From assembly GCA_963549415.1 (NCBI GenBank), contig CAUUYC010000004.1:682-64681 (forward strand): 64,000 nt of DNA, written 5' to 3'. Positions 1 through 64,000 of this stretch are shown here, piece by piece (positions within the stretch are counted from its first letter, which is position 1; every line of letters starts with the position of its first letter). This DNA is from an uncultured Candidatus Saccharimonas sp. GTDB lineage: Bacteria; Patescibacteriota; Saccharimonadia; Saccharimonadales; Saccharimonadaceae. The position numbers and the translations under genes were made by a program. A model generated the notes under the pieces. That model saw only the letters and a list, made by a program, of their open reading frames with translations, ran no database searches and was not told the origin of the DNA.

Positions 1-1
1 T

Positions 2-97
2 ATTACAAATTCAAATAAGACATCAGTAGAAGTTTATGAAATTAACGCCACAATTGAGAGATTTCTAGCGAAACTTCAGCCAGTTATTAATAACTAA
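2..97 (+). CDS. C-terminal fragment of an unidentified CDS entering from the left window edge
   Basis: Frame is open from position 2 for 31 sense codons to TAA at 95-97. Too short to identify. A hairpin plus T-run follows at 181-208. Confidence 0.3.
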   Translation: MTNSNKTSVEVYEINATIERFLAKLQPVINN

Positions 98-180
98 ACT
101 GAACAAGATTTTTACCAACATTTGATGGAAATCTTAAGGACGGAGGTTTGTTTTGTGAAGGAATGAGATGATTAGCTACA

Positions 181-209
181 CCTCAGCCAAATTGGTTGAG
201 GGATTTTTA
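181..209 (+). terminator. Rho-independent terminator candidate
   Basis: An 8-bp stem (181-188 pairs with 194-201, one G-U), a 5-nt loop, and a T-run at 204-208. Confidence 0.5.
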
Positions 210-482
210 TTTAAAAGAAAAAGACCGACAGGGTGAGTCTTGAAGATAAATGAGCTATTTTAGACGATAGCGATAATTTTTATCCTTCTTATAACCATCA
301 TGAACTCCAATTGAGCTATTCTTCAAAAGTTAAATCGATACATTCTATCAGATAGGTGCTAAAAACTGGGGCTAAATTAGATAGCAAAATCTCCTTATTA
401 GTCATAAAATTACTTAGTATATCTTCTGTTATATCTTGAACTTTACATAAAGTATCTTTCCAGATATTTTTTCGACAGTTTA

Positions 483-516
483 AATAAAAAAGTGAGTAGG
501 TGTATTCCACTCACTT
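483..516 (-). terminator. Rho-independent terminator downstream of leuS
   Basis: On the minus strand, AAGTGAGT...ACTCACTT forms an 8-bp stem (plus-strand 490-497 / 509-516), followed by TTTTTTATTT. Confidence 0.6.
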
Positions 517-569
517 AAACCCACAAACAAGACTGCTGGGTGACTGGTTGCATTAAGCCTCCATTTTAT

Positions 570-3011
570 TTATTTAACAACAAAGTTAATTAATTTATTC
601 GGAATGAAAATTTCTTTCAAAATCTCCTTGTCTTGCAAAAATTTCGAAACATTATCTTCTGCTTTTGCAGTAGCAAGAATCTCATCCTTTTCAGAGTTTG
701 CTGAGACTTTAATTTTCCCGCGGAGTTTTCCATTAACTTGAACAATAATTTGAATTTCATCAGTTTTCAAAAGCTCTTCATTCCATTTTGGCCAGCCAGA
801 TTTTTCGATAAAGTCATCATTTCCAAGTTGCCGCCAGAGTTCGCTCGAAATATGTGGTGCAAATGGAACGAGCATTTTAAGTAAATCTTCTAAAACAAAT
901 CGCCAATCGTTTGAAAAGCCTTCAAGCTTCATTTTATAAAGCTCATTTACGAATTCCATCAAAGCCGCCACGGCCGTATTCAAACTTTCGCGGTGAAAAT
1001 CTTCAGTAACTTTCTTGATGGTTTTATGCTGGATTTTTTGGACTTCAGCAAAATTTGAAAGATTTTCAGCAGATTTTTCAGATTCAATAAACTCCTGAAC
1101 CAAAACCCAAACACGATTCAGAAAACGATAAACTCCAGCTATACCTCGTGAATCCCAAGAAGCATCAACTTCATATGGAGCAATAAACATTTCATAAGTT
1201 CGAAGTGAATCTGCACCATATCCTTGGTCGATGACTTCAAGCGGATCAATAGTATTCCCCTTTGATTTACTCATTTTCGAACCATCCTCCGCATTGATAT
1301 ATCCGTGATAAAGGAGTTTTTTAACTGGTTCAGCAAAATTAGTTAGTCCCAAATCTCTAAAAACATGAGTCCAAAAACGAATATACAGTAAATGCGCAAC
1401 CGCGTGGTCGCCACCAACATAATAATCAATCGGCGCCCAGTAATTTACAAGCTCAGGATCCCAAGCTTGCTTAGAATTTCGAGGGTCAGCATATCGCAAA
1501 AGATACCAGCTTGAGCATGCATAACCATCCATCGTATCGGTTTCACGAGTCATTTTCTCGCCATTAATTTCAACTGTAATGAATTCTTTACTCTTAGCAA
1601 GGGCCGACTTTCCAGAATCATCAGGCTTAAAATCACTCAAAGTCGGAAGCATCACAGGCAATTGATCCTCGGGGATTAAATGCTCTTTCCCATCTTTGTC
1701 ATAAGCAATAGGAATCGGACATCCCCAATAACGCTGCCGAGAAATTAACCAATCTCGCATTTTATATGTAGTTTTCGAGCGACCAAATCCAGATTCTTCA
1801 AGCCAGCCTAAAATCTGTTCGCGAACATCCTCTGATTTTTGACCGTTAAATTCACCAGAGTTAACCATAATTCCTTCTCCATGATAGCAAGAATCATCGT
1901 CCACCATATCCTCAGGCTTCTCAACAACTTTTATAATATCCAAACCAAATTTTTTAGCAAATTCAAAATCTCGCTCATCATGCGCGGGAACCGCCATAAC
2001 AGCCCCTTCACCATAGCCTCCAAGCACGTAATCACTCACCCAAATCGGGATTTTCTTACCGTTTACCGGATTTATTGCATAGCTTCCAGTGAAAATTCCC
2101 GTCTTTTCTTTATTTTCTTGGCGCTCAATTTCAGATTTTTTAAGCGATTTTTTCTTATATTCATCAATCTTTTCTCTAGTTAAATCGGTAGAGAGTTTTT
2201 CGAGTAATTCATGTTCTGGCGCAATAGTTAAAAATGTCACACCGAAAATTGTATCTGGTCGAGTTGTAAAAACTTTAATTTTTTCGCCTTTAGCTTCGCC
2301 ATCGGCAATCTTGAATTCCACCTCAGCACCTTCAGATTTACCGATCCAGTTTCGCTGCATTGTTTTGATTTTTTCAGGCCAATCAAGATTATCTATATCA
2401 GCCAAAAGTTCATCAGCATATGCAGTAATTTTAAAGAACCACTGGGTCATTTGCTTTTTTGAAACTTCTTCACCACAGCGCCAGCATCGGCCATTTTCAA
2501 CTTGTTCATTTGCGAGAACTGTTTTGTCATTATCACACCACCACTGATAGCTCTCTTTTCGATAAGCTAGACCTTTTTTGTAGAGCTCACGAAAAATCCA
2601 CTGTGTCCACTTATAATATTCTGGGTTTGACGTATTAATTTCTCGCGACCAATCGATTGAAATTCCAAGCCGTTTAAATTGTTTTTTAAAATTTGCAATA
2701 TTTGTTTTTGTAGCTTCCTGTGGAGAGATTCCAGTTTTAATTGCATAATTTTCTGCTGGCAAGCCAAAAGTATCCCAACCAATTGGGTTTAAAACATTTT
2801 TACCCTGCTGGCGATAAAAACGAGCGATTGAATCAACAATAGTGTAGCTCCTTGCATGCCCAGTGTGAAGCCCTGCCCCACTTGGATACGGAAACATTCC
2901 CGAAATATACATTTTCTGTTTCGAAGAATCCGCTTCAACCTCATAAAGCTTTGATTCATCCCATTTTTTTTGCCACTTTTCTTCAATTTCAATCGGATTA
3001 TATCTTTTCAT
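570..3011 (-). CDS. leuS: Leucyl-tRNA synthetase
   Basis: 813-aa ORF with class I HIGH-type motif (HTGH) and KMSKS. Length and CP1-insert architecture match bacterial LeuRS. Confidence 0.97.
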   Translation of the reverse strand: MKRYNPIEIEEKWQKKWDESKLYEVEADSSKQKMYISGMFPYPSGAGLHTGHARSYTIVDSIARFYRQQGKNVLNPIGWDTFGLPAENYAIKTGISPQEATKTNIANFKKQFKRLGISIDWSREINTSNPEYYKWTQWIFRELYKKGLAYRKESYQWWCDNDKTVLANEQVENGRCWRCGEEVSKKQMTQWFFKITAYADELLADIDNLDWPEKIKTMQRNWIGKSEGAEVEFKIADGEAKGEKIKVFTTRPDTIFGVTFLTIAPEHELLEKLSTDLTREKIDEYKKKSLKKSEIERQENKEKTGIFTGSYAINPVNGKKIPIWVSDYVLGGYGEGAVMAVPAHDERDFEFAKKFGLDIIKVVEKPEDMVDDDSCYHGEGIMVNSGEFNGQKSEDVREQILGWLEESGFGRSKTTYKMRDWLISRQRYWGCPIPIAYDKDGKEHLIPEDQLPVMLPTLSDFKPDDSGKSALAKSKEFITVEINGEKMTRETDTMDGYACSSWYLLRYADPRNSKQAWDPELVNYWAPIDYYVGGDHAVAHLLYIRFWTHVFRDLGLTNFAEPVKKLLYHGYINAEDGSKMSKSKGNTIDPLEVIDQGYGADSLRTYEMFIAPYEVDASWDSRGIAGVYRFLNRVWVLVQEFIESEKSAENLSNFAEVQKIQHKTIKKVTEDFHRESLNTAVAALMEFVNELYKMKLEGFSNDWRFVLEDLLKMLVPFAPHISSELWRQLGNDDFIEKSGWPKWNEELLKTDEIQIIVQVNGKLRGKIKVSANSEKDEILATAKAEDNVSKFLQDKEILKEIFIPNKLINFVVK

Positions 3012-3021
3012 ACTATTTTAA

Positions 3022-3050
3022 ATTATACCAAAAATAGCATAAAAAATCAA
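3022..3050 (-). promoter_or_regulatory. Sigma70-type promoter for leuS (TTGATT-17-TGgTATAAT), -10 box 10 nt from the ATG
   Basis: Minus strand: -35 at 3045-3050, -10 at 3022-3027, ATG at 3009-3011. No SD lies between them. Confidence 0.55.
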
Positions 3051-3054
3051 AAAA

Positions 3055-6604
<3,550 letters not shown>

Positions 6605-6605
<1 letters not shown>

Positions 6606-7477
6606 TAAAACCTCGCACTATTTTCTTTCAATCTCTTAATTCTGTCATTTAAAGGTGGATGTGTTGAAAATAATCTCTGAAAAAAGCCCTGCTTCATAGG
6701 ATTGGAAATAAATAAGCTTGCCGTTGTCGAGTTTTGTCTTTCAAGAGGTTTGTTATTTTTTAACTTTTCAAGAGCACTGATTAAGCCATCCGGATATCTA
6801 GTTAATGAAACAGCAGTTGCATCAGCCAAAAATTCACGCTGACGAGAAATTGCAAGTCTCGTTATCGTAGCTAAAAGTGGCGAAATCAAAACAAAAAATA
6901 GCCCCAAGATTAAAGCGATAGGATTTTTCGAATCCTCATCGTCGTCATTCAGAAAAATGAACCTTAAAACAATATCGGAAAGCACCCCAATAACAGCAGT
7001 TAAAGCAACTGCGGCCATTGAAACTCGAATATCATAATTCTTAATATGTGAAATTTCATGAGCCATCACACCTTCAATTTCAACCTTATCCATATTCTCA
7101 AGAAGCCCCGTTGTTGCACAGATTACGGAATTCTCAGGATTAGTTCCGGCTGCAAAAGCATTCATTGAAGAATCATTAATAATATAAAGCTTTGGCATTG
7201 GTAGGCCAGCAGTAATAGATAATGATTCAACTATTGAATAAAATTCAGGAGCATCTTTTTTTGAGATCGGCTCAGCACCATTCATTTTTAAAGTAATGGC
7301 TGTCGAAATCTTATATTGAAATAACGCATAAAAAATAGCAAAAATTAGCGTAAAAATAAAAATTGTTAAATCGTCATAGACATAAGAAAAATACAGCCCA
7401 ATCCCAGAAATAATCGCAATAAATAATGAGAAAATAATCACAGTATTACGCTTATTCTGAGAAATTGAGCTATACAT
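6605..7477 (-). CDS. htpX: M48-family zinc metalloprotease HtpX
   Basis: 290 aa with N-terminal TM helices and an HEISH (HExxH) motif. It sits in the conserved lemA-htpX pairing. Confidence 0.9.
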
Positions 7478-7503
7478 ATTTAATAAAACCTCTAAAAAAT
7501 AAA

Positions 7504-8067
7504 TTAGAATTTTACTTGAGGCGCAGATTCGACTACTTTTCTATCTTCTACTTCGAAGAATTCCCTCTTTTCAAAACCTAATTTTTTAGCAAAAATATTA
7601 GTTGGGAATACTTTAATCTTAATATTAAGGTCTCGAACACCACCATTATAAAATCGGCGTGCACCTTGAATTTTATCTTCGATTTCTTGCTGTTGTTGTT
7701 GAAATCGTATAAATCCCTCGTTAGCCTTTAGCTCAGGGTAGTTTTCAGCAACAGCAAACAAACGGCCGAGCGCCTGTGAAAGTTCACCTTCAGCTTTAGC
7801 AGCGTCAGAAACATTGTTTCCAGCGCCTATCAATCCAGCTCGTGCACTACTTACATTTTCGAAAACTTCTTTCTCATGAGTTGCATAACCTTTTACAGTT
7901 TCAACAAGATTAGGGATTAAATCTGCTCGGTATTTTAGCTGAACAGCGATATCACTCCAAGCTTCTTCAACTCTTTCATTAAGCCGCACAAGTGCGTTGT
8001 ATTGGCTCCAAACAAAAAGCCCAACAAGGACAAGAACAGCAATGATTACAATAATTGCAATTGTCAT
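7504..8067 (-). CDS. lemA: LemA family protein
   Basis: 187 aa starting MTIAIIVII, with a single N-terminal TM and LemA-like sequence. The ORF-track GTG extension to 8127 runs into tRNA-Leu. An AGGAG SD precedes ATG 8065-8067. Confidence 0.88.
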   Translation of the reverse strand: MTIAIIVIIAVLVLVGLFVWSQYNALVRLNERVEEAWSDIAVQLKYRADLIPNLVETVKGYATHEKEVFENVSSARAGLIGAGNNVSDAAKAEGELSQALGRLFAVAENYPELKANEGFIRFQQQQQEIEDKIQGARRFYNGGVRDLNIKIKVFPTNIFAKKLGFEKREFFEVEDRKVVESAPQVKF

Positions 8068-8097
8068 TTTATTATACTCTCCTACTATTGTTAAATT

Positions 8098-8185
8098 TGG
8101 TGCGCAAGGCGGGAATCGAACCCGCACGACTGTTTAGGTCAAGGGATTTTAAGTCCCTCGCGTCTACCAGTTCCGCCACTCGCGC
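8098..8185 (-). tRNA. tRNA-Leu(UAA), long variable arm, CCA encoded
   Basis: Hand-folded cloverleaf: acceptor GCGCGAG/CTTGCGC, anticodon loop CTTAAAA, T-loop GGTTCGATTCC. Confidence 0.88.
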
Positions 8186-8235
8186 ATATTTATATTTTAC
8201 ACGCCTTAACCACAAAAGTCAAGGCGTGTTTAAAC

Positions 8236-8547
8236 TTAAGCTTCATCTTTATCGAGAAGTGGAGCAATAATCATAATAAATAGAGAAAAAGCACCAAGCA
8301 CTAAGAACGTAGCCCAAGCTTTACCCATTAATTCACCTAGATTATTGTCTACCCAAATATATACTAGGCTGATTAAAGCACAAACCATAGCCGTAAAAAT
8401 ATTGAACCAAACACAAATTTGTCGAATACTTTTTACTGTTTGACTATATTTCTTCTTTTTTGATACTGGAGCAACAACTACTGGGCGAACATTTGATTCA
8501 TTTTCACCTTTTCGAATTTCTACAACTCTTTGATTTTCTTCTTTCAT
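8236..8547 (-). CDS. Small membrane protein, function unknown
   Basis: 103 aa with a charged N-terminus and two hydrophobic segments. An AAAGGAAAA SD lies upstream of the ATG. Confidence 0.6.
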   Translation of the reverse strand: MKEENQRVVEIRKGENESNVRPVVVAPVSKKKKYSQTVKSIRQICVWFNIFTAMVCALISLVYIWVDNNLGELMGKAWATFLVLGAFSLFIMIIAPLLDKDEA

Positions 8548-8572
8548 ATGGTTTTCCTTTACTTAAATATTT

Positions 8573-8646
8573 TGGAGGCACCTACCGGATTTGAACCGGT
8601 GTAAACGGTTTTGCAGACCGCTGCGTAACCACTCCGCCAAGGCGCC
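8573..8646 (-). tRNA. tRNA-Cys(GCA), CCA encoded
   Basis: Hand-folded: acceptor GGCGCCT/AGGTGCC, anticodon loop CTGCAAA, T-loop GGTTCAAATCC. Confidence 0.88.
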
Positions 8647-8699
8647 AAAGTGATATAAAATGATTATACCACATATTTTTTAAAAAATAAACAATAGCA

Positions 8700-9998
8700 T
8701 TATTTTTTTAGAATTTCGGCCAATCCTAACTTTTCGCCAGTTTCCATATCTTTAAAAATAAATGAATCTTCAGAAATTTCTTTTTCACCAATTACTAAAG
8801 TATATTTAACACCCCGCTTATCGGCAAACTTAAAAGCTTTTTTCATATTAAAATCTTCAAGCAGAACTTCAGTATTTTTACCTTCTTTTCTTAATTCACC
8901 AGCAATTTCGAAAGACTTTTGAAGCTCATTTTTACTCATTGGAACTATTAAAAATTCCGCAGTTGAGCGTTTTGAAAATTTCAGCAAGCCCAAGTCTCGT
9001 AGACACCAGAATAATCTTGTTAAGCCAATTGAAGCCCCGACTCCTGGTAGTTTTTCTTTCGAATAATATTCGCTTAAATTATCATAACGACCACCACTGG
9101 AAACCGAGCCAATTTCTTTGAAGTCGTTCAAATTTGTTTCAAAAACTGTTCCCGTGTAATAATCAAGACCACGAACAATTAGCATATCGAGTTTGAAATA
9201 CTTTTCTTCAACGCCCATCATTTTTAACAGTTTAGAAACTTCGAAAAGTTCCTCAATTCCTTTTTTGAATTGTTGATTTTTAATTTTTTGAGAAAGATTT
9301 TTTAACTCGCATATAACATCTTCAGCTGAACCTGAAATTTTAATAAAATCAGAAATTATTTGAGACTTTTCTCCTAAATTTAAATCGGTAAGTTGCTCTG
9401 AAAACTCCTCAGCTAAAATCTTTTCAGCACGATCAATCAAAGCCATAATTTCAGCTGATTTTTCAGTTAATCCAAGCCCCTCAATTAAACCACTCGTGAT
9501 ATTTCGGTTATTAATTCGAAGAGTAAAATCACCAAAATTTAACTCTCGAAAAATATTATAAATTACTGCAATAACTTCGGCATCATAAGAAATGCTCAAT
9601 TCACCTCGCCCAATCACATCAATATCACATTGATAAAACTCACGAAAACGACCTCGCTGCGCTCTTTCGCCGCGATAGACTTTACCAATTTGCGAACGTT
9701 TAAAAGGAAATTGCAACTGACCAAAATTCTCGGCAACAAATCTTGCAGTTGGCACAGTCAAATCAAACCGCAAACTTAAATCGTTATCACCTTTCGAAAA
9801 ACGATAAATCTGCTTCTCGGTCTCACCACCAGCTTTTGCAAGAAGAGTCTCCGTTCGCTCAATCACTGGCGTATCAATCGGCGTAAATCCGAATTTTTCA
9901 TAATTTTTTTGAATAATTGCCATAATTCGATTAAACTCGAGTTGCTCTTCTGGTAATAACTCCATCATCCCAGGCAATGGTTTTGTATTAATTTTCAT
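8700..9998 (-). CDS. hisS: Histidyl-tRNA synthetase
   Basis: 432 aa with class II motifs (RFREFYQCD, GGRYD) and a C-terminal anticodon-binding domain. Confidence 0.95.
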   Translation of the reverse strand: MKINTKPLPGMMELLPEEQLEFNRIMAIIQKNYEKFGFTPIDTPVIERTETLLAKAGGETEKQIYRFSKGDNDLSLRFDLTVPTARFVAENFGQLQFPFKRSQIGKVYRGERAQRGRFREFYQCDIDVIGRGELSISYDAEVIAVIYNIFRELNFGDFTLRINNRNITSGLIEGLGLTEKSAEIMALIDRAEKILAEEFSEQLTDLNLGEKSQIISDFIKISGSAEDVICELKNLSQKIKNQQFKKGIEELFEVSKLLKMMGVEEKYFKLDMLIVRGLDYYTGTVFETNLNDFKEIGSVSSGGRYDNLSEYYSKEKLPGVGASIGLTRLFWCLRDLGLLKFSKRSTAEFLIVPMSKNELQKSFEIAGELRKEGKNTEVLLEDFNMKKAFKFADKRGVKYTLVIGEKEISEDSFIFKDMETGEKLGLAEILKK

Positions 9999-10082
9999 AA
10001 TTCCTCAAATTCATTTTAATTGATTACTTAGCTAAATGATACCATAAAATAGCGTTTTTTTCAAATTTCGAAAAGGTTATTT

Positions 10083-10111
10083 TTGCAGTTTTTACACTAA
10101 AATGATAAAAT
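10083..10111 (+). promoter_or_regulatory. Promoter TTGCAG-17-TGaTAAAAT, -10 box exactly 6 nt upstream of the rarA ATG (leaderless)
   Basis: -35 at 10083-10088, -10 at 10106-10111, ATG at 10118. No SD. Confidence 0.6.
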
Positions 10112-10117
10112 ATAGAA

Positions 10118-11365
10118 ATGGATTACCAACAAAGAATTCCCCTTGCTGAAAAAATGAGACCAAAAAAGCTGGATGAAGTTATTGGCCAATCTCACCTTAT
10201 TGGTAAAAATGGAATTTTACGAAAAATAATCGAAAACAAAGAACCTATCAGCTTAATCTTTTGGGGGCCAGCTGGAACTGGCAAAACTACTCTTTCAAGA
10301 ATTTTGGCGAATGAAGTTAATGCAGACTTTATTGAAATTTCAGCCGTCACTAGTGGTAAAAAAGATATCGAAAAAGTTATCGAGCATGCTCGCCAAAACT
10401 GGAACCTCGGGACGCGAACAATTCTTTTCGTTGATGAAATTCACCGTTTCAACAAATCACAGCAAGATGCTTTTTTGCCACATATTGAAAGTGGATTGAT
10501 AAATTTGATTGGCGCAACAACCGAGAATCCAGGATTCGAAATTATCACACCGCTACTTTCAAGAAGTCGAGTTCTATCGCTCAAGCCTTTAAATGCTGAG
10601 GAGATTTCAAAAATTATTAAAAATGCGCTTGAAAAAGTTTCGCCAAAAACAAAAATAGAGTCAAAAGCACTCAAACTTCTCGCTAAAATAAGCAGTGGCG
10701 ATGCTCGAAATGCGCTTGGAAATCTTGAGCTAATTTTAAATTTCGAAAAAAATAATATTACGCCAGAAGTTATTAAAAATTCAATCGAAAATTCAACCTC
10801 AATTTATGATAAAAATGGCGATTCTCATTATGATGCAATCTCGGCTTTTATCAAAAGCATGAGAGCCAGTGACGTTGATGCTACTGGCTACTATCTAGCT
10901 AAAATGTTAAATGCCGGCGAGGATCCAAAATATATCGCCCGCCGAATGATTATTTTTGCAAGTGAGGATATTGGGTTAGCTGGAAATGGTGCTCTTGGTT
11001 TGGCAAATTCTGCTTTTGATGCAGTTGAAAAAATAGGAATGCCCGAAGCAAAATATATTTTATTTCACACTGCAATAGCTTTAGCAAAATCTAAAAAATC
11101 ACGTGAAGCTACCGGAATTATGTTTCAATCTTACAACTTAGCAGAAAAAGCCCCAAACGCCCCTATTCCTTTACACTTAAGAAATTCTACTTCCAAAATT
11201 ACCGAGGAGCTAGGATATAACAAGGGATATCAGTGGACGGCAGGTTTCAAGCACCCAGAAGATAATCTGCCTAAAGAGGTTCGTGAGCTTATATCGCTAG
11301 ACAAAAAGAATAAAAAAATCTTAACTGGTGAATGGTCGCCAGAAATTAAAGAACTAACAAAATAA
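10118..11365 (+). CDS. rarA: Replication-associated recombination protein A (MgsA/RarA AAA+ ATPase)
   Basis: 415 aa with Walker A GPAGTGKTT, Walker B FVDEIHRF and a MgsA-type C-terminal domain. Confidence 0.93.
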   Translation: MDYQQRIPLAEKMRPKKLDEVIGQSHLIGKNGILRKIIENKEPISLIFWGPAGTGKTTLSRILANEVNADFIEISAVTSGKKDIEKVIEHARQNWNLGTRTILFVDEIHRFNKSQQDAFLPHIESGLINLIGATTENPGFEIITPLLSRSRVLSLKPLNAEEISKIIKNALEKVSPKTKIESKALKLLAKISSGDARNALGNLELILNFEKNNITPEVIKNSIENSTSIYDKNGDSHYDAISAFIKSMRASDVDATGYYLAKMLNAGEDPKYIARRMIIFASEDIGLAGNGALGLANSAFDAVEKIGMPEAKYILFHTAIALAKSKKSREATGIMFQSYNLAEKAPNAPIPLHLRNSTSKITEELGYNKGYQWTAGFKHPEDNLPKEVRELISLDKKNKKILTGEWSPEIKELTK

Positions 11366-11461
11366 TACACAGGTATAACATCTCAAATCCAAAAATCTTA
11401 CCATAGCAACCATAAGCCATGCAATCTTAGGAGTTATCACAATTTTTATCGGGATTATCGA

Positions 11462-12910
11462 TTAGTCAGTTTCTGGTAAAATATTTTCAAGCCAAAGTTT
11501 AATTTCTTCTAAAATATATTCTTCTTGTGAGTTTAAATTTTGGTTATTTGCAATTTCTTGGAATTCTTTCATAAAATTGGGCATCATTTTTTGTAAATTT
11601 TTTACCCGATAATCTTCCCAAAGCTCTTTCTCTTGAGAACTTAAACTTTTCGGAAAATTCCTTGCTTTATAATGAAGAAGTAGATCTGTCAACCGTTCGT
11701 CAGCAAAATCTGGATGAAAATCAGCGAGCTCGCGGTCAGTTGAATTTCGAACAGCTTCAATTTTAATATCATCACTTTTTGAAACAAAACCTTCAAAAAG
11801 CCGAGCTTCTGGAGCTGGTTTTTCTGCATTATTCTTATCTTGAAAGACTTCACTTCGCCTTTCGAAAGCAGATCTAAGGTTTTCAGCAAAGTGCGGATTC
11901 TTTCGTAAAATGTCTAAATTTTTTTGAATTTTAGCTAAATCAATCTTTAATCTTTGCTGATTTTCTTCAGTCAAAACACCCATTGGCGCAACTGCTGGAC
12001 ATTTATTATACTGCAAAATCTTTGCTGCAATAGGTTCGAAATTATCACTCGAACGAGTTTCAAAATCTGCCGTAATATTTTCAAGAATTTGATCCTCACT
12101 CCAATCAATAAATTTCTCAGGAGAAAACCGCAAGTCCCAAACAATTACATTTTGATTTTTAGCCGGCGCAATAGGAAACGCCACGGTAGTTTTTTCAAAC
12201 TCAACTTTAAAGCGGCCAGAAGTATAAACAAAAGGTTTTGGATTCTCAAGATTAACTAGTTTTTGCACTTCATTTTTCGAACGCATTTTAAACAAGTAAT
12301 CAAAAATCTGTGGCTGTTTTTCTTTCAAGAGTCGTGCAACATCTATCAAACCATCAACATCGCTCATTGCATCGTGAGCATTCTCGTGCAAGATTCCGTT
12401 TTCTTTAGTTAAAAGCTCAAGTTTATTAGCCGCAAATTTTTCACCAGTTTCTTCATTTATAATAAACGGCCAATTAATCCCATCTGGCCGAAGCGCCCGA
12501 ATCATTCGAACAACATCTAATAAATCCCAACGCGAGCGGCCATCTTTCCATTGCCAGTCATATGGTGGGTAGAAATTTCGCCACAAAAGATGCTGGATAT
12601 GAACATCATCAAATCGAACATTATTATATCCAACGATCACCGTATCTGGCGTGAAAAATTCTTCAACGAGCATTTTCGAAAATTCGGCTTCAGTATAGCC
12701 TTCTTCAACAGTTTTTTGCGGACTAATTTTCGTCACCATCAATGCACTTGGGCTTGGCAAAACGTCATCATTTAATCTAACTAAAATATTAACAGGCTCA
12801 CCAATTCGATTAAGATTTTCATCTGTTCGTTGCCCTGCAAATTGCATAATTCGGTCGTTTTGCGGGCTAAATCCACTAGTCTCTAAATCATAAAAAAAGA
12901 AAGTCTTCAT
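11462..12910 (-). CDS. sbcB: Exodeoxyribonuclease I
   Basis: 482 aa with DEDDh exonuclease motifs (FYDLETSG, HDAMSDV) and an ExoI C-terminal region. Confidence 0.9.
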   Translation of the reverse strand: MKTFFFYDLETSGFSPQNDRIMQFAGQRTDENLNRIGEPVNILVRLNDDVLPSPSALMVTKISPQKTVEEGYTEAEFSKMLVEEFFTPDTVIVGYNNVRFDDVHIQHLLWRNFYPPYDWQWKDGRSRWDLLDVVRMIRALRPDGINWPFIINEETGEKFAANKLELLTKENGILHENAHDAMSDVDGLIDVARLLKEKQPQIFDYLFKMRSKNEVQKLVNLENPKPFVYTSGRFKVEFEKTTVAFPIAPAKNQNVIVWDLRFSPEKFIDWSEDQILENITADFETRSSDNFEPIAAKILQYNKCPAVAPMGVLTEENQQRLKIDLAKIQKNLDILRKNPHFAENLRSAFERRSEVFQDKNNAEKPAPEARLFEGFVSKSDDIKIEAVRNSTDRELADFHPDFADERLTDLLLHYKARNFPKSLSSQEKELWEDYRVKNLQKMMPNFMKEFQEIANNQNLNSQEEYILEEIKLWLENILPETD

Positions 12911-12916
12911 GGTTAT

Positions 12917-12945
12917 ATTTTAACCTAAAACTGCAAAAATAACAA
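12917..12945 (-). promoter_or_regulatory. Promoter TTGTTA-17-TAAAAT, -10 box 6 nt upstream of the sbcB ATG (leaderless)
   Basis: Minus strand: -10 at 12917-12922, -35 at 12940-12945, ATG at 12908-12910. Confidence 0.55.
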
Positions 12946-12951
12946 ATATAT

Positions 12952-12980
12952 TTGACTTTTTAATTAAAATATTGTAGAAT
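12952..12980 (+). promoter_or_regulatory. Promoter TTGACT-17-TAGAAT for the 13052 gene, divergent from the sbcB promoter
   Basis: -35 at 12952-12957 and -10 at 12975-12980. A leader of about 65 nt ends in a CAGGAGAAAA SD. Confidence 0.6.
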
Positions 12981-13051
12981 ATAAATAGCTCTGAGATAAT
13001 ATCTCACTCATTCGCCAGAGGATGGCGCGCACGTTTACAGGAGAAAAATAA

Positions 13052-13348
13052 ATGGCAACTATTAATTATGAGTCAACAAAACTAAGAAGTATGGCAAGTT
13101 CTAACTATTCCTATTCCGCATCAGAATATATACAGCATGCTGAAGAAGAGATCAGCCTTCTAGGAGAAAAAACAATCAAGGCACTTATTGATGATAACTA
13201 TGATCCATTAAAGGTTATTGAAATTTTTTCAGAATTTTTCGATAATGATCAAGTACGTGATTTAGTATCTTTACTGGTAGGCGAGAAATTATTGTTAACA
13301 CTAGAAAATATAAAAAAGCTTAGTGAGTTAGAAAAAGAAACAAGGTAG
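13052..13348 (+). CDS. Hypothetical acidic 98-aa protein
   Basis: ORF with its own promoter, SD and terminator. No family recognised. Confidence 0.6.
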   Translation: MATINYESTKLRSMASSNYSYSASEYIQHAEEEISLLGEKTIKALIDDNYDPLKVIEIFSEFFDNDQVRDLVSLLVGEKLLLTLENIKKLSELEKETR

Positions 13349-13356
13349 CCATACTC

Positions 13357-13382
13357 AGCACGATTAGTATCGTGCTTTTTTA
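13357..13382 (+). terminator. Rho-independent terminator
   Basis: AGCACGAT (13357-13364), loop TAGT, ATCGTGCT (13369-13376), then TTTTTTAT. Confidence 0.75.
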
Positions 13383-13393
13383 TTTAAGCAATT

Positions 13394-14770
<1,377 letters not shown>

Positions 14771-14776
14771 AATATT

Positions 14777-15832
14777 TTAGTGTATATAGTTCGAAACACT
14801 ACTTGCTGGTACTGTTCGAGTTGTTACAACGTTCAGTTTTCCAGCATAATTCATATCTGAAACAGTGATTGTTCCATCAGAGTTCACAGACTCAACAATA
14901 GCAACGTGCCCGTAGCCCCAAATGTATGAGTTTGCGTAAGCATTCCACTGAGCAATTGCACCTACAGATGGATTTTGGTCAACTTTATACCCAGCAGCTC
15001 TAGCGCTAACTGCCCAAGTTGAAGCATTACCCCAGAAACTTCCGATATCTGGACGGCGATTATATGCATACCAAGTACAGTTTCCCCAGGCATAAGCATT
15101 TCCAGCTTTGACATTGTAATTAGAAGATAGAGATACTGGTGATACGTTCACAGAGCTAGAAGATTTTCGAGAATTTGAAGTTGTAGAAGTTGAGAAAACC
15201 TTAGATTTAGGATTATAATCTGGTCGCTCTTCTTCAGGCAAGATACCGCCAGGAATTACAATCTCAACGCCTTCTTTAGGCTCTTCACCATCTTTAAGCT
15301 TATTATAAGAAATCAATCTCTCCAAATTGGCTTGGTATTTTTCTGCTACAGATTTAATACTATCGCCAGATTTAAATCGATAGATAATTCCGTCTACAGG
15401 CAGAATTCTTAATTCCTTATTAGCCTCAACTTTATCACCTTTCAAGCCATTAACCCATTTAATAGTTTGAGCAGTGATGCCATATTTATCAGCAATCGCT
15501 TGAATAACCTCTTCTGAAGTTGTAGTGTATTTAATGATTTCACGTTTTTCAGAAGAAACCTCAAGAACTTTAGGCTTTTCAACAGAAGCGGCAGCTTGAG
15601 GTGAATCCTGAAGTATCGCAGTAGATGTTGAAAGACTCGCCACAGAAGACGCGATCGCTAAATCAGCAGACTCAGCAAGATTTGCAACAACACCAGACTC
15701 CGTAACCTTGTCTGCTACAGAATATTTCTCATTACTATTTTGAGTATTTTCAACAGATTTTGAATTAATTTGATTGTTTAACTCAGTCGATTTTTTAATA
15801 TCTGGCTGGCTACCACCAAATGTGGCAACCAT
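14777..15832 (-). CDS. Peptidoglycan hydrolase with two LysM repeats and a C-terminal CHAP domain
   Basis: LysM-like repeats (YTTTSEEVIQAIADKYGI..., YRFKSGDSIKSVAEKY...) and a CHAP signature NCTWYAY...GHVAIV. The true N-terminus is uncertain (see finding). Confidence 0.85.
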   Translation of the reverse strand: MVATFGGSQPDIKKSTELNNQINSKSVENTQNSNEKYSVADKVTESGVVANLAESADLAIASSVASLSTSTAILQDSPQAAASVEKPKVLEVSSEKREIIKYTTTSEEVIQAIADKYGITAQTIKWVNGLKGDKVEANKELRILPVDGIIYRFKSGDSIKSVAEKYQANLERLISYNKLKDGEEPKEGVEIVIPGGILPEEERPDYNPKSKVFSTSTTSNSRKSSSSVNVSPVSLSSNYNVKAGNAYAWGNCTWYAYNRRPDIGSFWGNASTWAVSARAAGYKVDQNPSVGAIAQWNAYANSYIWGYGHVAIVESVNSDGTITVSDMNYAGKLNVVTTRTVPASSVSNYIH

Positions 15833-16176
15833 AACAACAATAATAAAAATAGAAGAATAAACAACAGTTGATTTTAGACTTAATATATTAATTATCTTTG
15901 AAAAAGTAGAATTAGAAACTGTATTTTTTCTATTCTGTATGATTTCAATTTTAGGAGATTTAACTCCTCGTTTTTGACTACAAATAATCTTTCTCCCGCA
16001 AACACATTACTGTGATGCACTACCTTAATAATACCCTTTCTTTTCGAAAACTAGCATAATGTCGACCTTTTTAATTAATATTATAGAGTTAAACGAATGC
16101 TATAAAGTATTTTCTGGTAGGTGCCTTAATATAAAAATGCACAAAAACATCATTTTTATATTAATTTACATATAAA

Positions 16177-16205
16177 ATTTTATCAAATATTAATACAATT
16201 GTCAA
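16177..16205 (-). promoter_or_regulatory. Consensus promoter TTGACA-17-TAAAAT upstream of the LysM-CHAP gene
   Basis: Minus strand: -35 at 16200-16205 and -10 at 16177-16182, directly after the mltG stop. Confidence 0.6.
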
Positions 16206-16211
16206 GCTTAA

Positions 16212-17381
16212 TCACAAAATCAAGCACTTTTTTGCACAATATTTTTTAACATTATCTTGATGTTCTATATCTGTTCTACCATAGTAAGTCTTATCATCAT
16301 CTCCGCTCAAAAAGAATAAATAATTATGCTCAGCCGGAAAAGCTGTTGCCTTAAGAGCAGACAGCCCTGGTGTTGCAATTGGAGTAGGTGTTAGACCTTT
16401 ATATTTTCGTAGATTATAAGGGCTATCTAAATTTGGAGTTCTTTCAGCCCCTGTTTTATCCGCAATATATTGATATGTCACATCTGAGCCAAGCGTCATT
16501 CCAGCTTTAATTCTGTTATAAAAAACACCTGCAACTTTTTGTTGATCTTCGAAATCGTTCAAGGTTTCTTTCTGAACAATTGAAGAAAGCGTGATTCCCT
16601 CATATAAACTCAAACCTTTTTGCTTAAATTTATTATCAAGGTTTAAGTCTTTAATTTTCGCTTCAAAGTCTGCAAAATATCTCCGCAAAATATTTTCAAC
16701 TTTTGTACCTTTCTTAAAATTGTGAGTTTGGCCATAAAAAAATCCTTCAAGATCCGTATTTTTTGGCTTGCCAGAGAAAAGAGTTGGAAATTCACCAGAA
16801 TAATCTTTCGAAAAAGCGTCATCAATTTCATCCTTCGAATAACCAGCTTTCAAAAGAGCGTTTTTGGCCATTTTTACCGTTCCACCAGGTAAAAAGGTAA
16901 TGTTAAAATTATCAACAGCTCGGCCTTTATTTAAAATATCTAAAACCTCAGGAATTGTCATGCTTGAAGATAACTGATAACTACCAGCTAAAATATTTCG
17001 TTTATTATTCATTCGTGCATAAAAAATAAACAAGTTTTTAGAAATAATTATTTTTTTATCAGCTAATTTCTGAGCAACCACATCTAAAGATTCGCCCTTA
17101 CTAATATTGAAATTAACTTTTTTAGAATCGTTAGTTTTATAATTTATTGCGCTATTATAGCTTAAAAATAAAATTCCACAAAAAGAAATAAAGCAAAACA
17201 ATAGAACTGTAAAAAAAACTAAAATCCTCTTTCGAAAAACTCTTTTTTTATTATTTTTTGTGTCCAAAATAGAAGCATTCTCCCTTTCGCGCTTAAATAT
17301 TTCCTCAATAACCCTTTCAGCACGATCTTCTATTAGCTCCTGCTTATCTCTATTTGCTGGTGGTTTTATAATCCCATCCAT
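16212..17381 (-). CDS. mltG: Endolytic murein transglycosylase MltG (YceG-like)
   Basis: 389 aa with an N-terminal TM and YceG motifs (SPYNLRKYKGLTPTPIATPG). It sits downstream of ruvX, as in the alaS-ruvX-mltG cluster. Confidence 0.9.
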   Translation of the reverse strand: MDGIIKPPANRDKQELIEDRAERVIEEIFKRERENASILDTKNNKKRVFRKRILVFFTVLLFCFISFCGILFLSYNSAINYKTNDSKKVNFNISKGESLDVVAQKLADKKIIISKNLFIFYARMNNKRNILAGSYQLSSSMTIPEVLDILNKGRAVDNFNITFLPGGTVKMAKNALLKAGYSKDEIDDAFSKDYSGEFPTLFSGKPKNTDLEGFFYGQTHNFKKGTKVENILRRYFADFEAKIKDLNLDNKFKQKGLSLYEGITLSSIVQKETLNDFEDQQKVAGVFYNRIKAGMTLGSDVTYQYIADKTGAERTPNLDSPYNLRKYKGLTPTPIATPGLSALKATAFPAEHNYLFFLSGDDDKTYYGRTDIEHQDNVKKYCAKKCLIL

Positions 17382-17794
17382 TAAAAATTCTCCTCCAAAT
17401 AATCTTGTAAAATAATTGAAGCCGCATTCATATCGATATCGCCTTTTGAATATGGCTTTCCATAGCTTTTTAGCCTATCTTCAGCCTGAATACTCGTCAA
17501 GCTTTCATCTTGAAAACAAATTTTATCGACTGAATATTCAAAATTTTTTACAAATTCTTTGGTATAAGCAGTTTGCAAAGTCTCTTCACCACTCTGATTT
17601 CGTGGTAACCCAACTACAAGAACGTCGATTTCCTCTTTCGAAATTATCTCAATAATTTGTTTTATTGCAGAATCTACACCATTATTCACTTCAACAGTAG
17701 TAAATGGTATTGCTATTTTAATAAAGGAGTCAGCCAAAGCGATACCAATCCTCTTAGTACCAACATCCAGCGCCATTAACTTTAAAGATTTCAT
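17381..17794 (-). CDS. ruvX: Putative pre-16S rRNA nuclease / Holliday junction resolvase-like RuvX (YqgF)
   Basis: 137 aa with MALDVGTKRIGIALAD. It shares 1-nt overlaps with both neighbours. Confidence 0.9.
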   Translation of the reverse strand: MKSLKLMALDVGTKRIGIALADSFIKIAIPFTTVEVNNGVDSAIKQIIEIISKEEIDVLVVGLPRNQSGEETLQTAYTKEFVKNFEYSVDKICFQDESLTSIQAEDRLKSYGKPYSKGDIDMNAASIILQDYLEENF

Positions 17795-19404
17795 TATTTA
17801 TCAACCGTAAACTTGATATTAATTTTTTTATCATCGTTCGGCACAGTATTTACCCAAAAGAATGAAAACTTCACGTCAACGTTTTTTACACCCTCTTTCG
17901 CTTCAATTAAACTTCGAACTTCACCAGATTTTTTACCCTTAATTTTATCTTTTAAATTATTTATATCAATAACTGGGCCAATTTTTACATTTGATGAGAT
18001 TTCTACACTGTTACCACTAAATTTCGAAAATGAGACATCTTTCAAGCCATAATCATAAATTTTTTGATTATTTAAATCATCCATTTTATTCTTAGTAAGA
18101 GAAGAAATAACTCTTTCAATACTTCTATTTTCAATTGCAACGATTGAATATATAGAAGTTGCTTTTAATGTAGCCTTACCATTTGGAGCCTCTTGATTGA
18201 TGGTAACGGAAGAAGAAATCTCACCGTCTTTTACGGAGAAGCTATCGTTCAGTACAGTATAATCTGAGCCGAATTTAGCTTTTAGGGAACTCTTAATAGA
18301 ATCCGCATTTTCTGTATTGATTTTAGCTTTTGCTGCATTTATGTCATTTTGCGAAACAACTTTTAAAGTTTTTTTCGAACCACCTGAAAGCTGACCGCCA
18401 CTTGCCGAAACACCCTTAATTGATGAAACATATTCTTGCGCTGGCAGATTACATTGCTCGCCGATAGTCGTCGCCTTAATTTTAACACTTGCTTTTCCGT
18501 TAGAAATTACACCACCTTTAATCTTTGCTCCTGGAATAATAACAGATGAGGTTGTAATAAAATTACATTGCCCAGCCGAAAATGCAGAGCCTTGTGCCAC
18601 AGTAACAGGATCACTATCACCACTTTGAGAAAGATTTAAAGTTCCTGAAGCAGCCTCACCCTCTTCACGAGTTCCAGTCGCCTCAAAAGTAATTTCATGA
18701 TTTTTTTCAACAGTTTCAGTTTTTGAAAGCAACGAATTTTCACTTGTGCTATTAGAAATCGAAGTAATACCTTTTATATTGGTAGTTGAGGTTTTTGCAG
18801 CAATCGTGATATCCGCAAATGGAGCAAAGAATATCGCCCAAATCATAAATACTAAAAATACAGAGAATACCCCACCGATAATGAGAATTTTTTTTCGAAA
18901 CTTTGAAAAATCTGGAACTTTCGATCCTTTTCTAGATTTATTAGTCTTCTCTTTTTTAAGCTCTGGATTAATCTTGTTAAAATTCTTGTTATCATCAATA
19001 TCAATTCCCTCAAGAATTTCAGCTTCCTTCTCATCAGAAGTTGGACCGCTAAAATCCGAAATTGGCAAGCTTTCACCATCGATAACATCATCTCCTTCAA
19101 CTTCTAAAATATCGATTTCTGGTACCTCTGGCTTACTTTGAAGGGTTTTTGAAACTGGAATTTTTGCCGCTGCCGACATAGTCTTTAATGCAGAATTATT
19201 GGTAATAAAAACAATCTTCTTATCATTTTTTTGTGCAGCCCGAGAAAGCAAGCGAATATTTACAGCACTCCTAAAAATACCCAAACTTTTTGGTGGAACA
19301 ATTGCAATAATTTTTTCTTTCGAAGATTTTATTTTATTAACAACATCCGTAATATCATCTTCAACATCGACATAGATTACATCTTTTTTAACTTTTTCAC
19401 TCAT
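17794..19404 (-). CDS. Single-pass membrane protein, function unknown, coupled to the ftsA-like gene
   Basis: 536 aa with a cytoplasmic N-domain, a TM near residues 175-200 and an S/T/G-rich beta-type ectodomain. An AAGAGG SD precedes it. Confidence 0.75.
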   Translation of the reverse strand: MSEKVKKDVIYVDVEDDITDVVNKIKSSKEKIIAIVPPKSLGIFRSAVNIRLLSRAAQKNDKKIVFITNNSALKTMSAAAKIPVSKTLQSKPEVPEIDILEVEGDDVIDGESLPISDFSGPTSDEKEAEILEGIDIDDNKNFNKINPELKKEKTNKSRKGSKVPDFSKFRKKILIIGGVFSVFLVFMIWAIFFAPFADITIAAKTSTTNIKGITSISNSTSENSLLSKTETVEKNHEITFEATGTREEGEAASGTLNLSQSGDSDPVTVAQGSAFSAGQCNFITTSSVIIPGAKIKGGVISNGKASVKIKATTIGEQCNLPAQEYVSSIKGVSASGGQLSGGSKKTLKVVSQNDINAAKAKINTENADSIKSSLKAKFGSDYTVLNDSFSVKDGEISSSVTINQEAPNGKATLKATSIYSIVAIENRSIERVISSLTKNKMDDLNNQKIYDYGLKDVSFSKFSGNSVEISSNVKIGPVIDINNLKDKIKGKKSGEVRSLIEAKEGVKNVDVKFSFFWVNTVPNDDKKINIKFTVDK

Positions 19405-19416
19405 ATCTTACCTCTT

Positions 19417-20676
19417 TTAAGCTCGTAAAATCCTGTTTAGTTTATCACGAAAACTCTCGCTAGCATTTTCATCAGTACTGTAAGTGTCATATCCGACTCG
19501 TAAAAGCCCCATTGCCGTAATAAATGTATGGTCGTTAATTTTTCCAGATTCATCAATAACTCCCGAAACTTCAGAAGGCTTAATATGCTTTACTATAGGC
19601 TTTTTATTGAATGGTAATTCTTGCCACCAATCGTCATTTTCCAATCTTTCAACAAGAGATTCTAAGCTTGAGCCACCACCACATAGCAACATCTTACTTG
19701 GCAAATAATCAACATTTTCAAAATCGCTTAAAGCTAGTTCAACGCCAGAAATCCAAACATCCAAAGTATTATCAATTGCATCGATTGCCTGCTTTGCAAT
19801 AGTAGACTTGAGTTTTTCATTCGAAAGGTTTAGCTTTAGCTTTTCAGCGTTATTATAAGACAACGAAAGCTCATTCGCAATTTGATTCGTGAAACTTCGA
19901 CCACCAATTCCGAACATTTTAGTTCCTTCAACACCACCATCATTCACGACAGCAATATCAGTTGTTCCACCACCGACATCAGCTAAAATTGCAGTAAAAT
20001 TGCTTGAAGAGTCTGAACCAACAACACTTCTAGCAACTGCAAAAGGTTCAGCTGCTACCGCAATTAAATCAAGCGCAAGCTCATTTGCAACACGCTCAAT
20101 AGCACCAATATGAACAGTTGGCGCAAAAGCTGTATAAATCTGAATTGAAACATCTTTCCCCTGAAAACCAATCGGATTCGAAACCTTATAGCCATCAATA
20201 TGAATCCCAACAATTGCCGAATTAACAAGTTTGATTTCAGCTTCTTGGTTTCCCGTCTCAAGAGCAATCTCTCTTTGAGCTTTAAGCTGAGCTCTTTCTT
20301 GAATTTTATCAATAATAAATTCCATTTCAGCTTCATCAAGAGGGCGATTTGGCTGCGGACGACGATATTTAATTGTATTTGTCGCTCCTTTAACTAACTC
20401 GCCAGCAATTCCGATTACGGCTTTTTTAGCTTGAATCTCCGCTTGGTCTTCCGCCTCAATCAAAGCATTCTCGCAATTTTGAACAACACTAGCAATATCA
20501 GCAATCGCACCCGAATGCATATCCGCCACATTCTGCCGTGCACGCCCAACACCAATAACACGAATTTCATCACCATCAATTTCAGCTACAAGAGCCTTTA
20601 CGAATTCAGTTCCAATATCAAGGGCAACGATATGATTATCGCTTAAATCTTCTTTTTGTTTATTCTTGAATAGCAT
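19417..20676 (-). CDS. ftsA: Actin-like ATPase, FtsA-type cell division protein
   Basis: 419 aa with phosphate-1 VALDIGTEFVK, ADVGGGTTDIAV and LCGGGS motifs typical of FtsA. Confidence 0.82.
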   Translation of the reverse strand: MLFKNKQKEDLSDNHIVALDIGTEFVKALVAEIDGDEIRVIGVGRARQNVADMHSGAIADIASVVQNCENALIEAEDQAEIQAKKAVIGIAGELVKGATNTIKYRRPQPNRPLDEAEMEFIIDKIQERAQLKAQREIALETGNQEAEIKLVNSAIVGIHIDGYKVSNPIGFQGKDVSIQIYTAFAPTVHIGAIERVANELALDLIAVAAEPFAVARSVVGSDSSSNFTAILADVGGGTTDIAVVNDGGVEGTKMFGIGGRSFTNQIANELSLSYNNAEKLKLNLSNEKLKSTIAKQAIDAIDNTLDVWISGVELALSDFENVDYLPSKMLLCGGGSSLESLVERLENDDWWQELPFNKKPIVKHIKPSEVSGVIDESGKINDHTFITAMGLLRVGYDTYSTDENASESFRDKLNRILRA

Positions 20677-20685
20677 ACCAACACT

Positions 20686-20714
20686 ATTATAAACCGTTTA
20701 AGGTTTTTTTGCAA
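20686..20714 (-). promoter_or_regulatory. Promoter TTGCAA-17-TATAAT, -10 box 9 nt upstream of the ftsA-like ATG
   Basis: Minus strand: -35 at 20709-20714, -10 at 20686-20691, ATG at 20674-20676. No SD. Confidence 0.6.
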
Positions 20715-20720
20715 ATTTTC

Positions 20721-20748
20721 GAAAGAAAAATCAGCCTTTAGACTGATT
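20721..20748 (-). terminator. Terminator downstream of alaS
   Basis: Minus-strand hairpin AATCAG...CTGATT (20729-20734 / 20743-20748), followed by TTTTTCTTTC. Confidence 0.55.
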
Positions 20749-20757
20749 AATCTATTT

Positions 20758-22707
20758 TTATCGTAAAACTGCTTTAATTCTTCGCACGCCAGCACTCGAA
20801 GATTGTTCTTTCACAATCTTGAATTTCTTGCCACCCTCAGCAAGCTCTCGCGTATTATCAACATGCGGACCACCACAAATTTCAACACTAAACGGTTTTT
20901 CACCTTCGGCCTTCATTGTATAAACTTTAACAGTCTCACCGTATTTATCGCCAAACACACCAATCGCTTTTAGCTCATTTAAGGCGTAATCTGTTGGATA
21001 TTCCGCCCAAGAAACCTCCAGTCCTTTCGAAATTTGATTATTAACCGTATCCTCAATATGCTGTTTTTCTTCATCAGTTAGTTTTCGATCAAAAGTAAAA
21101 TCAAAACGGAGCCGCTCAGAATTAATATTTGAACCTTTTTGCGCAATTTGCCCCTTGAACATATTGTGAAGTGCTGCATTCATTAAGTGCGTAGCCGTAT
21201 GAAGCTTGCGGTGTTCGATAGTTTGCCCTTCAAGACCACCTTTAAACTTACCTTTCGAAGCTGTTTGTGAACGTTCACGCTGCTCTTTCATTTTAGCATC
21301 AAATTCCTCGCGCCAATTAGTAGAAAGATTAATGTCTCGCCTTCTAGACTCCTCTATAGAAAGCTCAGATGGAAATCCATAAGTATCATAAAGACTAAAA
21401 ATATCTTCACCACTCATACATGCTAATCCAACATAGTGAAATTTTCCATCAGCAGGGATTTTATTACGTTTTTTATCATCTGCATATTTATGTGCAATCC
21501 TATCAAATTCTTTTAATCCTTTTCGTAAAGTTCGACGGAAAGCTTTTTCTTCTTTCACCATAACTGCAATAATTTCATCAGATTTTAAAGCAACTTCCTT
21601 GTAATCTGGTGCATAGATACCAACAATTACTGGCACAATCTGTTCTACAAAATTATCTTCTATACCCAAATCGAAAGCCTTCGCCATCGCGCGACGAATA
21701 AATTTTCGCATCACATAGCCTTGCTCTTTATTTGAAGGAATACATCCATCAACTGCCAAAAATGTTGCACTTCGCAAGTGGTCGGCAATCACGCGCATCG
21801 AAACTTTATTTTCATCGTATTTTTTACCACTAATTTCTTCAAGTTTTTCAATAATTGGCTTCATCAAGCTAATTTGAAATACATCTGGATTATTAATTTT
21901 CGCCGCGGCAATCCTTTCTAAGCCACCACCGAAATCAACGTTTTTCTTTTCAAGCGGCTCGAAAGAACCATCTTCCATTCGTCGATATTGCATAAAAACC
22001 TGATTGCCGATTTCCATAAACCGACCGCTATCACTCGCTGGATGAGCCTCCCCAAAACTAGCATCATGATTTTCTTCACCAAAGTCATAAAAAACTTCTG
22101 AATCCGGCCCACAAGGATCACCAATCGGTGTTGAATCTAGACCACCACCACGGCTCCACCAGTTTTCTTTATCGTTATAAAAGAAAATTCGTCCGCCTTG
22201 AAGCCCAAGCTTATCACCATTTTCAGCCGTATCAAGCTCAACAATTTTTGCATCAATACCTTTTTCAGCAAAAACCTTTCGCCAAATCTCTGCTGATTCA
22301 TCATCACGTGGAATATTGTATTTTTCGTTACCAATAAAACAAGAAACATATATTTTCGAAGGATCAAGACCTACTACATCTGTTAAGAATTCAAAAAATT
22401 GCCGAATTTGCTGCTCTTTAAAATAATCACCGAGAGACCAATTTCCAAGCATTTCGAAAAAAGTTGTATGGCGGTTATCGCCAACATCATCAATATCTTG
22501 CGCCCGCAAGCAGGTCTGGCTATCTGTTAATCGCACACCCTTTGGATGTTTTTCGCCCAAAAGATACGGCAAGAGCGGCTGCATTCCACTCCCTGTGAAA
22601 AGAGTTGTTGGGTCATCTTTTAAAATTAAAGAAGCGCGTTCGATTACTTCATGGCCATTTTTTTGACAAAATTCTAAATAAGCTTTTCGGATTTCTTGTG
22701 CATTCAT
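20758..22707 (-). CDS. alaS: Alanyl-tRNA synthetase, short form lacking the C-Ala/DHHA1 domain
   Basis: 649 aa with the class II catalytic core, the tRNA-recognition domain and editing-domain HTATH...CGGPH zinc motifs. The ORF ends shortly after the editing domain. Confidence 0.95.
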   Translation of the reverse strand: MNAQEIRKAYLEFCQKNGHEVIERASLILKDDPTTLFTGSGMQPLLPYLLGEKHPKGVRLTDSQTCLRAQDIDDVGDNRHTTFFEMLGNWSLGDYFKEQQIRQFFEFLTDVVGLDPSKIYVSCFIGNEKYNIPRDDESAEIWRKVFAEKGIDAKIVELDTAENGDKLGLQGGRIFFYNDKENWWSRGGGLDSTPIGDPCGPDSEVFYDFGEENHDASFGEAHPASDSGRFMEIGNQVFMQYRRMEDGSFEPLEKKNVDFGGGLERIAAAKINNPDVFQISLMKPIIEKLEEISGKKYDENKVSMRVIADHLRSATFLAVDGCIPSNKEQGYVMRKFIRRAMAKAFDLGIEDNFVEQIVPVIVGIYAPDYKEVALKSDEIIAVMVKEEKAFRRTLRKGLKEFDRIAHKYADDKKRNKIPADGKFHYVGLACMSGEDIFSLYDTYGFPSELSIEESRRRDINLSTNWREEFDAKMKEQRERSQTASKGKFKGGLEGQTIEHRKLHTATHLMNAALHNMFKGQIAQKGSNINSERLRFDFTFDRKLTDEEKQHIEDTVNNQISKGLEVSWAEYPTDYALNELKAIGVFGDKYGETVKVYTMKAEGEKPFSVEICGGPHVDNTRELAEGGKKFKIVKEQSSSAGVRRIKAVLR

Positions 22708-22715
22708 ATTCTTTC

Positions 22716-22744
22716 ATTTTACCAAATTTTAGCCTTTTTAGCAA
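22716..22744 (-). promoter_or_regulatory. Promoter TTGCTA-17-TGgTAAAAT, -10 box 8 nt upstream of the alaS ATG
   Basis: Minus strand: -10 at 22716-22721, -35 at 22739-22744, ATG at 22705-22707. Confidence 0.5.
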
Positions 22745-22748
22745 ATTG

Positions 22749-22777
22749 TTGACTTTTAAAATTATATTTTGTATAAT
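22749..22777 (+). promoter_or_regulatory. Consensus promoter TTGACT-17-TATAAT, back-to-back with the alaS promoter
   Basis: -35 at 22749-22754 and -10 at 22772-22777. It drives the small ORF at 22809. Confidence 0.65.
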
Positions 22778-22808
22778 TTAAGCATTCTAATATTATCGGA
22801 GGTACATT

Positions 22809-22973
22809 ATGAGAGAAGTAAAAACTCCTCGCGCATTTATAGTTCGTTCTTTACTTTCAATTTTTATAATGATTTATTTTGGTATGCTTATATTCGTTAT
22901 TTTAAATAACGAGCCTATCAACAATCAGACCAATAACCCACAAAATGAACAAAGAATTGAAAAATTGAAATAA
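22809..22973 (+). CDS. 54-aa small membrane protein (below the ORF-track cutoff)
   Basis: GGAGG at 22798-22802 lies 6 nt before the ATG. The peptide MREVKTPRAFIVRSLLSIFIMIYFGMLIFVILNNEP... has one TM. A consensus promoter and a terminator flank it. Confidence 0.55.
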   Translation: MREVKTPRAFIVRSLLSIFIMIYFGMLIFVILNNEPINNQTNNPQNEQRIEKLK

Positions 22974-23004
22974 AACTGTTATATCTACACTTAATTATTT
23001 TCGA

Positions 23005-23035
23005 AAGTCAGTACATACTGACTTTTCCTTTTTAT
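23005..23035 (+). terminator. Terminator of the small ORF
   Basis: AAGTCAGTA (23005-23013) pairs with TACTGACTT (23016-23024), followed by a T-rich tail. Confidence 0.6.
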
Positions 23036-23040
23036 AATAA

Positions 23041-23073
23041 ATAAAACCACTCTTCAATTTTCGAAAAGTGGTT
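23041..23073 (-). terminator. Terminator downstream of the 427-aa gene, with a TTTTCGAAAA core
   Basis: AACCACT (23045-23051) pairs with AGTGGTT (23067-23073). A TTTTAT run follows on the minus strand. Confidence 0.5.
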
Positions 23074-23094
23074 CAATATCTTAACTACAAAATT

Positions 23095-24378
23095 CTATTG
23101 AAATGCCACCAGATATGCTACCAATCCAGCACCAGCACCAAGCATTAGAATTGCAATTATAGCTAGCACAACACCCCAGCCAGATTTCTTTTTATGCTTA
23201 ATAGGTGCAGAATATTCATCACTCGAAAGAATCGGTGCCGACATTTTTGCTCGCCGAAGCTCCTTTGTAATCGTTGCGGATTTTTGCTCATAATTAGAAA
23301 CTGGCTTTTTAAATTCGAAACTTTTAGCCTGATTTTGATTTGTACCTAATGGTCTTTTTTCAATTTGCGGATTTTGCACGAAAGGTGTTTTTGGCTTTTC
23401 AATTTCATCAACAGGCTGAATTATCACCTTTTCCGAAGCTTCATTTTGTTTTGATTTTTCTTCAACTCTTTCATCAACCTCGAAAATATCTATTCTTTTA
23501 TTATTTTCTTTGTTTTGCCCTGATTGATTTTTTTGCTCAGTCTTAACTTCAATCTTTGAAGCTTCGGTTTCAGCTTTGCCATCTATCTCTTTTTTGATTT
23601 TCTCAGAATTATCAAGCGTAATCGTATTGCTGCCAGTTTTTAGGCTTGAAATTTCTGGCATAACTTTTTCTGGCTCATTTTCGAGATTTAGATTTTCGAA
23701 ATTTGAACTATAAACTTTTCGCTCTGGAATTTCAACCGTATGTTCACCGTGAAAAACTCGGAGTTTATTGCTATCATCACCAATCCGATAGACACCAGCA
23801 TAAAACTCTGCCCGACTTGGCGTAGTAGTTTTTTGCTCCGCAATATTAATTTCATTTTTTTGAGATTGAACTTCAGTTTCTTTTTTTACTTGAGTTTTTT
23901 CATTTTTTGAAACAACTTTTTTTCGAATCGGTGAATTTTCAAGCTTTTTGATATTTCGAATCGGTTTTTCGCCACCATATGTTTCTAAAATTGGGCTTTC
24001 GAAAGCAATTTTCTCTTCTCTTACTAAAAGTGAAACACCAAAATTATCGTGGTGATGTTCTGGTGGAACGGGCGCACTAAAATCATCCAAAATTCGAACT
24101 CTTGGTTTTTTATAAACAGATTTTTTCTCATTCTTTGGTTTTTCAGCGACCTTTTCAATATTTCGAATTTGTGCTTTTTCGTTATTTTGATGCAATTGGT
24201 TTGCCGGCTGCGGAGCTTTTCGTGCAAAAACCATTTTTTGTTGCTCACGAGAATGCTCAATCTGGCTTTCGATTTTCGAAAAAACCTCATTATTTTTCTC
24301 TTTTGAATTTGGCACAACACCATTTTCAAGATAACTTCCAACCGCTTTATCTAATTCTTCAAAATCTATATCTCGCAT
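23095..24378 (-). CDS. K/E/Q-rich low-complexity protein with a C-terminal TM anchor, function unknown
   Basis: 427 aa with the C-terminal helix GWGVVLAIIAILMLGAGAGLVAYLVAF. An AAAGGAAAA SD lies 10 nt after the tpiA stop. Confidence 0.7.
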   Translation of the reverse strand: MRDIDFEELDKAVGSYLENGVVPNSKEKNNEVFSKIESQIEHSREQQKMVFARKAPQPANQLHQNNEKAQIRNIEKVAEKPKNEKKSVYKKPRVRILDDFSAPVPPEHHHDNFGVSLLVREEKIAFESPILETYGGEKPIRNIKKLENSPIRKKVVSKNEKTQVKKETEVQSQKNEINIAEQKTTTPSRAEFYAGVYRIGDDSNKLRVFHGEHTVEIPERKVYSSNFENLNLENEPEKVMPEISSLKTGSNTITLDNSEKIKKEIDGKAETEASKIEVKTEQKNQSGQNKENNKRIDIFEVDERVEEKSKQNEASEKVIIQPVDEIEKPKTPFVQNPQIEKRPLGTNQNQAKSFEFKKPVSNYEQKSATITKELRRAKMSAPILSSDEYSAPIKHKKKSGWGVVLAIIAILMLGAGAGLVAYLVAFQ

Positions 24379-24388
24379 ATTTTTCCTT

Positions 24389-25156
24389 TTACTTTTTTAT
24401 TGTTTCAAAAACTTTTTCTGCAATTTTAGCAAATTTTTCAACGCTCAAGCTTGCTCCGCCAATTAGTAAACCATCTATTCCTCTAATATTTGCATAATCC
24501 GTTGCAAATTCTGGCTGGACACTTCCACCATAAACTACTTGAATATTCTCAGCAGTTTTTGCACCATAAAGTTGCTTTATTTGATTTCGAATAACTTTTA
24601 CCGCTTTTCGAATATCATCAGGGTTAGCATTCACGCCAGTTCCGATCGCCCAAACTGGTTCATATGCAATAATCACTTTTGTAATATCTTCACTCGATAC
24701 ATTTGCAAGCCCGCCAATTAGCTGATCGTTTAGAACTAAATCAGTTTCATTATGGTTTCGCTCATCAGATGTTTCACCAATACACAAAATCGGTCGAATA
24801 TCGTTTCGAATCGCTGCAGCAACTTTTGCCCGAATATCTTTATCTGTTTCGTGAAAAATATTTCGCCTTTCAGAATGGCCGACTAACGCATATTGAACAA
24901 TTCCGCGAAGCTGTGAGATTGCTATTTCACCAGTAAAAGCCCCGTGATCTCGCCAGTAAAAATTCTGTGCCGCTAACTTAAACTGCCTATGATTAACTTG
25001 CAAACTTAAAGATTGCAGAGTGAAAGTTGATGGCGCGAGAATAATTTCCATTCCACGATGAACTTGAATTTTATCACTCAATTTATGCAAAAAAATACTC
25101 GATTCCTGCATATTTAAGTTCATTTTCCAGTTGGCGATAACAAGTTTTTTATCCAT
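24389..25156 (-). CDS. tpiA: Triosephosphate isomerase
   Basis: 255 aa with NWKMN, the catalytic VGHSERR and AYEPVWAIGTG. Confidence 0.95.
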   Translation of the reverse strand: MDKKLVIANWKMNLNMQESSIFLHKLSDKIQVHRGMEIILAPSTFTLQSLSLQVNHRQFKLAAQNFYWRDHGAFTGEIAISQLRGIVQYALVGHSERRNIFHETDKDIRAKVAAAIRNDIRPILCIGETSDERNHNETDLVLNDQLIGGLANVSSEDITKVIIAYEPVWAIGTGVNANPDDIRKAVKVIRNQIKQLYGAKTAENIQVVYGGSVQPEFATDYANIRGIDGLLIGGASLSVEKFAKIAEKVFETIKK

Positions 25157-25197
25157 AATACTTTTATTTTATCATTTTATTTTATTTTTGTAAATTC

Positions 25198-26514
25198 TTA
25201 TGCTTTATTTTCTAGAACTTCAAATCCTGGTAAAATTTCACCACTCATCAACTCAAGAGCTGCACCGCCACCAGTTGAAATTAATGAAAAATCTGCATTT
25301 TCTACATTTTGACTCGACCAATCCAAAACGAAAGCTGAAGTGTCGCCACCGCCAACTATTGATTTTGCACCATTTTTTGTAGCTTTCGAAATTGCAGAAC
25401 AAGTTCGAGAAGAGCCTTTTGCAAAATTCTCAAATTCAGCATAGCCAATTGTTCCATTCCAAACTATCATTTTTGCATTTAAAATTTCATTTTCAATTCG
25501 CTGAATCGATTTTTCTCCTAGATCAAGAATAATTTCGTTTTCTAAGACAGCCGTAACAGGTTTTTCAATTCTCTCAACATCTTTTGAAAACTCACTCGCC
25601 ACAGCAACATCTTCTGGCAAAATTATGAAACTTCGCAAACCATTAAACCCAACTTTTCGCTCCGCAAGTTTAAAAATCTGTTCAATAATCTCATTTTGGC
25701 CATCTTCAATTCGACTTTTTCCAACTTCAACATTTAAATATTTTAAAAAAGTGTTCGCCATAGCTCCAGCTACGATAATTTTATCAGCTCGCTCAATAAA
25801 TTTCTCAATTAACGGCAGCTTATCAGATATTTTCGCACCACCCATTACTGCCACAAATGGTCTTTCGGGATCCTTAAAAGCCTGCAAGATTGTCGAGTAT
25901 TCTTTTTCAAGCAACAAACCAGCTACGCTTGGCATTTTTTTGGCAATTTCACTAGTTGAGGTATGCTCACGATGGATAACGCCAAAACCATCTTGCACAA
26001 ATAAGTCCGCACCAGTAACCTGTGCTAACGCTTTCGCAAATTCTGGTAAATTATTTTTTTCAGCCTTCGAAAAACGCAAATTCTCTAACATTTCAATCTT
26101 ATAATCATCATTGGCATCTTTCATTGAAACCGAATACCGTGTTCGCGGAAAAATTGGTGTAGTGTGAAAATTCATCGGAAAATTCAAGCCTTCAGCCTGT
26201 AGAAGCTCACGCAAATTATTAAAAACTGGCCGCAAAGAATATTTTCGAGTTCCATTAGGCAAATGTTCAAGTTCATCCAAATCGGCAATTCCTTCAACCG
26301 ATTTTGGTCGCCCCATATGCGAAATAATAATTATTTTTTTCACCCCTCGTTCAATCAGATTTTTTATTGTTGTTAAACTCGACCGAATTCGATAATTATT
26401 CAAAATCTTCGCCGAGCCGTCTTCTGAGTATTCGATAGGTACATTATAATCTGCACGAAGCAAAATTACCTTTCCTCGCACATCAACGTCATTTATAGTT
26501 TTTTTGTTAAACAT
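25198..26514 (-). CDS. pgk: Phosphoglycerate kinase
   Basis: 438 aa with RADYNVP, a hinge and C-terminal GGGDT motifs. It has insertions relative to typical Pgk proteins of about 395 aa. Confidence 0.94.
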   Translation of the reverse strand: MFNKKTINDVDVRGKVILLRADYNVPIEYSEDGSAKILNNYRIRSSLTTIKNLIERGVKKIIIISHMGRPKSVEGIADLDELEHLPNGTRKYSLRPVFNNLRELLQAEGLNFPMNFHTTPIFPRTRYSVSMKDANDDYKIEMLENLRFSKAEKNNLPEFAKALAQVTGADLFVQDGFGVIHREHTSTSEIAKKMPSVAGLLLEKEYSTILQAFKDPERPFVAVMGGAKISDKLPLIEKFIERADKIIVAGAMANTFLKYLNVEVGKSRIEDGQNEIIEQIFKLAERKVGFNGLRSFIILPEDVAVASEFSKDVERIEKPVTAVLENEIILDLGEKSIQRIENEILNAKMIVWNGTIGYAEFENFAKGSSRTCSAISKATKNGAKSIVGGGDTSAFVLDWSSQNVENADFSLISTGGGAALELMSGEILPGFEVLENKA

Positions 26515-26548
26515 TTTGTTCCTTTTTATTTTGAAAATATTTTACACA

Positions 26549-26577
26549 ATTTTAACATAAACTCATTAATTATTCAA
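26549..26577 (-). promoter_or_regulatory. Promoter TTGAAT-17-TAAAAT for pgk-tpiA
   Basis: Minus strand: -35 at 26572-26577 and -10 at 26549-26554. An AGGAA SD lies 4-5 nt before the ATG. Confidence 0.6.
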
Positions 26578-26687
26578 CTATTTTATTTTATAGGCTATAT
26601 ATTTTATATTACCAAAAAATAGCAAAACTCCGATCCAGCCATATCCAATTCTGTAAAATATATTACACCAATTTAATAATAAAACTA

Positions 26688-26716
26688 TTGACATATTAAT
26701 AATTTTGTGCTATAAT
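26688..26716 (+). promoter_or_regulatory. Orphan consensus promoter TTGACA-17-TGcTATAAT with no annotated gene downstream
   Basis: -35 at 26688-26693 and -10 at 26711-26716. It points into about 160 nt that end at the hairpin 26880-26903. Confidence 0.6.
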
Positions 26717-26874
26717 GATAACATAATCATCAAAAAATAAAAAGTATCAAAATAAAAAATGATTATAGAAAGGAAATATTTTGTTTAAAGTTATTCGAGT
26801 AAACCAATCTGAAGAATCTTATTCAGTGAACGTTCGAACAAGTCGCGAAAAATAATTAAGACTTTCGAAAATCT

Positions 26875-26907
26875 AAAAAATCACCCACTGTCCTTGGGGT
26901 GATTTTT
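26875..26907. terminator. Bidirectional terminator (typA on minus, orphan unit on plus)
   Basis: An A-run, then ATCACCC (26880-26886) pairing with GGGTGAT (26897-26903), then a T-run. Confidence 0.7.
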
Positions 26908-26935
26908 AAATATTTTAATAAATTGTCAAGTGTTG

Positions 26936-28762
26936 TTATTTAGTAGATTTTGCCATTCGTTTGCGCTCATTTGAATCCAAATAGCGTTTTCGAAGTCGCA
27001 AATTTTGCGGCGTAACTTCAAGAAGTTCATCATCTTCAATGAAATCAATACACTGTTCGAGGCTTAAATCTGTATATGGTGTTAATTGAACTGCACCATC
27101 AGAAGATTTTGAGCGCATATTCGTTAGATGCTTCTCTTTCACAACATTAATTTCTAAATCTTCTTGGCGATTATTCAAACCAATAATCATTCCAGCGTAG
27201 ACTTCAGTTCCTGGGCCAATGAATAATTCGCCACGGCTCTCCGCACTTTGAAGCGCATAAGGTGTTGATACTCCTTTTTCGAAAGCGATCAATACGCCAT
27301 TTCGACTTGAAGGGATTTTAGCTCCCATCTCTTGATAACCATATGGTAAGCTATTCATGATAATCGTACCTTTTGTGGCAGTCAGCATTAGATTTCGAAG
27401 ACCAATCATAGCGCGCGTTGTAATAATATAAGTTAAGCGAGTAGCTCCTGTCGGCAGGCTTTCTTGAGCACGCATTTCCGCTCGGCGAGCCCCCATTTCT
27501 TGGCTCACCGCACCAACAAATTCGGGCGCAACTTCAATAATTAATTCTTCAACTGGCTCTTTTTCAATACCATCTTCTTGAATTGTAACCACTTGCGGGC
27601 GACCAACTTCAAACTCAAAGCCCTCACGGCGCAAGGTTTCAATCAAAACAGAAAGGTGGAGTTCACCACGACCTGAAATAATAAAACCAATTCCACTTTC
27701 TTCAACTTGCAGTGAAACATTCGTTTCGAGCTCTTTCTTTAGCCGATCGCCAATTTGGCGTGAAGTTGTAAACTCACCTTCACGGCCTTTCATCGGGCTG
27801 GTGTTTGGGCCAAGATACATCGAAAGGGTTGGCTTTTCAACCTCAATTGTTGGCAAAGCCTCAGGATTATTTATATCTGCCAGAGTTTCACCAATTTCAG
27901 CTTCAGAGACACCCGTAATCGCCACGATATCTCCAGCAAAGGCTTCTTGAATTTCCTCACGGTTCAAACCACGATATGCAAAGAGTTTATCAATTTTAGC
28001 CTTTTTAACCGTGCCGTCTCGCTTAATTAACGCAATTTGTTCGCCAGATTTCACTTTTCCGCGAGAAATTCGCCCAATCGCATATTTTCCTAAGAAATTA
28101 TCATAAGTCAAAGAAGTTACGAGCAATTGAAAACCACCTTCAAGTTCAACTTTTGGCGCAGGAATTTCGTTGATAATCGCATCAAAAATCGGCTCAAAAT
28201 TTGCATATGCCTCAGGATTTTCTGGCACTTCTGGCCAAGCTTTGCCATCGCGACCAATTGCATAATAAGTTGGATACAACAATTGATCATCATTCGTAGC
28301 AAGCTCCAAAAATAAGTCTGAAACCTCATCATTCACTTCTGTGATTCGACGAGCTGGTTTATCAATTTTGTTTACCACCACAATTGGCTTTAAGCCAAGT
28401 TCAAGCGCTTTCGAAAGAACAAATTTAGTTTGTGGCATTGGGCCTTCTTGAGCATCCACCACCAAAATTACACCATCCGCCATATTCAGCGTGCGTTCAA
28501 CCTCGCCAGAAAAATCGGCATGCCCCGGAGTATCAATAATATTAATTTTATAATCACCATGATAAATTGATGTCTGCTTTGCGGTAATCGTAATTCCGCG
28601 TTCCGATTCTTGATCGCCAGAGTCCATCAAAAGCGTTTGACTCATTTCAGCCTGATTTTCACGAAAGGTATTACTCTGTTTTAAAAGACCATCCACTAAA
28701 GTGGTTTTTCCGTGGTCAACGTGAGCAATAATCGCTACATTTCGAATATTTTCTGATTTCAT
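26936..28762 (-). CDS. typA: Translational GTPase TypA/BipA
   Basis: 608 aa with G1 [17 protein letters not shown] and NKID, plus the BipA C-terminal domain. Confidence 0.95.
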
Positions 28763-28834
28763 ATTTTCTCTCTATTAAAAATTATTATAAAACTTTAAAT
28801 ATTCTACCATTTTTTTCGCTAAAAATCAACTAAA

Positions 28835-29284
28835 CTATTTAGAGAAATTACGCCACCAAAGAATTTTATTCGTAATATTAAATAGCCAGTTCACTCGCCG
28901 ATCATAATTTAAAATTATCAAATGCGTGTGCTGATGCTTAACAGTTTTTCGAACATTTTGTGCCGCACGAGCATAAATCGAAAAACCCTGAGCTTCATAT
29001 TTTGATAAAATTTCAAAATACTCTTCTTTTTCTGCTGGCAAAAAATCGCTAATCGTCTCAGTAAATCTCTTCGGAATCAGGAGTAAATGTTTTTCAACTT
29101 CAAAACCATCCCAAATCTGATACGGAAACAGGTTTTCAACCAGCACAAAATGCTCAAATTTTTCTACAACCGAGTCATCACATATCACTCTGTCATAAAA
29201 ATTATAGTCTTCACCCTCGTGTTTTTTATTTTTTGCGTATTTTTCATATTTTTTACCAACCCCGTTAGGCTTTCTTGTGTCCAT
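28835..29284 (-). CDS. HIT (histidine triad) family protein
   Basis: 149 aa with the HxHxHxx motif HQHTHLII near the C-terminus. Confidence 0.65.
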   Translation of the reverse strand: MDTRKPNGVGKKYEKYAKNKKHEGEDYNFYDRVICDDSVVEKFEHFVLVENLFPYQIWDGFEVEKHLLLIPKRFTETISDFLPAEKEEYFEILSKYEAQGFSIYARAAQNVRKTVKHQHTHLIILNYDRRVNWLFNITNKILWWRNFSK

Positions 29285-29373
29285 TCTTTTTTATTTTACC
29301 TTTCGATTATACATATTCATCTAAATAATATTAACATAACTTTAATATTTTTTCAAAAAAATGAAAAAAGTTA

Positions 29374-29402
29374 TTGACTTTACAAAAAGAGTCTGCTAAA
29401 AT
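29374..29402 (+). promoter_or_regulatory. Promoter TTGACT-17-TGcTAAAAT for tRNA-Val
   Basis: -35 at 29374-29379 and -10 at 29397-29402. The tRNA starts at 29414. Confidence 0.65.
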
Positions 29403-29413
29403 AGTAGTTGTTC

Positions 29414-29490
29414 GGGTGATTAGCTCAGTTGGCTAGAGCATCTCGTTTACACCGAGAGGGTCTGGGGTTCGAGTCCCTAATCACCCACCA
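29414..29490 (+). tRNA. tRNA-Val(UAC), CCA encoded
   Basis: Hand-folded: acceptor GGGTGAT/ATCACCC, anticodon loop TTTACAC, T-loop GGTTCGAGTCC. Confidence 0.88.
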
Positions 29491-29504
29491 ATTGAAATTA
29501 TATC

Positions 29505-29540
29505 AAAAAGCTTCAATTCTGGAGCTTTTTTCTTTTTTTT
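29505..29540 (+). terminator. Terminator after tRNA-Val
   Basis: AGCTTC (29509-29514) pairs with GGAGCT (29521-29526), followed by a long T-run. Confidence 0.65.
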
Positions 29541-29556
29541 TCGAAAACTTCACTCA

Positions 29557-29585
29557 TTGACTTTTTAAGCTTTTTATGTTATTAT
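29557..29585 (+). promoter_or_regulatory. Promoter TTGACT-17-TGtTATTAT for the 29651 gene
   Basis: -35 at 29557-29562 and -10 at 29580-29585. An AGAGAGGGG SD precedes the ATG. Confidence 0.6.
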
Positions 29586-29650
29586 ATAAGTATTCTAGTA
29601 CATTTCTATACTGGACTGGAAAATATTTATGAAAGAGAGGGGTTGAAAAA

Positions 29651-30109
29651 ATGATCAACCTTCTTGTAAATTTTATACTGTTTATTTTGAGTATGTTGAA
29701 TGCTGTTACTTTTGGCATTCTTGATAATATTGGAGTTGTTTATTCAATTCTGATTTTCGCAACACTAATAGTTTTTGTAAAACTTGACTCAAAAATTCAA
29801 ATCTGCGATTTTTGGCGGAGTTCTGGATTTTTCATTAAAACTCTCATTTTCATTGGGGTTCTATTCAACACACTTCCCCAATGGTATTTCTGGGTTGCGG
29901 GTGTGATTTTGGTCGTTTTGGCATATTCCTTAACGACCAACCCTGATGATGATGAAGAAGATGAAGAGCCATCGATTTTGGCAAGAATTCATGATATCCT
30001 AATGGGAGAATATCGTAAAAGTGATTTTAAAGCGAAGGCTTCAAGTGCAATCCAAAAAACGAAAAATAAAGCAGGCGCAAAACCTAGAAAAAAATTGCCT
30101 CCAGTATGA
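29651..30109 (+). CDS. Small polytopic membrane protein with an acidic/basic C-terminal tail
   Basis: 152 aa with 3-4 hydrophobic helices followed by a DDDEEDEE stretch and a K-rich tail. Confidence 0.7.
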   Translation: MINLLVNFILFILSMLNAVTFGILDNIGVVYSILIFATLIVFVKLDSKIQICDFWRSSGFFIKTLIFIGVLFNTLPQWYFWVAGVILVVLAYSLTTNPDDDEEDEEPSILARIHDILMGEYRKSDFKAKASSAIQKTKNKAGAKPRKKLPPV

Positions 30110-30114
30110 CACAC

Positions 30115-30143
30115 AATCGCCTTTGAAATGAGGCGATTTTTCT
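30115..30143 (+). terminator. Rho-independent terminator
   Basis: AATCGCCT (30115-30122) pairs with AGGCGATT (30131-30138), then TTTTCTTT. Confidence 0.7.
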
Positions 30144-30200
30144 TTATTTCTTCGAAAAAGTTAAAGTGCTTGCGTTTATTTAATATATATTATATACTTA

Positions 30201-30229
30201 TTGACTTTTTAATACTTTTGTGCTATAAT
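30201..30229 (+). promoter_or_regulatory. Consensus promoter TTGACT-17-TGcTATAAT for the Pro-rich surface protein gene
   Basis: -35 at 30201-30206 and -10 at 30224-30229. A structured leader of about 140 nt follows. Confidence 0.65.
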
Positions 30230-30376
30230 TCTAGCAGTTGACATATCATAATCAGCAGATCTGTCAATGAAGCTTAACAAGAATTAGGTTATTATGAGGT
30301 ATTAATCGTGCCTCAATAGTCATTATTTATTTTGGCCAAAATAAATAAAATCTATATAGAAAGGATGGTACAAAAA

Positions 30377-31855
30377 ATGATGACTATAACTGAAAAAATT
30401 AATAAAGCTCTAGAACAATTAAAGAAACTGGCTTCCGCTAAGGAAGGCGGGGAGATGTGGTTCAAAGAAGTACGCAAAATTGCGGCTAGCAAACCTACAG
30501 ACGAAGAAAAGCTCACTTATCTTGAAGGTAAACTTCAAGAGCTGCGTAACATCTCTGAAGACGAAGCTGATAATGGAGATGCTAGTGCTAAAGCAAAGCT
30601 AAATATTTGGCTAAAAATAGCTATAGGTGCACTATTTCTATTTATAATTGGCACAATGGCTTGGTTTTTACTTTTAGCACCAAAAAGTGCCAGTGCTACA
30701 AATAGTAGCACAACTGCTGTTTCTTCTACAATCTCAAAATCTATAGATCTTCCAAAAGAAGATTTTAAGATTATGGACTATGTGGTTTCAGGAGGCGAGA
30801 TTAAGCCAAACCCTGAAATGAAGAACGATCAGTATAAGATAATCGCGAATAACTCTTCAAAGAACTCTCTTTCAAACGATAAAGATATTGCGCTAAAAGA
30901 GATGACCGACTATATGGCTCATAATGTCTCAGCTTTGAAAGAGAAAGCGATGACATTCAATATTGTCGATCAAAATTTCGATGAAAAGAAATGGCTAGAA
31001 AAGAGAAATGGCTCTCTTTATTACAATAAAGAAGGCCAAGATGTCTTCTATCAGGTGAAGGCGTTTCTAAATAGAAGTAAAATCACTTCGAAAGTTATGG
31101 AAGAAGGTAGTAACTATTATACTACCGGGCTAAACAAAGACAATAAAGTCGTTGTTAGTCAAAGTTCTCAAGATCTTTCTGGACAAAGATATTTGGAAGT
31201 TAAGAATCCTGAAGGTTCAACAGAAAAATATCGATACATTATTTTATGTTACTGCGGGAATACTGTTATGAAAAATAACAATATCCCAGGTGTACCGAAA
31301 GAAAAAATTAAAATTCCTAAACCGAAGAAGCCAAACGAGCCAGACAAACCTGGTAAGCCAAGTGAACCAGGAAAACCTGGTAAACCTGGCAAGCCAAGTG
31401 AACCTTCAAAACCAAGCGAGCCTTCAAAACCTTCAGTAAAGGATCCAAGTAAGGATCCAGCTAACCAAGGTAAAGCTTTGGTTGGCGGAGGCCAAAACGA
31501 TGGATCTTCAAATGGCGCAGAAACTTCTCAAGCAAAATTGCCTGAAAGTTACTCTGCTCCAGCTGCTCCAGTTGTTCCATCTACACCGGCACAAAGCTCA
31601 ACTGCACCATCACAAGATGCTCGTGTAAGTGAGCCATCTCAATGGTCTGGCGCTGGCAATGTCACAGATTCCAATGGCACTACAACAGTGACCAATGATG
31701 GGTCTGTGACCACCCCAGATGGTCGTCATTACGATGGTCTGGTGGGTCAATCTGCTCCTTCAGTTGAAGCTGGAGGTAACGGAGTTACAACTCCAAGCAG
31801 TTCGGCAAACTTTGCAGGCAATAGCTCAATGAGCGAACCCACGATTGATGACTAG
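30377..31855 (+). CDS. Membrane-anchored surface protein with a Pro-rich (K/E-P-G/S-K-P) tandem repeat and an S/T/A/G-rich tail
   Basis: The ORF is open from TTG 30332. The likely start is ATG 30377 (or 30365), after GAAAGGA. One TM lies near residue 100, and there is a KPGKPSEPGKPGKPGKPSEPSKPSEPSKPS block. Confidence 0.8.
   Translation: MMTITEKINKALEQLKKLASAKEGGEMWFKEVRKIAASKPTDEEKLTYLEGKLQELRNISEDEADNGDASAKAKLNIWLKIAIGALFLFIIGTMAWFLLLAPKSASATNSSTTAVSSTISKSIDLPKEDFKIMDYVVSGGEIKPNPEMKNDQYKIIANNSSKNSLSNDKDIALKEMTDYMAHNVSALKEKAMTFNIVDQNFDEKKWLEKRNGSLYYNKEGQDVFYQVKAFLNRSKITSKVMEEGSNYYTTGLNKDNKVVVSQSSQDLSGQRYLEVKNPEGSTEKYRYIILCYCGNTVMKNNNIPGVPKEKIKIPKPKKPNEPDKPGKPSEPGKPGKPGKPSEPSKPSEPSKPSVKDPSKDPANQGKALVGGGQNDGSSNGAETSQAKLPESYSAPAAPVVPSTPAQSSTAPSQDARVSEPSQWSGAGNVTDSNGTTTVTNDGSVTTPDGRHYDGLVGQSAPSVEAGGNGVTTPSSSANFAGNSSMSEPTIDD
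31318..31465 (+). repeat. In-frame short tandem repeats encoding the proline-rich spacer
   Basis: Reiterated AAACCTGG/AAGCCAAGTGAACC units are visible at 31350-31430. Confidence 0.7.
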
Positions 31856-32016
31856 CAGCTTTGGTTTCAGCGATTAGCACCTTTTTTCGAAAAGTTAAAA
31901 TCTTTCGAAACTCACGCTGGGCGGTTTTCCGCCGCCTGGCTTTACATTGATACTTCTTAATAACCCAATTCTATGTTAAGTTTTAACAATTCGGCTAAAG
32001 CGAAGAAAACAAAATA

Positions 32017-32045
32017 TTGACAAACAGAATTATGATGATATTAAT
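32017..32045 (+). promoter_or_regulatory. Promoter TTGACA-16/17-TGaTATTAA(T) for the LPXTG protein gene
   Basis: -35 at 32017-32022 and -10 near 32039-32045. Confidence 0.5.
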
Positions 32046-32081
32046 AATAAATTCTAATAAGTGGAGATTAGAAGGGAGAAA

Positions 32082-34328
32082 ATGAGGGACCAAATGAAAA
32101 AACTCATTAATTTTATTAAAAACCATTCAATAATCTCTGGTTCAGTTTTGGTGGCAGCAGTAGCTCCAGCTCTAGTTTGGGCTTGGGGTCCAGCTCGACC
32201 ATCATTTACTATTGAAAAACCAGCAGATTATATTACATTCAACTCAATCACAAATAACCCTGTGATTGGCGGAGACGAAAAAGATTTCGTTGGAATCCGT
32301 GAAGTTGGCTCAAATGCAAAATGGACAAACAATATGAAAGTCCAAAATGGCAAAGAATATTACGTTCGAATGTACGTTCACAACAACGCAGCTTCAAACT
32401 TGAATCTTGTTGCCGAAAACGTAGTAGCAAAACTTAACGTTCCAACAACAACAGCAAAAAATGTGACTGTTCAAGGTCAGATTTCAGCTTCAAATGCAAA
32501 ACCTAACACAGTTTGGGACGAAGCAACTTTTTCAAGTGATAATGACTTCAACTTAGCTTATGTTGCCGGTTCTGCCCTTTTCGAAAATAACGGAATGGGT
32601 ACAACTAAACTTCCAGACAGTATTGTAAATAATACTGGAGCAAAACTTGGATACGACAAACTTGATGGAAAAATTCCTGGATGTTTCCAATATGCAGGCT
32701 ATGTAACCGTTAAAGTTAAAGCTCAAGTTAGCCAACCGCAAGAAAAAACTAATATCGACCTTGCAAAAACAGTTCGAAATAAAACAAATGGTGAAAAATC
32801 TTGGGTTGAAACTGTAAATGCAAAATCTGGCGATACAGTTCAATTCCAAATTCATGCTAAAAATACAGGTTCTACAGGAATTCAGAACTTAGTAATTCGC
32901 GATATTCTACCAAAAGGTTTGAATTATGTTGCAGGCTCAACAAAGCTCTACAATACATCAAATCCAAAAGGATTGAAAGTTAGCGACAATGTCATTCAAA
33001 ATTCTGGAATCAATATCGGTTCATATCAACCAAATGGTGACGCTTATGTTCGGTTTGACGCAACTGTTTCAGCTGAGAATAGTTTGCCAGTTTGTGGAGA
33101 TAACACTCTAACTAACATCGCTCAAGCAAGTGACCAAAAAATCGTTAAAAACGATACTGCAAGCGTAAAAGTTACAAAAAAATGTGAAACTCCTAAAAAT
33201 CCAGTTTATAAATGTGAAGCTTTAAGTTTAAACATTGTTCGAAAAGACGAAAAGCAAATCACTTATGCTGCTGACACAAAATATTCAGTAAAAGATACAG
33301 AATTTACTGGCACAAAATATGTAGTAAAAAATTCAAAAAATGAAGTTGTTGCCGAAAAAGTTGTAAATGGTGGAACTAAATTCGAAATTACCGTTCCAAA
33401 CAATGTGAACGAAAAATACACAGTTACTTCAACAATCATCACTAAAAACGGTGAAAATTCAAATACTAACTGTGAAAAATCTTTCGAAACTAAAGCTCCA
33501 GCACCAGTTCCATCTAAACCGGAATTGGTATGTCGAAATATTACAATTAACCAAATTTCTCGAACAAAATTCGAATTTAACACTTCTTATACTGTAAATA
33601 ACACAACATTTGTTGGCGTTAAATATATCGTAAAAGATCAAAGTGGTAAAATCGTAATCGAGAAAACTGTAAATAACGGCTCAAAATTAACACTCGATAT
33701 TGAAATTGTTGGTAAATTCACAATTTCTTCAACCGTTATCACAAAAGATGGCGAAAACTCAAATTCAAATTGTGAAAAATCTTTCGAAGTTAAACGCGAA
33801 GAAAAACCTTCAATCCTTATCAAGAAAACTGTAAATAATCAGAAAAATGCTAAAATTGAAGCAAATACTGATTTTAACTACGAGATTACAGTTTCGAATA
33901 ACGGAAATGTTGATTTGAAAGATGTTGTTGTAACCGACCGTGCACCAGCAAATATTACTTTTGTAAGTGCTGATAGCGGTGAAATCAAAGATAATACTTT
34001 AACTCTAAAGATTAGCTCTTTGAAAGTTGGTGAAAGTAAAACTATTACAATTAAATCACAAGCAACAGCAACAGGAATGACTGCCGTAAATACAGCCTGT
34101 GTAGATACGCCAACAATTCCTGGCGACAATGACGGTTGTGATAGCGCGAAAGTGGAAATTCCAAAGAAACAAACTCCACCAACGCCTACACCAAACAATC
34201 CAACACCAAATATTCCAACAGAATTGCCACAAACTGGTGCAAATAGCATTTCTGCAATTCTTGGATTAACATCAATGGTGACCGCCTTTGGTTACTACTT
34301 CGCTAGCCGAAAAGCTGCAAGATTCTAA
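32082..34328 (+). CDS. LPXTG-anchored cell-surface protein with DUF11-type repeat domains
   Basis: Signal peptide after ATG 32082/32094 (the ORF-track GTG is at 32061). The C-terminal sorting signal is LPQTG, a hydrophobic helix and RKAARF. DUF11-like segments and two ~100-aa Cys-bounded tandem domains are present. Confidence 0.85.
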   Translation: MRDQMKKLINFIKNHSIISGSVLVAAVAPALVWAWGPARPSFTIEKPADYITFNSITNNPVIGGDEKDFVGIREVGSNAKWTNNMKVQNGKEYYVRMYVHNNAASNLNLVAENVVAKLNVPTTTAKNVTVQGQISASNAKPNTVWDEATFSSDNDFNLAYVAGSALFENNGMGTTKLPDSIVNNTGAKLGYDKLDGKIPGCFQYAGYVTVKVKAQVSQPQEKTNIDLAKTVRNKTNGEKSWVETVNAKSGDTVQFQIHAKNTGSTGIQNLVIRDILPKGLNYVAGSTKLYNTSNPKGLKVSDNVIQNSGINIGSYQPNGDAYVRFDATVSAENSLPVCGDNTLTNIAQASDQKIVKNDTASVKVTKKCETPKNPVYKCEALSLNIVRKDEKQITYAADTKYSVKDTEFTGTKYVVKNSKNEVVAEKVVNGGTKFEITVPNNVNEKYTVTSTIITKNGENSNTNCEKSFETKAPAPVPSKPELVCRNITINQISRTKFEFNTSYTVNNTTFVGVKYIVKDQSGKIVIEKTVNNGSKLTLDIEIVGKFTISSTVITKDGENSNSNCEKSFEVKREEKPSILIKKTVNNQKNAKIEANTDFNYEITVSNNGNVDLKDVVVTDRAPANITFVSADSGEIKDNTLTLKISSLKVGESKTITIKSQATATGMTAVNTACVDTPTIPGDNDGCDSAKVEIPKKQTPPTPTPNNPTPNIPTELPQTGANSISAILGLTSMVTAFGYYFASRKAARF
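33213..33800 (+). repeat. Two tandem ~300-nt domain repeats inside the LPXTG gene
   Basis: Both copies end in TGTGAAAAATCTTTCGAA (CEKSFE), at 33471 and 33771, exactly 300 nt apart. The protein copies are diverged (...TSTIITKNGENSNTNCEKSFE versus SSTVITKDGENSNSNCEKSFE). Confidence 0.75.
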
Positions 34329-34367
34329 GCTGACCGCTTCTCAATGGAGCGATCAAGCTTCAAATCT

Positions 34368-34405
34368 AAAAAATAGACTTCCACTTGGAGGTCTATTTTA
34401 TTTTT
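34368..34405. terminator. Bidirectional terminator between the LPXTG gene and folD
   Basis: A 10-bp stem (34373-34382 pairs with 34387-34396), flanked by A- and T-runs. Confidence 0.7.
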
Positions 34406-35255
34406 ATAAATCTTGCTGGCCCTTTTTATCAGCAATTTTTCTCGCTGCTATAATTACATTATCAATTAATGAAGCCACCGTAAGCGGACCAACACCGCCC
34501 TTCACTGGGGTAATTATTAAGTCTTTTCGAAAATCACGAACTTCTTCAGCTACATCGCCTTTAATTTTGCCATTTTCGCTTGCTGTTCCAGCATCAACAA
34601 CCACAGCTTTATTTTTTAGCATTTCTGAAGTTATTAAATTTGGCTTTCCAACAGCTGTAATTACCACATCAAAATCTTTAAGATGCTCTTTCATTTCTTT
34701 CGAATTGAATTCATCAAATTTCGAAACTGGCACACCAGAAGATTCAAACATTTTCGAAAGTGGTGCGCCTACCAGTTTGCCTTGACCAACAATAGCAACT
34801 TTTTTATTCTCTAACGAAATATTATACCCTGCCAAAAGCCAATTTATCGCCTGAGCTGTGGCTGGCACAAAAGCACCACCGTTCAAACCGTCAACATCTT
34901 TCTCTTTAGATATTTCCGATAAAATTTGCTCGGTTTCCTCTTTCGAAATCTTCTCACCATTTTCATCTTCAAGTGGAAGCTGAACGATAATTCCATGAAT
35001 ATTTTCATCAAGATTTGCTTTTTGAATTTCTTTTTTCATAAATTCAACAGCAACTTTCCGCCGCTCAATCTCAATTAGAATATCTTCACCATACTTTTCT
35101 TTAAGCCGCATATAAGTTTCAGTTACAGGATTTTTCGAAGAGTAAAAAATTACTAATTTTGGAAAAACCCGCCAGCTTTGCCGCAAAGCCCGCACTTGCT
35201 TAGCTTGACGCTCCTTAATAAAATCGCGGAGTTCTGCACCATTTAAAATTCTCAT
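34404..35255 (-). CDS. folD: Bifunctional methylenetetrahydrofolate dehydrogenase/cyclohydrolase
   Basis: 283 aa with GIIVQLPL and an NAD(P)-binding VVGQGKLVGAP, plus PVKGGVGPLT. Confidence 0.95.
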   Translation of the reverse strand: MRILNGAELRDFIKERQAKQVRALRQSWRVFPKLVIFYSSKNPVTETYMRLKEKYGEDILIEIERRKVAVEFMKKEIQKANLDENIHGIIVQLPLEDENGEKISKEETEQILSEISKEKDVDGLNGGAFVPATAQAINWLLAGYNISLENKKVAIVGQGKLVGAPLSKMFESSGVPVSKFDEFNSKEMKEHLKDFDVVITAVGKPNLITSEMLKNKAVVVDAGTASENGKIKGDVAEEVRDFRKDLIITPVKGGVGPLTVASLIDNVIIAARKIADKKGQQDL

Positions 35256-35277
35256 TCTTTTATTATACGCAAATATA

Positions 35278-35306
35278 TTGAAAAATTCAATTTTTTAATA
35301 TATAAT
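35278..35306 (+). promoter_or_regulatory. Promoter TTGAAA-17-TATAAT
   Basis: -35 at 35278-35283 and -10 at 35301-35306. An AAAGGA SD precedes ATG 35353. Confidence 0.6.
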
Positions 35307-35352
35307 TTAAAATATAATCATTACAGAAGTTAATCAAAGAAAGGATTTTTGA

Positions 35353-35904
35353 ATGTATAATTATAATAGTTACCACACATATGGGTATAGAAATTACAAC
35401 CACAGCGCAGACGCTGAAGCTATTGCTGGAATATCTATTGCATTCTTTTTAATTTTCGCACTAGTTGCTGCAGTTATAGGATATGTTATCAGCTCTCTTC
35501 TTTACATGCTAATTTTTAAAAAGGCTGGAATCGATGCCAAAAAAGCTTGGATTCCTTTTTACAACCGTTGGATATTCTTCGAACTCGGTGGACAAGAAGG
35601 CTGGAAATCTCTTTTAACTTTCGTTCCTTATGTCGGACTAATAATCTCATTTGTTTTTGAAGTTCTTGCAGTTATTGAAATCAGCAAAAAACTCGATAAA
35701 TCACCTTATTGGTCTATTCTTTTCATATTTGTAGCCCCTATTTGGTTCTTAATTCTTGGTCTAGATAGTTCTCGCTGGAATGATATAGCCGGTAAAGAAA
35801 GCCTTGCAAAAGGAACTATCCTTGGTTATAAAATCGTAGAAGAAGAAAAAGAAGCAGAAGAAGAAAAAGCTCCTGAAGCTAAAGAAGAAAAAACAGAAGA
35901 ATAA
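35353..35904 (+). CDS. DUF5684-like small membrane protein with an E/K-rich tail
   Basis: 183 aa. The segment FKKAGIDAKKAWIPFYNRW...LGG resembles my recollection of the DUF5684 family. This assignment is not searched. Confidence 0.7.
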   Translation: MYNYNSYHTYGYRNYNHSADAEAIAGISIAFFLIFALVAAVIGYVISSLLYMLIFKKAGIDAKKAWIPFYNRWIFFELGGQEGWKSLLTFVPYVGLIISFVFEVLAVIEISKKLDKSPYWSILFIFVAPIWFLILGLDSSRWNDIAGKESLAKGTILGYKIVEEEKEAEEEKAPEAKEEKTEE

Positions 35905-35920
35905 TTCTTTTTTAAATCTT

Positions 35921-35958
35921 AAAACGACATTCAAATCAAGAATGTCGTTTTAATTTTT
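35921..35958. terminator. Bidirectional terminator
   Basis: A 12-bp stem: AAAACGACATTC (35921-35932) pairs with GAATGTCGTTTT (35940-35951). Confidence 0.75.
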
Positions 35959-35959
35959 A

Positions 35960-37006
35960 TTAAATTTCCAGCGGTTCTTGTTCAATTTTTAAACCAAATT
36001 TTTCAAAAACTCTATCCTGAATCATTTTTCTTGCTTTAGCCAGCTCATCATAGTTTTTAGCTGAAATATTTGTTAAAACTAAAGCATTTTCTGGATGAAC
36101 TTTTATTCCAAAAAATTCTTTTCCCTTCAAGCCTGTTTGCTCAATAAGCCAGCCAGTTGCAATTTTGTATTTTTCACCAACTTCAAAGAGTGGTACATTT
36201 TGATATTTTTTACAAATCTCTGCGGCTTTCTCTTTCGAAATTATCACATTCTTGAAAAAACTCCCAGAATTTGGAATTTCTTCTGGATCTGGCAATTTTT
36301 TTGAACGAATCTCAACCACCGCGTTCATTATATCTTTCGCTGTTAGATTTTCTTTATTTTTGCCAATATTCTCAAGTTTCTCCTTTAAAACCTTGTATTC
36401 AGGCATTTCTGGTTGAGATTTTGAAAGTTTCAAATTTACCGAAACGATAAAATATTTTCCTTTAGCATCATTCTTAAAAATACTATCACGGTAAGCGAAT
36501 TCACATTCACTTTTTAATAAAGTTTTAATTTTACCAGTTGAGATTTCAAAAACTTTGACACTTTTCAAAATATCAGCAATTTCTTGGCCATATGCACCAA
36601 CATTCTGGATTGGTAGAGCTCCAACTGTTCCAGGAATCATCGCCATTGCTTCACAGCCGCTAAAACCTTTCGAAACTGCAAAGTTAACAAAATTATGCCA
36701 ATTTTCACCAGATTTTATGCAGAATTCAACATTCTCATTATTTTCGAAAACCTTTTCAAAACCTTTAATTTCATTTTTTATCACTATTCCTGCAAAGTTT
36801 TGATTCTTCACAATCGTATTACTTCCGCCACCAAGAACAAAAATCGGCAAATTATTTTTTTCTGAAAACTTAATTGAGTTCTTAAAATCTTCAATATTTT
36901 TTACTACCGTAAAAAAATGAGCTTTTCCACTAATTTTCATAGTTGTAAGTTTGCCAAAATCAATACCTTGCTGAATTTTTAGATTTTCGAAAATTATTTC
37001 CTTCAT
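35960..37006 (-). CDS. murB: UDP-N-acetylenolpyruvoylglucosamine reductase
   Basis: FAD-binding PCMH domain (VLGGGSNTIV) and a MurB C-terminal domain. ATG 37004-37006 is preferred over the ORF-track TTG at 37015, which lies next to the -10 box. Confidence 0.9.
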   Translation of the reverse strand: MKEIIFENLKIQQGIDFGKLTTMKISGKAHFFTVVKNIEDFKNSIKFSEKNNLPIFVLGGGSNTIVKNQNFAGIVIKNEIKGFEKVFENNENVEFCIKSGENWHNFVNFAVSKGFSGCEAMAMIPGTVGALPIQNVGAYGQEIADILKSVKVFEISTGKIKTLLKSECEFAYRDSIFKNDAKGKYFIVSVNLKLSKSQPEMPEYKVLKEKLENIGKNKENLTAKDIMNAVVEIRSKKLPDPEEIPNSGSFFKNVIISKEKAAEICKKYQNVPLFEVGEKYKIATGWLIEQTGLKGKEFFGIKVHPENALVLTNISAKNYDELAKARKMIQDRVFEKFGLKIEQEPLEI

Positions 37007-37014
37007 ATAAATCA

Positions 37015-37023
37015 ATTATATCA
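37015..37023 (-). promoter_or_regulatory. Extended -10 (TGaTATAAT) 8 nt upstream of the murB ATG
   Basis: Minus-strand -10 at 37015-37020 with TG at 37022-37023. No clear -35 and no SD. Confidence 0.45.
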
Positions 37024-37060
37024 TAAAAAAATAAAAACCCGCCAAAAGCGAGAAAAACTG

Positions 37061-37137
37061 TGGTACACCCGGCAGGATTTGAACCTACAACCGCCTGGTT
37101 CGAAGCCAGGTACTCTATCCAGTTGAGCTACGGGTGC
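37061..37137 (-). tRNA. tRNA-Arg(UCG), CCA encoded
   Basis: Hand-folded: acceptor GCACCCG/CGGGTGT (G1-U72 wobble), anticodon loop CTTCGAA, T-loop GGTTCAAATCC. Confidence 0.85.
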
Positions 37138-37179
37138 TTAATAAATAAATTATACCACACTTTTTTTATTTTGTGAAGA

Positions 37180-38772
37180 CTATTTTTTAATAAATTTTAA
37201 AATTTTATATAAAGGATCACCGTTTAACGAATTGTTATAATCCATTTCCTCTGAAAAATTATAATCAGAAATTGGTGATTTTTTATCAGCACTGTTATAT
37301 GGGAAAATTATAAAAAACTCTTTATTCTTCAAGAAACTACTATCATGCTCAATCTTTGGCGTGTAATCAGCTCGAATCATATCACCAGAACGATAAATTG
37401 GGGGCTCGCCATAAAACCAAATTTTACTTTCATTATTAGAATATTGCGCTGCCGAATAATATAAAAATCCGCCAACAACAATTGCTGCATTATTTTTTTC
37501 ATTTCGAACCTTTTCAATCGCTTGCCGAATTTCAGTAATTTCTCCACCATTTTTAGAAATACCCTTTTGTAAATTAAGCTGAAAAATTCCAAAAATATGC
37601 GAAAAAATAATCAAAATAATCAATAAAATTGAAACACTCTTTTTATTTTCGAAAAGTTTAACCGCAATAATTGCCATTAAAATTGAGACAAAAACTTCAG
37701 CCATAAGCAAATATCTGTCAACAAAAATTGAACTAAATGGTGGTAAACTTGCGATATAAAGCAAAAATATAGGAATTACCGAGACTGAAAAAATCAGCCA
37801 AAAAATACTATTATTTTTTCCGCTCCTCCACTTTTCGAATGCAAAAAATGCAATAATCAGAAGAATAACCATAGCTATCAAAGATAACCAACCGTTAGTT
37901 TTGCCAGCATCAAGATAAAAAAAGAAATTCGATACCATATTTGGTATTGTTGTAAAATCAAGTGCAGGAATCCAAAACTTAGCTTTGACATAAGTAGCTT
38001 GCGAAATGAAAAATGGAATCCAAGGAATATATAAAAATGCAACAATCAAATGCGAAGAAAGCCATTTTTCAGTAAAAAAATTACTAAAAAACTGTTTTAC
38101 GTTATTCTTCTGCTTTCGAAATTTCAAATAGCTAAAAAGATTAAACCTATTGTTCTTTTCTTGACTCTTCGAAATATAAACTGCTCTAAAAATCCATAAT
38201 GAAATTGGAATCAAAGCATAGAGATATTGTGTCCAAATTCCAGCATAAACAGCAATAATATAAATTATCCGCCATTTTTTCTTACTTTTCATCGTATTTC
38301 CAGCAACCCAAGCTTCATAAAAGGCTCTTACCGTTAAAATACTTAAAAATGCTACCATCGTATACATTCTAGCTTCCTGAGAATATCTAATCAACATCGG
38401 TGAAATTGCAAGAAAACCACTCGCCAATAGTGCAATTTTCTTATTATAAATCCTTTTTACCAAAAAATATGCCAAAATTATGGTTAAAACACCAAAAAAT
38501 GCAGATAGACTCCTCAATGCAAAGTCACTCAAGCCGAAAAATGCACTCCAAATTTTCAATAAAAAATAGTAAAGTGGCGGATGAACATCAACAGATGTGT
38601 AATGCCAAATTTCAGCAAAATTAAAACGAATTATATAAGCCGAAAAAGCCTCATCAAACCAGATTGAGGCTTTCGAAATTGTTAAAAAAACAAGGGTTAA
38701 AAATCCTGAAATAATTCCCAGAAAAGCAATTTTAGAACGGCACTTTTTAAATCTCGAAAAAACCATACCCAT
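37180..38772 (-). CDS. GT39/ArnT-like (GT-C fold) membrane glycosyltransferase
   Basis: 530 aa with about 12 TM helices, a first-loop DE motif (IWFDEAFS) and a C-terminal soluble domain. Confidence 0.75.
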   Translation of the reverse strand: MGMVFSRFKKCRSKIAFLGIISGFLTLVFLTISKASIWFDEAFSAYIIRFNFAEIWHYTSVDVHPPLYYFLLKIWSAFFGLSDFALRSLSAFFGVLTIILAYFLVKRIYNKKIALLASGFLAISPMLIRYSQEARMYTMVAFLSILTVRAFYEAWVAGNTMKSKKKWRIIYIIAVYAGIWTQYLYALIPISLWIFRAVYISKSQEKNNRFNLFSYLKFRKQKNNVKQFFSNFFTEKWLSSHLIVAFLYIPWIPFFISQATYVKAKFWIPALDFTTIPNMVSNFFFYLDAGKTNGWLSLIAMVILLIIAFFAFEKWRSGKNNSIFWLIFSVSVIPIFLLYIASLPPFSSIFVDRYLLMAEVFVSILMAIIAVKLFENKKSVSILLIILIIFSHIFGIFQLNLQKGISKNGGEITEIRQAIEKVRNEKNNAAIVVGGFLYYSAAQYSNNESKIWFYGEPPIYRSGDMIRADYTPKIEHDSSFLKNKEFFIIFPYNSADKKSPISDYNFSEEMDYNNSLNGDPLYKILKFIKK

Positions 38773-38781
38773 GATAAGCCT

Positions 38782-38790
38782 ATTATATCA
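38782..38790 (-). promoter_or_regulatory. Extended -10 (TGaTATAAT) 9 nt upstream of the GT39 ATG
   Basis: Minus-strand -10 at 38782-38787 and ATG at 38770-38772. No SD. Confidence 0.45.
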
Positions 38791-38824
38791 TAGCTTCTAG
38801 CTTTTCGGAAATATTAAAAATTAT

Positions 38825-40096
38825 CTATAGATCACTCGGCAGCGGAAAATTCCTAGCAAAATCTGCAACTTCTTTTTTAATTTCGGCAAGTTTTTTAGAG
38901 TCTTCACGGTATTTAATTGCAAGATCCATCCATTCAGCAATTTTCGTCATCTCGGCTTCCTTCATTCCACGCGAAGTTACAGCCGGCGTTCCAAGCCGGA
39001 TCCCGCTTGGCGCGAACATAGACAAAGTATCATTAGGAATTGAGTTAGCGTTCAAAGTTAGGCCAATTGCGTCCATTGCGCGTTCAGCAACTTTCCCATC
39101 AATTCCAAAACTCGCATAAATATCAATTAAAATTAAGTGATTTTTTGTGCCTCCAGTCACGAGTTTGAAACCTCTTTTCGAAAGCTCTTCGGCCAAAAAA
39201 TGAGCATTTTTTACTACCTGTTGAGCATAAATTTTAAATTCAGGCTGAAGTGCTTCATAAAAAGAAACTGCTTTTGCCACAATTGAGTGCATTTGTGGGC
39301 CACCTTGCGTTCCCGGAAAAACACTTCGATCAATTAAAGTTGGCAAATTTTCAAGAGTTTTTTCTGGTTTTTTGAGCGGATTCCCCACTTTTCCATTCGA
39401 AAGAATCATTCCACCACGAGGACCACGGAGGGTTTTATGTGTTGTAGTTGTCACAACATTAAAACCATACTCAAATGGGTTTTTCGAAACACCTCCAGCA
39501 ATCAATCCAGCAATATGTGCTACATCCGCCATCAACATTGCTCCATATTTTTTGCCAATTTCAACAATTTTAGCATAATCAATTTCACCAGGATATGCAG
39601 AAAATCCCACAAGAATAATTTTTGGCTTATATTTTTCAGCTAATTCTTCAATCTGCTTATAATTAATTTCACCATTTTCATCTAAGCCATATCGCACAAA
39701 ATTATAAATCTTACCGCTACGAGTTACCGGTGAGCCGTGCGTTAAATGACCACCTTGAGATAAATCCATGCCTAAAACCGTATCGCCAACTTCTAGCCAA
39801 GCATTATAAACCGCCTCATTAGCATTTGCACCACTATGTGGTTGGACATTAGCATGATCACAATTAAAAAGCTGTTTTGCGCGTTCGATCGCTAAACTTT
39901 CAATGATATCAGTGTTTTCCTGACCACCATAGTATCTTCTACCAGGATATCCTTCAGAATACTTATTTGTTAAAACTGAGCCAAGCGCTGCCAACACTTC
40001 TCTCGAAACATAATTCTCGCTCGGAATTAGTTCCAAGCCTTCTCGCTGACGATTTTCCTCATTTTCAATTACATTAAAAATCTTTTCATCAAACAT
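38825..40096 (-). CDS. glyA: Serine hydroxymethyltransferase
   Basis: 423 aa with the PLP-lysine motif TTTTHKTLRGPRGG. A strong AAGGAGAG SD precedes it. Confidence 0.97.
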   Translation of the reverse strand: MFDEKIFNVIENEENRQREGLELIPSENYVSREVLAALGSVLTNKYSEGYPGRRYYGGQENTDIIESLAIERAKQLFNCDHANVQPHSGANANEAVYNAWLEVGDTVLGMDLSQGGHLTHGSPVTRSGKIYNFVRYGLDENGEINYKQIEELAEKYKPKIILVGFSAYPGEIDYAKIVEIGKKYGAMLMADVAHIAGLIAGGVSKNPFEYGFNVVTTTTHKTLRGPRGGMILSNGKVGNPLKKPEKTLENLPTLIDRSVFPGTQGGPQMHSIVAKAVSFYEALQPEFKIYAQQVVKNAHFLAEELSKRGFKLVTGGTKNHLILIDIYASFGIDGKVAERAMDAIGLTLNANSIPNDTLSMFAPSGIRLGTPAVTSRGMKEAEMTKIAEWMDLAIKYREDSKKLAEIKKEVADFARNFPLPSDL

Positions 40097-40210
40097 AAAA
40101 AACTCTCCTTAAAAATTAAACTTTTTCGAAACTAAAAAATATAAAAACCGTCGCTATATCATATTTTTAAGTATATCATATTTTTAAAAAATAAAAAATT
40201 CTTAGAAAAC

Positions 40211-40240
40211 TTGTTTTTATTATACCATAAGTGATATAAT
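40211..40240 (+). promoter_or_regulatory. Promoter TTGTTT-18-TGaTATAAT, -10 box exactly 6 nt upstream of the HTH-murA ATG (leaderless)
   Basis: -10 at 40235-40240 and ATG at 40247. No SD. Confidence 0.6.
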
Positions 40241-40246
40241 TATTTT

Positions 40247-41776
40247 ATGAACGAAGAACAAGCCTATTTAGAAAAAATCGGGAAGCTTATTCAAGAATCC
40301 CGCCTGCACAAGAATTTAACTCAAGTTGAGCTTGCCGAAAAAATTGGCACCTCACAAAGTGCAATTAACCGAATTGAAAGTGGTAAGCAAAATATAACTA
40401 TTGAAATGCTTGCAAGAATTTCAGAAGAACTTTCGAGCGAAATTATATCTGTTAATTCAAATAAGAAAACCAATTTTCGTGTTCATGGCGGTCACGAACT
40501 TTCTGGTGAAATTGAAGTTAAAACCTCAAAAAATGCCGCCGTCGCCCTGCTTTGCGCTTCTCTTCTAAATAAAGGAAAAACGATTCTTCGCCGCGTTGCT
40601 AGAATCGAAGAGGTTAATCGAATTATTGAAGTCTTAAATTCGATTGGCGTTCGCACAAAATGGCTTAATGAAGATAACGACCTCGAAATTATACCTCCTA
40701 GAGAATTATCTTTCGAAAACATGAATGTTGAATCTGCCAAAAGAACACGCAGCATTCTAATGTTTCTTGGCCCACTTCTTCACCAATATTCAGACTTCGA
40801 AATACCTTTTTCTGGTGGGTGCAATTTAGGAACACGCACAGTTGAGCCACACCTTTCTGGATTAAAATATTTTGGTGCAAATGTTACAGCACAAACTGAT
40901 TTTTACAAAGTTTCAAATAAACCAAAAAAAGTCGAGAAGCCAATACTCTTAACCGAGCGCGGAGACACAACAACTGAAAATATAATTATGGCCGCAGCGC
41001 TTTCTGGTCAAGAAATTACAATTCGAAATGCTAGTCCAAACTATATGGTGCAAGATTTATGTTTCTTTCTTGAAGAGCTTGGCGTTAAAATTGAAGGAAT
41101 TGGAACAACAACCTTAAAAGTTCATGGATTAATAAAAATCGAAAAAGATGTTGAATATTATGTAAGCGAAGACCCTATTGAATCTTTGACTTTCGTGGCG
41201 GTTGCGCTGGTTACAAATTCTGAAATTACCATCAAACGTGCGCCAATCGAATTCAACGAACTTGAACTTGCAACCCTCGAACAAATGGGTGCAAATTTCG
41301 AAATCAGCTCCGAATATCTTTCGAAAAATAAAAAAACGCGCCTTGTGGATATTAAAGTTAAAAAATCAAAATTACATGCTGCGAAAGATAAAATTCACGC
41401 GCTACCATTTCCTGGTATAAATATGGACAATTTGCCTTTTCTTGGATTAATTGCAACTGTCGCGGAAGGTCGAACTTTGATTCATGACTGGAGCTACGAA
41501 AACCGTGCAATTTACTTTACTGAGCTTTCAAAATTAAACGCTAAAATTGAACTTGTTGATCCACATCGTGTTTATATTTCTGGCCCAACAAAATGGAAAC
41601 CTGCAGACATTATTGCGCCAAGTGCCCTTCGCCCAAGTGTTGTAGTTTTGATCGCAATGCTTGCCGCACCAGGAGTCTCAACCTTGCGAGATGTTTACAA
41701 TATCAATCGCGGCTATGAGGATTTTGCAGAAAGATTAAATTCACTTGGTGCAAAAATTGAAACTTTATTTTCATAA
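40247..41776 (+). CDS. murA: XRE-family HTH domain fused to UDP-N-acetylglucosamine 1-carboxyvinyltransferase
   Basis: Residues 1-65 form an HTH_3 domain (LTQVELAEKIGTSQSAINRIESGKQN). The rest is a MurA/EPSP fold with the catalytic-Cys loop GGCNLGTRTVEPH, FPGINMDN and YENR. Confidence 0.9.
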   Translation: MNEEQAYLEKIGKLIQESRLHKNLTQVELAEKIGTSQSAINRIESGKQNITIEMLARISEELSSEIISVNSNKKTNFRVHGGHELSGEIEVKTSKNAAVALLCASLLNKGKTILRRVARIEEVNRIIEVLNSIGVRTKWLNEDNDLEIIPPRELSFENMNVESAKRTRSILMFLGPLLHQYSDFEIPFSGGCNLGTRTVEPHLSGLKYFGANVTAQTDFYKVSNKPKKVEKPILLTERGDTTTENIIMAAALSGQEITIRNASPNYMVQDLCFFLEELGVKIEGIGTTTLKVHGLIKIEKDVEYYVSEDPIESLTFVAVALVTNSEITIKRAPIEFNELELATLEQMGANFEISSEYLSKNKKTRLVDIKVKKSKLHAAKDKIHALPFPGINMDNLPFLGLIATVAEGRTLIHDWSYENRAIYFTELSKLNAKIELVDPHRVYISGPTKWKPADIIAPSALRPSVVVLIAMLAAPGVSTLRDVYNINRGYEDFAERLNSLGAKIETLFS

Positions 41777-41783
41777 TTAAAAA

Positions 41784-41810
41784 GACTCCCAAAAATTGGG
41801 AGTTATTTTT
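41784..41810. terminator. Bidirectional terminator
   Basis: GACTCCCA (41784-41791) pairs with TGGGAGT (41797-41803), flanked by A- and T-runs. Confidence 0.7.
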
Positions 41811-41812
41811 AG

Positions 41813-42238
41813 CTAATGTTTAAGATAGTCTTTATTTTCTGTGCGATATTTTATCGCATTTTTTCGAATAATATTCGCTTCATTGAAGTTAAAAACTGCT
41901 CTGTCTTCAAGTTTCTTAATAAGAAGATCGACAACTTTTATATTGAATTTCATGCAAGAAATCCCAGTTGGTTTCTCACCATTTAGAATCTCAAAAATTG
42001 TTAGAAATTCAATATCTACGTCAGAAGCTTCTGCCCAATCTTCTCCAAGCAGATCTTCAGCAGCCTGAATTAGTGAACTTTTAATCGCTTCTAAGAGATT
42101 ATTCTCATTTTGGTCATTAAGACTACTACAAAAGCTTGGGTGGTAAGCCCTAAAACAATCAAAAGTATCTCGAAAGACTTCATCCATCTTTTTTGATATG
42201 ATTTCTGTAAGGTTCAATTTAAATTTAGCCATTTTCAT
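41813..42238 (-). CDS. Hypothetical 141-aa cytoplasmic protein
   Basis: ORF with ATG, GGAGGAATG-type SD (AAGGAGGAATGAAAATG) and terminator. No family recognised. Confidence 0.65.
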   Translation of the reverse strand: MKMAKFKLNLTEIISKKMDEVFRDTFDCFRAYHPSFCSSLNDQNENNLLEAIKSSLIQAAEDLLGEDWAEASDVDIEFLTIFEILNGEKPTGISCMKFNIKVVDLLIKKLEDRAVFNFNEANIIRKNAIKYRTENKDYLKH

Positions 42239-42324
42239 TCCTCCTTGGCAAAAAATCTATCTAATATTATATCATACTTTAAAATTTTGGTCAAATAAAA
42301 AAGAGCCTTAAGCTCGAATTTACT

Positions 42325-42402
42325 TGGGGCGAATGATGGGGTTCGAACCCACGGCCTCCGGTGCCACAAACCAGCGCTCTAACCAGCTGAGCTACATCCG
42401 CC
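42325..42402 (-). tRNA. tRNA-His(GUG) with genomically encoded G-1 and CCA
   Basis: Hand-folded: G-1 lies opposite C73, acceptor GCGGATG/CATTCGC, anticodon loop TTGTGGC. Confidence 0.88.
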
Positions 42403-42446
42403 ATAGCTTCAACCATTTTAACACATAAAAACTTGAAAATCAAGCT

Positions 42447-42914
42447 TTAAAATTTTGGCTTAATTTGCGGGTGAAAACTTCGCACAACATTTTGAGAGCT
42501 TGGAGTTTGCGAACCGTAAAAACCCGCCATTCCGGTTTGTTGAACCTCGCCGAAACCACTTTTCGTCATTCTTATTTTTGTTGATTGATCAATTTGACCA
42601 TTCGAAATTGTATTTTTTTGCCTATTTAAATTTTGCTGCAAATAATTTGAAACCCTTTCTTCTCTTTTGGCTCTAATCTGATCAAGAGCCGATCTTGAAC
42701 TTTCCATTTTAGTTTTTTGTGCCATTCTTAATTGACCAAGTTGAGAATCTCGATATGAGCGCACTTTCGAATTTCTATAATCAATCGCTTGGCGCTGCGC
42801 AAAACTTTGTGAGCTTGCAGCACCAATTCTTCCACCAGACTGAGCTTTAGCGTATCCGCTAGAATGAGAAACTTCTTCAAGACTTGATTTTACAACATAA
42901 TCATTTAATTTCAT
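42447..42914 (-). CDS. Hypothetical Q/S/R-rich 155-aa protein
   Basis: ORF between tRNA-His and tRNA-Gly. Low complexity, and no family recognised. Confidence 0.55.
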   Translation of the reverse strand: MKLNDYVVKSSLEEVSHSSGYAKAQSGGRIGAASSQSFAQRQAIDYRNSKVRSYRDSQLGQLRMAQKTKMESSRSALDQIRAKREERVSNYLQQNLNRQKNTISNGQIDQSTKIRMTKSGFGEVQQTGMAGFYGSQTPSSQNVVRSFHPQIKPKF

Positions 42915-42956
42915 AATACTATATTAGCATAAACACATTATTTTTTCAAAAAAGTC

Positions 42957-42985
42957 TTGCTTTTATAAAAAATGTTTGCTATAAT
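42957..42985 (+). promoter_or_regulatory. Promoter TTGCTT-17-TGcTATAAT for tRNA-Gly
   Basis: -35 at 42957-42962 and -10 at 42980-42985. The tRNA starts at 42994. Confidence 0.65.
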
Positions 42986-42993
42986 AATCTCAT

Positions 42994-43068
42994 GCGGGCG
43001 TCGTATAACGGCTAATATACCTGCCTTCCAAGCAAGTGATGAGAGTTCGATTCTCTCCGCCCGCACCA
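42994..43068 (+). tRNA. tRNA-Gly(UCC), CCA encoded
   Basis: Hand-folded: acceptor GCGGGCG/CGCCCGC, discriminator A, anticodon loop CTTCCAA, one C-A mismatch in the anticodon stem. Confidence 0.8.
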
Positions 43069-43094
43069 TTTGATCTTTTTTGTTTTGGCACAAG

Positions 43095-43120
43095 CCTCCA
43101 TTTTCTGGAGGTTTTTGCTT
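43095..43120 (+). terminator. Terminator after tRNA-Gly
   Basis: CCTCCA (43095-43100) pairs with TGGAGG (43106-43111), then TTTTT. Confidence 0.7.
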
Positions 43121-43136
43121 TTAGAAAATAATCATA

Positions 43137-43165
43137 TAGACTTTTTTAAAAAAACTTGATATAAT
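43137..43165 (+). promoter_or_regulatory. Promoter TAGACT-17-TGaTATAAT for tRNA-Arg(UCU)
   Basis: -35 at 43137-43142 and -10 at 43160-43165. The tRNA starts at 43178. Confidence 0.55.
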
Positions 43166-43177
43166 TATTTTAGGTAC

Positions 43178-43254
43178 GCCCCCGTAGCTCAGTGGATTAG
43201 AGTAAGAGGTTTCTACCCTCCTGGCCGTAGGTTCGAGTCCTACCGGGGGTACCA
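43178..43254 (+). tRNA. tRNA-Arg(UCU), CCA encoded
   Basis: Hand-folded: acceptor GCCCCCG/CGGGGGT (G1-U72 wobble), anticodon loop TTTCTAC, T-loop GGTTCGAGTCC. Confidence 0.82.
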
Positions 43255-43268
43255 AATTATTTTATTTT

Positions 43269-43787
43269 ATGGAAATTATCTTTTACTCAATATCATTTAT
43301 TCTCGGCATAATTATTGCCGCTTTTCTTTTAACTATATTTTTTGGTGCACCGTATGTCCCTACACACAAATCAGATCTTTTCAGACTCTTCGAAACAATA
43401 AATCTTTCTAAAGAAGATATACTCGTAGATATCGGTTCTGGTGATGGAGTTGTTTTAAAAGTTGCAAATAATTTTAACGCAAAAGCTATTGGCTTCGAGA
43501 TTAACCCTTTTCTAGTTTTAATTTCAAAAATTAAACTTCGAAAACAGCAAAACTGCCAAATTTATCTTAAAAATTTTTGGAAAGCCTTCCCGATTTCAAA
43601 CATTACCGTATTCTATACTTTTGGCCACGCCGAGAGGATTGAAAAAATGCTAAAGCTTGCTCAAATTCAGACAAATTTTCAAAAAATACCTCTACTTTTT
43701 ATTAGTTATGGTTTCGAAATTAAAAATTTAAAACCTTTTAAAATATCAGGCGCACATTATATTTATAAAATTCAGCCAAAAAAATAA
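43269..43787 (+). CDS. Class I SAM-dependent methyltransferase with an N-terminal TM helix
   Basis: 172 aa with motif I VDIGSGDGVV. The ATG lies 14 nt after tRNA-Arg with no promoter or SD of its own, so it is probably co-transcribed. Confidence 0.7.
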   Translation: MEIIFYSISFILGIIIAAFLLTIFFGAPYVPTHKSDLFRLFETINLSKEDILVDIGSGDGVVLKVANNFNAKAIGFEINPFLVLISKIKLRKQQNCQIYLKNFWKAFPISNITVFYTFGHAERIEKMLKLAQIQTNFQKIPLLFISYGFEIKNLKPFKISGAHYIYKIQPKK

Positions 43788-43817
43788 TCAAAAAGTCTTT
43801 TTTTTCACAATTAAATA

Positions 43818-43826
43818 TGCTATAAT
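43818..43826 (+). promoter_or_regulatory. Extended -10 (TGcTATAAT) for tRNA-Lys
   Basis: -10 at 43821-43826. The tRNA starts at 43836. No good -35. Confidence 0.5.
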
Positions 43827-43835
43827 GTGAATATT

Positions 43836-43912
43836 GGGCCAGTAGCTCAGCCGGTTAGAGCACCTGCCTCTTAAGCAGGGTGTCGAGGGTTCGAGCCCCT
43901 CCTGGCCCTCCA
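43836..43912 (+). tRNA. tRNA-Lys(CUU), CCA encoded
   Basis: Hand-folded: acceptor GGGCCAG/CTGGCCC, anticodon loop CTCTTAA, T-loop GGTTCGAGCCC. Confidence 0.88.
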
Positions 43913-43920
43913 AAATTTGA

Positions 43921-43965
43921 AAAAAAATAAATCAGCAAGAATATCTATCTGCTGATTTTTATTTT
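43921..43965. terminator. Bidirectional terminator (tRNA-Lys and the Clp-like operon)
   Basis: An A-run, then ATCAGCA (43931-43937) pairing with TGCTGAT (43950-43956), then a T-run. Confidence 0.65.
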
Positions 43966-43968
43966 ATA

Positions 43969-46344
43969 TTAGCTTTGCCGAACTATTTCTGGAGTAATTT
44001 CAATGTTCGAACCAGCTTGAGCTTCGCCGGAAAGCATTTTTCGTGCAATAGTATTTTCCACAACTCGCTGAATAACTCTTCTCATTGGTCGAGCGCCAAG
44101 TTTTGGATCATAGCCTAAATTTGCAAGCAATATTTTAGCTTCTGGCGTAACAGAAACTGTAATTTTTTGACCAGCAAGAGTTTTATTTACCCCAACAATC
44201 ATCAAATCAATAATCTGCATCAGATTTTCTTTTGTGAGCGGTTCAAAAACGATAATTTCGTCAAAACGGTTCAGAAATTCGGGGCGAAATTCACGACTTG
44301 CAATTAAATCATTTACAATGATTTCTTCAGCGCTTGTCGAATCGTAACCACGAGAAATCAGCTCTTGAATTCGCTCAGAGCCAGCATTTGATGTTGCAAT
44401 AATAATCGCATCTCGAAATGAAACCTCACGGTTTTTTTCATCCCTCAAAATACCTTCATCTAAAACCTGCAAAAGAGCAGTTAGAACATTTGGGTGAGCC
44501 TTTTCAATTTCATCTAAAAGAACAACCGAGAAAGGCTTTTTCATCATTTGAGCAGTTAGAGAACTCGCGTCACGCGCACCATCTGCAATCAATCTTGAGA
44601 CATCGTCAAGGTTTACAAACTCATTCAAATCAAGACGTACAATATTATTTTCACCATTAAAATAAACTTCTGAAAGTGCCTTCGAAAGCTCTGTTTTACC
44701 AACTCCAGTTGGGCCAAGAAATAGAAATGTTCCAATTGGTCTGTTTTGATTTCGAACACCAGTTCTCGCACGACGCAAAGCATTTGCTACAGCCGAAACT
44801 GCTTTTTCCTGGCCAACCATTCTGGCATGCAATAAATCTTCAAGGTTTAATAAAGTTTCTTTCTCTTCATTAACATTTGCAGTAGCGATTTTTACATTCA
44901 TTGTTTGCTCAATCGCTTTTTCAACTGAGCTCGCCGTTACAATTTTATTATCAGCAAATCCTGCTGCCATCTCTAACAAGCGCACCGCCCGCCCTGGCAT
45001 TTCTAAATCAAATATATATCTTTCGCTTAGTTTAAAAGCTTCTTTAAGTGCTTGAAACTGATAAAACACGCCATTTTGATGTTCGAAAATCAACAACTTG
45101 TCTTGCATAACTGCCAGTGTTTCATCATAATTAGCTGGCTTAACCTGCAGCCTATTCATCGCCTGAGCAAGAGCTGGATTCTTTGCTGAAATTTGCAAAA
45201 ATCTCTGTTCATCAAGAGTTAAGATTAACCTTAAAGCACCAGCCTGAATAATAGGAAGAAGTAAATTCGAAACATCAACCGAACCAACACCATCTTCAAA
45301 AAATAGCTGAGCATTATCAAGACAAATAATTATATTTTTAGCGGCATAAGCTTCGTTCAAAACATAATTCAGCAAATTTTCTATTTCACCTCGCCCTGGC
45401 GCTGCCGCAATCAAAGATGCAGCATCAAGAGAAACAACCTGTCTAAATTTTAAATTTGAAGGGATTTTCTCGCTACCATTTGCAATTTTTGCAGCAAAAG
45501 AATTCACAACAGTAGTTTTACCAACACCATCGGCACCAATCAGAGCAACATTCTGCCTTCCATTACCACTGAATTGTTCAACCATTTTCGAAACTAAATC
45601 TTTATGTTGCTCTAAATTTGAAGACATTAAAATATTGTTCGAAACCTGATTTGTAATATTCACTCCAAAACGATTCAAGGTTGGAGTATAACCAAACGAC
45701 CAATCGCGGGCAATTCCACCAGTTTTCATTGGAATTTTAGATTGACTTATTAGTGAAAAAATATGATCATGCCACAAAACGCCACGCTCTAAATCTTCAA
45801 AATCAAGATAAAACTGCGCAAGAAGCGTTTCATAATTCGGAAGATTTCGAATTATCGCAAGAGTTAAAACCGAGCCAGAAACGGTTTTAGTTTTTAACTT
45901 TTGCTGAATTTGTAGTGCAGTTTGAAAAATATTTTCAGGTGAATTTTGTGGAATCTGAACCAAACTCTCAATCGTAGTTTTTCCAAGCCCAAAGCGTGAA
46001 ATAATAAACTTTCCACCGGAACTTTCTAAAACTACTTTTGCAATCTGCTCACTTGTTGGATTTTTCGAAAGTTTTCCTAAAATATTACTAGCTAGCTGCC
46101 CTTCAATATTTAAATCTTTTGTTGGCTCCAATCTATGAAGTTCTCCATTCCACCAATGAACTAAAATTGTGATTATTGATGAAAATGCTAAAATTAACCA
46201 GCCAAGAGCCGAATCAATTAAAACTAAACAGAATCCGCTCAAAATTCCAACAATTTTCAAAATCTTAAGTAGAAATAAAAAACCCCTAAGCCCATTCATT
46301 AAACGGGATTTTTTTGCGCGCAAATCATTGTAATCAAAAATCAT
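43969..46344 (-). CDS. Membrane-anchored double AAA+ ATPase of the ClpA/ClpB (Hsp100) family
   Basis: Two N-terminal TM helices. NBD1 has Walker A GADGVGKT but Walker B ICLDNAQ. NBD2 is canonical (GPTGVGKT, LLDEIEKAH). ATG 46342-46344 has an AAAGGAG SD and forms an ATGA overlap with the upstream gene; the ORF-track TTG at 46353 is rejected. Confidence 0.85.
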   Translation of the reverse strand: MIFDYNDLRAKKSRLMNGLRGFLFLLKILKIVGILSGFCLVLIDSALGWLILAFSSIITILVHWWNGELHRLEPTKDLNIEGQLASNILGKLSKNPTSEQIAKVVLESSGGKFIISRFGLGKTTIESLVQIPQNSPENIFQTALQIQQKLKTKTVSGSVLTLAIIRNLPNYETLLAQFYLDFEDLERGVLWHDHIFSLISQSKIPMKTGGIARDWSFGYTPTLNRFGVNITNQVSNNILMSSNLEQHKDLVSKMVEQFSGNGRQNVALIGADGVGKTTVVNSFAAKIANGSEKIPSNLKFRQVVSLDAASLIAAAPGRGEIENLLNYVLNEAYAAKNIIICLDNAQLFFEDGVGSVDVSNLLLPIIQAGALRLILTLDEQRFLQISAKNPALAQAMNRLQVKPANYDETLAVMQDKLLIFEHQNGVFYQFQALKEAFKLSERYIFDLEMPGRAVRLLEMAAGFADNKIVTASSVEKAIEQTMNVKIATANVNEEKETLLNLEDLLHARMVGQEKAVSAVANALRRARTGVRNQNRPIGTFLFLGPTGVGKTELSKALSEVYFNGENNIVRLDLNEFVNLDDVSRLIADGARDASSLTAQMMKKPFSVVLLDEIEKAHPNVLTALLQVLDEGILRDEKNREVSFRDAIIIATSNAGSERIQELISRGYDSTSAEEIIVNDLIASREFRPEFLNRFDEIIVFEPLTKENLMQIIDLMIVGVNKTLAGQKITVSVTPEAKILLANLGYDPKLGARPMRRVIQRVVENTIARKMLSGEAQAGSNIEITPEIVRQS

Positions 46345-46814
46345 AAGAACCAACTCCTTTTTGTTTTATTTGGTTTAACTTCTTTTGATGGAATATTTTT
46401 TTGCCAATTTTTAAAATCATCCTTAATTTTTGGAATAATTTTTGGTGTCCAACCAGTTGTAAAAATTACAGCAAGAATAATCGGTAAAACCGGTGAAATC
46501 AACCATAAAATTAACATTATTAGACCCCAAATTGCTTTAAAGCTAATAAAAAATATACCAATTATCATTATTATTGTTCGCAAAAAAGCACCAATGAACC
46601 GAGAAAAAAGCTTATCAAAAAACTTCTTAATTCGAACTTCAATCGAAGCGTTCGAAACACCTAAAGCATCAATTTGTCGAAAAGGCGCAAACCAAGTTTT
46701 TATTAAAAGACCAAGTGAAAAAGTATCAATCGAGCGTTCGATTCCATCTAAAATCTTCTCAGCACGCCAAACTAGCCCTTTCCCATACCACCAAGTTAAA
46801 AAAGACATAAACAT
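46341..46814 (-). CDS. Membrane protein translationally coupled to the Clp-like ATPase
   Basis: About 157 aa starting MFMSFLTWWYGKG, with 2-3 TM helices. The ORF-track TTG extension to 46886 would run through the promoter. Confidence 0.7.
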   Translation of the reverse strand: MFMSFLTWWYGKGLVWRAEKILDGIERSIDTFSLGLLIKTWFAPFRQIDALGVSNASIEVRIKKFFDKLFSRFIGAFLRTIIMIIGIFFISFKAIWGLIMLILWLISPVLPIILAVIFTTGWTPKIIPKIKDDFKNWQKNIPSKEVKPNKTKRSWFL

Positions 46815-46820
46815 AATTAA

Positions 46821-46849
46821 ATTATACACAAATCTACAAATTTTTACAA
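46821..46849 (-). promoter_or_regulatory. Promoter TTGTAA-17-TGtgTATAAT, -10 box 6 nt upstream of ATG 46814 (leaderless)
   Basis: Minus strand: -10 at 46821-46826 and -35 at 46844-46849. Confidence 0.6.
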
Positions 46850-46998
46850 GCTTACACCAGCCGAACTCGCCAAAAAAATAAAGCAAGATTAATTATTCAA
46901 AAAAACTCTATAAACTTTCATATACATATTTTCCCTACCACTTTTTTATATTATATGTTATAATTATACTATTAAATCCAAAAAGGAGGAACCTTTCC

Positions 46999-47671
46999 AT
47001 GACTAAAAAACATATCATTAAGCGATATTAATATTTCCAAACAACTATACAGCGAATGTATAGAACATGGGCATAAAATAAAATGCTCATTTGGAGAGTT
47101 TCAACTATATCCGATAACTGATATAATCATCGCTATCTATAGCAATGGTGAATTCAGGAAAAATGTAGGAGAAATAGACTCCTTTAGTTTTGCCGGCAAA
47201 AATTTTGAGCCAATAGCTGAAGGAACTAATATATGTTTCGAAACCGGAGAGATCGAGAAAGTTATCTTTAAAGGTATTGTTGCACTACTAAAAAATAATA
47301 AAGTGCTGATCCTGAACAAACAAGATTATACTATGCAACAGATAATCTCGTTAGATAAATTTTTAGAGACCTTAAATTGCGCCTATTCTGCAATGGACAG
47401 GTCTTTCAATCTCGATCCATGTACATCAGAAGCGTATTACACTACAATGCTTGGATATAGAATTACAGATGCCAAAGATAAGTATCCAGAGATACTAAAA
47501 ATATTGAGGTATTTAGAAAAAGAGCTGGAAGAATGGTTAGAAAAATTCAATCAAAAAATCAAAGATGGTAAAACCATCACTCTTTCAGAATTGGATAAAC
47601 GCGACTCTAAAAAATCAGAACTAGAGTCGCTGAAAAATAGTCTGAAAAATATAAATTTCAGACTGAAATAG
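46999..47671 (+). pseudogene. Hypothetical ~223-aa gene interrupted by a frameshift in an A6 tract just after the start codon
   Basis: AGGAGG (46984-46989) is followed 9 nt later by ATG 46999. That frame stops at 47029-47031. The +1 frame is open for 222 codons from 47003 to 47671 with no ATG/GTG/TTG before 47303. The A6 run is at 47005-47010. Confidence 0.6.
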
Positions 47672-47675
47672 AATC

Positions 47676-47693
47676 AGCCCTTCGGGGCTTTTT
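47676..47693 (+). terminator. Rho-independent terminator
   Basis: AGCCC (47676-47680), loop TTCG, GGGCT (47685-47689), then TTTTT. Confidence 0.7.
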
Positions 47694-47729
47694 AAATTGC
47701 ACCAAAATTCTGCTCTTATTTATTTTTTA

Positions 47730-47738
47730 TGTTATAAT
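47730..47738 (+). promoter_or_regulatory. Extended -10 (TGtTATAAT) for rny
   Basis: -10 at 47733-47738. A leader of about 50 nt ends in a GAAAGGAAA SD. Confidence 0.5.
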
Positions 47739-47793
47739 TAAATAAGGCATTAGCCGTTGAATTTTTATTTAATTTATTGATGAAAGGAAAAAT

Positions 47794-49299
47794 ATGGAAA
47801 TAATTATAGCTACGCTTGGCGTTTTGTTTGGCGGTGGTAGCGCTTTTGCATATCAAAAAGTAAAAACCGCAAATGCAAAAAATAATTCAGATAAAATTAT
47901 TGCTGAAGCCCGAAAAAAATCAGCTGAAATTTTAGAACGCGCAAATGAAAAAGCCTTAAAAATTACCGAAAAGGCTAACGAAGATGAATCGGAACGGCGA
48001 AAAGAAATTCGAAAAACTGAAAATCGCCTCGCAGAACGAGAAGAATCTCTCGACCGGAAGCTTGATCAGATTGATTTACGAACCGAGAAACTTCGAAACA
48101 ATGAGCTTGAAGTTGAAAAACTCAAAAATGAGATTAAAGAAATTCGCAAAAAGCAAGATGAAAAACTTGAAAAAATTGCAAAGCTTTCAAAGAAAGAAGC
48201 AGCTGAAAAAATTATGAAAATTGCCGAAAGAAATATGGCTCAAGATATGGTTAATCTAGTTGCAAAGCTCCAAAAAAATGCGACCGAAGATGCCGAAGAA
48301 CGAGCTCAGGCTATTTTGGTTTCAGCAATGGAACGAATCTCAAGCGAAGTAACAGCTGAACGAACAGTTACTGCTTTAAAACTGCCTGATGATGAAATGA
48401 AAGGTCGAATTATTGGCAAAGAGGGCCGAAACATCCAAGCACTTCAGCGTGAAACTGGTGTAGATATATTGGTTGATGATACCCCTGGAATGGTTGTTCT
48501 TTCAAGTTTCGACCCTGTTCGCCGCCAAGTTGCACGACTTTCGCTTGAGCTTTTAATGAAAGACGGGCGAATCAATCCGGCAAGAATTGAAGAAGTTGTT
48601 GAAAAAGCTGAACGTGAAATAAACAAGGAAATTAATCGTGCTGGCGAAGATGCTGCTCGTGAAGTCGGACTTTCAGGCTTACCGCATGAAATGTTACGAC
48701 TGCTTGGCGAATTAAAGTTTCGAACAAGTTATGGCCAGAATGTTTTGAAACATTCAACAGAAATGGCTAATGTTGCAGGCTTAATTGCCGAAGAAATTGG
48801 CGCAAACGTTAAAATTGCAAAAACTGCTGCGCTCTTTCACGACATTGGAAAGGCTGTAACCCATAAGATTGAAGGAAAACATGCCCAAATAGGTGCTGAG
48901 CTTGCCGAAAAATACGGAATGGATCCCCGAGTCGTAAATGCAATTGCAGCACATCATGAAGATGTTGAAGCTACAACGGTTGAAGCAATTATTGTTAAAA
49001 TCACTGACGCAATGAGCGCCTCTCGGCCAGGGACTCGAAACGCTTCTGCCGAAAACTTTGTAGAGAGAATGCGCGAGCTTGAAAATGTTGCAACTAGCTT
49101 TAAGGGCATAAATAAGGCTTATGCGATTTCGGCCGGTAGAGAGATCCGTGTAATAGTTTCGCCCGAATCTATCGACGATCTTTCAGCAATAAAAATGGCA
49201 CGAGATATTGCAGATAAAATTGAAAGCACAATGCAATATCCAGGCGTAATTAAAGTTAATATAATTCGTGAAACACGCGCAATCGAATATGCAAAATAA
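47794..49299 (+). CDS. rny: Ribonuclease Y
   Basis: 501 aa with an N-terminal TM, a coiled-coil, a KH domain (GRIIGKEGRNIQ) and an HD domain (FHDIGK). Confidence 0.95.
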   Translation: MEIIIATLGVLFGGGSAFAYQKVKTANAKNNSDKIIAEARKKSAEILERANEKALKITEKANEDESERRKEIRKTENRLAEREESLDRKLDQIDLRTEKLRNNELEVEKLKNEIKEIRKKQDEKLEKIAKLSKKEAAEKIMKIAERNMAQDMVNLVAKLQKNATEDAEERAQAILVSAMERISSEVTAERTVTALKLPDDEMKGRIIGKEGRNIQALQRETGVDILVDDTPGMVVLSSFDPVRRQVARLSLELLMKDGRINPARIEEVVEKAEREINKEINRAGEDAAREVGLSGLPHEMLRLLGELKFRTSYGQNVLKHSTEMANVAGLIAEEIGANVKIAKTAALFHDIGKAVTHKIEGKHAQIGAELAEKYGMDPRVVNAIAAHHEDVEATTVEAIIVKITDAMSASRPGTRNASAENFVERMRELENVATSFKGINKAYAISAGREIRVIVSPESIDDLSAIKMARDIADKIESTMQYPGVIKVNIIRETRAIEYAK

Positions 49300-49316
49300 T
49301 AATTTCAAATATAATA

Positions 49317-49342
49317 AAATAGCCTTCATAAAGGCTATTTTA
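49317..49342. terminator. Bidirectional terminator between rny and the surface operon
   Basis: A 10-bp stem: 49317-49326 pairs with 49331-49340. Confidence 0.7.
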
Positions 49343-49344
49343 TA

Positions 49345-50565
49345 TTACATCTTACAGTTTAATCCACCATTTTTAATTTTAGTTGTTGAGAAATCTTTAC
49401 AAATCGGCTCATCCCCTTCAGTTTGAGCAGAAAATAGAGGAACTGGGAAATTACTATCATGGAATCCAATTCGACTTTCAATTCTTCTAAACTGACTATT
49501 TGCTCGACCAGTTGAGTCAACTTTTGGTTGAATACCTTTAAAATCTACAACATTACCATTGTTCATAAGCTCAATTTTAAATTCAGCATTATTCATTAAA
49601 GGTGTCAATCGAGCATATAAAACATCAGTTGGAGAAACGTTTCGCCCAATATTTATTACCATTTCGCAAGCATAGGTATTTGAGCCAGCCCCAAGATCAT
49701 CTGAACATTTCGTAAAAGTATAGTCATTTGTTGATTGTGTAGAATTTTCATCTCGACGAACAGTTGGTAGATTCGAACTATTCACAACTCGAGAATCCAA
49801 GCCTGAAGCAGGATAAAACAGCATCTCACTCGCACCATTTCCATCATCTGGATAAGGTGTATCCATACTTGTTGACGAATTTCCATTCCGTCCGGGAACA
49901 TAACCATATAGTTGGGTTTTTAATATGGCCGGTCTATTTTGAGCTTGCCAATCTTTCAGAATATTAGGGCGAGCATTGGGATTATTTATTGAATCTAAGG
50001 ATATTTTTGAACCATTCGCCATATTATTTTTAGTATGCCACTTAACACGAATCTGGTTAAAGCTCGAAACACCTTTTAAGTTAATAACTGAGGGCGTTCC
50101 TTCATTACTTTGACCCAAAAAGTCAGAAGTATCTGTTTTAATTTTAACACAAGTATAGGCTTGGTTTAAATCTCGATCAGTATTTCCTCCACCGGAACTT
50201 GTTTTGGTTTGTACTATAGTTTCACTACCGTTAGCGCCAATTCCGGCAGTCGCTAGAACATAACAGCTACCAGACAGAATTGCCTTTGTCATTTCACTGC
50301 AATCATATGTCTTACTTTCGAAAACTTTCTTACCAACATCTGCACCACCACAGGCACCTTTATAAATTCGTAAAAATCTTTTAGCGTCTTCAACTCCCGC
50401 CTGAGCACTATCATAAGCACTCTGTGAAAGATCTAGCCTACTGGCCTGCTCTTGGTCTCGGAGCATAATCCGCAAAAAGCTTGCAGACATAATCGAGACC
50501 AAAATACCAACCATAATAACAATAAAGATTGAAACACCACCTTTTTTAAACTCTCTATTTGTCAT
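49345..50565 (-). CDS. PilX-family (type IV pilus minor-pilin-like) protein
   Basis: 406 aa. The N-terminal KKGGVSIFIVIMVGILVSIMSASFLRIMLRDQEQASR...AYDSAQAGVEDA matches my recollection of the PilX_N pattern. The C-terminal STGRANSQFRRIESRI resembles PilX tails. Confidence 0.65.
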   Translation of the reverse strand: MTNREFKKGGVSIFIVIMVGILVSIMSASFLRIMLRDQEQASRLDLSQSAYDSAQAGVEDAKRFLRIYKGACGGADVGKKVFESKTYDCSEMTKAILSGSCYVLATAGIGANGSETIVQTKTSSGGGNTDRDLNQAYTCVKIKTDTSDFLGQSNEGTPSVINLKGVSSFNQIRVKWHTKNNMANGSKISLDSINNPNARPNILKDWQAQNRPAILKTQLYGYVPGRNGNSSTSMDTPYPDDGNGASEMLFYPASGLDSRVVNSSNLPTVRRDENSTQSTNDYTFTKCSDDLGAGSNTYACEMVINIGRNVSPTDVLYARLTPLMNNAEFKIELMNNGNVVDFKGIQPKVDSTGRANSQFRRIESRIGFHDSNFPVPLFSAQTEGDEPICKDFSTTKIKNGGLNCKM

Positions 50566-50567
50566 AT

Positions 50568-53042
50568 TTAATACCTCACCGGAAGTTCTTTAGTATAAGT
50601 TGTAACAATTTTACCCGCACTACCAGATTGAGACTGAGCCCACAAGTAGGTATCTGCCGATTGGTTAAAAATTTCAGCAGGATTAGCTAGCGTATCTTTC
50701 GCAGTTCCATCGGAGCCAGCAGTTCGCCATAATCGCAATCCTTTTGAAACTGTTCCACCGCGCACACGCAATTGATTGTCACAATTTTTCATATTAACAT
50801 CATTGGCATTCTGGGCGCCGTTAACCGCACAAGTATTTATTACGCCTTGAGCAATCAACCACGCATCAACTCTTTTCACTCCTTGATCAATAGTAATATC
50901 TCCGTCAGCAATAATTATAATCTGACGAAAATCCGAATCATTATTTACAGCTCTATCAGCATTCACAATATCGCCAGAAATTCGAATATTTTTACCATAG
51001 ATTACTCGAGTTTGCTTATCGGCTAAAATTGAACCAAGCTGTTTGTTCGCATCGCCATAAACTTCAACTTTTGTATTTGTATCTTCAAAATTCTTTTTTG
51101 GAAATTTTGAAGCAATGTTTGAAATTAATGAATCGATACTTGATTTTCCTTGACCAAAACTACTTTTTGAAGAATAATCTTCAATTGCCAACTTTTGCGT
51201 ACTTTGTGAAGATTCAGTTCGAAAATCTTTAATTTTCACACCCGAGAGTGCTTCATATTCAACCCAAGAGCCGAGAACTCCTTGTTTAGTTGTAGATAAA
51301 CTTGTTCGAATACCCGATTTTGAATAAACACCATTTCCCCAGAATTGAACTTTTGGTTTCTTAACTAGCTTAATACAAATCGGTGCACCATGCCGCCAGT
51401 CTAAATTTTCTCGTTCTTGTTTGGCTTGCTCAGCCTGACTTTGGTTTGAATTCATCTTGTATGGCGAGATGGAAAGCGCCACACAATAACGGGTTCCCGC
51501 CTCGGCACCATCTTCAATTGAAGGTATAAAGTCGGCAACTCGAGTATCTTTATTAAATTTCCCAGTCCCTTCTTTAATAACACGACATTTTTCAATTCCT
51601 TGATAATCTTGATAATAAAAGTTTGAAGGTGAACAGGTATCACTGTTCGTATTATCTCTCTTATTATTTTGAGTTACAAAACTCTCTTTATCTGAAGGAA
51701 CACGCCAAGTTGTAATTTTATACCTTATCGATGAAGTTTCAGTTCCGCCTCCTGGAATATTAATTTCTTCACCATCATTAGGGTCGTTTGGCACTTTACC
51801 ATTAGTAGGAACATCTAAATCACCACCAGAGCAGTTTCGAATTTTATCAATTTTAACACAAGGTGTTATTTCAAAATCATAAGGAACATAGACACATGCA
51901 TCATTAGTAGTTTTATTATACCTATTAGTATTATCAATATTTCCAGCAGCAACTCCATATGACATCTTTGAACATATTACCTTTCCAGCCATATCTCTGG
52001 TTACCCTAAAGATCTCCCTGTCGGTACCTACTGCGTTAATCGTATCCCAAATATTACCTTGATTAATTATTGTAGGCCTACTATCCCACGAGTCTTTATT
52101 CCATCTAAAATTATAATTATTTACCGAATAATCGCCATATCCATCATTTCTGACGGTTTGATAGTAGCCACTACCACTAACGCTTTTTCTATTAAAATCT
52201 TTGCCTGTAACTTTATGCCTAAAAGAAACCCATTGGCTAACTCTAGCAGTCTGAGGATTATAGCGACCATTACTCTTAAATCTTGAATCGTTTGAATTAA
52301 TTCTCTGGTTAGAATTTAAAACTGCCGCCTTAGTATCTCCTTCAACATTAAATTTGACTGGTGCTTTAACCCTTAGAATGATATCATGGTTATAACAATT
52401 CCCCGGAAGACCTTCGTGATCATCTACCCAGCTATGACTTCCCACTCCATAGAAATTCCAACACTGCCATACATTAAATTTTATATAATCTCCGTCTGAT
52501 AGTTTATCTATCTCGGACTCTTTAATAGATATCTTAGCAACCCCGATACGGCCAGCCTCTCCCTCGTTCAAATGGAAGTTAAAAGCGGCTCCTTGACCCC
52601 TTCTACCCACAGGGACAGATCCATTACTTTCAAGTTTACTAGCATCTAAATCATCTTTTTGGATTCTAATATTTGTAGCAGCAGCATGATTTGGACCTTT
52701 ACATGCCATTGCGGCGATATTAAGATAAAAGCTTCTACTCTCTTTACTTACTTGAAACTCATTTTTTTCGTAAATGGAACTAATAACCTTTTTACCTTCA
52801 GGGTCGGCAGATATCCAGTTTCCTGTTACTGATACAGGACTATTATACCTATCAAAATCAATTTCAGTTCCTTCATATGTTTTTTGCTTAATCATTGTAC
52901 CACGAGCATTACAAGTATCTAGAAGCCTTTGAGCAACACTATGCGGTAAGGAGTTGGCAGCATTTGTATTCTTTTGAAAAAATATAGAATTAAATACAAA
53001 AGAAAGCAAAACAGCAAAAAATAAAATATTAAGCTTTTTCAT
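50568..53042 (-). CDS. Large secreted N/G/S/C-rich protein, function unknown (candidate adhesin or tip protein)
   Basis: 824 aa with the signal peptide MKKLNILFFAVLLSFVFNSIFF...ANS. The start abuts the upstream stop, and its own stop lies 2 nt before the PilX-like ATG. Confidence 0.8.
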   Translation of the reverse strand: MKKLNILFFAVLLSFVFNSIFFQKNTNAANSLPHSVAQRLLDTCNARGTMIKQKTYEGTEIDFDRYNSPVSVTGNWISADPEGKKVISSIYEKNEFQVSKESRSFYLNIAAMACKGPNHAAATNIRIQKDDLDASKLESNGSVPVGRRGQGAAFNFHLNEGEAGRIGVAKISIKESEIDKLSDGDYIKFNVWQCWNFYGVGSHSWVDDHEGLPGNCYNHDIILRVKAPVKFNVEGDTKAAVLNSNQRINSNDSRFKSNGRYNPQTARVSQWVSFRHKVTGKDFNRKSVSGSGYYQTVRNDGYGDYSVNNYNFRWNKDSWDSRPTIINQGNIWDTINAVGTDREIFRVTRDMAGKVICSKMSYGVAAGNIDNTNRYNKTTNDACVYVPYDFEITPCVKIDKIRNCSGGDLDVPTNGKVPNDPNDGEEINIPGGGTETSSIRYKITTWRVPSDKESFVTQNNKRDNTNSDTCSPSNFYYQDYQGIEKCRVIKEGTGKFNKDTRVADFIPSIEDGAEAGTRYCVALSISPYKMNSNQSQAEQAKQERENLDWRHGAPICIKLVKKPKVQFWGNGVYSKSGIRTSLSTTKQGVLGSWVEYEALSGVKIKDFRTESSQSTQKLAIEDYSSKSSFGQGKSSIDSLISNIASKFPKKNFEDTNTKVEVYGDANKQLGSILADKQTRVIYGKNIRISGDIVNADRAVNNDSDFRQIIIIADGDITIDQGVKRVDAWLIAQGVINTCAVNGAQNANDVNMKNCDNQLRVRGGTVSKGLRLWRTAGSDGTAKDTLANPAEIFNQSADTYLWAQSQSGSAGKIVTTYTKELPVRY

Positions 53043-53465
53043 TTAGAATAGATCTCCAACATCTTTATATTTTAAGCCTGAAGGTTTAATATACTCAATA
53101 TAGCTAACGCCACTAATTTTTAAGCTTGGGTTTTGACCCTTATTAATCATTTCTTCAAGATTTTTAAATGTTTGTTCCTGATTTTCTGTTCCAATAAAAA
53201 GCCGCATTATAACACAGTTGGAATCTTTCTCATTTCCTGCTTTTTTCGAAATCTCATCACCCAAAGCTTTTGCGTTCTTGGCGTATTCTTCTTTTCTGCC
53301 TTTAATATTGTTATATTTATTAATGGTATCATCCCCACAAACCGAACCAACAGGGTTTTTCATTGCAGCAATATCATTTTTATTTTTAATTACTTGCACT
53401 ACGTTTAGTCCTGCACTCAAAACAGCAATAACTAAAACTACACCAAATAATATTTTGTGTTTCAT
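53043..53465 (-). CDS. Small N-terminally anchored extracytoplasmic protein, first gene of the surface operon
   Basis: 140 aa with an N-terminal TM (ILFGVVLVIAVLSAGL). A strong GGTGGAGGGA SD precedes it. Confidence 0.7.
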   Translation of the reverse strand: MKHKILFGVVLVIAVLSAGLNVVQVIKNKNDIAAMKNPVGSVCGDDTINKYNNIKGRKEEYAKNAKALGDEISKKAGNEKDSNCVIMRLFIGTENQEQTFKNLEEMINKGQNPSLKISGVSYIEYIKPSGLKYKDVGDLF

Positions 53466-53504
53466 TATCTAAGTCCCTCCACCTTAAAAATATTTCCTAA
53501 AATA

Positions 53505-53533
53505 ATTATAAACAAAAGCGTTTTAAAAATCAA
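53505..53533 (-). promoter_or_regulatory. Promoter TTGATT-17-TATAAT for the three-gene surface operon
   Basis: Minus strand: -10 at 53505-53510 and -35 at 53528-53533. A leader of about 35 nt carries the GGAGGG SD. Confidence 0.55.
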
Positions 53534-53573
53534 GACTGCATCGTAAAAAAACCTCTCTTACGATATATATTTA

Positions 53574-56156
53574 TTACATATTCAACCAATCTTTACCGAT
53601 AGAAACTTCAACCTTTAATTTAACATTTAATTCTGGAGCCACGTTCTCCATTTCTCGTTTTAAAATTTCTGCCACATTTTCGGCATTTTCAGCTGGAACT
53701 TCCACCAAAATTGAATCATGAATTTGTAAAATTTGTTCACCAAGCCCAGCTTTTACAATTTTTTCATCAACAGCCAACATCGCTCGCTTCATTAAATCTG
53801 CCTCGGTACCTTGAATTGGCATATTCTGCGCTGCTCGCTTTGCCATCTCGCGAATCATAAAATTACTCGATTTTATATCTGGCATTGGTCGCCTTCGGCC
53901 AAAAAACGTCTCTACAAAACCTTCATCCTGAGCTTTTTTCAATGTATTGTCCATAAGCTCACGAATTGGTTTGTGCGCATTAAAATACTCTTCAATATAT
54001 TTTTTCGCCTCATAAAAACCAACCCCAATCGTGCCAGAAAGATTATGAGCTCCAACACCATAAAGAACGCTAAAATTAATAATTTTCGCAACACGTCGTT
54101 GTTCTTTTGAAACTTCATCAATTGGAACACCAAAAACCTCGCTCGCAGTCTTTGCGTGAATATCTAAATCTTTCTCAAAAGTCTCAATCAAAGGCTTGTC
54201 GTTTGCCAAAACTGCCGCCAATCTCAATTCAAACTGCGAATAATCTGCTGAAACTAGTAAATTCCCTTTTTTTGCCACAAAGCCTTCACGAATACGCCGC
54301 CCAAGTTCGGAACGAATCGGTATATTTTGCAAATTAGGATTGCTCGAAGAAAGCCGCCCCGTCGTTGTTACATCTTGTGCAAAATTGCTATGAATCCGAT
54401 TTTTTTCATCTGCTAATTTTGGCAAAGCATCAACATAGGTACTTTTTAATTTCGAAAATTCACGGAATTGCTCAATTTTTTCAATAATTGGGCTATATTC
54501 TCGTAATTTATCGAGCTCTTTTTGCCCTGTCGAAAAGCCATTTTTTGATTTTTTAATACCTTTTGTCGGTAGGCCCAAATCTTCAAAAAGAACTTTCGAA
54601 AGCTGCAATGGACTAGCAACATTAAATTCTCGCCCAGCAATTTCAAAAATCTCCTTCTCAATCTTTGAAATTTCACCAGCAAATTCCACACTCATTTTAG
54701 CAAAGATCTCTGGGCAAATTTCAACACCAGCTTTTTCCATTTTAAATAGAACCAAGCTCATTGGGAAATCTAACTTTTCAGCAATTTCACGAATTCTTGG
54801 CAAATCTTCAAGCTTTTTTTGTTGACGCTCAAAAATAATCCGCATTGCTGAAATTCGAACTTTCGAATCATCTTCGTCTATTTTTTCGCCATAAATTCCA
54901 CTCAAACTTTTATCGCGGATTAAAGCATTTAACAAAAATTCCAATTGCTCAATATCATAAATTTTGCCCCAATCTTCAAAGTCAATACCAGCATTAAAAA
55001 TTTTATGAAATGTTTCTTTTGCATTAAAGAAAACTGTTTTTACATTTTTGAAGAAATCAGCAAATTTCGAAAATTCCATAAAATTAAATTCTGCAATATT
55101 TTCAAAATTCGAAACTAAAATTTTTAATTTTTTAGTATCAAAATCAAAGAAAACCAAATCTTGCGGTTTTTCGAAAAACTTTTCAGCAGAAATTTCTGGC
55201 AAAATATTGATCTCAGAAGATTCTAGAACTTCTTCAAAAAGCTCAATTTGGTTTTCATTTTTTGTTTCAAAATCCTCTGAGCCAGTTTTCATCTCTTTTG
55301 GAATTTTTCGCACTAAAGAGTTAAATTCAAGCTTTCGAAGCATTTTTAAAACTTCTTCATAATTAAAATTACGAATATCAGCATCTTCAAAGTTAAGCTC
55401 AACTGGCGCATCAAGAAAAATTTCAGCAATTTTTTTACTCATAAACGCTGAATTTTTACCAGCTTCAAGTTTTTTTCGCCAAGCTGGTTTGATATTTTCA
55501 AGATTTTCATAAATTCCCTCAAGCGTAAAAAACTCTTGTAAAAGTTGCGTAGCAGTTTTTGGACCAATCCCTGGCACACCTGGGATATTGTCGCTAGAAT
55601 CACCCTGAAGTGCTTTTAAATCTAAAAATTGAGATTGTTTTAATCCATATTTATTCTCAAAATATTCAAGATCAAATTCTTCGATATCCGAAAATCCACG
55701 TTTCATTGCAAAAACTTTAGTATTTTCATCAATCAATTGCAGCATATCAAGATCAGAAGTAATCAAATTTGCTTCAACTCCAAGCTTATTTGCCTGAACC
55801 GCTAAAGTCCCCAAAATATCATCAGCCTCATAACCATCAGTTTCAAAAAGAGGCCAACCTAAAGTCTTCAGAAAGTCCTTTAAAAGTGGAATCTGTTCAT
55901 AGAAATCATCTGGCGCTTTTTTTCGCCCAGCTTTATACTCAGGATAAATCGCACTTCTTTTTGCAGTTGAAGTTCCTTTTTTATCCCAAGCCACAACCAC
56001 ATAATCTGGTTTTAATTTTCGAATAACCTCAAAAGCTAAACTAGCAAAACCATAAACACCGCCTGTCGGCGTCCCGTCTTCAAGACTCAAATTACCCATA
56101 GCGTAGTAACCCCTATAAAATACGCTTTTCCCGTCAATAATTACTAACTTTTTCAT
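53574..56156 (-). CDS. polA: DNA polymerase I
   Basis: 860 aa with a 5' nuclease domain, a degenerate 3'-5' exo region (FDFDTKK instead of DxE), and polymerase motifs A (DYSQFELR), B (KIINFSVLYG) and C (QIHDS). Confidence 0.95.
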   Translation of the reverse strand: MKKLVIIDGKSVFYRGYYAMGNLSLEDGTPTGGVYGFASLAFEVIRKLKPDYVVVAWDKKGTSTAKRSAIYPEYKAGRKKAPDDFYEQIPLLKDFLKTLGWPLFETDGYEADDILGTLAVQANKLGVEANLITSDLDMLQLIDENTKVFAMKRGFSDIEEFDLEYFENKYGLKQSQFLDLKALQGDSSDNIPGVPGIGPKTATQLLQEFFTLEGIYENLENIKPAWRKKLEAGKNSAFMSKKIAEIFLDAPVELNFEDADIRNFNYEEVLKMLRKLEFNSLVRKIPKEMKTGSEDFETKNENQIELFEEVLESSEINILPEISAEKFFEKPQDLVFFDFDTKKLKILVSNFENIAEFNFMEFSKFADFFKNVKTVFFNAKETFHKIFNAGIDFEDWGKIYDIEQLEFLLNALIRDKSLSGIYGEKIDEDDSKVRISAMRIIFERQQKKLEDLPRIREIAEKLDFPMSLVLFKMEKAGVEICPEIFAKMSVEFAGEISKIEKEIFEIAGREFNVASPLQLSKVLFEDLGLPTKGIKKSKNGFSTGQKELDKLREYSPIIEKIEQFREFSKLKSTYVDALPKLADEKNRIHSNFAQDVTTTGRLSSSNPNLQNIPIRSELGRRIREGFVAKKGNLLVSADYSQFELRLAAVLANDKPLIETFEKDLDIHAKTASEVFGVPIDEVSKEQRRVAKIINFSVLYGVGAHNLSGTIGVGFYEAKKYIEEYFNAHKPIRELMDNTLKKAQDEGFVETFFGRRRPMPDIKSSNFMIREMAKRAAQNMPIQGTEADLMKRAMLAVDEKIVKAGLGEQILQIHDSILVEVPAENAENVAEILKREMENVAPELNVKLKVEVSIGKDWLNM

Positions 56157-56164
56157 TATATTCC

Positions 56165-56193
56165 ATTATATCACGCTTGGGGATATTTTTCAC
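56165..56193 (-). promoter_or_regulatory. Promoter GTGAAA-17-TGaTATAAT, -10 box 8 nt upstream of the polA ATG
   Basis: Minus strand: -10 at 56165-56170 and ATG at 56154-56156. Confidence 0.5.
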
Positions 56194-56200
56194 TTTTTCG

Positions 56201-56232
56201 AAAACTAAAATAGGGCAATAAAACCCTATTTT
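56201..56232 (-). terminator. Hairpin overlapping the trxB stop codon (terminator candidate)
   Basis: ATAGGG (56210-56215) pairs with CCCTAT (56224-56229), extended by A/T pairs. TTTT follows on the minus strand. Confidence 0.45.
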
Positions 56233-57167
56233 TCATTGTGTAAAAATTCTGAGATTTTTATTGCCGCTTGAGCACCAGTTGCCGCAGCTACAACAATCTG
56301 TTTTTGTGCATTTTCAATTATATCGCCAGAAGCATAAACTCTTGGAATATTTGTTTCGAAATTGCTATTTACAACAATCTCACCATAGTTGTTAACTTCA
56401 ATGCCAGATTTTTTTGCAAAACCAGAATTCGGAATTAATCCAATAAATTCAAAAATTGCCGCAGCTTTAATTTCAAAAGTTTTTTCAGCTTCTTCAGTTT
56501 GCTGTTTTATGCGAGCGCCAATAATTTTTTCACCAAAATCAGTCTTTTCGAAAATAAATTCCTCAATTTCAGTTTTTAAAAATAACTCAATTTTGCCAGA
56601 TTTAACTGCTTCAAAAAGTCGCTCTTGCAAGACCACTTGCGCCGAAATTTCGCCCCGAACTAAAAGCTTAACTTTTGAAAATCGGCTCAAAAACAGAGCT
56701 TCAGTTACTGCAGAATTACCGCCACCAACTGCAATCAAATCTTTTCCAGCATAAAATGGACCATCGCAAGTTGCACAAGTATGAACACCTCGCCCAAAAA
56801 ACTCTTCCTCTCGTGGCAAACCAAGCATTCTATATGAATTTCCCGTTGCAATCAAAACTGTTTTTGAATCAAATTTTTCGCCATCAATATCTAATCGCAC
56901 AAAATTACCAAGATTTTCGAAACCTAAAACTTCACCATAATCAAATTTTGCACCAAATTTTTCAGCCTGAATTCGCATCTTTTTTGAAAGCTCAAGCCCA
57001 GAAATCCCCTCATCAAAACCTGGATAGTTTTCAATTAAATCTGAAGTTGTCGCAATTCCACCAAAAGCCGCTTTTTCGAAAACTCGCACACTCAAGCCAT
57101 CTCGTGCAGCGTAAATTGCCGCACTCAACGCAGATGGTCCTGAACCAATAATTACCAAATCAGTCAT
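56226..57167 (-). CDS. trxB: Thioredoxin-disulfide reductase
   Basis: Starts MTDLVIIGSGPSALSAA (FAD GxGxxA), with the redox-active CATC and an NADPH site GGGNSA. ATG 57165-57167 has a GAGGA SD; the ORF-track TTG at 57182 is rejected. Confidence 0.93.
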   Translation of the reverse strand: MTDLVIIGSGPSALSAAIYAARDGLSVRVFEKAAFGGIATTSDLIENYPGFDEGISGLELSKKMRIQAEKFGAKFDYGEVLGFENLGNFVRLDIDGEKFDSKTVLIATGNSYRMLGLPREEEFFGRGVHTCATCDGPFYAGKDLIAVGGGNSAVTEALFLSRFSKVKLLVRGEISAQVVLQERLFEAVKSGKIELFLKTEIEEFIFEKTDFGEKIIGARIKQQTEEAEKTFEIKAAAIFEFIGLIPNSGFAKKSGIEVNNYGEIVVNSNFETNIPRVYASGDIIENAQKQIVVAAATGAQAAIKISEFLHNEK

Positions 57168-57168
57168 T

Positions 57169-57849
57169 TTAGTTTTCCTCAAGACTTGGCTGTGGAATTT
57201 CTTGAAATTCAGGAATTAACATTACGATAAATTTTAAAGGTGTATTTGGACCAATAGTTTTCGAAGAATCTTCCTGATTCACCGAGCCCTGAGCACCATA
57301 AGCCTTATCCGCAGGAATAGATAATTCACGAATTCCGCCAACTTTCATTCCTTTTAGACCTTCACTCCAGCCCTCAATTAAGCCCCATTTTTTGCCCTCT
57401 TTACGAAAAACAACTGGCGATTTTAACCTACCATTTTCAAAGCTTCCGTCAAAAACTGTACCATCGGGTTTCCAGCCAATATAATAAGCCTGAAATTTCG
57501 TTGTTGAATCTGTAAATTCTTCACCATTGCCCTCTTTTAAATCTTTTTTCGTAAGTTCTTTTACGCTCGCAGCATTAAATGCAACTGGAGCTTTTTCATA
57601 TTCCTTAAAACTGTCGTAATATTTAGCCGAAAGTTCTTTCGCCTGCTCTTCAACCTTTTTTCTGTAATCTTGGTATTTTTTCAAAACTTGCGATTGCTTT
57701 TTTTGTGCTTCTGAATTACTCTCAGTTTGTAAGAATGAAGAAACATAAAGTGCAACAGTCGAAACAACCGTTAAAATTAAAATCACCCAAATTGAATATC
57801 TCTGCCAAGCTGGTGTACCAGTTTGTAATGAATTTTTCTTTGTTGCCAT
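57169..57849 (-). CDS. Membrane-anchored FKBP-type peptidyl-prolyl isomerase
   Basis: 226 aa with an N-terminal TM and an FKBP core (YYIGWKPDGTVFDGSF...GWSEGLKGMKVGG). Confidence 0.85.
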   Translation of the reverse strand: MATKKNSLQTGTPAWQRYSIWVILILTVVSTVALYVSSFLQTESNSEAQKKQSQVLKKYQDYRKKVEEQAKELSAKYYDSFKEYEKAPVAFNAASVKELTKKDLKEGNGEEFTDSTTKFQAYYIGWKPDGTVFDGSFENGRLKSPVVFRKEGKKWGLIEGWSEGLKGMKVGGIRELSIPADKAYGAQGSVNQEDSSKTIGPNTPLKFIVMLIPEFQEIPQPSLEEN

Positions 57850-57857
57850 CTTTTCTC

Positions 57858-60353
57858 CTAAATTATCTTTCCGCCATTTTTTATGGCTTTTTCTTCAATT
57901 TTTTGCATAATTTCCCGAATCTCTTCACCGTTCAAAGTTTTTTCGAAAGGTGTAATCTTAAATCGAATTGAAATATTTTTTGAGCCATCACAATTATTAA
58001 AAATATCAATTGGTGAAGTTTCAATATCAATTTTGCTAAATTCATCAGAAATATTCTCAAAAATACTAAAAATTTCAGCAAATTTGCGATTTTCTTCAAC
58101 ATTAATCGAAATATCGCGCTCAACAGATTGGAATTTCGAAAAATCCCTAATTTTCACATTCGAATTTTCAATATTTTCAAGTAAAATTTGTAAATCAAGC
58201 TCAAATCCAGCAGTTGACTCTGGTAGTTTTAGTGCTTTTTGAACTGGTTTTCTAAACTCACCAATCACGCCTAAAATTATCTTTTTGCCATTTTTAGAAA
58301 TTTGCATTAAGGCCGAACGTTTTGGTTCAAATTCAGTTGAAAGTGGTGATTTTTCAGTTTCAAATTTCACGAATTCAATATTTAAACCAAGCCTTTTAAA
58401 TAGAAATTCTGCATAATTCTTTGCTTCATAAAATGCATTTTCACCCTTATTTTTTGCATAAACGAACGCCAATTTCTTCTGTTCAACTGGCACATTCTCA
58501 TCATTCAAACCTAGTGATTTTTCAGTGATTTTATTTATTTCGAAAATTGCAAATTCACCAAAACCTGCACGAATATTTTGACTAATTTTAGAAAGCAAAC
58601 TTGGCATTAAAGTTTGGCGATAATATTGTAAATCTGGCGAGATTGAATTGATAATCTTATAAGAGTTTTGTGGATCTTGGCCAACCTTTTCAAGCAAATC
58701 ACCGTGAATAAAACTATAAGTCAAAACTTCATTTGCACCGCTTGCTGCTAAAATATCACGAATTTCAGATTGGAGCAAGTCGATTTTTGCTTTTTTTACC
58801 GCTTTAAAAGTTCGACTTGGTAGTTGCAATTTAATATTATCATAACCGTTCAATCGCCCAACTTCTTCAATTAAATCCTCTTCAATATGTAGATCATTTC
58901 GCCAAAATGGAATCATAAAAGTTTCAGGATTTTCATTTTTTGCTAAAATTCTAACATTTTCTAGAGTTTGTTGAATTTCTTCATTCGAAAAATCTGTTCC
59001 CAAAACTTGGTTAATTTTATCTTTCGAAACTGAAATTTCAGTTTTATTGTAATAAAAATCACCGTTTGAATCTACAACCTCACTCAAAGATTTTCCGCCA
59101 AGCTCCAAAATTCTCCCAGCAAACAAATCAAGAACTTTTCGCGATATCATTTCTGGTACGCCTTTTGTAAAACGCATAATTGCCTCCGAGAAAATTCCAT
59201 GGCGCATTTGCGTATTTCGCAAATTATAAAGATTAAATGTAGCACTTTCAACCAAAATTCGTGTTGTATTTTCATCAATCGCGGTCGAAGCCCCACCCAT
59301 TGCGCCAGCAAGCGCCACTGCCGTTTCAGCGTTTTCGCCAACAGCAATCACGATATCTTGGTTGTTCATTTTGATTTTTTTGCCGTCTAAAAGCTCTAAT
59401 TCTTCATTTTCGAAAGCTTTTCGAACGGTAATTTTGATGTTTTCGCTACCGTTAATTTTTGCTAATTTATCAAAATCAAATGTGTGGAGTGGTTGACCAG
59501 TTTCAAGCATAAGTTCATTTGCTAAATCAGTAATCGAATCAATTGGCCGCATTCCAGAACGCAAAAGATAAGTTTTTGCAATTGTTAACTTTGGATTTTT
59601 TAAAATTTCAGAGATATCAAAAACTGCCGCTGTGTAACGTTCACAAATTTCAGGATCTGAAATTTCAACTTCAACCGTTTTATTGCTTTGAGCTTTAAAA
59701 TTCAAGCCTCTTATAAAATCTGGCTCAACAAATTTTTGCCCTAAAATTCCTGCAACTTCACGAGCAAAACCAACAATTCCAAAACAATCTGGGCGATGAG
59801 TCAAGCTTTTATTTTCAACTTCAAGCAAAAAATCATTTAATTCAAATTTCTCCGCAAAAGAATCACCAGCTTGAACGCCGTTTTCAAAAACCTCTGGTGA
59901 AATTTCAAGAATGCCATCGTGTTCGTCACCCAAGTCAAGTTCACGAAGACTCGCAATCATTCCGTTGCTCATATAACCCATCAGTTTTCGTGCGCCAAGC
60001 TTAAAGTTATCACCGCCAAAAGTTTCTGGCACGATTGACTCCGGCGGAAGCCAAGCCACAAAAATTCCAGCTCGCACATTTGGTGCACCACAAACCACCT
60101 GAATAAACCCGTCTTCATCGCGAGCAATATTTTTTCTTATACCACCGTCATCAATCTTGCATAGGTTTAAATGATCAGAATTTTCAACTTTCTGCGCAGA
60201 AACGACCTTGGCAATAATCACATCCTTATACTTTTCACCCAAATTCTCAACACTTTCAATTTCAACCAGCCTTGCACCAATCAATTTCGAAAGCTCACCA
60301 ATATCTGGCAAATCTGGAACAAATTTTTTAAGCCAATTTACTGAAATTATCAT
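57858..60353 (-). CDS. pheT: Phenylalanyl-tRNA synthetase beta subunit
   Basis: 831 aa with the domain order tRNA-binding (OB), B3/B4, B5, then FDX-ACB at the C-terminus. Confidence 0.95.
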   Translation of the reverse strand: MIISVNWLKKFVPDLPDIGELSKLIGARLVEIESVENLGEKYKDVIIAKVVSAQKVENSDHLNLCKIDDGGIRKNIARDEDGFIQVVCGAPNVRAGIFVAWLPPESIVPETFGGDNFKLGARKLMGYMSNGMIASLRELDLGDEHDGILEISPEVFENGVQAGDSFAEKFELNDFLLEVENKSLTHRPDCFGIVGFAREVAGILGQKFVEPDFIRGLNFKAQSNKTVEVEISDPEICERYTAAVFDISEILKNPKLTIAKTYLLRSGMRPIDSITDLANELMLETGQPLHTFDFDKLAKINGSENIKITVRKAFENEELELLDGKKIKMNNQDIVIAVGENAETAVALAGAMGGASTAIDENTTRILVESATFNLYNLRNTQMRHGIFSEAIMRFTKGVPEMISRKVLDLFAGRILELGGKSLSEVVDSNGDFYYNKTEISVSKDKINQVLGTDFSNEEIQQTLENVRILAKNENPETFMIPFWRNDLHIEEDLIEEVGRLNGYDNIKLQLPSRTFKAVKKAKIDLLQSEIRDILAASGANEVLTYSFIHGDLLEKVGQDPQNSYKIINSISPDLQYYRQTLMPSLLSKISQNIRAGFGEFAIFEINKITEKSLGLNDENVPVEQKKLAFVYAKNKGENAFYEAKNYAEFLFKRLGLNIEFVKFETEKSPLSTEFEPKRSALMQISKNGKKIILGVIGEFRKPVQKALKLPESTAGFELDLQILLENIENSNVKIRDFSKFQSVERDISINVEENRKFAEIFSIFENISDEFSKIDIETSPIDIFNNCDGSKNISIRFKITPFEKTLNGEEIREIMQKIEEKAIKNGGKII

Positions 60354-60589
60354 TTATCACTCCTTCTTAATCCAAAAATATTTCTAATCATATCAGCAAT
60401 AGGTTTTTCGAAAATTTTACAATAAAAGCGTTGCCTTCCCCTACTAAAATTCTCACAACGAGTATCTTCTTCTGTAAAGGCTGAAACTCCGGCGAAAAAT
60501 ATAATGGCTGCTGCAAAAAATATCAAAGCAACCTTTAAACCAGCTAAAGATCGCTTTTTGTCTATTTCTCTCCATTCTTGCTCGGTCAT
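60350..60589 (-). CDS. 79-aa single-TM protein inserted between pheS and pheT
   Basis: Its ATG directly abuts the pheS TAA, and its TGA overlaps the pheT ATG (ATGA). The TM is LKVALIFFAAAIIFFAGVSAF. Confidence 0.6.
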   Translation of the reverse strand: MTEQEWREIDKKRSLAGLKVALIFFAAAIIFFAGVSAFTEEDTRCENFSRGRQRFYCKIFEKPIADMIRNIFGLRRSDK

Positions 60590-61609
60590 TTAAAATTCCT
60601 TTAGAAATTCCAATTTTGCGCTTTCGAAATAACGAATATCCGAAATTCCGTATTTGAGCATCACGAGACGCTCAATTCCTCCGCCCCAAGCAAAACCACG
60701 ATATTTTTTACTATCAATTCCGGCAGCTTCCAAAACATTTGGGTGAATCATTCCACAACCAAGCATTTCAAGCCATTCACCTTTTTTGCCACCAAGCGCC
60801 TCAGGTTTCTCAATCAAAAATTCAAGACTAGGTTCGGTAAATGGAAAATAGCCCGGCTGAGTGCGAATTTCTAGTTTTTGACCATAATATTCTTCGAAAA
60901 AGGCGTGAAGTGTGCCAAGCATTTGCGCTAAGTTTGCAGTTTTGCTCACAAAAACACCCTCGCATTGGTAAAAAGTATGTTCGTGTGTAGCATCTAAGTC
61001 TTCATTGCGAAAAACTCGCCCATAAGAAACATGCACAATTTGACCCTCCTCTTCAAGCTGTTTTTTACCATGTTTCAAAACACGGTTTTGCATTGTTGAG
61101 GTATGAGCTGGCGGAATAAAGTTTTCTTCAGTTCGAAAAGTATCGTAGCCATCTCGTGCTGGGTGGTTTTCAGGAAAATTTAACGCGCCAAACATATTCC
61201 AATCGTTATCGATCTGTCGAGATTCTACTGCTTCAAAGCCCATTCGTGTATAAATGTCCACCACTTTTTCAAGCTCTTTTTGGAGCGGATGCTTTGAACC
61301 ATTTTTTGCACTTAAAAGTTGTGGTTTTCGAGAAATTTTATCGCGAGAGCTTTCTGCAAAAGGTGCCGAAATATCAATCTCTTCAACTTCGGCATTTTCT
61401 TTTTCTTCAAGTTTTTTCGAAACTTCAGCCTGAATTTCATTTTTTAAATCATTCACTTTCGCGCCAAATTCACCTTTTTGCTCATTCGGCAGAGTTGGAA
61501 TAATTTTATAAAGTTCTTTAATTTTTGGCGATTTCAAAATATCGCTCGGGTTTTCGAGTGCTTGGAGTTCCGCCAAAAGTTCATTTCTAATCTGTTGAAT
61601 TTGTTCCAT
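60590..61609 (-). CDS. pheS: Phenylalanyl-tRNA synthetase alpha subunit
   Basis: 339 aa with class II motifs (FRNEDLDATHEHTFYQCEG, GFAWGGGIERL). Confidence 0.95.
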   Translation of the reverse strand: MEQIQQIRNELLAELQALENPSDILKSPKIKELYKIIPTLPNEQKGEFGAKVNDLKNEIQAEVSKKLEEKENAEVEEIDISAPFAESSRDKISRKPQLLSAKNGSKHPLQKELEKVVDIYTRMGFEAVESRQIDNDWNMFGALNFPENHPARDGYDTFRTEENFIPPAHTSTMQNRVLKHGKKQLEEEGQIVHVSYGRVFRNEDLDATHEHTFYQCEGVFVSKTANLAQMLGTLHAFFEEYYGQKLEIRTQPGYFPFTEPSLEFLIEKPEALGGKKGEWLEMLGCGMIHPNVLEAAGIDSKKYRGFAWGGGIERLVMLKYGISDIRYFESAKLEFLKEF

Positions 61610-61620
61610 AATTATCTTTA

Positions 61621-61649
61621 ATTATACCATAACAGTATCTTTTTGTCGA
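61621..61649 (-). promoter_or_regulatory. Promoter TCGACA-17-TGgTATAAT, -10 box 11 nt upstream of the pheS ATG
   Basis: Minus strand: -10 at 61621-61626 and -35 at 61644-61649. No SD. Confidence 0.55.
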
Positions 61650-61660
61650 TTTTTAAAAAA

Positions 61661-61927
61661 TTAAACTCGCTGTGATGCCACCCAAATATAAAGCCCAAGC
61701 GCAACCAAAACTGCCACAAAAACTAAAAGCCATATAAAAGCTAGCCCTGTGGTTTCTTTTGTCCCTTCAAGATACGCACTATCTTCAGGCTGAACGATTT
61801 CACCTTTGCTATTTGGAGTTTCGCCCCCCTCTTTGAGTGAGTTCTTAATCTGTTTTTCACGAAGTTCTGCTGCAATCTTTTCTTGCAATTCAGTTCGATT
61901 ATCATCTTGTTTTACATATAAAGCCAT
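61661..61927 (-). CDS. Small charged protein with a C-terminal TM anchor
   Basis: 88 aa with the C-terminal helix LAFIWLLVFVAVLVALGLYIWV. Confidence 0.55.
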   Translation of the reverse strand: MALYVKQDDNRTELQEKIAAELREKQIKNSLKEGGETPNSKGEIVQPEDSAYLEGTKETTGLAFIWLLVFVAVLVALGLYIWVASQRV

Positions 61928-61946
61928 AACTATATTGTATCAGATT

Positions 61947-61976
61947 TTGACATTTTCGAAAAGTTTATGATAAAAT
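61947..61976 (+). promoter_or_regulatory. Promoter TTGACA-18-TGaTAAAAT for the MIP channel gene, with TTTTCGAAAA in the spacer
   Basis: -35 at 61947-61952 and -10 at 61971-61976. An AAGGAGGGAAG SD precedes ATG 62006. Confidence 0.6.
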
Positions 61977-62005
61977 ATAAACATAAGTTAAAATAAGGAG
62001 GGAAG

Positions 62006-62842
62006 ATGGCAACAAAAAAAGCCAATTTAAAGAAATCTTCAAAAACTGCTCACAAAAAAGTAACTGAAGAAGTTTTGAAAGTTGAAAAAACGGTTAAAAC
62101 TATCGTTAAGAATGATAAGAAAACTGACACTATCTTTCTTGAAGAAATTTCAAAACCAAGTTTTATTTCAGCAGTAGCGCTTGAATTTATTGGAACATTC
62201 CTACTCGCGGCTGGTATTATTATTAGTCAAGGTCAACCAATCGGTGTAATGTTTATTCTTATGTCAATTGTTTTGATTGCTGGAGGAATTAGTGGAGCTC
62301 ACGTTAACCCATTAATTACAATCGGCGCTTGGGCAACTCGCAAGATTAACACAATTAAAGCTATTTTTTATATCATTGCTCAAGTTTTAGGTGCGATGGT
62401 TGCTTTTATGCTTTTGAATGCCTTTGTCGGCGCACAAGATACTCTACAATCATATGGTCAAAAGCCAACTCTATTCACTGCAAACCCGATCCCAAAGGAC
62501 AAGGAAATGCTAGCGCTTGCCGCTGAATTTATTGGTTCATTCATTTTTGCATTTTCTGTCGCAACTATAACTTCCAATAAAAAGAACGGAAATATGGCAA
62601 AAGCACTTGGCGTTGGCGGTGGTTTATACTTGGCGGTTTTAATTGCAGGATCTCTCACAACGTTAATCGGATCTTCAGCAATAATTAACCCAGCAGTAGC
62701 ATTCGCACTTCAAGCGTTTACTATAAAAGGACAGAACGTTCCTTATGCGATTGCAATTTATATCGGCACAGCATTAATTGGAGGAATCCTTGGCTTTGCA
62801 CTAAATCACTTAATCCAAAAGTCAACTGAAGAAGAAAAATAA
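62006..62842 (+). CDS. MIP-family channel (aquaporin/glycerol facilitator-like) with a basic N-terminal extension
   Basis: 278 aa with six TM helices. The first signature reads SGAHVNPL (NPL rather than NPA), and the second reads NPAVAF. Confidence 0.88.
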   Translation: MATKKANLKKSSKTAHKKVTEEVLKVEKTVKTIVKNDKKTDTIFLEEISKPSFISAVALEFIGTFLLAAGIIISQGQPIGVMFILMSIVLIAGGISGAHVNPLITIGAWATRKINTIKAIFYIIAQVLGAMVAFMLLNAFVGAQDTLQSYGQKPTLFTANPIPKDKEMLALAAEFIGSFIFAFSVATITSNKKNGNMAKALGVGGGLYLAVLIAGSLTTLIGSSAIINPAVAFALQAFTIKGQNVPYAIAIYIGTALIGGILGFALNHLIQKSTEEEK

Positions 62843-62854
62843 TTGCTAACAATA

Positions 62855-62884
62855 AAAAGAGCAGCTTTCGAAAGTTGCTCTTTT
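62855..62884. terminator. Bidirectional terminator centred on TTTCGAAA
   Basis: AAAAGAGCAGCTTTCGAAAGTTGCTCTTTT forms a stem of about 14 bp including one G-U, between the convergent MIP and rmuC genes. Confidence 0.75.
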
Positions 62885-62893
62885 AAATTTATT

Positions 62894-63994
62894 TTATTCA
62901 CGAGGTTTATCAAGTATTTGTGGCTCAACTCCAGTTTTATTATCTTCGCCCGAAATTTTTACCACATCTTTATCAATTTTACCAAGCTCTTTATGAGCAT
63001 TATTAAAATGATTAACAGTTGTGCCAAGTGATTTTCCAAGACGTTGCATTAGATCTTCATATTTCGAAATATGCACGCCCAGCTGGCCAACTCGCTTTTG
63101 AATTTCCCTACTCTGCTCTTCAATTTTTAACGATTTCAAACCTTGTAAAACAGTTTGAAGATACGCCATAAAACTAGTTGGACTAACCACGATCACACGC
63201 TTATCACGAAACGCATATTCGATCAAATCTCGCTCTGAACCCTGAGAACCAACAACTCCAGTTAAAGCATCATAATACAAACTCTCGCTAGGAATAAACA
63301 TAAAAGCAAAATCCATAGTGTTTTCATTCGGGCGAATATATTTCGAAGTTTCATCAATCCGCATTTTTAAATCATCGCGAACTCTTTTCGCTAGAATCTT
63401 TCGCTCTTCACCTTCAGATTCAACCATCCGATTATAATTTTCGAGGCTAAATTTTGAATCTACTGGCAAAATCTTATTTTTATCAAGAAAAATAGCTGCA
63501 TCGACAATTTCACCATTTTTAAATTTATATTGAATTTCAAAGGCATTCGGTGGCAAAACGTTTTCAAGAACTTGCTCAAGATAAAACTCTCCTAGAACAC
63601 CACGCTGTTTTGGATTTTGCAAGGCATTTTGAAGTGTTTTTAGCTCGTCCGCGACATTCACAACGCGGTTATTTGTTTCATCGAGCTTTGTAAGCCTTTT
63701 CGAAACCTCTTCAACAATTTTCGAACTCTCAGAAATCTGTTTGGCCATTGAATTTTGAATTTGAAAATTATTTCTCTCAAGCTTTTCTGAAACTTTCTCA
63801 TTAAAATTGGTTAGGTTAGCATCAATATTTTCGCGCATTCTGTTTAAGCTTTTATTCAGCTCAATTACATCCATTTTTAGCAAATTTACACTTTGGTCTT
63901 CATTTTTCGAAGCTACAATTTTTGAAATTCGAAAAGATTGAAAAATTAAAACCGATGCTAAAATTACAATAATGATTATTAGTCCAATTTCCAT
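62894..63994 (-). CDS. rmuC: DNA recombination protein RmuC
   Basis: 366 aa with an N-terminal TM, a coiled-coil and an RmuC nuclease-like C-terminal region (FAFMFIPSESLY). Confidence 0.88.
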   Translation of the reverse strand: MEIGLIIIIVILASVLIFQSFRISKIVASKNEDQSVNLLKMDVIELNKSLNRMRENIDANLTNFNEKVSEKLERNNFQIQNSMAKQISESSKIVEEVSKRLTKLDETNNRVVNVADELKTLQNALQNPKQRGVLGEFYLEQVLENVLPPNAFEIQYKFKNGEIVDAAIFLDKNKILPVDSKFSLENYNRMVESEGEERKILAKRVRDDLKMRIDETSKYIRPNENTMDFAFMFIPSESLYYDALTGVVGSQGSERDLIEYAFRDKRVIVVSPTSFMAYLQTVLQGLKSLKIEEQSREIQKRVGQLGVHISKYEDLMQRLGKSLGTTVNHFNNAHKELGKIDKDVVKISGEDNKTGVEPQILDKPRE

Positions 63995-64000
63995 TTACTC

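What the first reader, a model, noticed from the sequence alone, without database searches (positions are those of the whole stretch)
1..64000. Strong over-representation of the palindrome TTCGAA (mostly TTTCGAAA / TTTTCGAAAA) in coding and non-coding DNA
Reading the window by eye I tallied on the order of 150-200 copies of TTCGAA, about three per kb. This is a hand count, not exact. From the AT-rich base composition I would expect only a few tens at most for a CpG-containing hexamer.

The motif occurs in genes on both strands and in all three reading-frame registers: Phe-Glu (TTC GAA), x-Arg-x (TT CGA A) and Ser-Lys/Asn (T TCG AA).

It also appears at a similar density in intergenic DNA. Examples are near 10070, 16040, 20715, 23000, 23060, 26834, 26865, 29540, 30150, 31890, 31910, 40125, 56205, 61955 and 62868. 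That argues for selection or bias at the DNA level rather than a codon-usage artefact alone.

The flanks are usually T-rich on the 5' side and A-rich on the 3' side. The motif forms the centre of several terminator hairpins and lies in a promoter spacer at 61953-61962.

Target sites of restriction-modification systems are normally avoided, not enriched. TTCGAA is the BstBI/AsuII-type site. Enrichment would therefore point to something else, such as an uptake or recognition signal, an orphan-methylase epigenetic mark, a nucleoid-protein site or a peculiar repair bias.

The Pro-rich surface gene (30377-31855) has only one copy by my count, so local motif density might mark non-native DNA.
Basis: seen in the sequence. 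Interest (0 to 1): 0.75.

Follow-up and report, generated by a model that had tools for sequence, protein, structure and literature searches.

The report
Hyper-abundant TTCGAA palindrome in oral Saccharibacteria
This stretch of a human-mouth Saccharibacteria (TM7) genome carries the 6-letter palindrome TTCGAA about nine times more often than chance, in genes and between them, which most resembles the long-puzzling "highly iterated palindromes" of cyanobacteria but with a new sequence in a new phylum.

Summary
TTCGAA occurs 188 times in 64 kb (2.94/kb). Expectations are 21 from base composition, 42 from dinucleotides, and 60 of 169 coding copies under a synonymous-codon shuffle (z about 17).

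It is the top-ranked of all 4096 hexamers. It is enriched in all three reading frames and equally in intergenic DNA (17 observed, 2.4 expected). It is spread evenly over genes.

The enriched unit is the whole hexamer. An independent preference for T before it and A after it gives TTTCGAAA (84 copies, 38-fold). No longer repeat surrounds the sites.

The window comes from a human-oral Saccharibacterium. Five species-level lineages forming one clade share the enrichment (5- to 12-fold). Sister lineages and about 45 other Saccharibacteria lack it, and some avoid the site completely.

Sites turn over quickly through changes at the central CG. They are nevertheless kept, and recreated, more often than control words.

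The closest known analogue is cyanobacterial HIP1. My best reading is a lineage-specific, protein-mediated fixation bias. It is probably linked to methylation and to natural transformation. I could not find a methyltransferase or test methylation.

The parts
1..64000 (.). 188 copies of TTCGAA (84 of them TTTCGAAA), spread over the whole window
   Evidence: Start positions: 643, 1199, 1276, 2920, 3334, 3473, 3585, 3639, 4014, 4188, 4632, 4960, 4979, 5474, 6240, 6353, 6494, 6927, 7552, 7858, 8511, 8907, 9058, 9240, 9515, 9793, 10067, 10535, 10742, 11746, 11861, 12035, 12276, 12505, 12675, 13735, 13824, 14255, 14629, 14790, 16043, 16548, 16807, 16834, 17231, 17637, 17913, 18023, 18374, 18894, 19319, 19820, 20177, 20718, 21026, 21254, 22355, 22453, 23000, 23060, 23314, 23695, 23922, 23955, 23998, 24093, 24162, 24275, 24586, 24607, 24805, 25385, 26066, 26833, 26864, 26989, 27278, 27394, 28410, 28741, 28948, 29540, 30151, 31087, 31886, 31904, 32365, 32580, 32773, 33238, 33381, 33483, 33570, 33783, 33893, 34526, 34699, 34720, 34753, 34942, 35134, 35578, 36234, 36669, 36743, 36986, 37099, 37503, 37648, 37834, 38115, 38168, 38672, 39177, 39396, 39483, 40125, 40712, 40796, 41022, 41297, 41320, 41863, 42342, 42601, 42766, 43389, 43537, 43713, 44006, 44681, 44751, 45082, 45266, 45587, 45638, 45846, 46064, 46631, 46651, 47237, 48008, 48092, 48719, 49772, 50317, 50981, 51218, 51305, 51836, 53245, 54451, 54595, 54854, 54862, 55066, 55108, 55170, 55334, 56018, 56197, 56355, 56547, 56916, 57075, 57260, 57942, 58135, 58159, 58539, 58984, 59023, 59409, 59420, 60286, 60407, 60623, 60893, 61132, 61416, 61955, 62867, 63063, 63342, 63699, 63720, 63906, 63928. 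Mean spacing is 338 nt. The spacing CV is 0.85, against 0.99 +/- 0.07 for random placement.
10067..62872 (.). 17 intergenic copies outside tRNAs; 16 of the 17 are flanked to form an 8-bp palindrome (15 TTTCGAAA, one GTTCGAAC)
   Evidence: Positions: 10067, 16043, 20718, 23000, 23060, 26833, 26864, 29540, 30151, 31886, 31904, 40125, 47237, 56197, 60407, 61955, 62867. That is 17 copies in 6040 nt, against 2.4 +/- 1.5 in dinucleotide shuffles.
61947..61976 (+). Promoter-like site (TTGACA-18-TAAAAT, with TG) upstream of the MIP-channel gene; TTCGAA at 61955-61960 lies in the spacer
   Evidence: This is a consensus match only.
62855..62884 (+). Terminator-like hairpin AAAAGAGCAGCTTTCGAAAGTTGCTCTTTT with TTCGAA (62867-62872) at its apex
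23044..23074 (-). Terminator-like hairpin containing TTCGAA (23060-23065)
37099..37104 (-). TTCGAA inside the T-loop of tRNA-Arg(tcg). This copy is trivial and not part of the phenomenon.
   Evidence: A second copy of this kind is at 42342-42347 in tRNA-His.
16043..16048 (-). TTCGAA inside the lysM-TM7 RNA (RF03005, 15993-16122)
34404..35255 (-). folD, the densest gene (6 copies, 7.0/kb). Next is hypothetical gene 23095-24378 (8 copies, 6.2/kb).
   Evidence: Both are within Poisson scatter.
30332..31855 (+). Pro-rich hypervariable surface gene with 1 copy; the low count is explained by its composition
   Evidence: the synonymous-shuffle expectation of 0.32 times the genome-wide factor of 2.85 gives 0.9 expected.

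Best explanation
TTCGAA, preferably TTTCGAAA, is a 'highly iterated palindrome' of one clade of human-oral Saccharibacteria.

**Tier 1 (about 0.75 likely).** The excess is produced and maintained by a heritable, lineage-specific factor. That factor reads the whole 6-bp palindrome on double-stranded DNA, as a dimeric or type-II-like protein such as a DNA methyltransferase would. It biases which alleles become fixed everywhere in the genome. New sites keep arising from TTTGAA/TTCAAA and other neighbours, including by amino-acid-changing substitutions, and existing sites are retained longer than comparable words.

**Tier 2 (the mechanism I commit to, about 0.3-0.4 likely).** The site, probably methylated, acts as a self-DNA tag in ComEC/type-IV-pilus natural transformation or in the recombination that follows. 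Fragments carrying it are taken up or integrated preferentially. This 'molecular drive' spreads site-bearing alleles through the population until the cost to proteins balances it.

**What is shown:** the enrichment, its independence from coding, the hexamer as the unit, the clade restriction, the turnover and the excess retention.

**What is inferred:** the protein factor, methylation, and the link to transformation.
For: **Size and generality of the enrichment.**
- 8.8x overall and 2.8x over the synonymous-codon null.
- All frames are enriched, and coding and intergenic densities are equal.

**The unit is the complete palindrome.**
- The two outer positions co-occur with an odds ratio of 4.0, and half-sites are at background.
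- The +/-4 T/A preference is independent on each side (odds ratio 0.96).
- This symmetric 6-bp dependence is what a dimeric or type-II-like protein would give. A single-base mutational context would not give it.

**Not a repeat element.** There is no conservation beyond +/-4.

**Clade restriction.**
- O/E values: window 8.8, L004 10.1, L084 12.5, L088 5.9, L252 4.9. These five form one clade in a 7-8-protein neighbour-joining tree.
- Sister lineages: L085 1.0, L086 1.7, L253 0.7, Nanogingivalis L087 0.4.
- About 45 other Saccharibacteria loci lie at 0-2.6x.
- Several of those have zero copies where 3-6 are expected. TTCGAA-specific enzymes therefore probably circulate in the phylum.

**Dynamics.**
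- Presence patterns across window/L004/L084: 111 = 11, 110 = 6, 101 = 10, 011 = 4, lineage-specific = 60. Gains occur independently in each lineage and are often non-synonymous.
- Retention exceeds control hexamers. Window to L084 is 60% versus 18% (p 4e-8). With the amino-acid context identical it is 90% versus 32% (p 1e-7). There is no excess towards non-enriched relatives.
- Within the species, 6 gains and 4 losses were polarised with L004. AT-biased neutrality predicts about 22% gains (p 0.01).

**Even spread.** Per-gene counts are Poisson and the spacing CV is 0.85.

**Recombination in the species.** Hypervariable alleles at 58-67% identity are embedded among genes at 97-100% identity.

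**Literature.**
- Saccharibacteria are naturally competent through ComEC (PMC10633639).
- Methylated HIP1 raises natural transformation more than 100-fold overall in Synechococcus (bioRxiv 10.1101/2024.09.10.611283).
- HIP1 abundance correlates phylogenetically with DNA-transfer machinery (bioRxiv 10.64898/2026.06.24.733823).
- Campylobacter jejuni imports only DNA methylated at the palindromic hexamer RAATTY (PMC10046745).
Against: - I saw no DNA methyltransferase, restriction enzyme, Vsr or competence gene in the roughly 100 kb of clade DNA examined. That is the window plus L001, L002, L004, L084, L088, L090, L252 and L154. This is only about 10-15% of a genome of roughly 0.67 Mb.
- No methylation data were available.
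- A 6-8-bp palindrome is far shorter than known uptake sequences. It would discriminate weakly against foreign DNA unless methylation adds specificity.
- Known DUS are concentrated in intergenic terminators. Here coding and non-coding densities are equal.
- Natural competence has been shown for other Saccharibacteria, not for this clade.
- At within-species distance, sites are no better conserved than average hexamers: 65-94% versus 72-82%.
- Part of the 'conservation' at greater depth could be parallel re-creation by the same drive.
- Two unrelated phage contigs show even higher TTCGAA density. A host uptake signal does not obviously explain that.
Confidence: 0.4

Rival explanations
1. **Methylation-linked biased mismatch repair.** This is Elhai's model for HIPs, or a Dcm/Vsr-like very-short-patch repair. 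A TTCGAA-specific cytosine methyltransferase works with a repair activity that resolves T:G mismatches in this context towards C:G. That both protects existing sites and converts TTTGAA/TTCAAA into TTCGAA.
For: - Interconversion with TTTGAA/TTCAAA dominates. 36 of 43 within-species differences are of this kind, as are 14 of 25 window-versus-L004 differences.
- Gains exceed the AT-biased neutral expectation.
- The distribution is clade-restricted, as expected for an acquired methyltransferase and repair gene pair.
- Elhai found that HIP abundance tracks cognate methyltransferases (PMC4390886).
- This model would also act on phage DNA replicating in such a cell (compare).
Against: - The predicted depletion of the one-off words is absent. 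TTTGAA is at 0.92x and TTCAAA at 1.37x of the synonymous-shuffle expectation.
- The CG-transition pattern is also what synonymous third positions alone would give. Frame 0 yields TTTGAA and frame 2 yields TTCAAA.
- From my own knowledge, the Dcm/Vsr effect in E. coli is well under 2-fold, not 9- to 38-fold.
- No methyltransferase or vsr gene was seen in the DNA available.
- Many gains need two or more substitutions or amino-acid changes.
Confidence: 0.2
2. **Selected binding site for a chromosome-structuring or nucleoid-associated protein.** This is the reading Xu et al. gave for HIP1. On this view, density and spacing along the chromosome are what is selected.
For: - Retention is above control words.
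- Spacing is slightly more even than random: CV 0.85 versus 0.99 +/- 0.07.
- Per-gene counts are not over-dispersed.
- The palindrome suits a dimeric binder.
- Xu et al. 2018 argue for selection and periodicity for HIP1 (PMC5861425).
Against: - Most sites are not positionally conserved: 60 of 91 scored sites are lineage-specific.
- A 64-kb window cannot show 10-90-kb periodicity.
- No candidate protein was identified.
- About 2000 sites per 0.67-Mb genome is far more than for known structuring sites such as matS, parS or NBS (my own knowledge).
Confidence: 0.15
3. **Protein-free, context-dependent mutational bias or plain compositional artefact.** The candidates are codon usage, dinucleotide bias and T-run/A-run junctions.
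For: - An order-4 Markov model 'explains' the count at 1.17x.
- T-runs and A-runs are common in this AT-rich genome. P(T before TTC) is 0.43 outside the motif.
Against: - The order-4 model is circular here.
- The synonymous-shuffle z is about 17 in all frames.
- Intergenic DNA is enriched 7- to 9-fold.
- TTTAAA is only 1.2x, and AACGTT, ATCGAT and TACGTA are not enriched.
- Sister lineages with the same GC content and codon style lack the excess.
- The cooperative dependence across 6 bp has an odds ratio of 4.0.
Confidence: 0.05
4. **Dispersed copies of a miniature mobile element, REP-like repeat or tRNA-derived sequence.**
For: Two copies lie in tRNA T-loops. A few sit in hairpins.
Against: - There is no information content beyond +/-4 around the 188 sites.
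- 90% of copies lie inside conserved housekeeping genes, in all frames.
- Perfect palindrome half-length is 5 or less in 180 of 188 copies.
Confidence: 0.01

Closest known systems
HIP1 (GCGATCGC) and alternate highly iterated palindromes of cyanobacteria (Robinson 1995; Elhai 2015, PMC4390886; Xu, Lawrence & Durand 2018, PMC5861425)
   Same: - It is a short perfect palindrome at roughly 1-3 copies per kb. HIP1 occurs at 300-2700 per Mb. Here TTCGAA is at 2940 per Mb and TTTCGAAA at 1310 per Mb.
- It occurs in coding DNA (all frames) and non-coding DNA, and codon usage does not explain it.
- Palindromic extensions of a 6-bp core are preferred, like CGATCG within GCGATCGC.
- The phylogenetic distribution is patchy and lineage-specific. 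Relatives lack it, or in cyanobacteria use another palindrome.
- Sites are retained above control words.
   Different: - The sequence is AT-rich with a central CpG, and lies in a 35% GC genome.
- The phylum is different (Saccharibacteria/CPR, genome about 0.67 Mb, obligate epibiont).
- The 8-mer O/E is 38, at the low end. Elhai's range for HIP1 is 55-228.
- A cognate methyltransferase and large-scale periodicity could not be tested.
- The mechanism of HIP1 is itself unsettled, so the resemblance is phenomenological.
Campylobacter jejuni CtsM / RA(m6A)TTY methylation-dependent DNA uptake (cited in PMC10046745, PMC8468864)
   Same: A palindromic AT-rich hexamer, marked by an orphan methyltransferase, serves as the self-DNA tag for natural transformation in a small AT-rich genome.
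   Different: No methylation, methyltransferase or uptake data exist for this clade. I did not assess whether RAATTY is over-represented in C. jejuni.
Neisseria DUS and Pasteurellaceae USS
   Same: Density is about 1 per kb. The sequences occur in genes and between them. They accumulate by uptake-biased molecular drive and sometimes lie in terminator hairpins.
   Different: From my own knowledge, DUS and USS are 9-12 bp or longer, non-palindromic, enriched more than 100-fold, and (for DUS) concentrated in intergenic inverted pairs. Here the unit is a 6-8-bp palindrome with equal coding and intergenic density.
Dcm/Vsr very-short-patch repair shaping CCWGG and related words in E. coli
   Same: A methyltransferase target becomes over-represented because T:G mismatches in its context are repaired towards C:G.
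   Different: From my own knowledge, the E. coli effect is small and comes with depletion of the one-off words. That depletion is not seen here.
BstBI/AsuII-type restriction-modification target
   Same: The recognition sequence is identical (TTCGAA). Other Saccharibacteria loci avoid it completely.
   Different: Here the site is enriched 9-fold instead of avoided, while CATG, ACGT and GATC are avoided in the same DNA.

Membership tests
Highly iterated palindromes (HIP1-type) | Short perfect palindrome, hyper-abundant (hundreds to thousands per Mb; O/E of ten-fold or more) | tested here: met
   TTCGAA is at 2940 per Mb and 8.8x. TTTCGAAA is at 1310 per Mb and 38x. It ranks first among all 6-, 7- and 8-mers. 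Elhai reports 300-2700 per Mb and O/E 55-228 for HIP1.
Highly iterated palindromes (HIP1-type) | Present in coding (all frames) and non-coding DNA; not explained by codon usage | tested here: met
Highly iterated palindromes (HIP1-type) | Not part of a longer repeat or mobile element | tested here: met
   Flank information is near zero beyond +/-4.
Highly iterated palindromes (HIP1-type) | Lineage-specific; absent or replaced in related genomes | tested here: met
   One clade of 5 lineages is at 4.9-12.5x, sister lineages are at 0.4-1.7x, and about 45 other Saccharibacteria loci are at 0-2.6x.
Highly iterated palindromes (HIP1-type) | Sites conserved between genomes more than control motifs (Xu 2018) | tested here: inconclusive
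   This holds at species-to-genus depth: 53% versus 34%, 60% versus 18%, and 90% versus 32% when the amino acids are identical. It does not hold within the species. Parallel re-creation could inflate the figures.
Highly iterated palindromes (HIP1-type) | Cognate DNA methyltransferase encoded in the genome (Elhai 2015) | not testable with these tools
   Only about 100 kb of clade DNA could be read. None was found there.
Highly iterated palindromes (HIP1-type) | Periodic distribution at the 10-90 kb scale (Xu 2018) | not testable with these tools
   The window is 64 kb.
DNA uptake sequences (DUS/USS) | Organism is naturally competent | not testable with these tools
   Competence is shown for other Saccharibacteria (PMC10633639), not for this clade.
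DNA uptake sequences (DUS/USS) | Non-palindromic signal of 9-12 bp or more, enriched over 100-fold | tested here: not met
   The unit is a 6-bp palindrome. There is no information beyond +/-4.
DNA uptake sequences (DUS/USS) | Preferential uptake of DNA carrying the signal | not testable with these tools
   This needs an experiment.
Restriction-modification target | Site avoided in genomes that encode the cognate restriction enzyme | tested here: not met
   The site is enriched 8.8x.
VSP-repair-shaped word (Dcm/Vsr type) | Over-represented methyltransferase site together with depletion of its T:G-derived one-off words | tested here: not met
   TTTGAA is at 0.92x and TTCAAA at 1.37x of the synonymous-shuffle expectation.
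REP / MITE-type dispersed repeats | Conserved sequence of tens of bp, mainly intergenic | tested here: not met
Strand-skewed architectural words (Chi, KOPS) | Orientation bias relative to replication | tested here: not met
   The word is its own reverse complement, so no orientation is possible.

The most novel reading that the evidence does not exclude
Methylated TTCGAA/TTTCGAAA is a self-recognition signal for natural transformation in a clade of human-oral Saccharibacteria. That would be the first uptake or recombination signal in the Candidate Phyla Radiation. It would also be an independent, convergent counterpart of cyanobacterial HIP1, which would imply that 'iterated palindromes' are a general, methylation-based solution for marking self DNA in competent bacteria.
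Probability: 0.25. Interest if true: 0.85.

Novelty: new variant of a known kind. Interest (0 to 1): 0.6.

Why it matters
**A second system for an open question.** Highly iterated palindromes have been an unresolved puzzle for 30 years and are described almost only in cyanobacteria. This would be a second, independent case, with three useful properties:
- a different sequence;
- a tiny (about 0.67 Mb), naturally competent, host-dependent bacterium;
- a sharp phylogenetic on/off boundary.

It would turn the question 'what makes and maintains such palindromes' into a tractable comparison: which gene is present in the five enriched lineages and absent from their sisters.

**Practical uses.**
- If the site, methylated or not, promotes uptake or recombination, adding it to donor DNA could improve genetic manipulation of oral Saccharibacteria.
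- The word is a simple, strong signature for binning this clade's DNA, and perhaps its phages, in metagenomes.

**If it proves to be only a repair bias,** it is still a clear case of a sequence-specific process reshaping synonymous codon choice and even amino-acid content. Across eight orthologues, enriched genomes hold 12-18 Phe-Glu dipeptides and non-enriched genomes 8-10.

Tried and rejected
1. **Codon or compositional artefact.** Rejected by the synonymous-codon shuffle, codon permutation, intergenic dinucleotide shuffles and sister-lineage controls.
It formally fails at 1.17x. I set it aside as circular after partitioning the TCGA contexts.
3. **Mobile element or extended repeat.** Rejected, because the flanks are not conserved.
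4. **Second over-represented family (GAGCTTG/AGCTTG).** It occurs on the sense strand only, so it is codon context and not a DNA signal.
5. **Low motif density as a marker of foreign DNA (Pro-rich gene).** Rejected.
6. **Motif placed in weakly conserved protein positions, as for USS.** No difference from background: 0.32-0.44 versus 0.38-0.39.
7. **Search for a methyltransferase, restriction enzyme, Vsr or competence gene.**
   - Pfam and NCBIfam scans covered all 48 window ORFs, and I read the gene tables of the neighbouring loci. Only a 172-aa small methyltransferase turned up (43269-43787), resembling protein-lysine or rRNA methyltransferases. It is too small and lacks a DNA-methyltransferase signature.
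   - Walking 10 kb beyond the window end found housekeeping genes only.
   - The LeuRS look-up found no exact match.
8. **Naming the organism through cluster members.** No names were on record. The record BNJV01000132.1 (GCA_015473185.1) was identified instead.
9. **Pattern scan of viral contigs.** It returned mostly tandem repeats or chance hits, plus two genuinely TTCGAA-dense phage contigs that are unrelated to this clade by tetranucleotide usage.
10. **Pattern scan of metagenome contigs.** It returned mostly short, ascertainment-biased contigs. One probable clade fragment (L154) holds housekeeping genes.
11. **Literature searches.** Searches for TTCGAA over-representation, or for an uptake sequence in Saccharibacteria, found nothing.

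Full report
**What the window is.** The 64-kb window has 35.3% G+C and a uniformly negative GC skew.
- It carries housekeeping genes. These include LeuRS, LigA, HisRS, Obg, AlaRS, TIM, PGK, BipA, FolD, MurB, SHMT, ClpB-like, RNase Y, Pol I, PheST and RmuC. It also has eight tRNAs.
- It contains a lysM-TM7 RNA (RF03005) at 15993-16122, which places it in Saccharibacteria.
- Its PGK is 59% identical to that of Candidatus Nanogingivalis.
- Identical or near-identical proteins occur on contigs from human metagenomes. One such contig is 666 kb: BNJV01000132.1 (GCA_015473185.1), from a PromethION saliva metagenome.
- The organism is therefore a human-oral Saccharibacterium with a genome of about 0.67 Mb.

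**Checking the observation.** The hand count was accurate.
- TTCGAA occurs 188 times (2.94/kb), TTTCGAAA 84 times and TTTTCGAAAA 18 times.
- Expected counts are 21.3 (base composition), 42.2 (order-1 Markov) and 74.4 (order-2 Markov).
- In the 48 ORFs I took as genes there are 169 copies. A within-gene synonymous-codon shuffle gives 59.6 +/- 6.2, and a codon permutation gives 38.7.
- The three frames hold 46, 49 and 74 copies, against 18, 19 and 22 expected.
- Under the synonymous-shuffle null, TTCGAA ranks first of all 4096 hexamers (z 14.4), followed only by its own extensions. The next unrelated family (GAGCTTG/AGCTTG, z 8-9) occurs on the sense strand only and is a codon-context effect.
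- By crude mononucleotide ratio a few G+C-rich words reach 5-6.6x. They have only 17-48 copies each and drop out under the codon-aware null.
- Intergenic DNA without tRNAs holds 17 copies in 6040 nt (2.81/kb). Dinucleotide shuffles give 2.4 +/- 1.5, with a maximum of 8 in 500 shuffles.
- Two further copies are ordinary tRNA T-loops.

**The order-4 Markov criterion.** That null is circular here.
- 77% of all TTCGA and 76% of all TCGAA lie inside TTCGAA.
- Outside the hexamer these pentamers are at background: 55 versus 44.7, and 61 versus 44.4.
- TCGA with neither flank is 72 versus 93 expected.

**Anatomy of the motif.**
- The enriched unit is the complete hexamer. Among 376 TCGA, the T at -3 and the A at +3 co-occur with an odds ratio of 4.0.
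- The next positions out prefer T (69%) and A (65%). Outside the motif the corresponding figures are 43% and 39%. The two sides are independent of each other (odds ratio 0.96).
- Beyond +/-4 there is no information, so the sites are not copies of a longer element.
- Other W2-CG-W2 palindromes are not enriched: AACGTT 15, ATCGAT 15, TACGTA 0. TTTAAA is not enriched either.
- One-mismatch neighbours are at expectation, including TTTGAA (0.92x) and TTCAAA (1.37x).
- Sites are spread evenly. Per-gene counts fit a Poisson distribution (chi2 37.8, df 47, p 0.83). The spacing CV is 0.85, against 0.99 +/- 0.07 for random placement.
- Two sites sit at or near the apex of terminator-like hairpins (62855-62884 and 23044-23074). 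One lies in the spacer of a promoter-like site (61947-61976). Several others abut terminator T-runs.

**Effect on coding.** The pressure is visible in synonymous codon choice.
- Phe before GAA uses TTC in 46 of 94 cases (49%), against 16% when the next codon is not Glu.
- Arg in the context NTT_Arg_ANN uses CGA in 49 of 66 cases (74%), against 32% overall.
- Ser in the context NNT_Ser_AAN uses TCG in 74 of 177 cases (42%), against 15.5% overall.
- Across eight orthologues, enriched genomes hold somewhat more Phe-Glu dipeptides (12-18 versus 8-10), more Phe and more Arg than non-enriched relatives.
- Motif sites are not placed preferentially in weakly conserved protein positions.

**The Pro-rich gene.** Its single copy matches what its composition predicts (0.9 expected). 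Pooled over the orthologues of the two hypervariable genes in four genomes, 6 copies are observed and 6.0 expected. The idea that low motif density marks foreign DNA is not supported.

**Phylogenetic extent.** I fetched the PGK neighbourhood from 80 species-level genomes and from graded relatives.

| Locus | O/E (base composition) | Note |
|---|---|---|
| window | 8.8 | |
| L001, L002, L090, L091, L092 | 8-9.4 | same species; L090 and L091 include 10 kb beyond the window |
| L004 | 10.1 | PGK 86% identical |
| L084 | 12.5 | PGK 73% identical; 4.0 sites/kb |
| L088 | 5.9 | |
| L252 | 4.9 | |
| L085 | 1.0 | |
| L086 | 1.7 | |
| L253 | 0.7 | |
| L087 (Nanogingivalis) | 0.4 | |
| L089 | 0.9 | |
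| about 45 other Saccharibacteria loci | 0-2.6 | |

(Values.)

- In neighbour-joining trees of 7-8 concatenated proteins, the five enriched lineages form one clade: ((window, L004), L084) plus (L088, L252). The non-enriched lineages fall outside it.
- A single origin at the base of that clade is the simplest reading.
- Across 77 loci of at least 10 kb, no other palindromic hexamer reaches this level. The best elsewhere are TGGCCA at 5.3x in Bifidobacterium and GCCGGC at about 4x in some Saccharibacteria.
- Six Saccharibacteria loci have no TTCGAA at all where 3-6 copies are expected. That looks like restriction avoidance, and suggests TTCGAA-specific enzymes exist in the phylum.
- In the window itself CATG (0.32x), ACGT (0.43x), GATC (0.53x) and GTAC (0.59x) are under-represented. 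Ordinary avoidance therefore coexists with the TTCGAA excess.

**Evolutionary dynamics.** I used codon alignments of orthologues.
- Presence patterns across window/L004/L084 are: 111 = 11, 110 = 6, 101 = 10, 011 = 4, 100 = 8, 010 = 19, 001 = 33.
- Most sites are thus lineage-specific gains. Many sit at positions where the outgroups have unrelated sequence, and many involve amino-acid changes.
- Retention nevertheless exceeds that of other hexamers in the same frames:

| Comparison | TTCGAA retained | Control hexamers | p |
|---|---|---|---|
| window to L004 | 53% | 34% | 0.005 |
| window to L084 | 60% | 18% | 4e-8 |
| window to L084, amino acids identical | 90% | 32% | 1e-7 |
| window to L085 | 9% | 12% | not significant |
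| window to L087 | 0% | 11% | no excess (nominal deficit, p 0.008) |

- Within the species (94-96% DNA identity), sites are about as conserved as average hexamers.
- 36 of 43 within-species differences are TTTGAA or TTCAAA. These are also the synonymous routes in frames 0 and 2.
- Polarised with L004, window versus L001 shows 6 gains and 4 losses. An AT-biased neutral model predicts about 22% gains (p 0.01; small sample).
- The overall picture is a still-active, genome-wide bias favouring the hexamer, balanced by decay at the CpG. It is not conservation of particular sites.

**Interpretation.**
- A cooperative, symmetric 6-bp dependence points to a protein that reads the palindrome. So do inheritance within one clade and action on coding and non-coding DNA alike. 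Typical candidates are a type-II-like methyltransferase or another dimeric binder. Codon bias, a simple mutational context and a mobile element do not fit.
- In phenomenology this matches the highly iterated palindromes of cyanobacteria. They share the density, the indifference to coding, the palindromic extensions of a 6-bp core, the patchy phylogeny and the above-control retention (PMC4390886, PMC5861425).
- Three mechanisms are debated for HIP1, and each is a candidate here:
  - methyltransferase-linked biased repair (Elhai 2015);
  - selection for chromosome structure (Xu 2018);
  - a methylation-dependent role in natural transformation (Kamoku and Nielsen 2024; Rodriguez-Cruz et al. 2026).
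- I rank the transformation-linked drive first, for these reasons:
  - Saccharibacteria are naturally competent through ComEC (PMC10633639).
  - Campylobacter jejuni is a precedent for a methylated palindromic hexamer as the uptake tag (PMC10046745).
  - The species shows allele replacement.
  - The depletion of one-off words predicted by VSP-type repair is absent.
- The ranking is weak. No methyltransferase, Vsr or competence gene lies in the roughly 100 kb of clade DNA I could read, and methylation could not be assessed.

**Novelty.**
- Full-text searches found no report of TTCGAA over-representation in any bacterium. They found no uptake sequence or iterated palindrome described in Saccharibacteria.
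- I classify the finding as a new variant of a known kind: an AT-rich, CpG-centred iterated palindrome in a CPR lineage.
- The decisive tests are feasible with public data, because a 666-kb contig and its nanopore reads exist. They are a whole-genome census with a gene presence/absence comparison across the on/off boundary, and methylation calls at TTCGAA.

**Side observation.** Two IMG/VR phage contigs (L118, L129) carry TTCGAA at 6-8 per kb (O/E 20-24). They resemble each other in tetranucleotide usage but not this clade. Hyper-abundance of this word has therefore arisen more than once.

Noticed in passing
L118 (IMGVR_UViG_3300044959_000237, 111-kb contig) and L129 (IMGVR_UViG_3300020567_000331): Two phage contigs carry TTCGAA at 8.0 and 6.3 copies per kb (O/E 24 and 20), dispersed rather than in tandem. 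They resemble each other in tetranucleotide usage (r 0.84) but not the window (r 0.1-0.3). This is an independent case of TTCGAA hyper-abundance with an unknown host.
   Followed up: partly
L011, L012, L017, L018, L025, L027 (other Saccharibacteria genomes): These loci have zero TTCGAA in 11-21 kb each, where 3-6 copies are expected per locus. This looks like restriction-site avoidance and suggests TTCGAA-specific R-M systems elsewhere in the phylum.
   Followed up: no
window 1-64000: Classical palindrome avoidance is present in the same DNA. CATG is at 0.32x, ACGT 0.43x, GATC 0.53x and GTAC 0.59x. ACATGT occurs 0 times against 9.8 expected, and ATGCAT 6 times against 26.
   Followed up: no
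window 15993-16122 (-): A lysM-TM7 RNA (Rfam RF03005, 86 bits) lies upstream of the LysM/CHAP peptidoglycan hydrolase gene 14777-15832. It identifies the phylum.
   Followed up: no
window 29651-30109 and 30332-31855 (+): Two adjacent genes are hypervariable between strains of one species. One encodes a Pro/Ser-rich surface-type protein. They are 58-67% identical in amino acids to L001, while flanking genes are 97-100% identical. This suggests allele replacement or diversifying selection.
   Followed up: partly
L014, L019, L022, L025, L016, L042 (GC about 52% Saccharibacteria): GCCGGC is 3.4-4.2x over-represented (about 1 per kb) in a group of other Saccharibacteria. I did not test it against a codon-aware null, and it may be Ala-Gly codon context.
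   Followed up: no
window 40247-41776 (+): An N-terminal HTH_3 (XRE-type) domain is fused to an EPSP-synthase/MurA-type enolpyruvyl transferase domain.
   Followed up: no
window 43269-43787 (+): This is a small (172 aa) SAM-methyltransferase-like protein among tRNA genes. Its weak matches are to protein-lysine and rRNA methyltransferases. It is unlikely to be a DNA methyltransferase.
   Followed up: partly
window, coding strands: The word family GAGCTTG/AGCTTG/GCTTGG is about 3x over the synonymous-shuffle expectation, but only on the sense strand. That indicates a codon-pair effect rather than a DNA signal.
   Followed up: yes
L154 (piece of 171-kb contig ERZ773031.3-NODE-3): This metagenome fragment has window-like tetranucleotide usage (r 0.87) and 4.2 TTCGAA per kb. 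It encodes HIT, RlmH and an ABC ATPase. It is probably another genome region of the same clade, consistent with genome-wide enrichment.
   Followed up: partly

Follow-up and report, generated by a model that had tools for sequence, protein, structure and literature searches.

A conserved Saccharibacteria gene trio couples a diverged PilX1-type minor pilin to a large secreted protein and may form a pilus-tip module

Introduction

In a 64,000-nucleotide stretch of DNA from an uncultured Candidatus Saccharimonas sp., a tiny parasitic member of the Saccharibacteria that dwells in the mouth (GCA_963549415.1, CAUUYC010000004.1:682-64681), hereafter the window, three genes lie so close together that they raise the question of whether they encode one envelope system and, if so, of what kind. 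A reading of the sequence alone had likened the trio, despite its different composition, to tip complexes of minor pilins with PilY1-type proteins, whose presumed role is in tip adhesion and priming. Here we ask whether the trio is a conserved unit, what its last gene encodes, and whether a pilus-tip function is its best explanation.

Results

The three minus-strand ORFs are separated by gaps of 0 and 2 nt, as had been read from the sequence, and are flanked by polA upstream and by a convergent RNase Y gene, rny (Table 1). A Shine-Dalgarno sequence was likewise found where it had been proposed ahead of ORF1, and the internal start codons of ORF2 and ORF3 are preceded at 8-12 nt by SD-like GGAG and GGTGAGG. 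The hairpin at 49343..49314, previously read as a bidirectional terminator, has a 13-bp stem with A and T runs on its flanks and is a candidate for that role. The proposed promoter is the best consensus match in the region, but because promoter-like sites are no more numerous there than in shuffled sequence (22 versus 17.9 +/- 4.1) we treat it as a consensus match only. A scan of the window's 40 largest ORFs, which excluded four ORFs at 40247-43787, detected no pilin, PilB/C/D or secretin gene; to this extent the earlier statement that such genes are not adjacent holds.

Table 1. Coordinates of the cassette and its features, counted from the first nucleotide of the window.
Feature	Position	Strand	Remarks
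ORF1	53043..53465	-	140 aa
ORF2	50568..53042	-	824 aa
ORF3	49345..50565	-	406 aa
Sigma-70-like promoter candidate TTGATT-17-TATAAT	53505..53533	-	10/12 consensus match, best in region
Shine-Dalgarno AGGTGGAGGG	53475..53484	-	10 nt upstream of ORF1 ATG; read from sequence
ORF2 signal peptide, aa 1-28 (...KNTNA/ANS)	52959..53042	-	Sec-type; from sequence
ORF2 variable N-terminal region, aa 29-375	51918..52958	-	tandem Ig-like/FnIII-like beta-sandwiches; AF2, Foldseek, conservation
ORF2 conserved C-terminal domain, aa 376-824	50571..51917	-	near-invariant end TTYTKELPVRY; common to all homologs
ORF3 N-terminus, aa 1-72	50350..50565	-	basic leader ending GG, hydrophobic segment, long alpha-1 helix with PilX_N-like motif
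ORF3 beta-rich jelly-roll-like head, hairpin QPKVDSTGRANSQFRRIESRI (aa 346-366) and Cys-containing tail	49345..50349	-	AF2 model, conservation
Hairpin ATAAAATAGCCTTTATGAAGGCTATTTTAT	49314..49343		candidate two-way terminator between convergent ORF3 and RNase Y genes

Many relatives carry the trio, including some whose ORF3 is as little as 41% identical, and its synteny is maintained, a check that had been suggested for it. At every locus with a detected ORF2 homolog, over a range of 98% to 41% ORF3 identity, ORF2 ends just ahead of an ORF3 homolog; the linkage of the two is strict, and the trio is a real conserved unit, not a chance arrangement. Two cassettes are present in N. gingivitcus and two, approximately 11 kb apart, in one relative, while a second copy is absent from the window's species. 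In Saccharibacteria the neighbors are housekeeping genes (polA, rny and arginine deiminase genes). The cassette is also mobile: in Enterococcus quebecensis it resides on an integrative mobilizable element encoding a T4SS coupling protein, a Replic_Relax protein, an MT-A70 methylase and two serine recombinases, and in Streptococcus suis it adjoins a resolvase. These mobile Firmicutes copies had been missed in the sequence-only reading. In both phyla LPXTG surface proteins adjoin the cassette, which, with its variable copy number, behaves as flexible surface-related content.

Clustered at 50% identity, the family to which ORF3 belongs falls into 1803 groups, and its matches are full-length. Among more distant Saccharibacteria loci, 51 of 51 have the ORF3 homolog in last place, after ORFs of approximately 296, 250, 207 and 240 aa, and window ORF3 matches the last gene of these loci, which share one five-ORF layout, over residues ~7-395 (tblastn and phmmer, E 1e-51 to 1e-66). 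In one such locus (L067) the preceding ORFs are PilD and three N_methyl pilins, one above and two below the Pfam cutoff, and in L086 Pfam assignments place the ORF3 homolog at the close of a full PilM-PilB-PilT-PilC-PilA-PilD locus. The Saccharibacteria T4P-1 operon runs PilM, two uncalled ORFs in the pilN/pilO position, PilB, PilT, PilC, PilA, PilD, three pilins and the ORF3 homolog. Nanosynbacter lyticus TM7x shows the same order and sizes (pilV1, 246 aa; pilZ1; pilW1, 232 aa; pilX1, 380 aa; TM7x_00460-00475), ending in TM7x_00475, which matches the TXSScan T4aP_pilX profile at E 3.3e-6. This last gene encodes the Saccharibacteria minor pilin PilX1, which is predicted to lack a canonical PilD signal (Grossman et al., ISME J 2025; PMC12206443 / PMC11623550).

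ORF3 is thus homologous to the genes that occupy the PilX1 position in pilD-pilin operons, which assigns it and TM7x PilX1 to the same family. Both are 380-420 aa long, start with an extended helix that carries a beta (jelly-roll-like) head, lack a canonical PilD signal and give only weak fold matches, to capsid proteins. Unlike PilX1, window ORF3 lies outside any pilus locus, between ORF2 and rny rather than after pilD and three pilins, and it always follows a large non-pilin gene and usually a small anchored gene as well. It is 33-37% identical to operon-type copies, and in a neighbor-joining tree, which carries no support values, the ORF2-coupled copies form one clade, with the operon-type PilX1 genes from the Nanogingivalis-like group as its sister. 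Given its location outside the T4P-1 locus and its separate clade, we classify ORF3 as a paralog rather than an ortholog, and sequence comparison identifies it as a diverged copy of PilX1. The proposed PilX link of the last gene is therefore borne out by the operon position of its family and by a pilin-like model. Since the family has already been described as PilX1, the undescribed part is only its coupling with ORF2 and ORF1.

The ORF3 N-terminus (MTNREFKKGG/VSIFIVIMVGILVSIMSASF) has the layout of a class III signal peptide, in which a hydrophobic stretch of ~20 residues follows a short, Gly-terminated basic leader, and Gly9 is almost invariant across 141 family members. As previously noted, a G/FTLxE motif is absent; position +5 is hydrophobic throughout the family, with no Glu, and ORF3 matches neither N_methyl (PF07963) nor T2SS_K. 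GspK/PilX-type tip subunits typically lack Glu5. The best-conserved parts of the family are RDQEQASR...AYDSAQAGVEDA and VDSTGRANSQFRRIESRI, in which distant members are 67% and 61% identical versus ~20% elsewhere; residues 31-66, in alpha-1, are 67% identical to distant members, including operon-type PilX1. The PilX_N-like character claimed for the N-terminus stands in part: Pfam PilX_N (PF14341) does not match window ORF3 at E<=10, while the N-termini of five of ten relatives align with it in register over model positions 1-51 at 12-22 bits (E 1.7e-4 to 0.18), all below the gathering threshold of 25.5 bits. The C-terminal STGR motif, also taken as PilX-like, receives no HMM support. AlphaFold2 models ORF3 with a pLDDT of 85.8 and a pTM of 0.82 as a 63-residue N-terminal helix (residues 10-72, pLDDT >90) followed by a beta-strand domain, which is the lollipop fold of pilins, with a long alpha-1 and a globular beta domain. 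Fold searches return only weak jelly-roll capsid and fimbrial matches (best E 0.02).

ORF2 is, as described, a large Asn-, Gly- and Ser-rich protein (8.7%, 7.9% and 9.0%, respectively) with a Sec-type signal peptide and 14 Cys, and no Pfam or NCBIfam domain is recognized in it, nor any Pfam domain in nine homologs. Its conservation is graded: among close relatives residues 1-200 are 62-66% identical versus 88-96% for residues 301-824, distant homologs have the N-terminal region swapped outright, and the C-terminal ~450 aa are the sole part common to all homologs (824-1218 aa). Within this domain, for which PDB, Pfam, phage and plasmid searches return no relatives, WRH, K-x-PK, D726, E790, D797, E819 and R823 are invariant, and conservation peaks in the peptide at the extreme C-terminus, which the monomer model leaves disordered. 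AlphaFold2 pLDDT is 80-93 across residues 30-400 and mixed in the C-terminal domain, falling below 50 in the final 29 residues (whole-protein pTM 0.44); residues 657-771 are modeled as short, repeated, beta-solenoid-like strands.

The beta-sandwich architecture of ORF2 emerges from a Foldseek search with the whole model, which matches Ig-like sandwich arrays (complement MG domains, AgI/II C-domains, ScpA and CfaB) at E ~1e-6; these matches likely belong to the N-terminal region. Ig-like stalks (the C-domains of the AgI/II proteins BspA and AspA, ScpA Fn3 and CFA/I subunits) are the best fold matches, at E ~1e-6 to 1e-4. Unlike these adhesins, ORF2 has no sequence similarity to them and no LPXTG anchor, and TM-scores are 0.1-0.27; what is shared is a common domain type, not family membership. 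A PDB profile search returns no matches, and none of the 50 best-listed Foldseek PDB matches is a PilY1, propeller or catalytic domain. We rejected ORF2 as a PilY1 homolog given this result and the lack of Neisseria_PilC (PF05567) or vWA matches. Assignment to a well-known enzyme family, which had been named as grounds for abandoning the envelope proposal, also failed: no family matches in Pfam, NCBIfam or PDB sequences.

ORF1 has the predicted N-terminal signal-anchor helix, followed by an outer domain of ~110 aa with two conserved Cys. An alignment of 18 homologs, including those of S. suis and E. quebecensis, contains the motifs VG-x-V-CGD, KD-x-NC and G-x-NPSL, and neither Pfam (SurA_N included) nor PHROGs or PADLOC yields a match. 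ORF1 was rejected as a pilin because no Gly precedes its helix. The occurrence of ORF1 tracks the form of ORF2: ORF2 homologs with a cleavable-looking signal peptide, like that of the window, have a small anchored gene upstream, which is missing where ORF2 brings a TM anchor of its own. SurA_N/PpiD-like membrane-anchored chaperones were considered as a candidate family for ORF1: the N-termini of three long, anchored homologs of ORF2 weakly match SurA_N_2/3 (E 0.002-0.04), and hhalign relates ORF1 to the N-termini of anchored forms with 84% probability, mostly through the leader and TM segment.

Discussion

A spare PilX1 copy with a large, fast-evolving secreted partner is probably, therefore, an exchangeable "sticky tip" for a type IV pilus. 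We put at roughly even chances that the cassette is an interchangeable T4P-1 tip adhesin module, PilY1/PilX-like in function and with a non-homologous large subunit. Under this proposal ORF3, a duplicated and diverged PilX1, would be a GspK/PilX-type minor pilin without Glu5 that caps the priming complex, its conserved alpha-1 helix inserting among the core minor pilins, which the pilD-pilin operon at another site in the genome would supply. ORF2 would be exported by Sec and contact ORF3 physically, its C-terminal ~450 aa, including the TTYTKELPVRY end, docking on the ORF3 head. After incorporation into the pilus, its fast-evolving N-terminal Ig-like domains would be displayed at the tip and could adhere to the host bacterium or another surface. 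ORF1 may act as a holder or chaperone that keeps ORF2 at the membrane before loading, and in homologs without ORF1 the ORF2 protein would bring its own N-terminal membrane anchor.

Several points tell against a tip module: ORF3 lacks Glu5 and matches to N_methyl and PilX_N, pilus genes are not adjacent, TM7x PilX1 itself is predicted to lack a PilD signal, and the ORF2 C-terminal domain is only moderately modeled. The ORF3 features and the absence of nearby pilus genes favor the main rival, a pilus-independent surface complex in which an unprocessed ORF3 helix anchors ORF2, ORF1 serves as a second anchor, and the whole is a self-contained adhesin or receptor. Certain ORF2 forms are membrane-anchored themselves, and the three genes travel together on the E. 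quebecensis element and beside the S. suis resolvase, which suggests function in hosts without a Saccharibacteria-type T4P. To our knowledge S. suis and E. quebecensis have only Com-type pseudopili, and so the cassette may work without T4aP. However, these Firmicutes hosts probably possess a prepilin peptidase, along with a Com pseudopilus into which a subunit such as ORF3 could fit, Gly at -1 is almost invariant in the family, and the identity of the exposed alpha-1 motif to operon PilX1 exceeds the constraint expected of a plain anchor. We consider this rival unlikely, if less so than the two that follow.

A conserved C-terminus joined to a variable N-terminus would also suit a catalytic-plus-targeting layout, in which secreted ORF2 acts on the host envelope as an enzyme or effector, for example a beta-solenoid glycan lyase or hydrolase, positioned by ORF3 and ORF1 and targeted by its N-terminus. 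The invariant charged and aromatic residues of the C-terminal domain and its solenoid-like strands fit such an enzyme; the empty family searches and the lack of a catalytic domain among the 50 best-listed folds do not, and the top-conserved, disordered terminal peptide resembles a docking strand more than an active site, making this reading improbable. Least probable is an accessory of mating or DNA uptake that decorates a competence pseudopilus or conjugation apparatus instead of serving epibiont attachment. It draws on the gene content of the E. quebecensis element (the T4SS coupling protein, Replic_Relax protein, MT-A70 methylase and two serine recombinases) and on the natural competence of Saccharibacteria (PMC10633639), yet a full T4SS is missing from the Firmicutes element, so that the cassette looks like cargo, and the Saccharibacteria cassettes sit among housekeeping rather than T4SS or com genes. 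In addition, those TM7x T4P-2 pilin mutants that could be obtained kept wild-type transformation rates, a result that applies to T4P-2 and not to T4P-1.

If the cassette does form a pilus tip, a close parallel is the pairing of PilY1/PilC with PilX and the other core minor pilins in the type IVa pili of Pseudomonas, Myxococcus and Neisseria, where a large non-pilin protein likewise accompanies a PilX-type minor pilin and a genome may carry several alternative sets. The PilY1-type likeness of the sequence-only reading survives at this level, since ORF2 shares the variable N-terminus and conserved C-terminus of PilY1/PilC as a functional analogy, not as homology. Unlike those sets, the cassette has no Neisseria_PilC beta-propeller or vWA domain in ORF2, places the large gene ahead of the pilin, adds a small anchored protein and leaves the other minor pilins to be encoded elsewhere. 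The type II secretion tip pseudopilin GspK is without Glu5, larger than other pseudopilins and has an extra domain in its pilin fold; ORF3 is alike in these respects, but its head is beta-rich and jelly-roll-like, not an alpha-helical insert. PMC7541494 is cited for the presumed part of PilY1/PilC in tip adhesion and priming. TM7x PilX2, with its beta-propeller, and Streptococcus sanguinis PilB and PilC are modular minor pilins that carry fused adhesin domains and similarly display a functional module on a monoderm-type T4P (PMC11623550, PMC8179133); unlike the modules of these pilins, ORF2 is not fused to its pilin but is made as a polypeptide of its own, signal peptide included.

The cassette ends in a paralog of the minor pilin PilX1

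The trio of minus-strand genes lies exactly where the sequence-only reading had placed it, with intergenic gaps of 0 and 2 nt, SD-like GGAG and GGTGAGG motifs 8-12 nt ahead of the internal ATGs of ORF2 and ORF3, and AGGTGGAGGG located 10 nt before the ORF1 ATG. The TTGATT-17-TATAAT sequence upstream of ORF1 is a candidate promoter only, because such matches are no more frequent in this region than in shuffled sequence. At the other end, a hairpin with A/T-rich flanks separates ORF3 from a convergent RNase Y gene. The source organism is a Saccharibacterium of low GC (35%), whose relatives carry the labels Candidatus Nanogingivalaceae or Saccharimonas, and the genes around the cassette are housekeeping genes (polA, trxB-like, FKBP, pheST, rny and clpB); among the 40 largest ORFs of the window we found no pilus machinery genes. 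RNA coverage of the operon, which comes from low-depth contigs only and from runs guessed to be RNA, has a depth similar to that of the neighbors and is too weak to prove co-transcription. In relatives whose ORF3 is 63% identical (L001/L002), polA and the trio are separated by an extra 114-aa ORF and approximately 850 nt of uncalled DNA, and a DUF3800 gene is inserted ahead of polA; therefore the upstream control region is not conserved.

Coordinates of the cassette and of related or neighboring loci (L handles denote loci in the genomes of relatives or other carriers, each with its own numbering)
Feature	Location	Strand	Size	Remark
Promoter-like TTGATT-17-TATAAT	53533..53505	minus		best match in region
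ORF1	53465..53043	minus	140 aa
ORF2	53042..50568	minus	824 aa
ORF3	50565..49345	minus	406 aa
Hairpin after ORF3	49343..49314		13 bp
Extra DNA around polA in relatives	L001/L002:3888-5090 and 455-1114
Anchored protein upstream of ORF2 in one MAG	L030:34-582		182 aa
Second cassette between AAA_18 kinase gene and greA	L089:5677-14387; L090
E. quebecensis element	L083/L084:6101-22175
S. suis YS259 cassette locus	L037:2853-9235
Further Firmicutes loci	L028; L026
Small secreted proteins adjoining cassettes	L020:3562-4191; L021:3244-4170; L022:69-956; L028:3906-4616; L037:3884-4822; L029:2872-4461
Plus-strand cluster in window	29651-34328	plus
Baseplate_J-like ORF in window	17794-19404	minus	536 aa
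LysM + CHAP hydrolase in window	14777-15832	minus

ORF3 has no Pfam or NCBIfam match, and neither the protein nor its family profile gave a credible match to PDB sequences; Foldseek against the PDB returned nothing at E<=0.001. The family is nonetheless large, comprising 3795 clusters at 90% identity and 1803 at 50% identity over full-length alignments. Among GTDB species genomes we confirmed 512 relatives and kept 80 loci for ORF calling, and these loci fall into two contexts, one a pilin operon and the other coupled to ORF2. In the operon context, where ORF3 identity is approximately 31-38% in the best tblastn segment, the ORF3 homolog is the last of five ORFs (~296, 250, 207, 240 and 395 aa) in 51 of 51 loci. 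Pfam analysis of one such locus identified the first ORF as a prepilin peptidase (A24_N_bact and Peptidase_A24), and we read the three ORFs that follow as pilins because of their N_methyl matches, one above and two below the Pfam cutoff. A longer locus presents the whole T4P-1 cluster, running from PilM through two ORFs at the pilN/pilO position without a recorded Pfam match to PilB, PilT, PilC, PilA, PilD, three pilins and the ORF3 homolog, after which comes a convergent XerC-like gene. Locus one of Nanosynbacter lyticus TM7x is arranged in the same order as this five-ORF row: it contains pilV1 (246 aa), pilZ1, pilW1 (232 aa) and pilX1, the last being TM7x_00475, a 380-aa protein that matches TXSScan T4aP_pilX at E 3.3e-6 over residues 21-63 (PMC12206443, PMC11623550). 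These sequence relationships make ORF3 a paralog of PilX1, a minor pilin of Saccharibacteria.

Features of the protein itself bear on this assignment. The ORF3 leader terminates in a glycine, and Gly9 is near-invariant across the family; position +5 is hydrophobic, not Glu, family-wide. An initial suggestion that ORF3 begins with a PilX_N-like segment was borne out only in part, as the window protein has no PilX_N match and the N-termini of 5 out of 10 relatives have in-register matches that stay below threshold (12-22 bits versus a cutoff of 25.5). The two motifs singled out in the sequence-only reading do coincide with the stretches where the family is most conserved: identity to distant members is 67% over residues 31-66 and 61% over residues 341-366, versus approximately 20% elsewhere.

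ORF2 pairs a variable N-terminus with a conserved C-terminus

ORF2 has a Sec-type signal peptide, 14 cysteines and no Pfam domain, and its homologs, all named "hypothetical protein" by NCBI, range from 822 to 1218 aa. A second search with a diverse profile recovered almost the same 190 proteins, and deeper homologs came from the loci and from cluster look-ups. In eight of the 13 homologs compared, the shared part is confined to the final ~450 residues, which correspond to positions 376-824 of the window protein. Among close relatives, identity is 62-66% over residues 1-200 and 88-96% over residues 301-824, and in distant homologs the best-conserved stretch is the last 24 residues (...GKIVTTYTKELPVRY), at 64%. 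ORF2 is a secreted protein of several domains whose N-terminus varies and whose C-terminus is conserved. Its AF2 model (pLDDT 72.8, pTM 0.44) predicts confident beta-sandwich domains at residues 30-400, a less certain C-terminal half with solenoid-like short strands at 657-771, and a disordered conserved tail.

Foldseek searches of the PDB with this model matched Ig-like domain arrays at E values of about 1e-6 to 1e-4 with low TM-scores, including complement MG domains, streptococcal AgI/II C-domains, ScpA Fn3, CFA/I pilus subunits and integrin legs. The 50 best-listed matches included neither PilY1 nor a beta-propeller, and by tests of membership ORF2 does not belong to PilY1. Searches of viral models gave the same generic matches, and we dropped a phage tail-fibre origin because only generic Ig/FnIII arrays had been matched in either database; tblastn of the C-domain against phage and plasmid records likewise found nothing. 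Profiles of ORF2 and of its C-domain had no credible match among PDB sequences, and Pfam applied to nine ORF2 homologs gave nothing but weak SurA_N matches at the N-termini of three long forms. Searches of the trio proteins against Pfam, NCBIfam, PHROGs and PADLOC yielded nothing usable. Two NCBIfam matches within the trio (GSU2086_dom, E 0.036; thiolase, E 0.003) were rejected as far below cutoffs, and the GSU2086 literature was uninformative.

The distribution of ORF1 and the form of ORF2 are complementary. Forms of ORF2 with a cleavable signal peptide always have a small anchored gene directly upstream, and forms that start with their own basic segment and TM anchor (L018, L020, L021 and L028) have none; N. 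gingivitcus carries such an anchored form, of 1218 aa, in the corresponding place on the chromosome, with rny and clpB downstream. ORF1, which occurs in trios from Saccharibacteria, Streptococcus suis and Enterococcus quebecensis, consists of an N-terminal signal-anchor helix and an outer domain of ~110 aa with two conserved cysteines and conserved motifs. Because no Gly precedes the helix, ORF1 is not a pilin. The case for fission or fusion of ORF1 and ORF2 is weak: the ORF1 HMM misses the N-termini of long ORF2 forms, and although hhalign aligned the two with a probability of 84%, we claim no fusion because the two are alike only over the leader and, mostly, the TM segment. In one MAG, the protein upstream of a signal-peptide-type ORF2 is N-terminally anchored and is not an ORF1 homolog.

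The cassette varies in copy number and occurs in Firmicutes

Every ORF2 homolog that we detected ends just ahead of an ORF3 homolog. In a neighbor-joining tree without support values, all ORF2-coupled ORF3 copies form one clade, whose sister is the operon-type PilX1 of a Nanogingivalis-like group, a topology that fits a putative pilX1 duplication, after which one copy would have become coupled to ORF2. Two MAGs (RZZT01 and CAYXHY01) each combine an operon-type PilX1 with a coupled pair. Consistent neighbors of the cassette are limited to rny and clpB at orthologous loci and to resolvases in Firmicutes.

No second copy was found within the 64-kb window. N. gingivitcus CMJM carries two cassettes (L021 and L025), and one MAG contig has two that are ~11 kb apart (L014 and L019). 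Relatives at ~80% DNA identity have a second cassette (L089/L090) in the interval from an AAA_18 kinase gene to greA. It encodes a 1042-aa TM-anchored ORF2-like protein and a 418-aa ORF3-like protein, and the interval also holds an 892-aa LPXTG protein and an epimerase. Contigs encoding the exact RmuC protein of the window (L091/L092, covering the region just past position 64000) lack these ~9 kb, and therefore the cassette belongs to the flexible genome.

Isolate genomes of E. quebecensis and S. suis and one Streptococcus MAG also carry the cassette. The E. quebecensis copy sits in what we read as an integrative mobilizable element. A small resolvase gene marks one end of this element and a large serine recombinase gene the other, and its further genes encode an LPXTG MucBP/FIVAR protein, an MT-A70 methylase, a T4SS coupling protein and a Replic_Relax protein. 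The S. suis cassette follows a resolvase and an LPXTG protein, and its ORF3 is interrupted, being split into 331 and 78 aa. Firmicutes ORF3 copies nest within the coupled clade of the same tree, and the GC of the Firmicutes copies (0.40-0.43) is in line with that of their hosts. Small secreted proteins adjoin the cassette in six loci, from Saccharibacteria as well as Firmicutes; a VYAEE-like mature N-terminus is present in four of these proteins and a terminal LPXTG-type anchor in five. They resemble one another weakly (E 1e-3 to 1e-8 in a tiny database), and no protein of this kind adjoins the window trio.

Possible roles of the cassette

The best-supported reading, to which we give about an even chance, is that the trio is an accessory tip module for the T4P-1 pilus; contact between its components, incorporation into the pilus and adhesion are inferences. 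ORF3 would be an adaptor pilin derived from PilX1, ORF2 would dock on it through the conserved C-terminal domain or tail and expose its hypervariable Ig-like domains as a binding surface, and ORF1 would act as a membrane-anchored helper, a working mode like that of PilY1/PilC with PilX in type IVa pili. The lack of Glu5 in ORF3 and the self-contained transfer into Firmicutes favor a pilus-independent, anchored surface complex, which we consider somewhat unlikely. That the conserved ORF2 domain is an enzyme or effector seems improbable, and a role as a mating or DNA-uptake accessory is most doubtful.

Attachment to a host bacterium is obligatory for Saccharibacteria, and type IV pili play an essential or important part in it (PMC10633639, PMC11623550). 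Their T4P and the PilX1 family have been published (PMC11623550, PMC12206443, PMC10633639); the papers that we read do not describe the coupling of a PilX1 paralog with a large secreted partner and a small anchored protein, or such a cassette on Firmicutes mobile elements. The host-binding T4P-2 is reportedly missing from G6-type lineages, and for such lineages a cassette of variable copy number, in which a PilX1 paralog is joined with a hypervariable secreted partner, is an obvious candidate host-specificity determinant. As a tip module, it would be a second way, not homologous to the first, of realizing the PilY1-type design of a large adhesin on a PilX-type pilin. The S. suis and E. quebecensis copies, a possible cross-phylum transfer, would be rare documented gene flow between Patescibacteria and Firmicutes and would offer culturable organisms for functional tests. 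A broader and distinctly speculative scenario, which we think unlikely as a whole, is that of a tip cassette that could be plugged into type IV filaments of different hosts, in which a PilX1-derived adaptor pilin, its own large and rapidly diversifying adhesin and a loading factor would have spread horizontally via mobile elements from Saccharibacteria to Lactobacillales (S. suis and E. quebecensis), would be displayed there on the competence pseudopilus, and would set host or partner specificity in host-restricted lineages without T4P-2.

Other loci in the window

A plus-strand cluster within an otherwise minus-strand stretch, where GC and AT skew change sign, encodes 152-aa and 507-aa ORFs without a Pfam match followed by a 755-aa protein with DUF11 repeats and an LPXTG-type anchor, and is likely another surface-protein locus. 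Between an FtsA-like gene and ruvX/yceG lies an ORF with a weak Baseplate_J-like match (E 1.8e-5). The window also encodes a secreted LysM and CHAP peptidoglycan hydrolase, which could be relevant to an epibiotic lifestyle.
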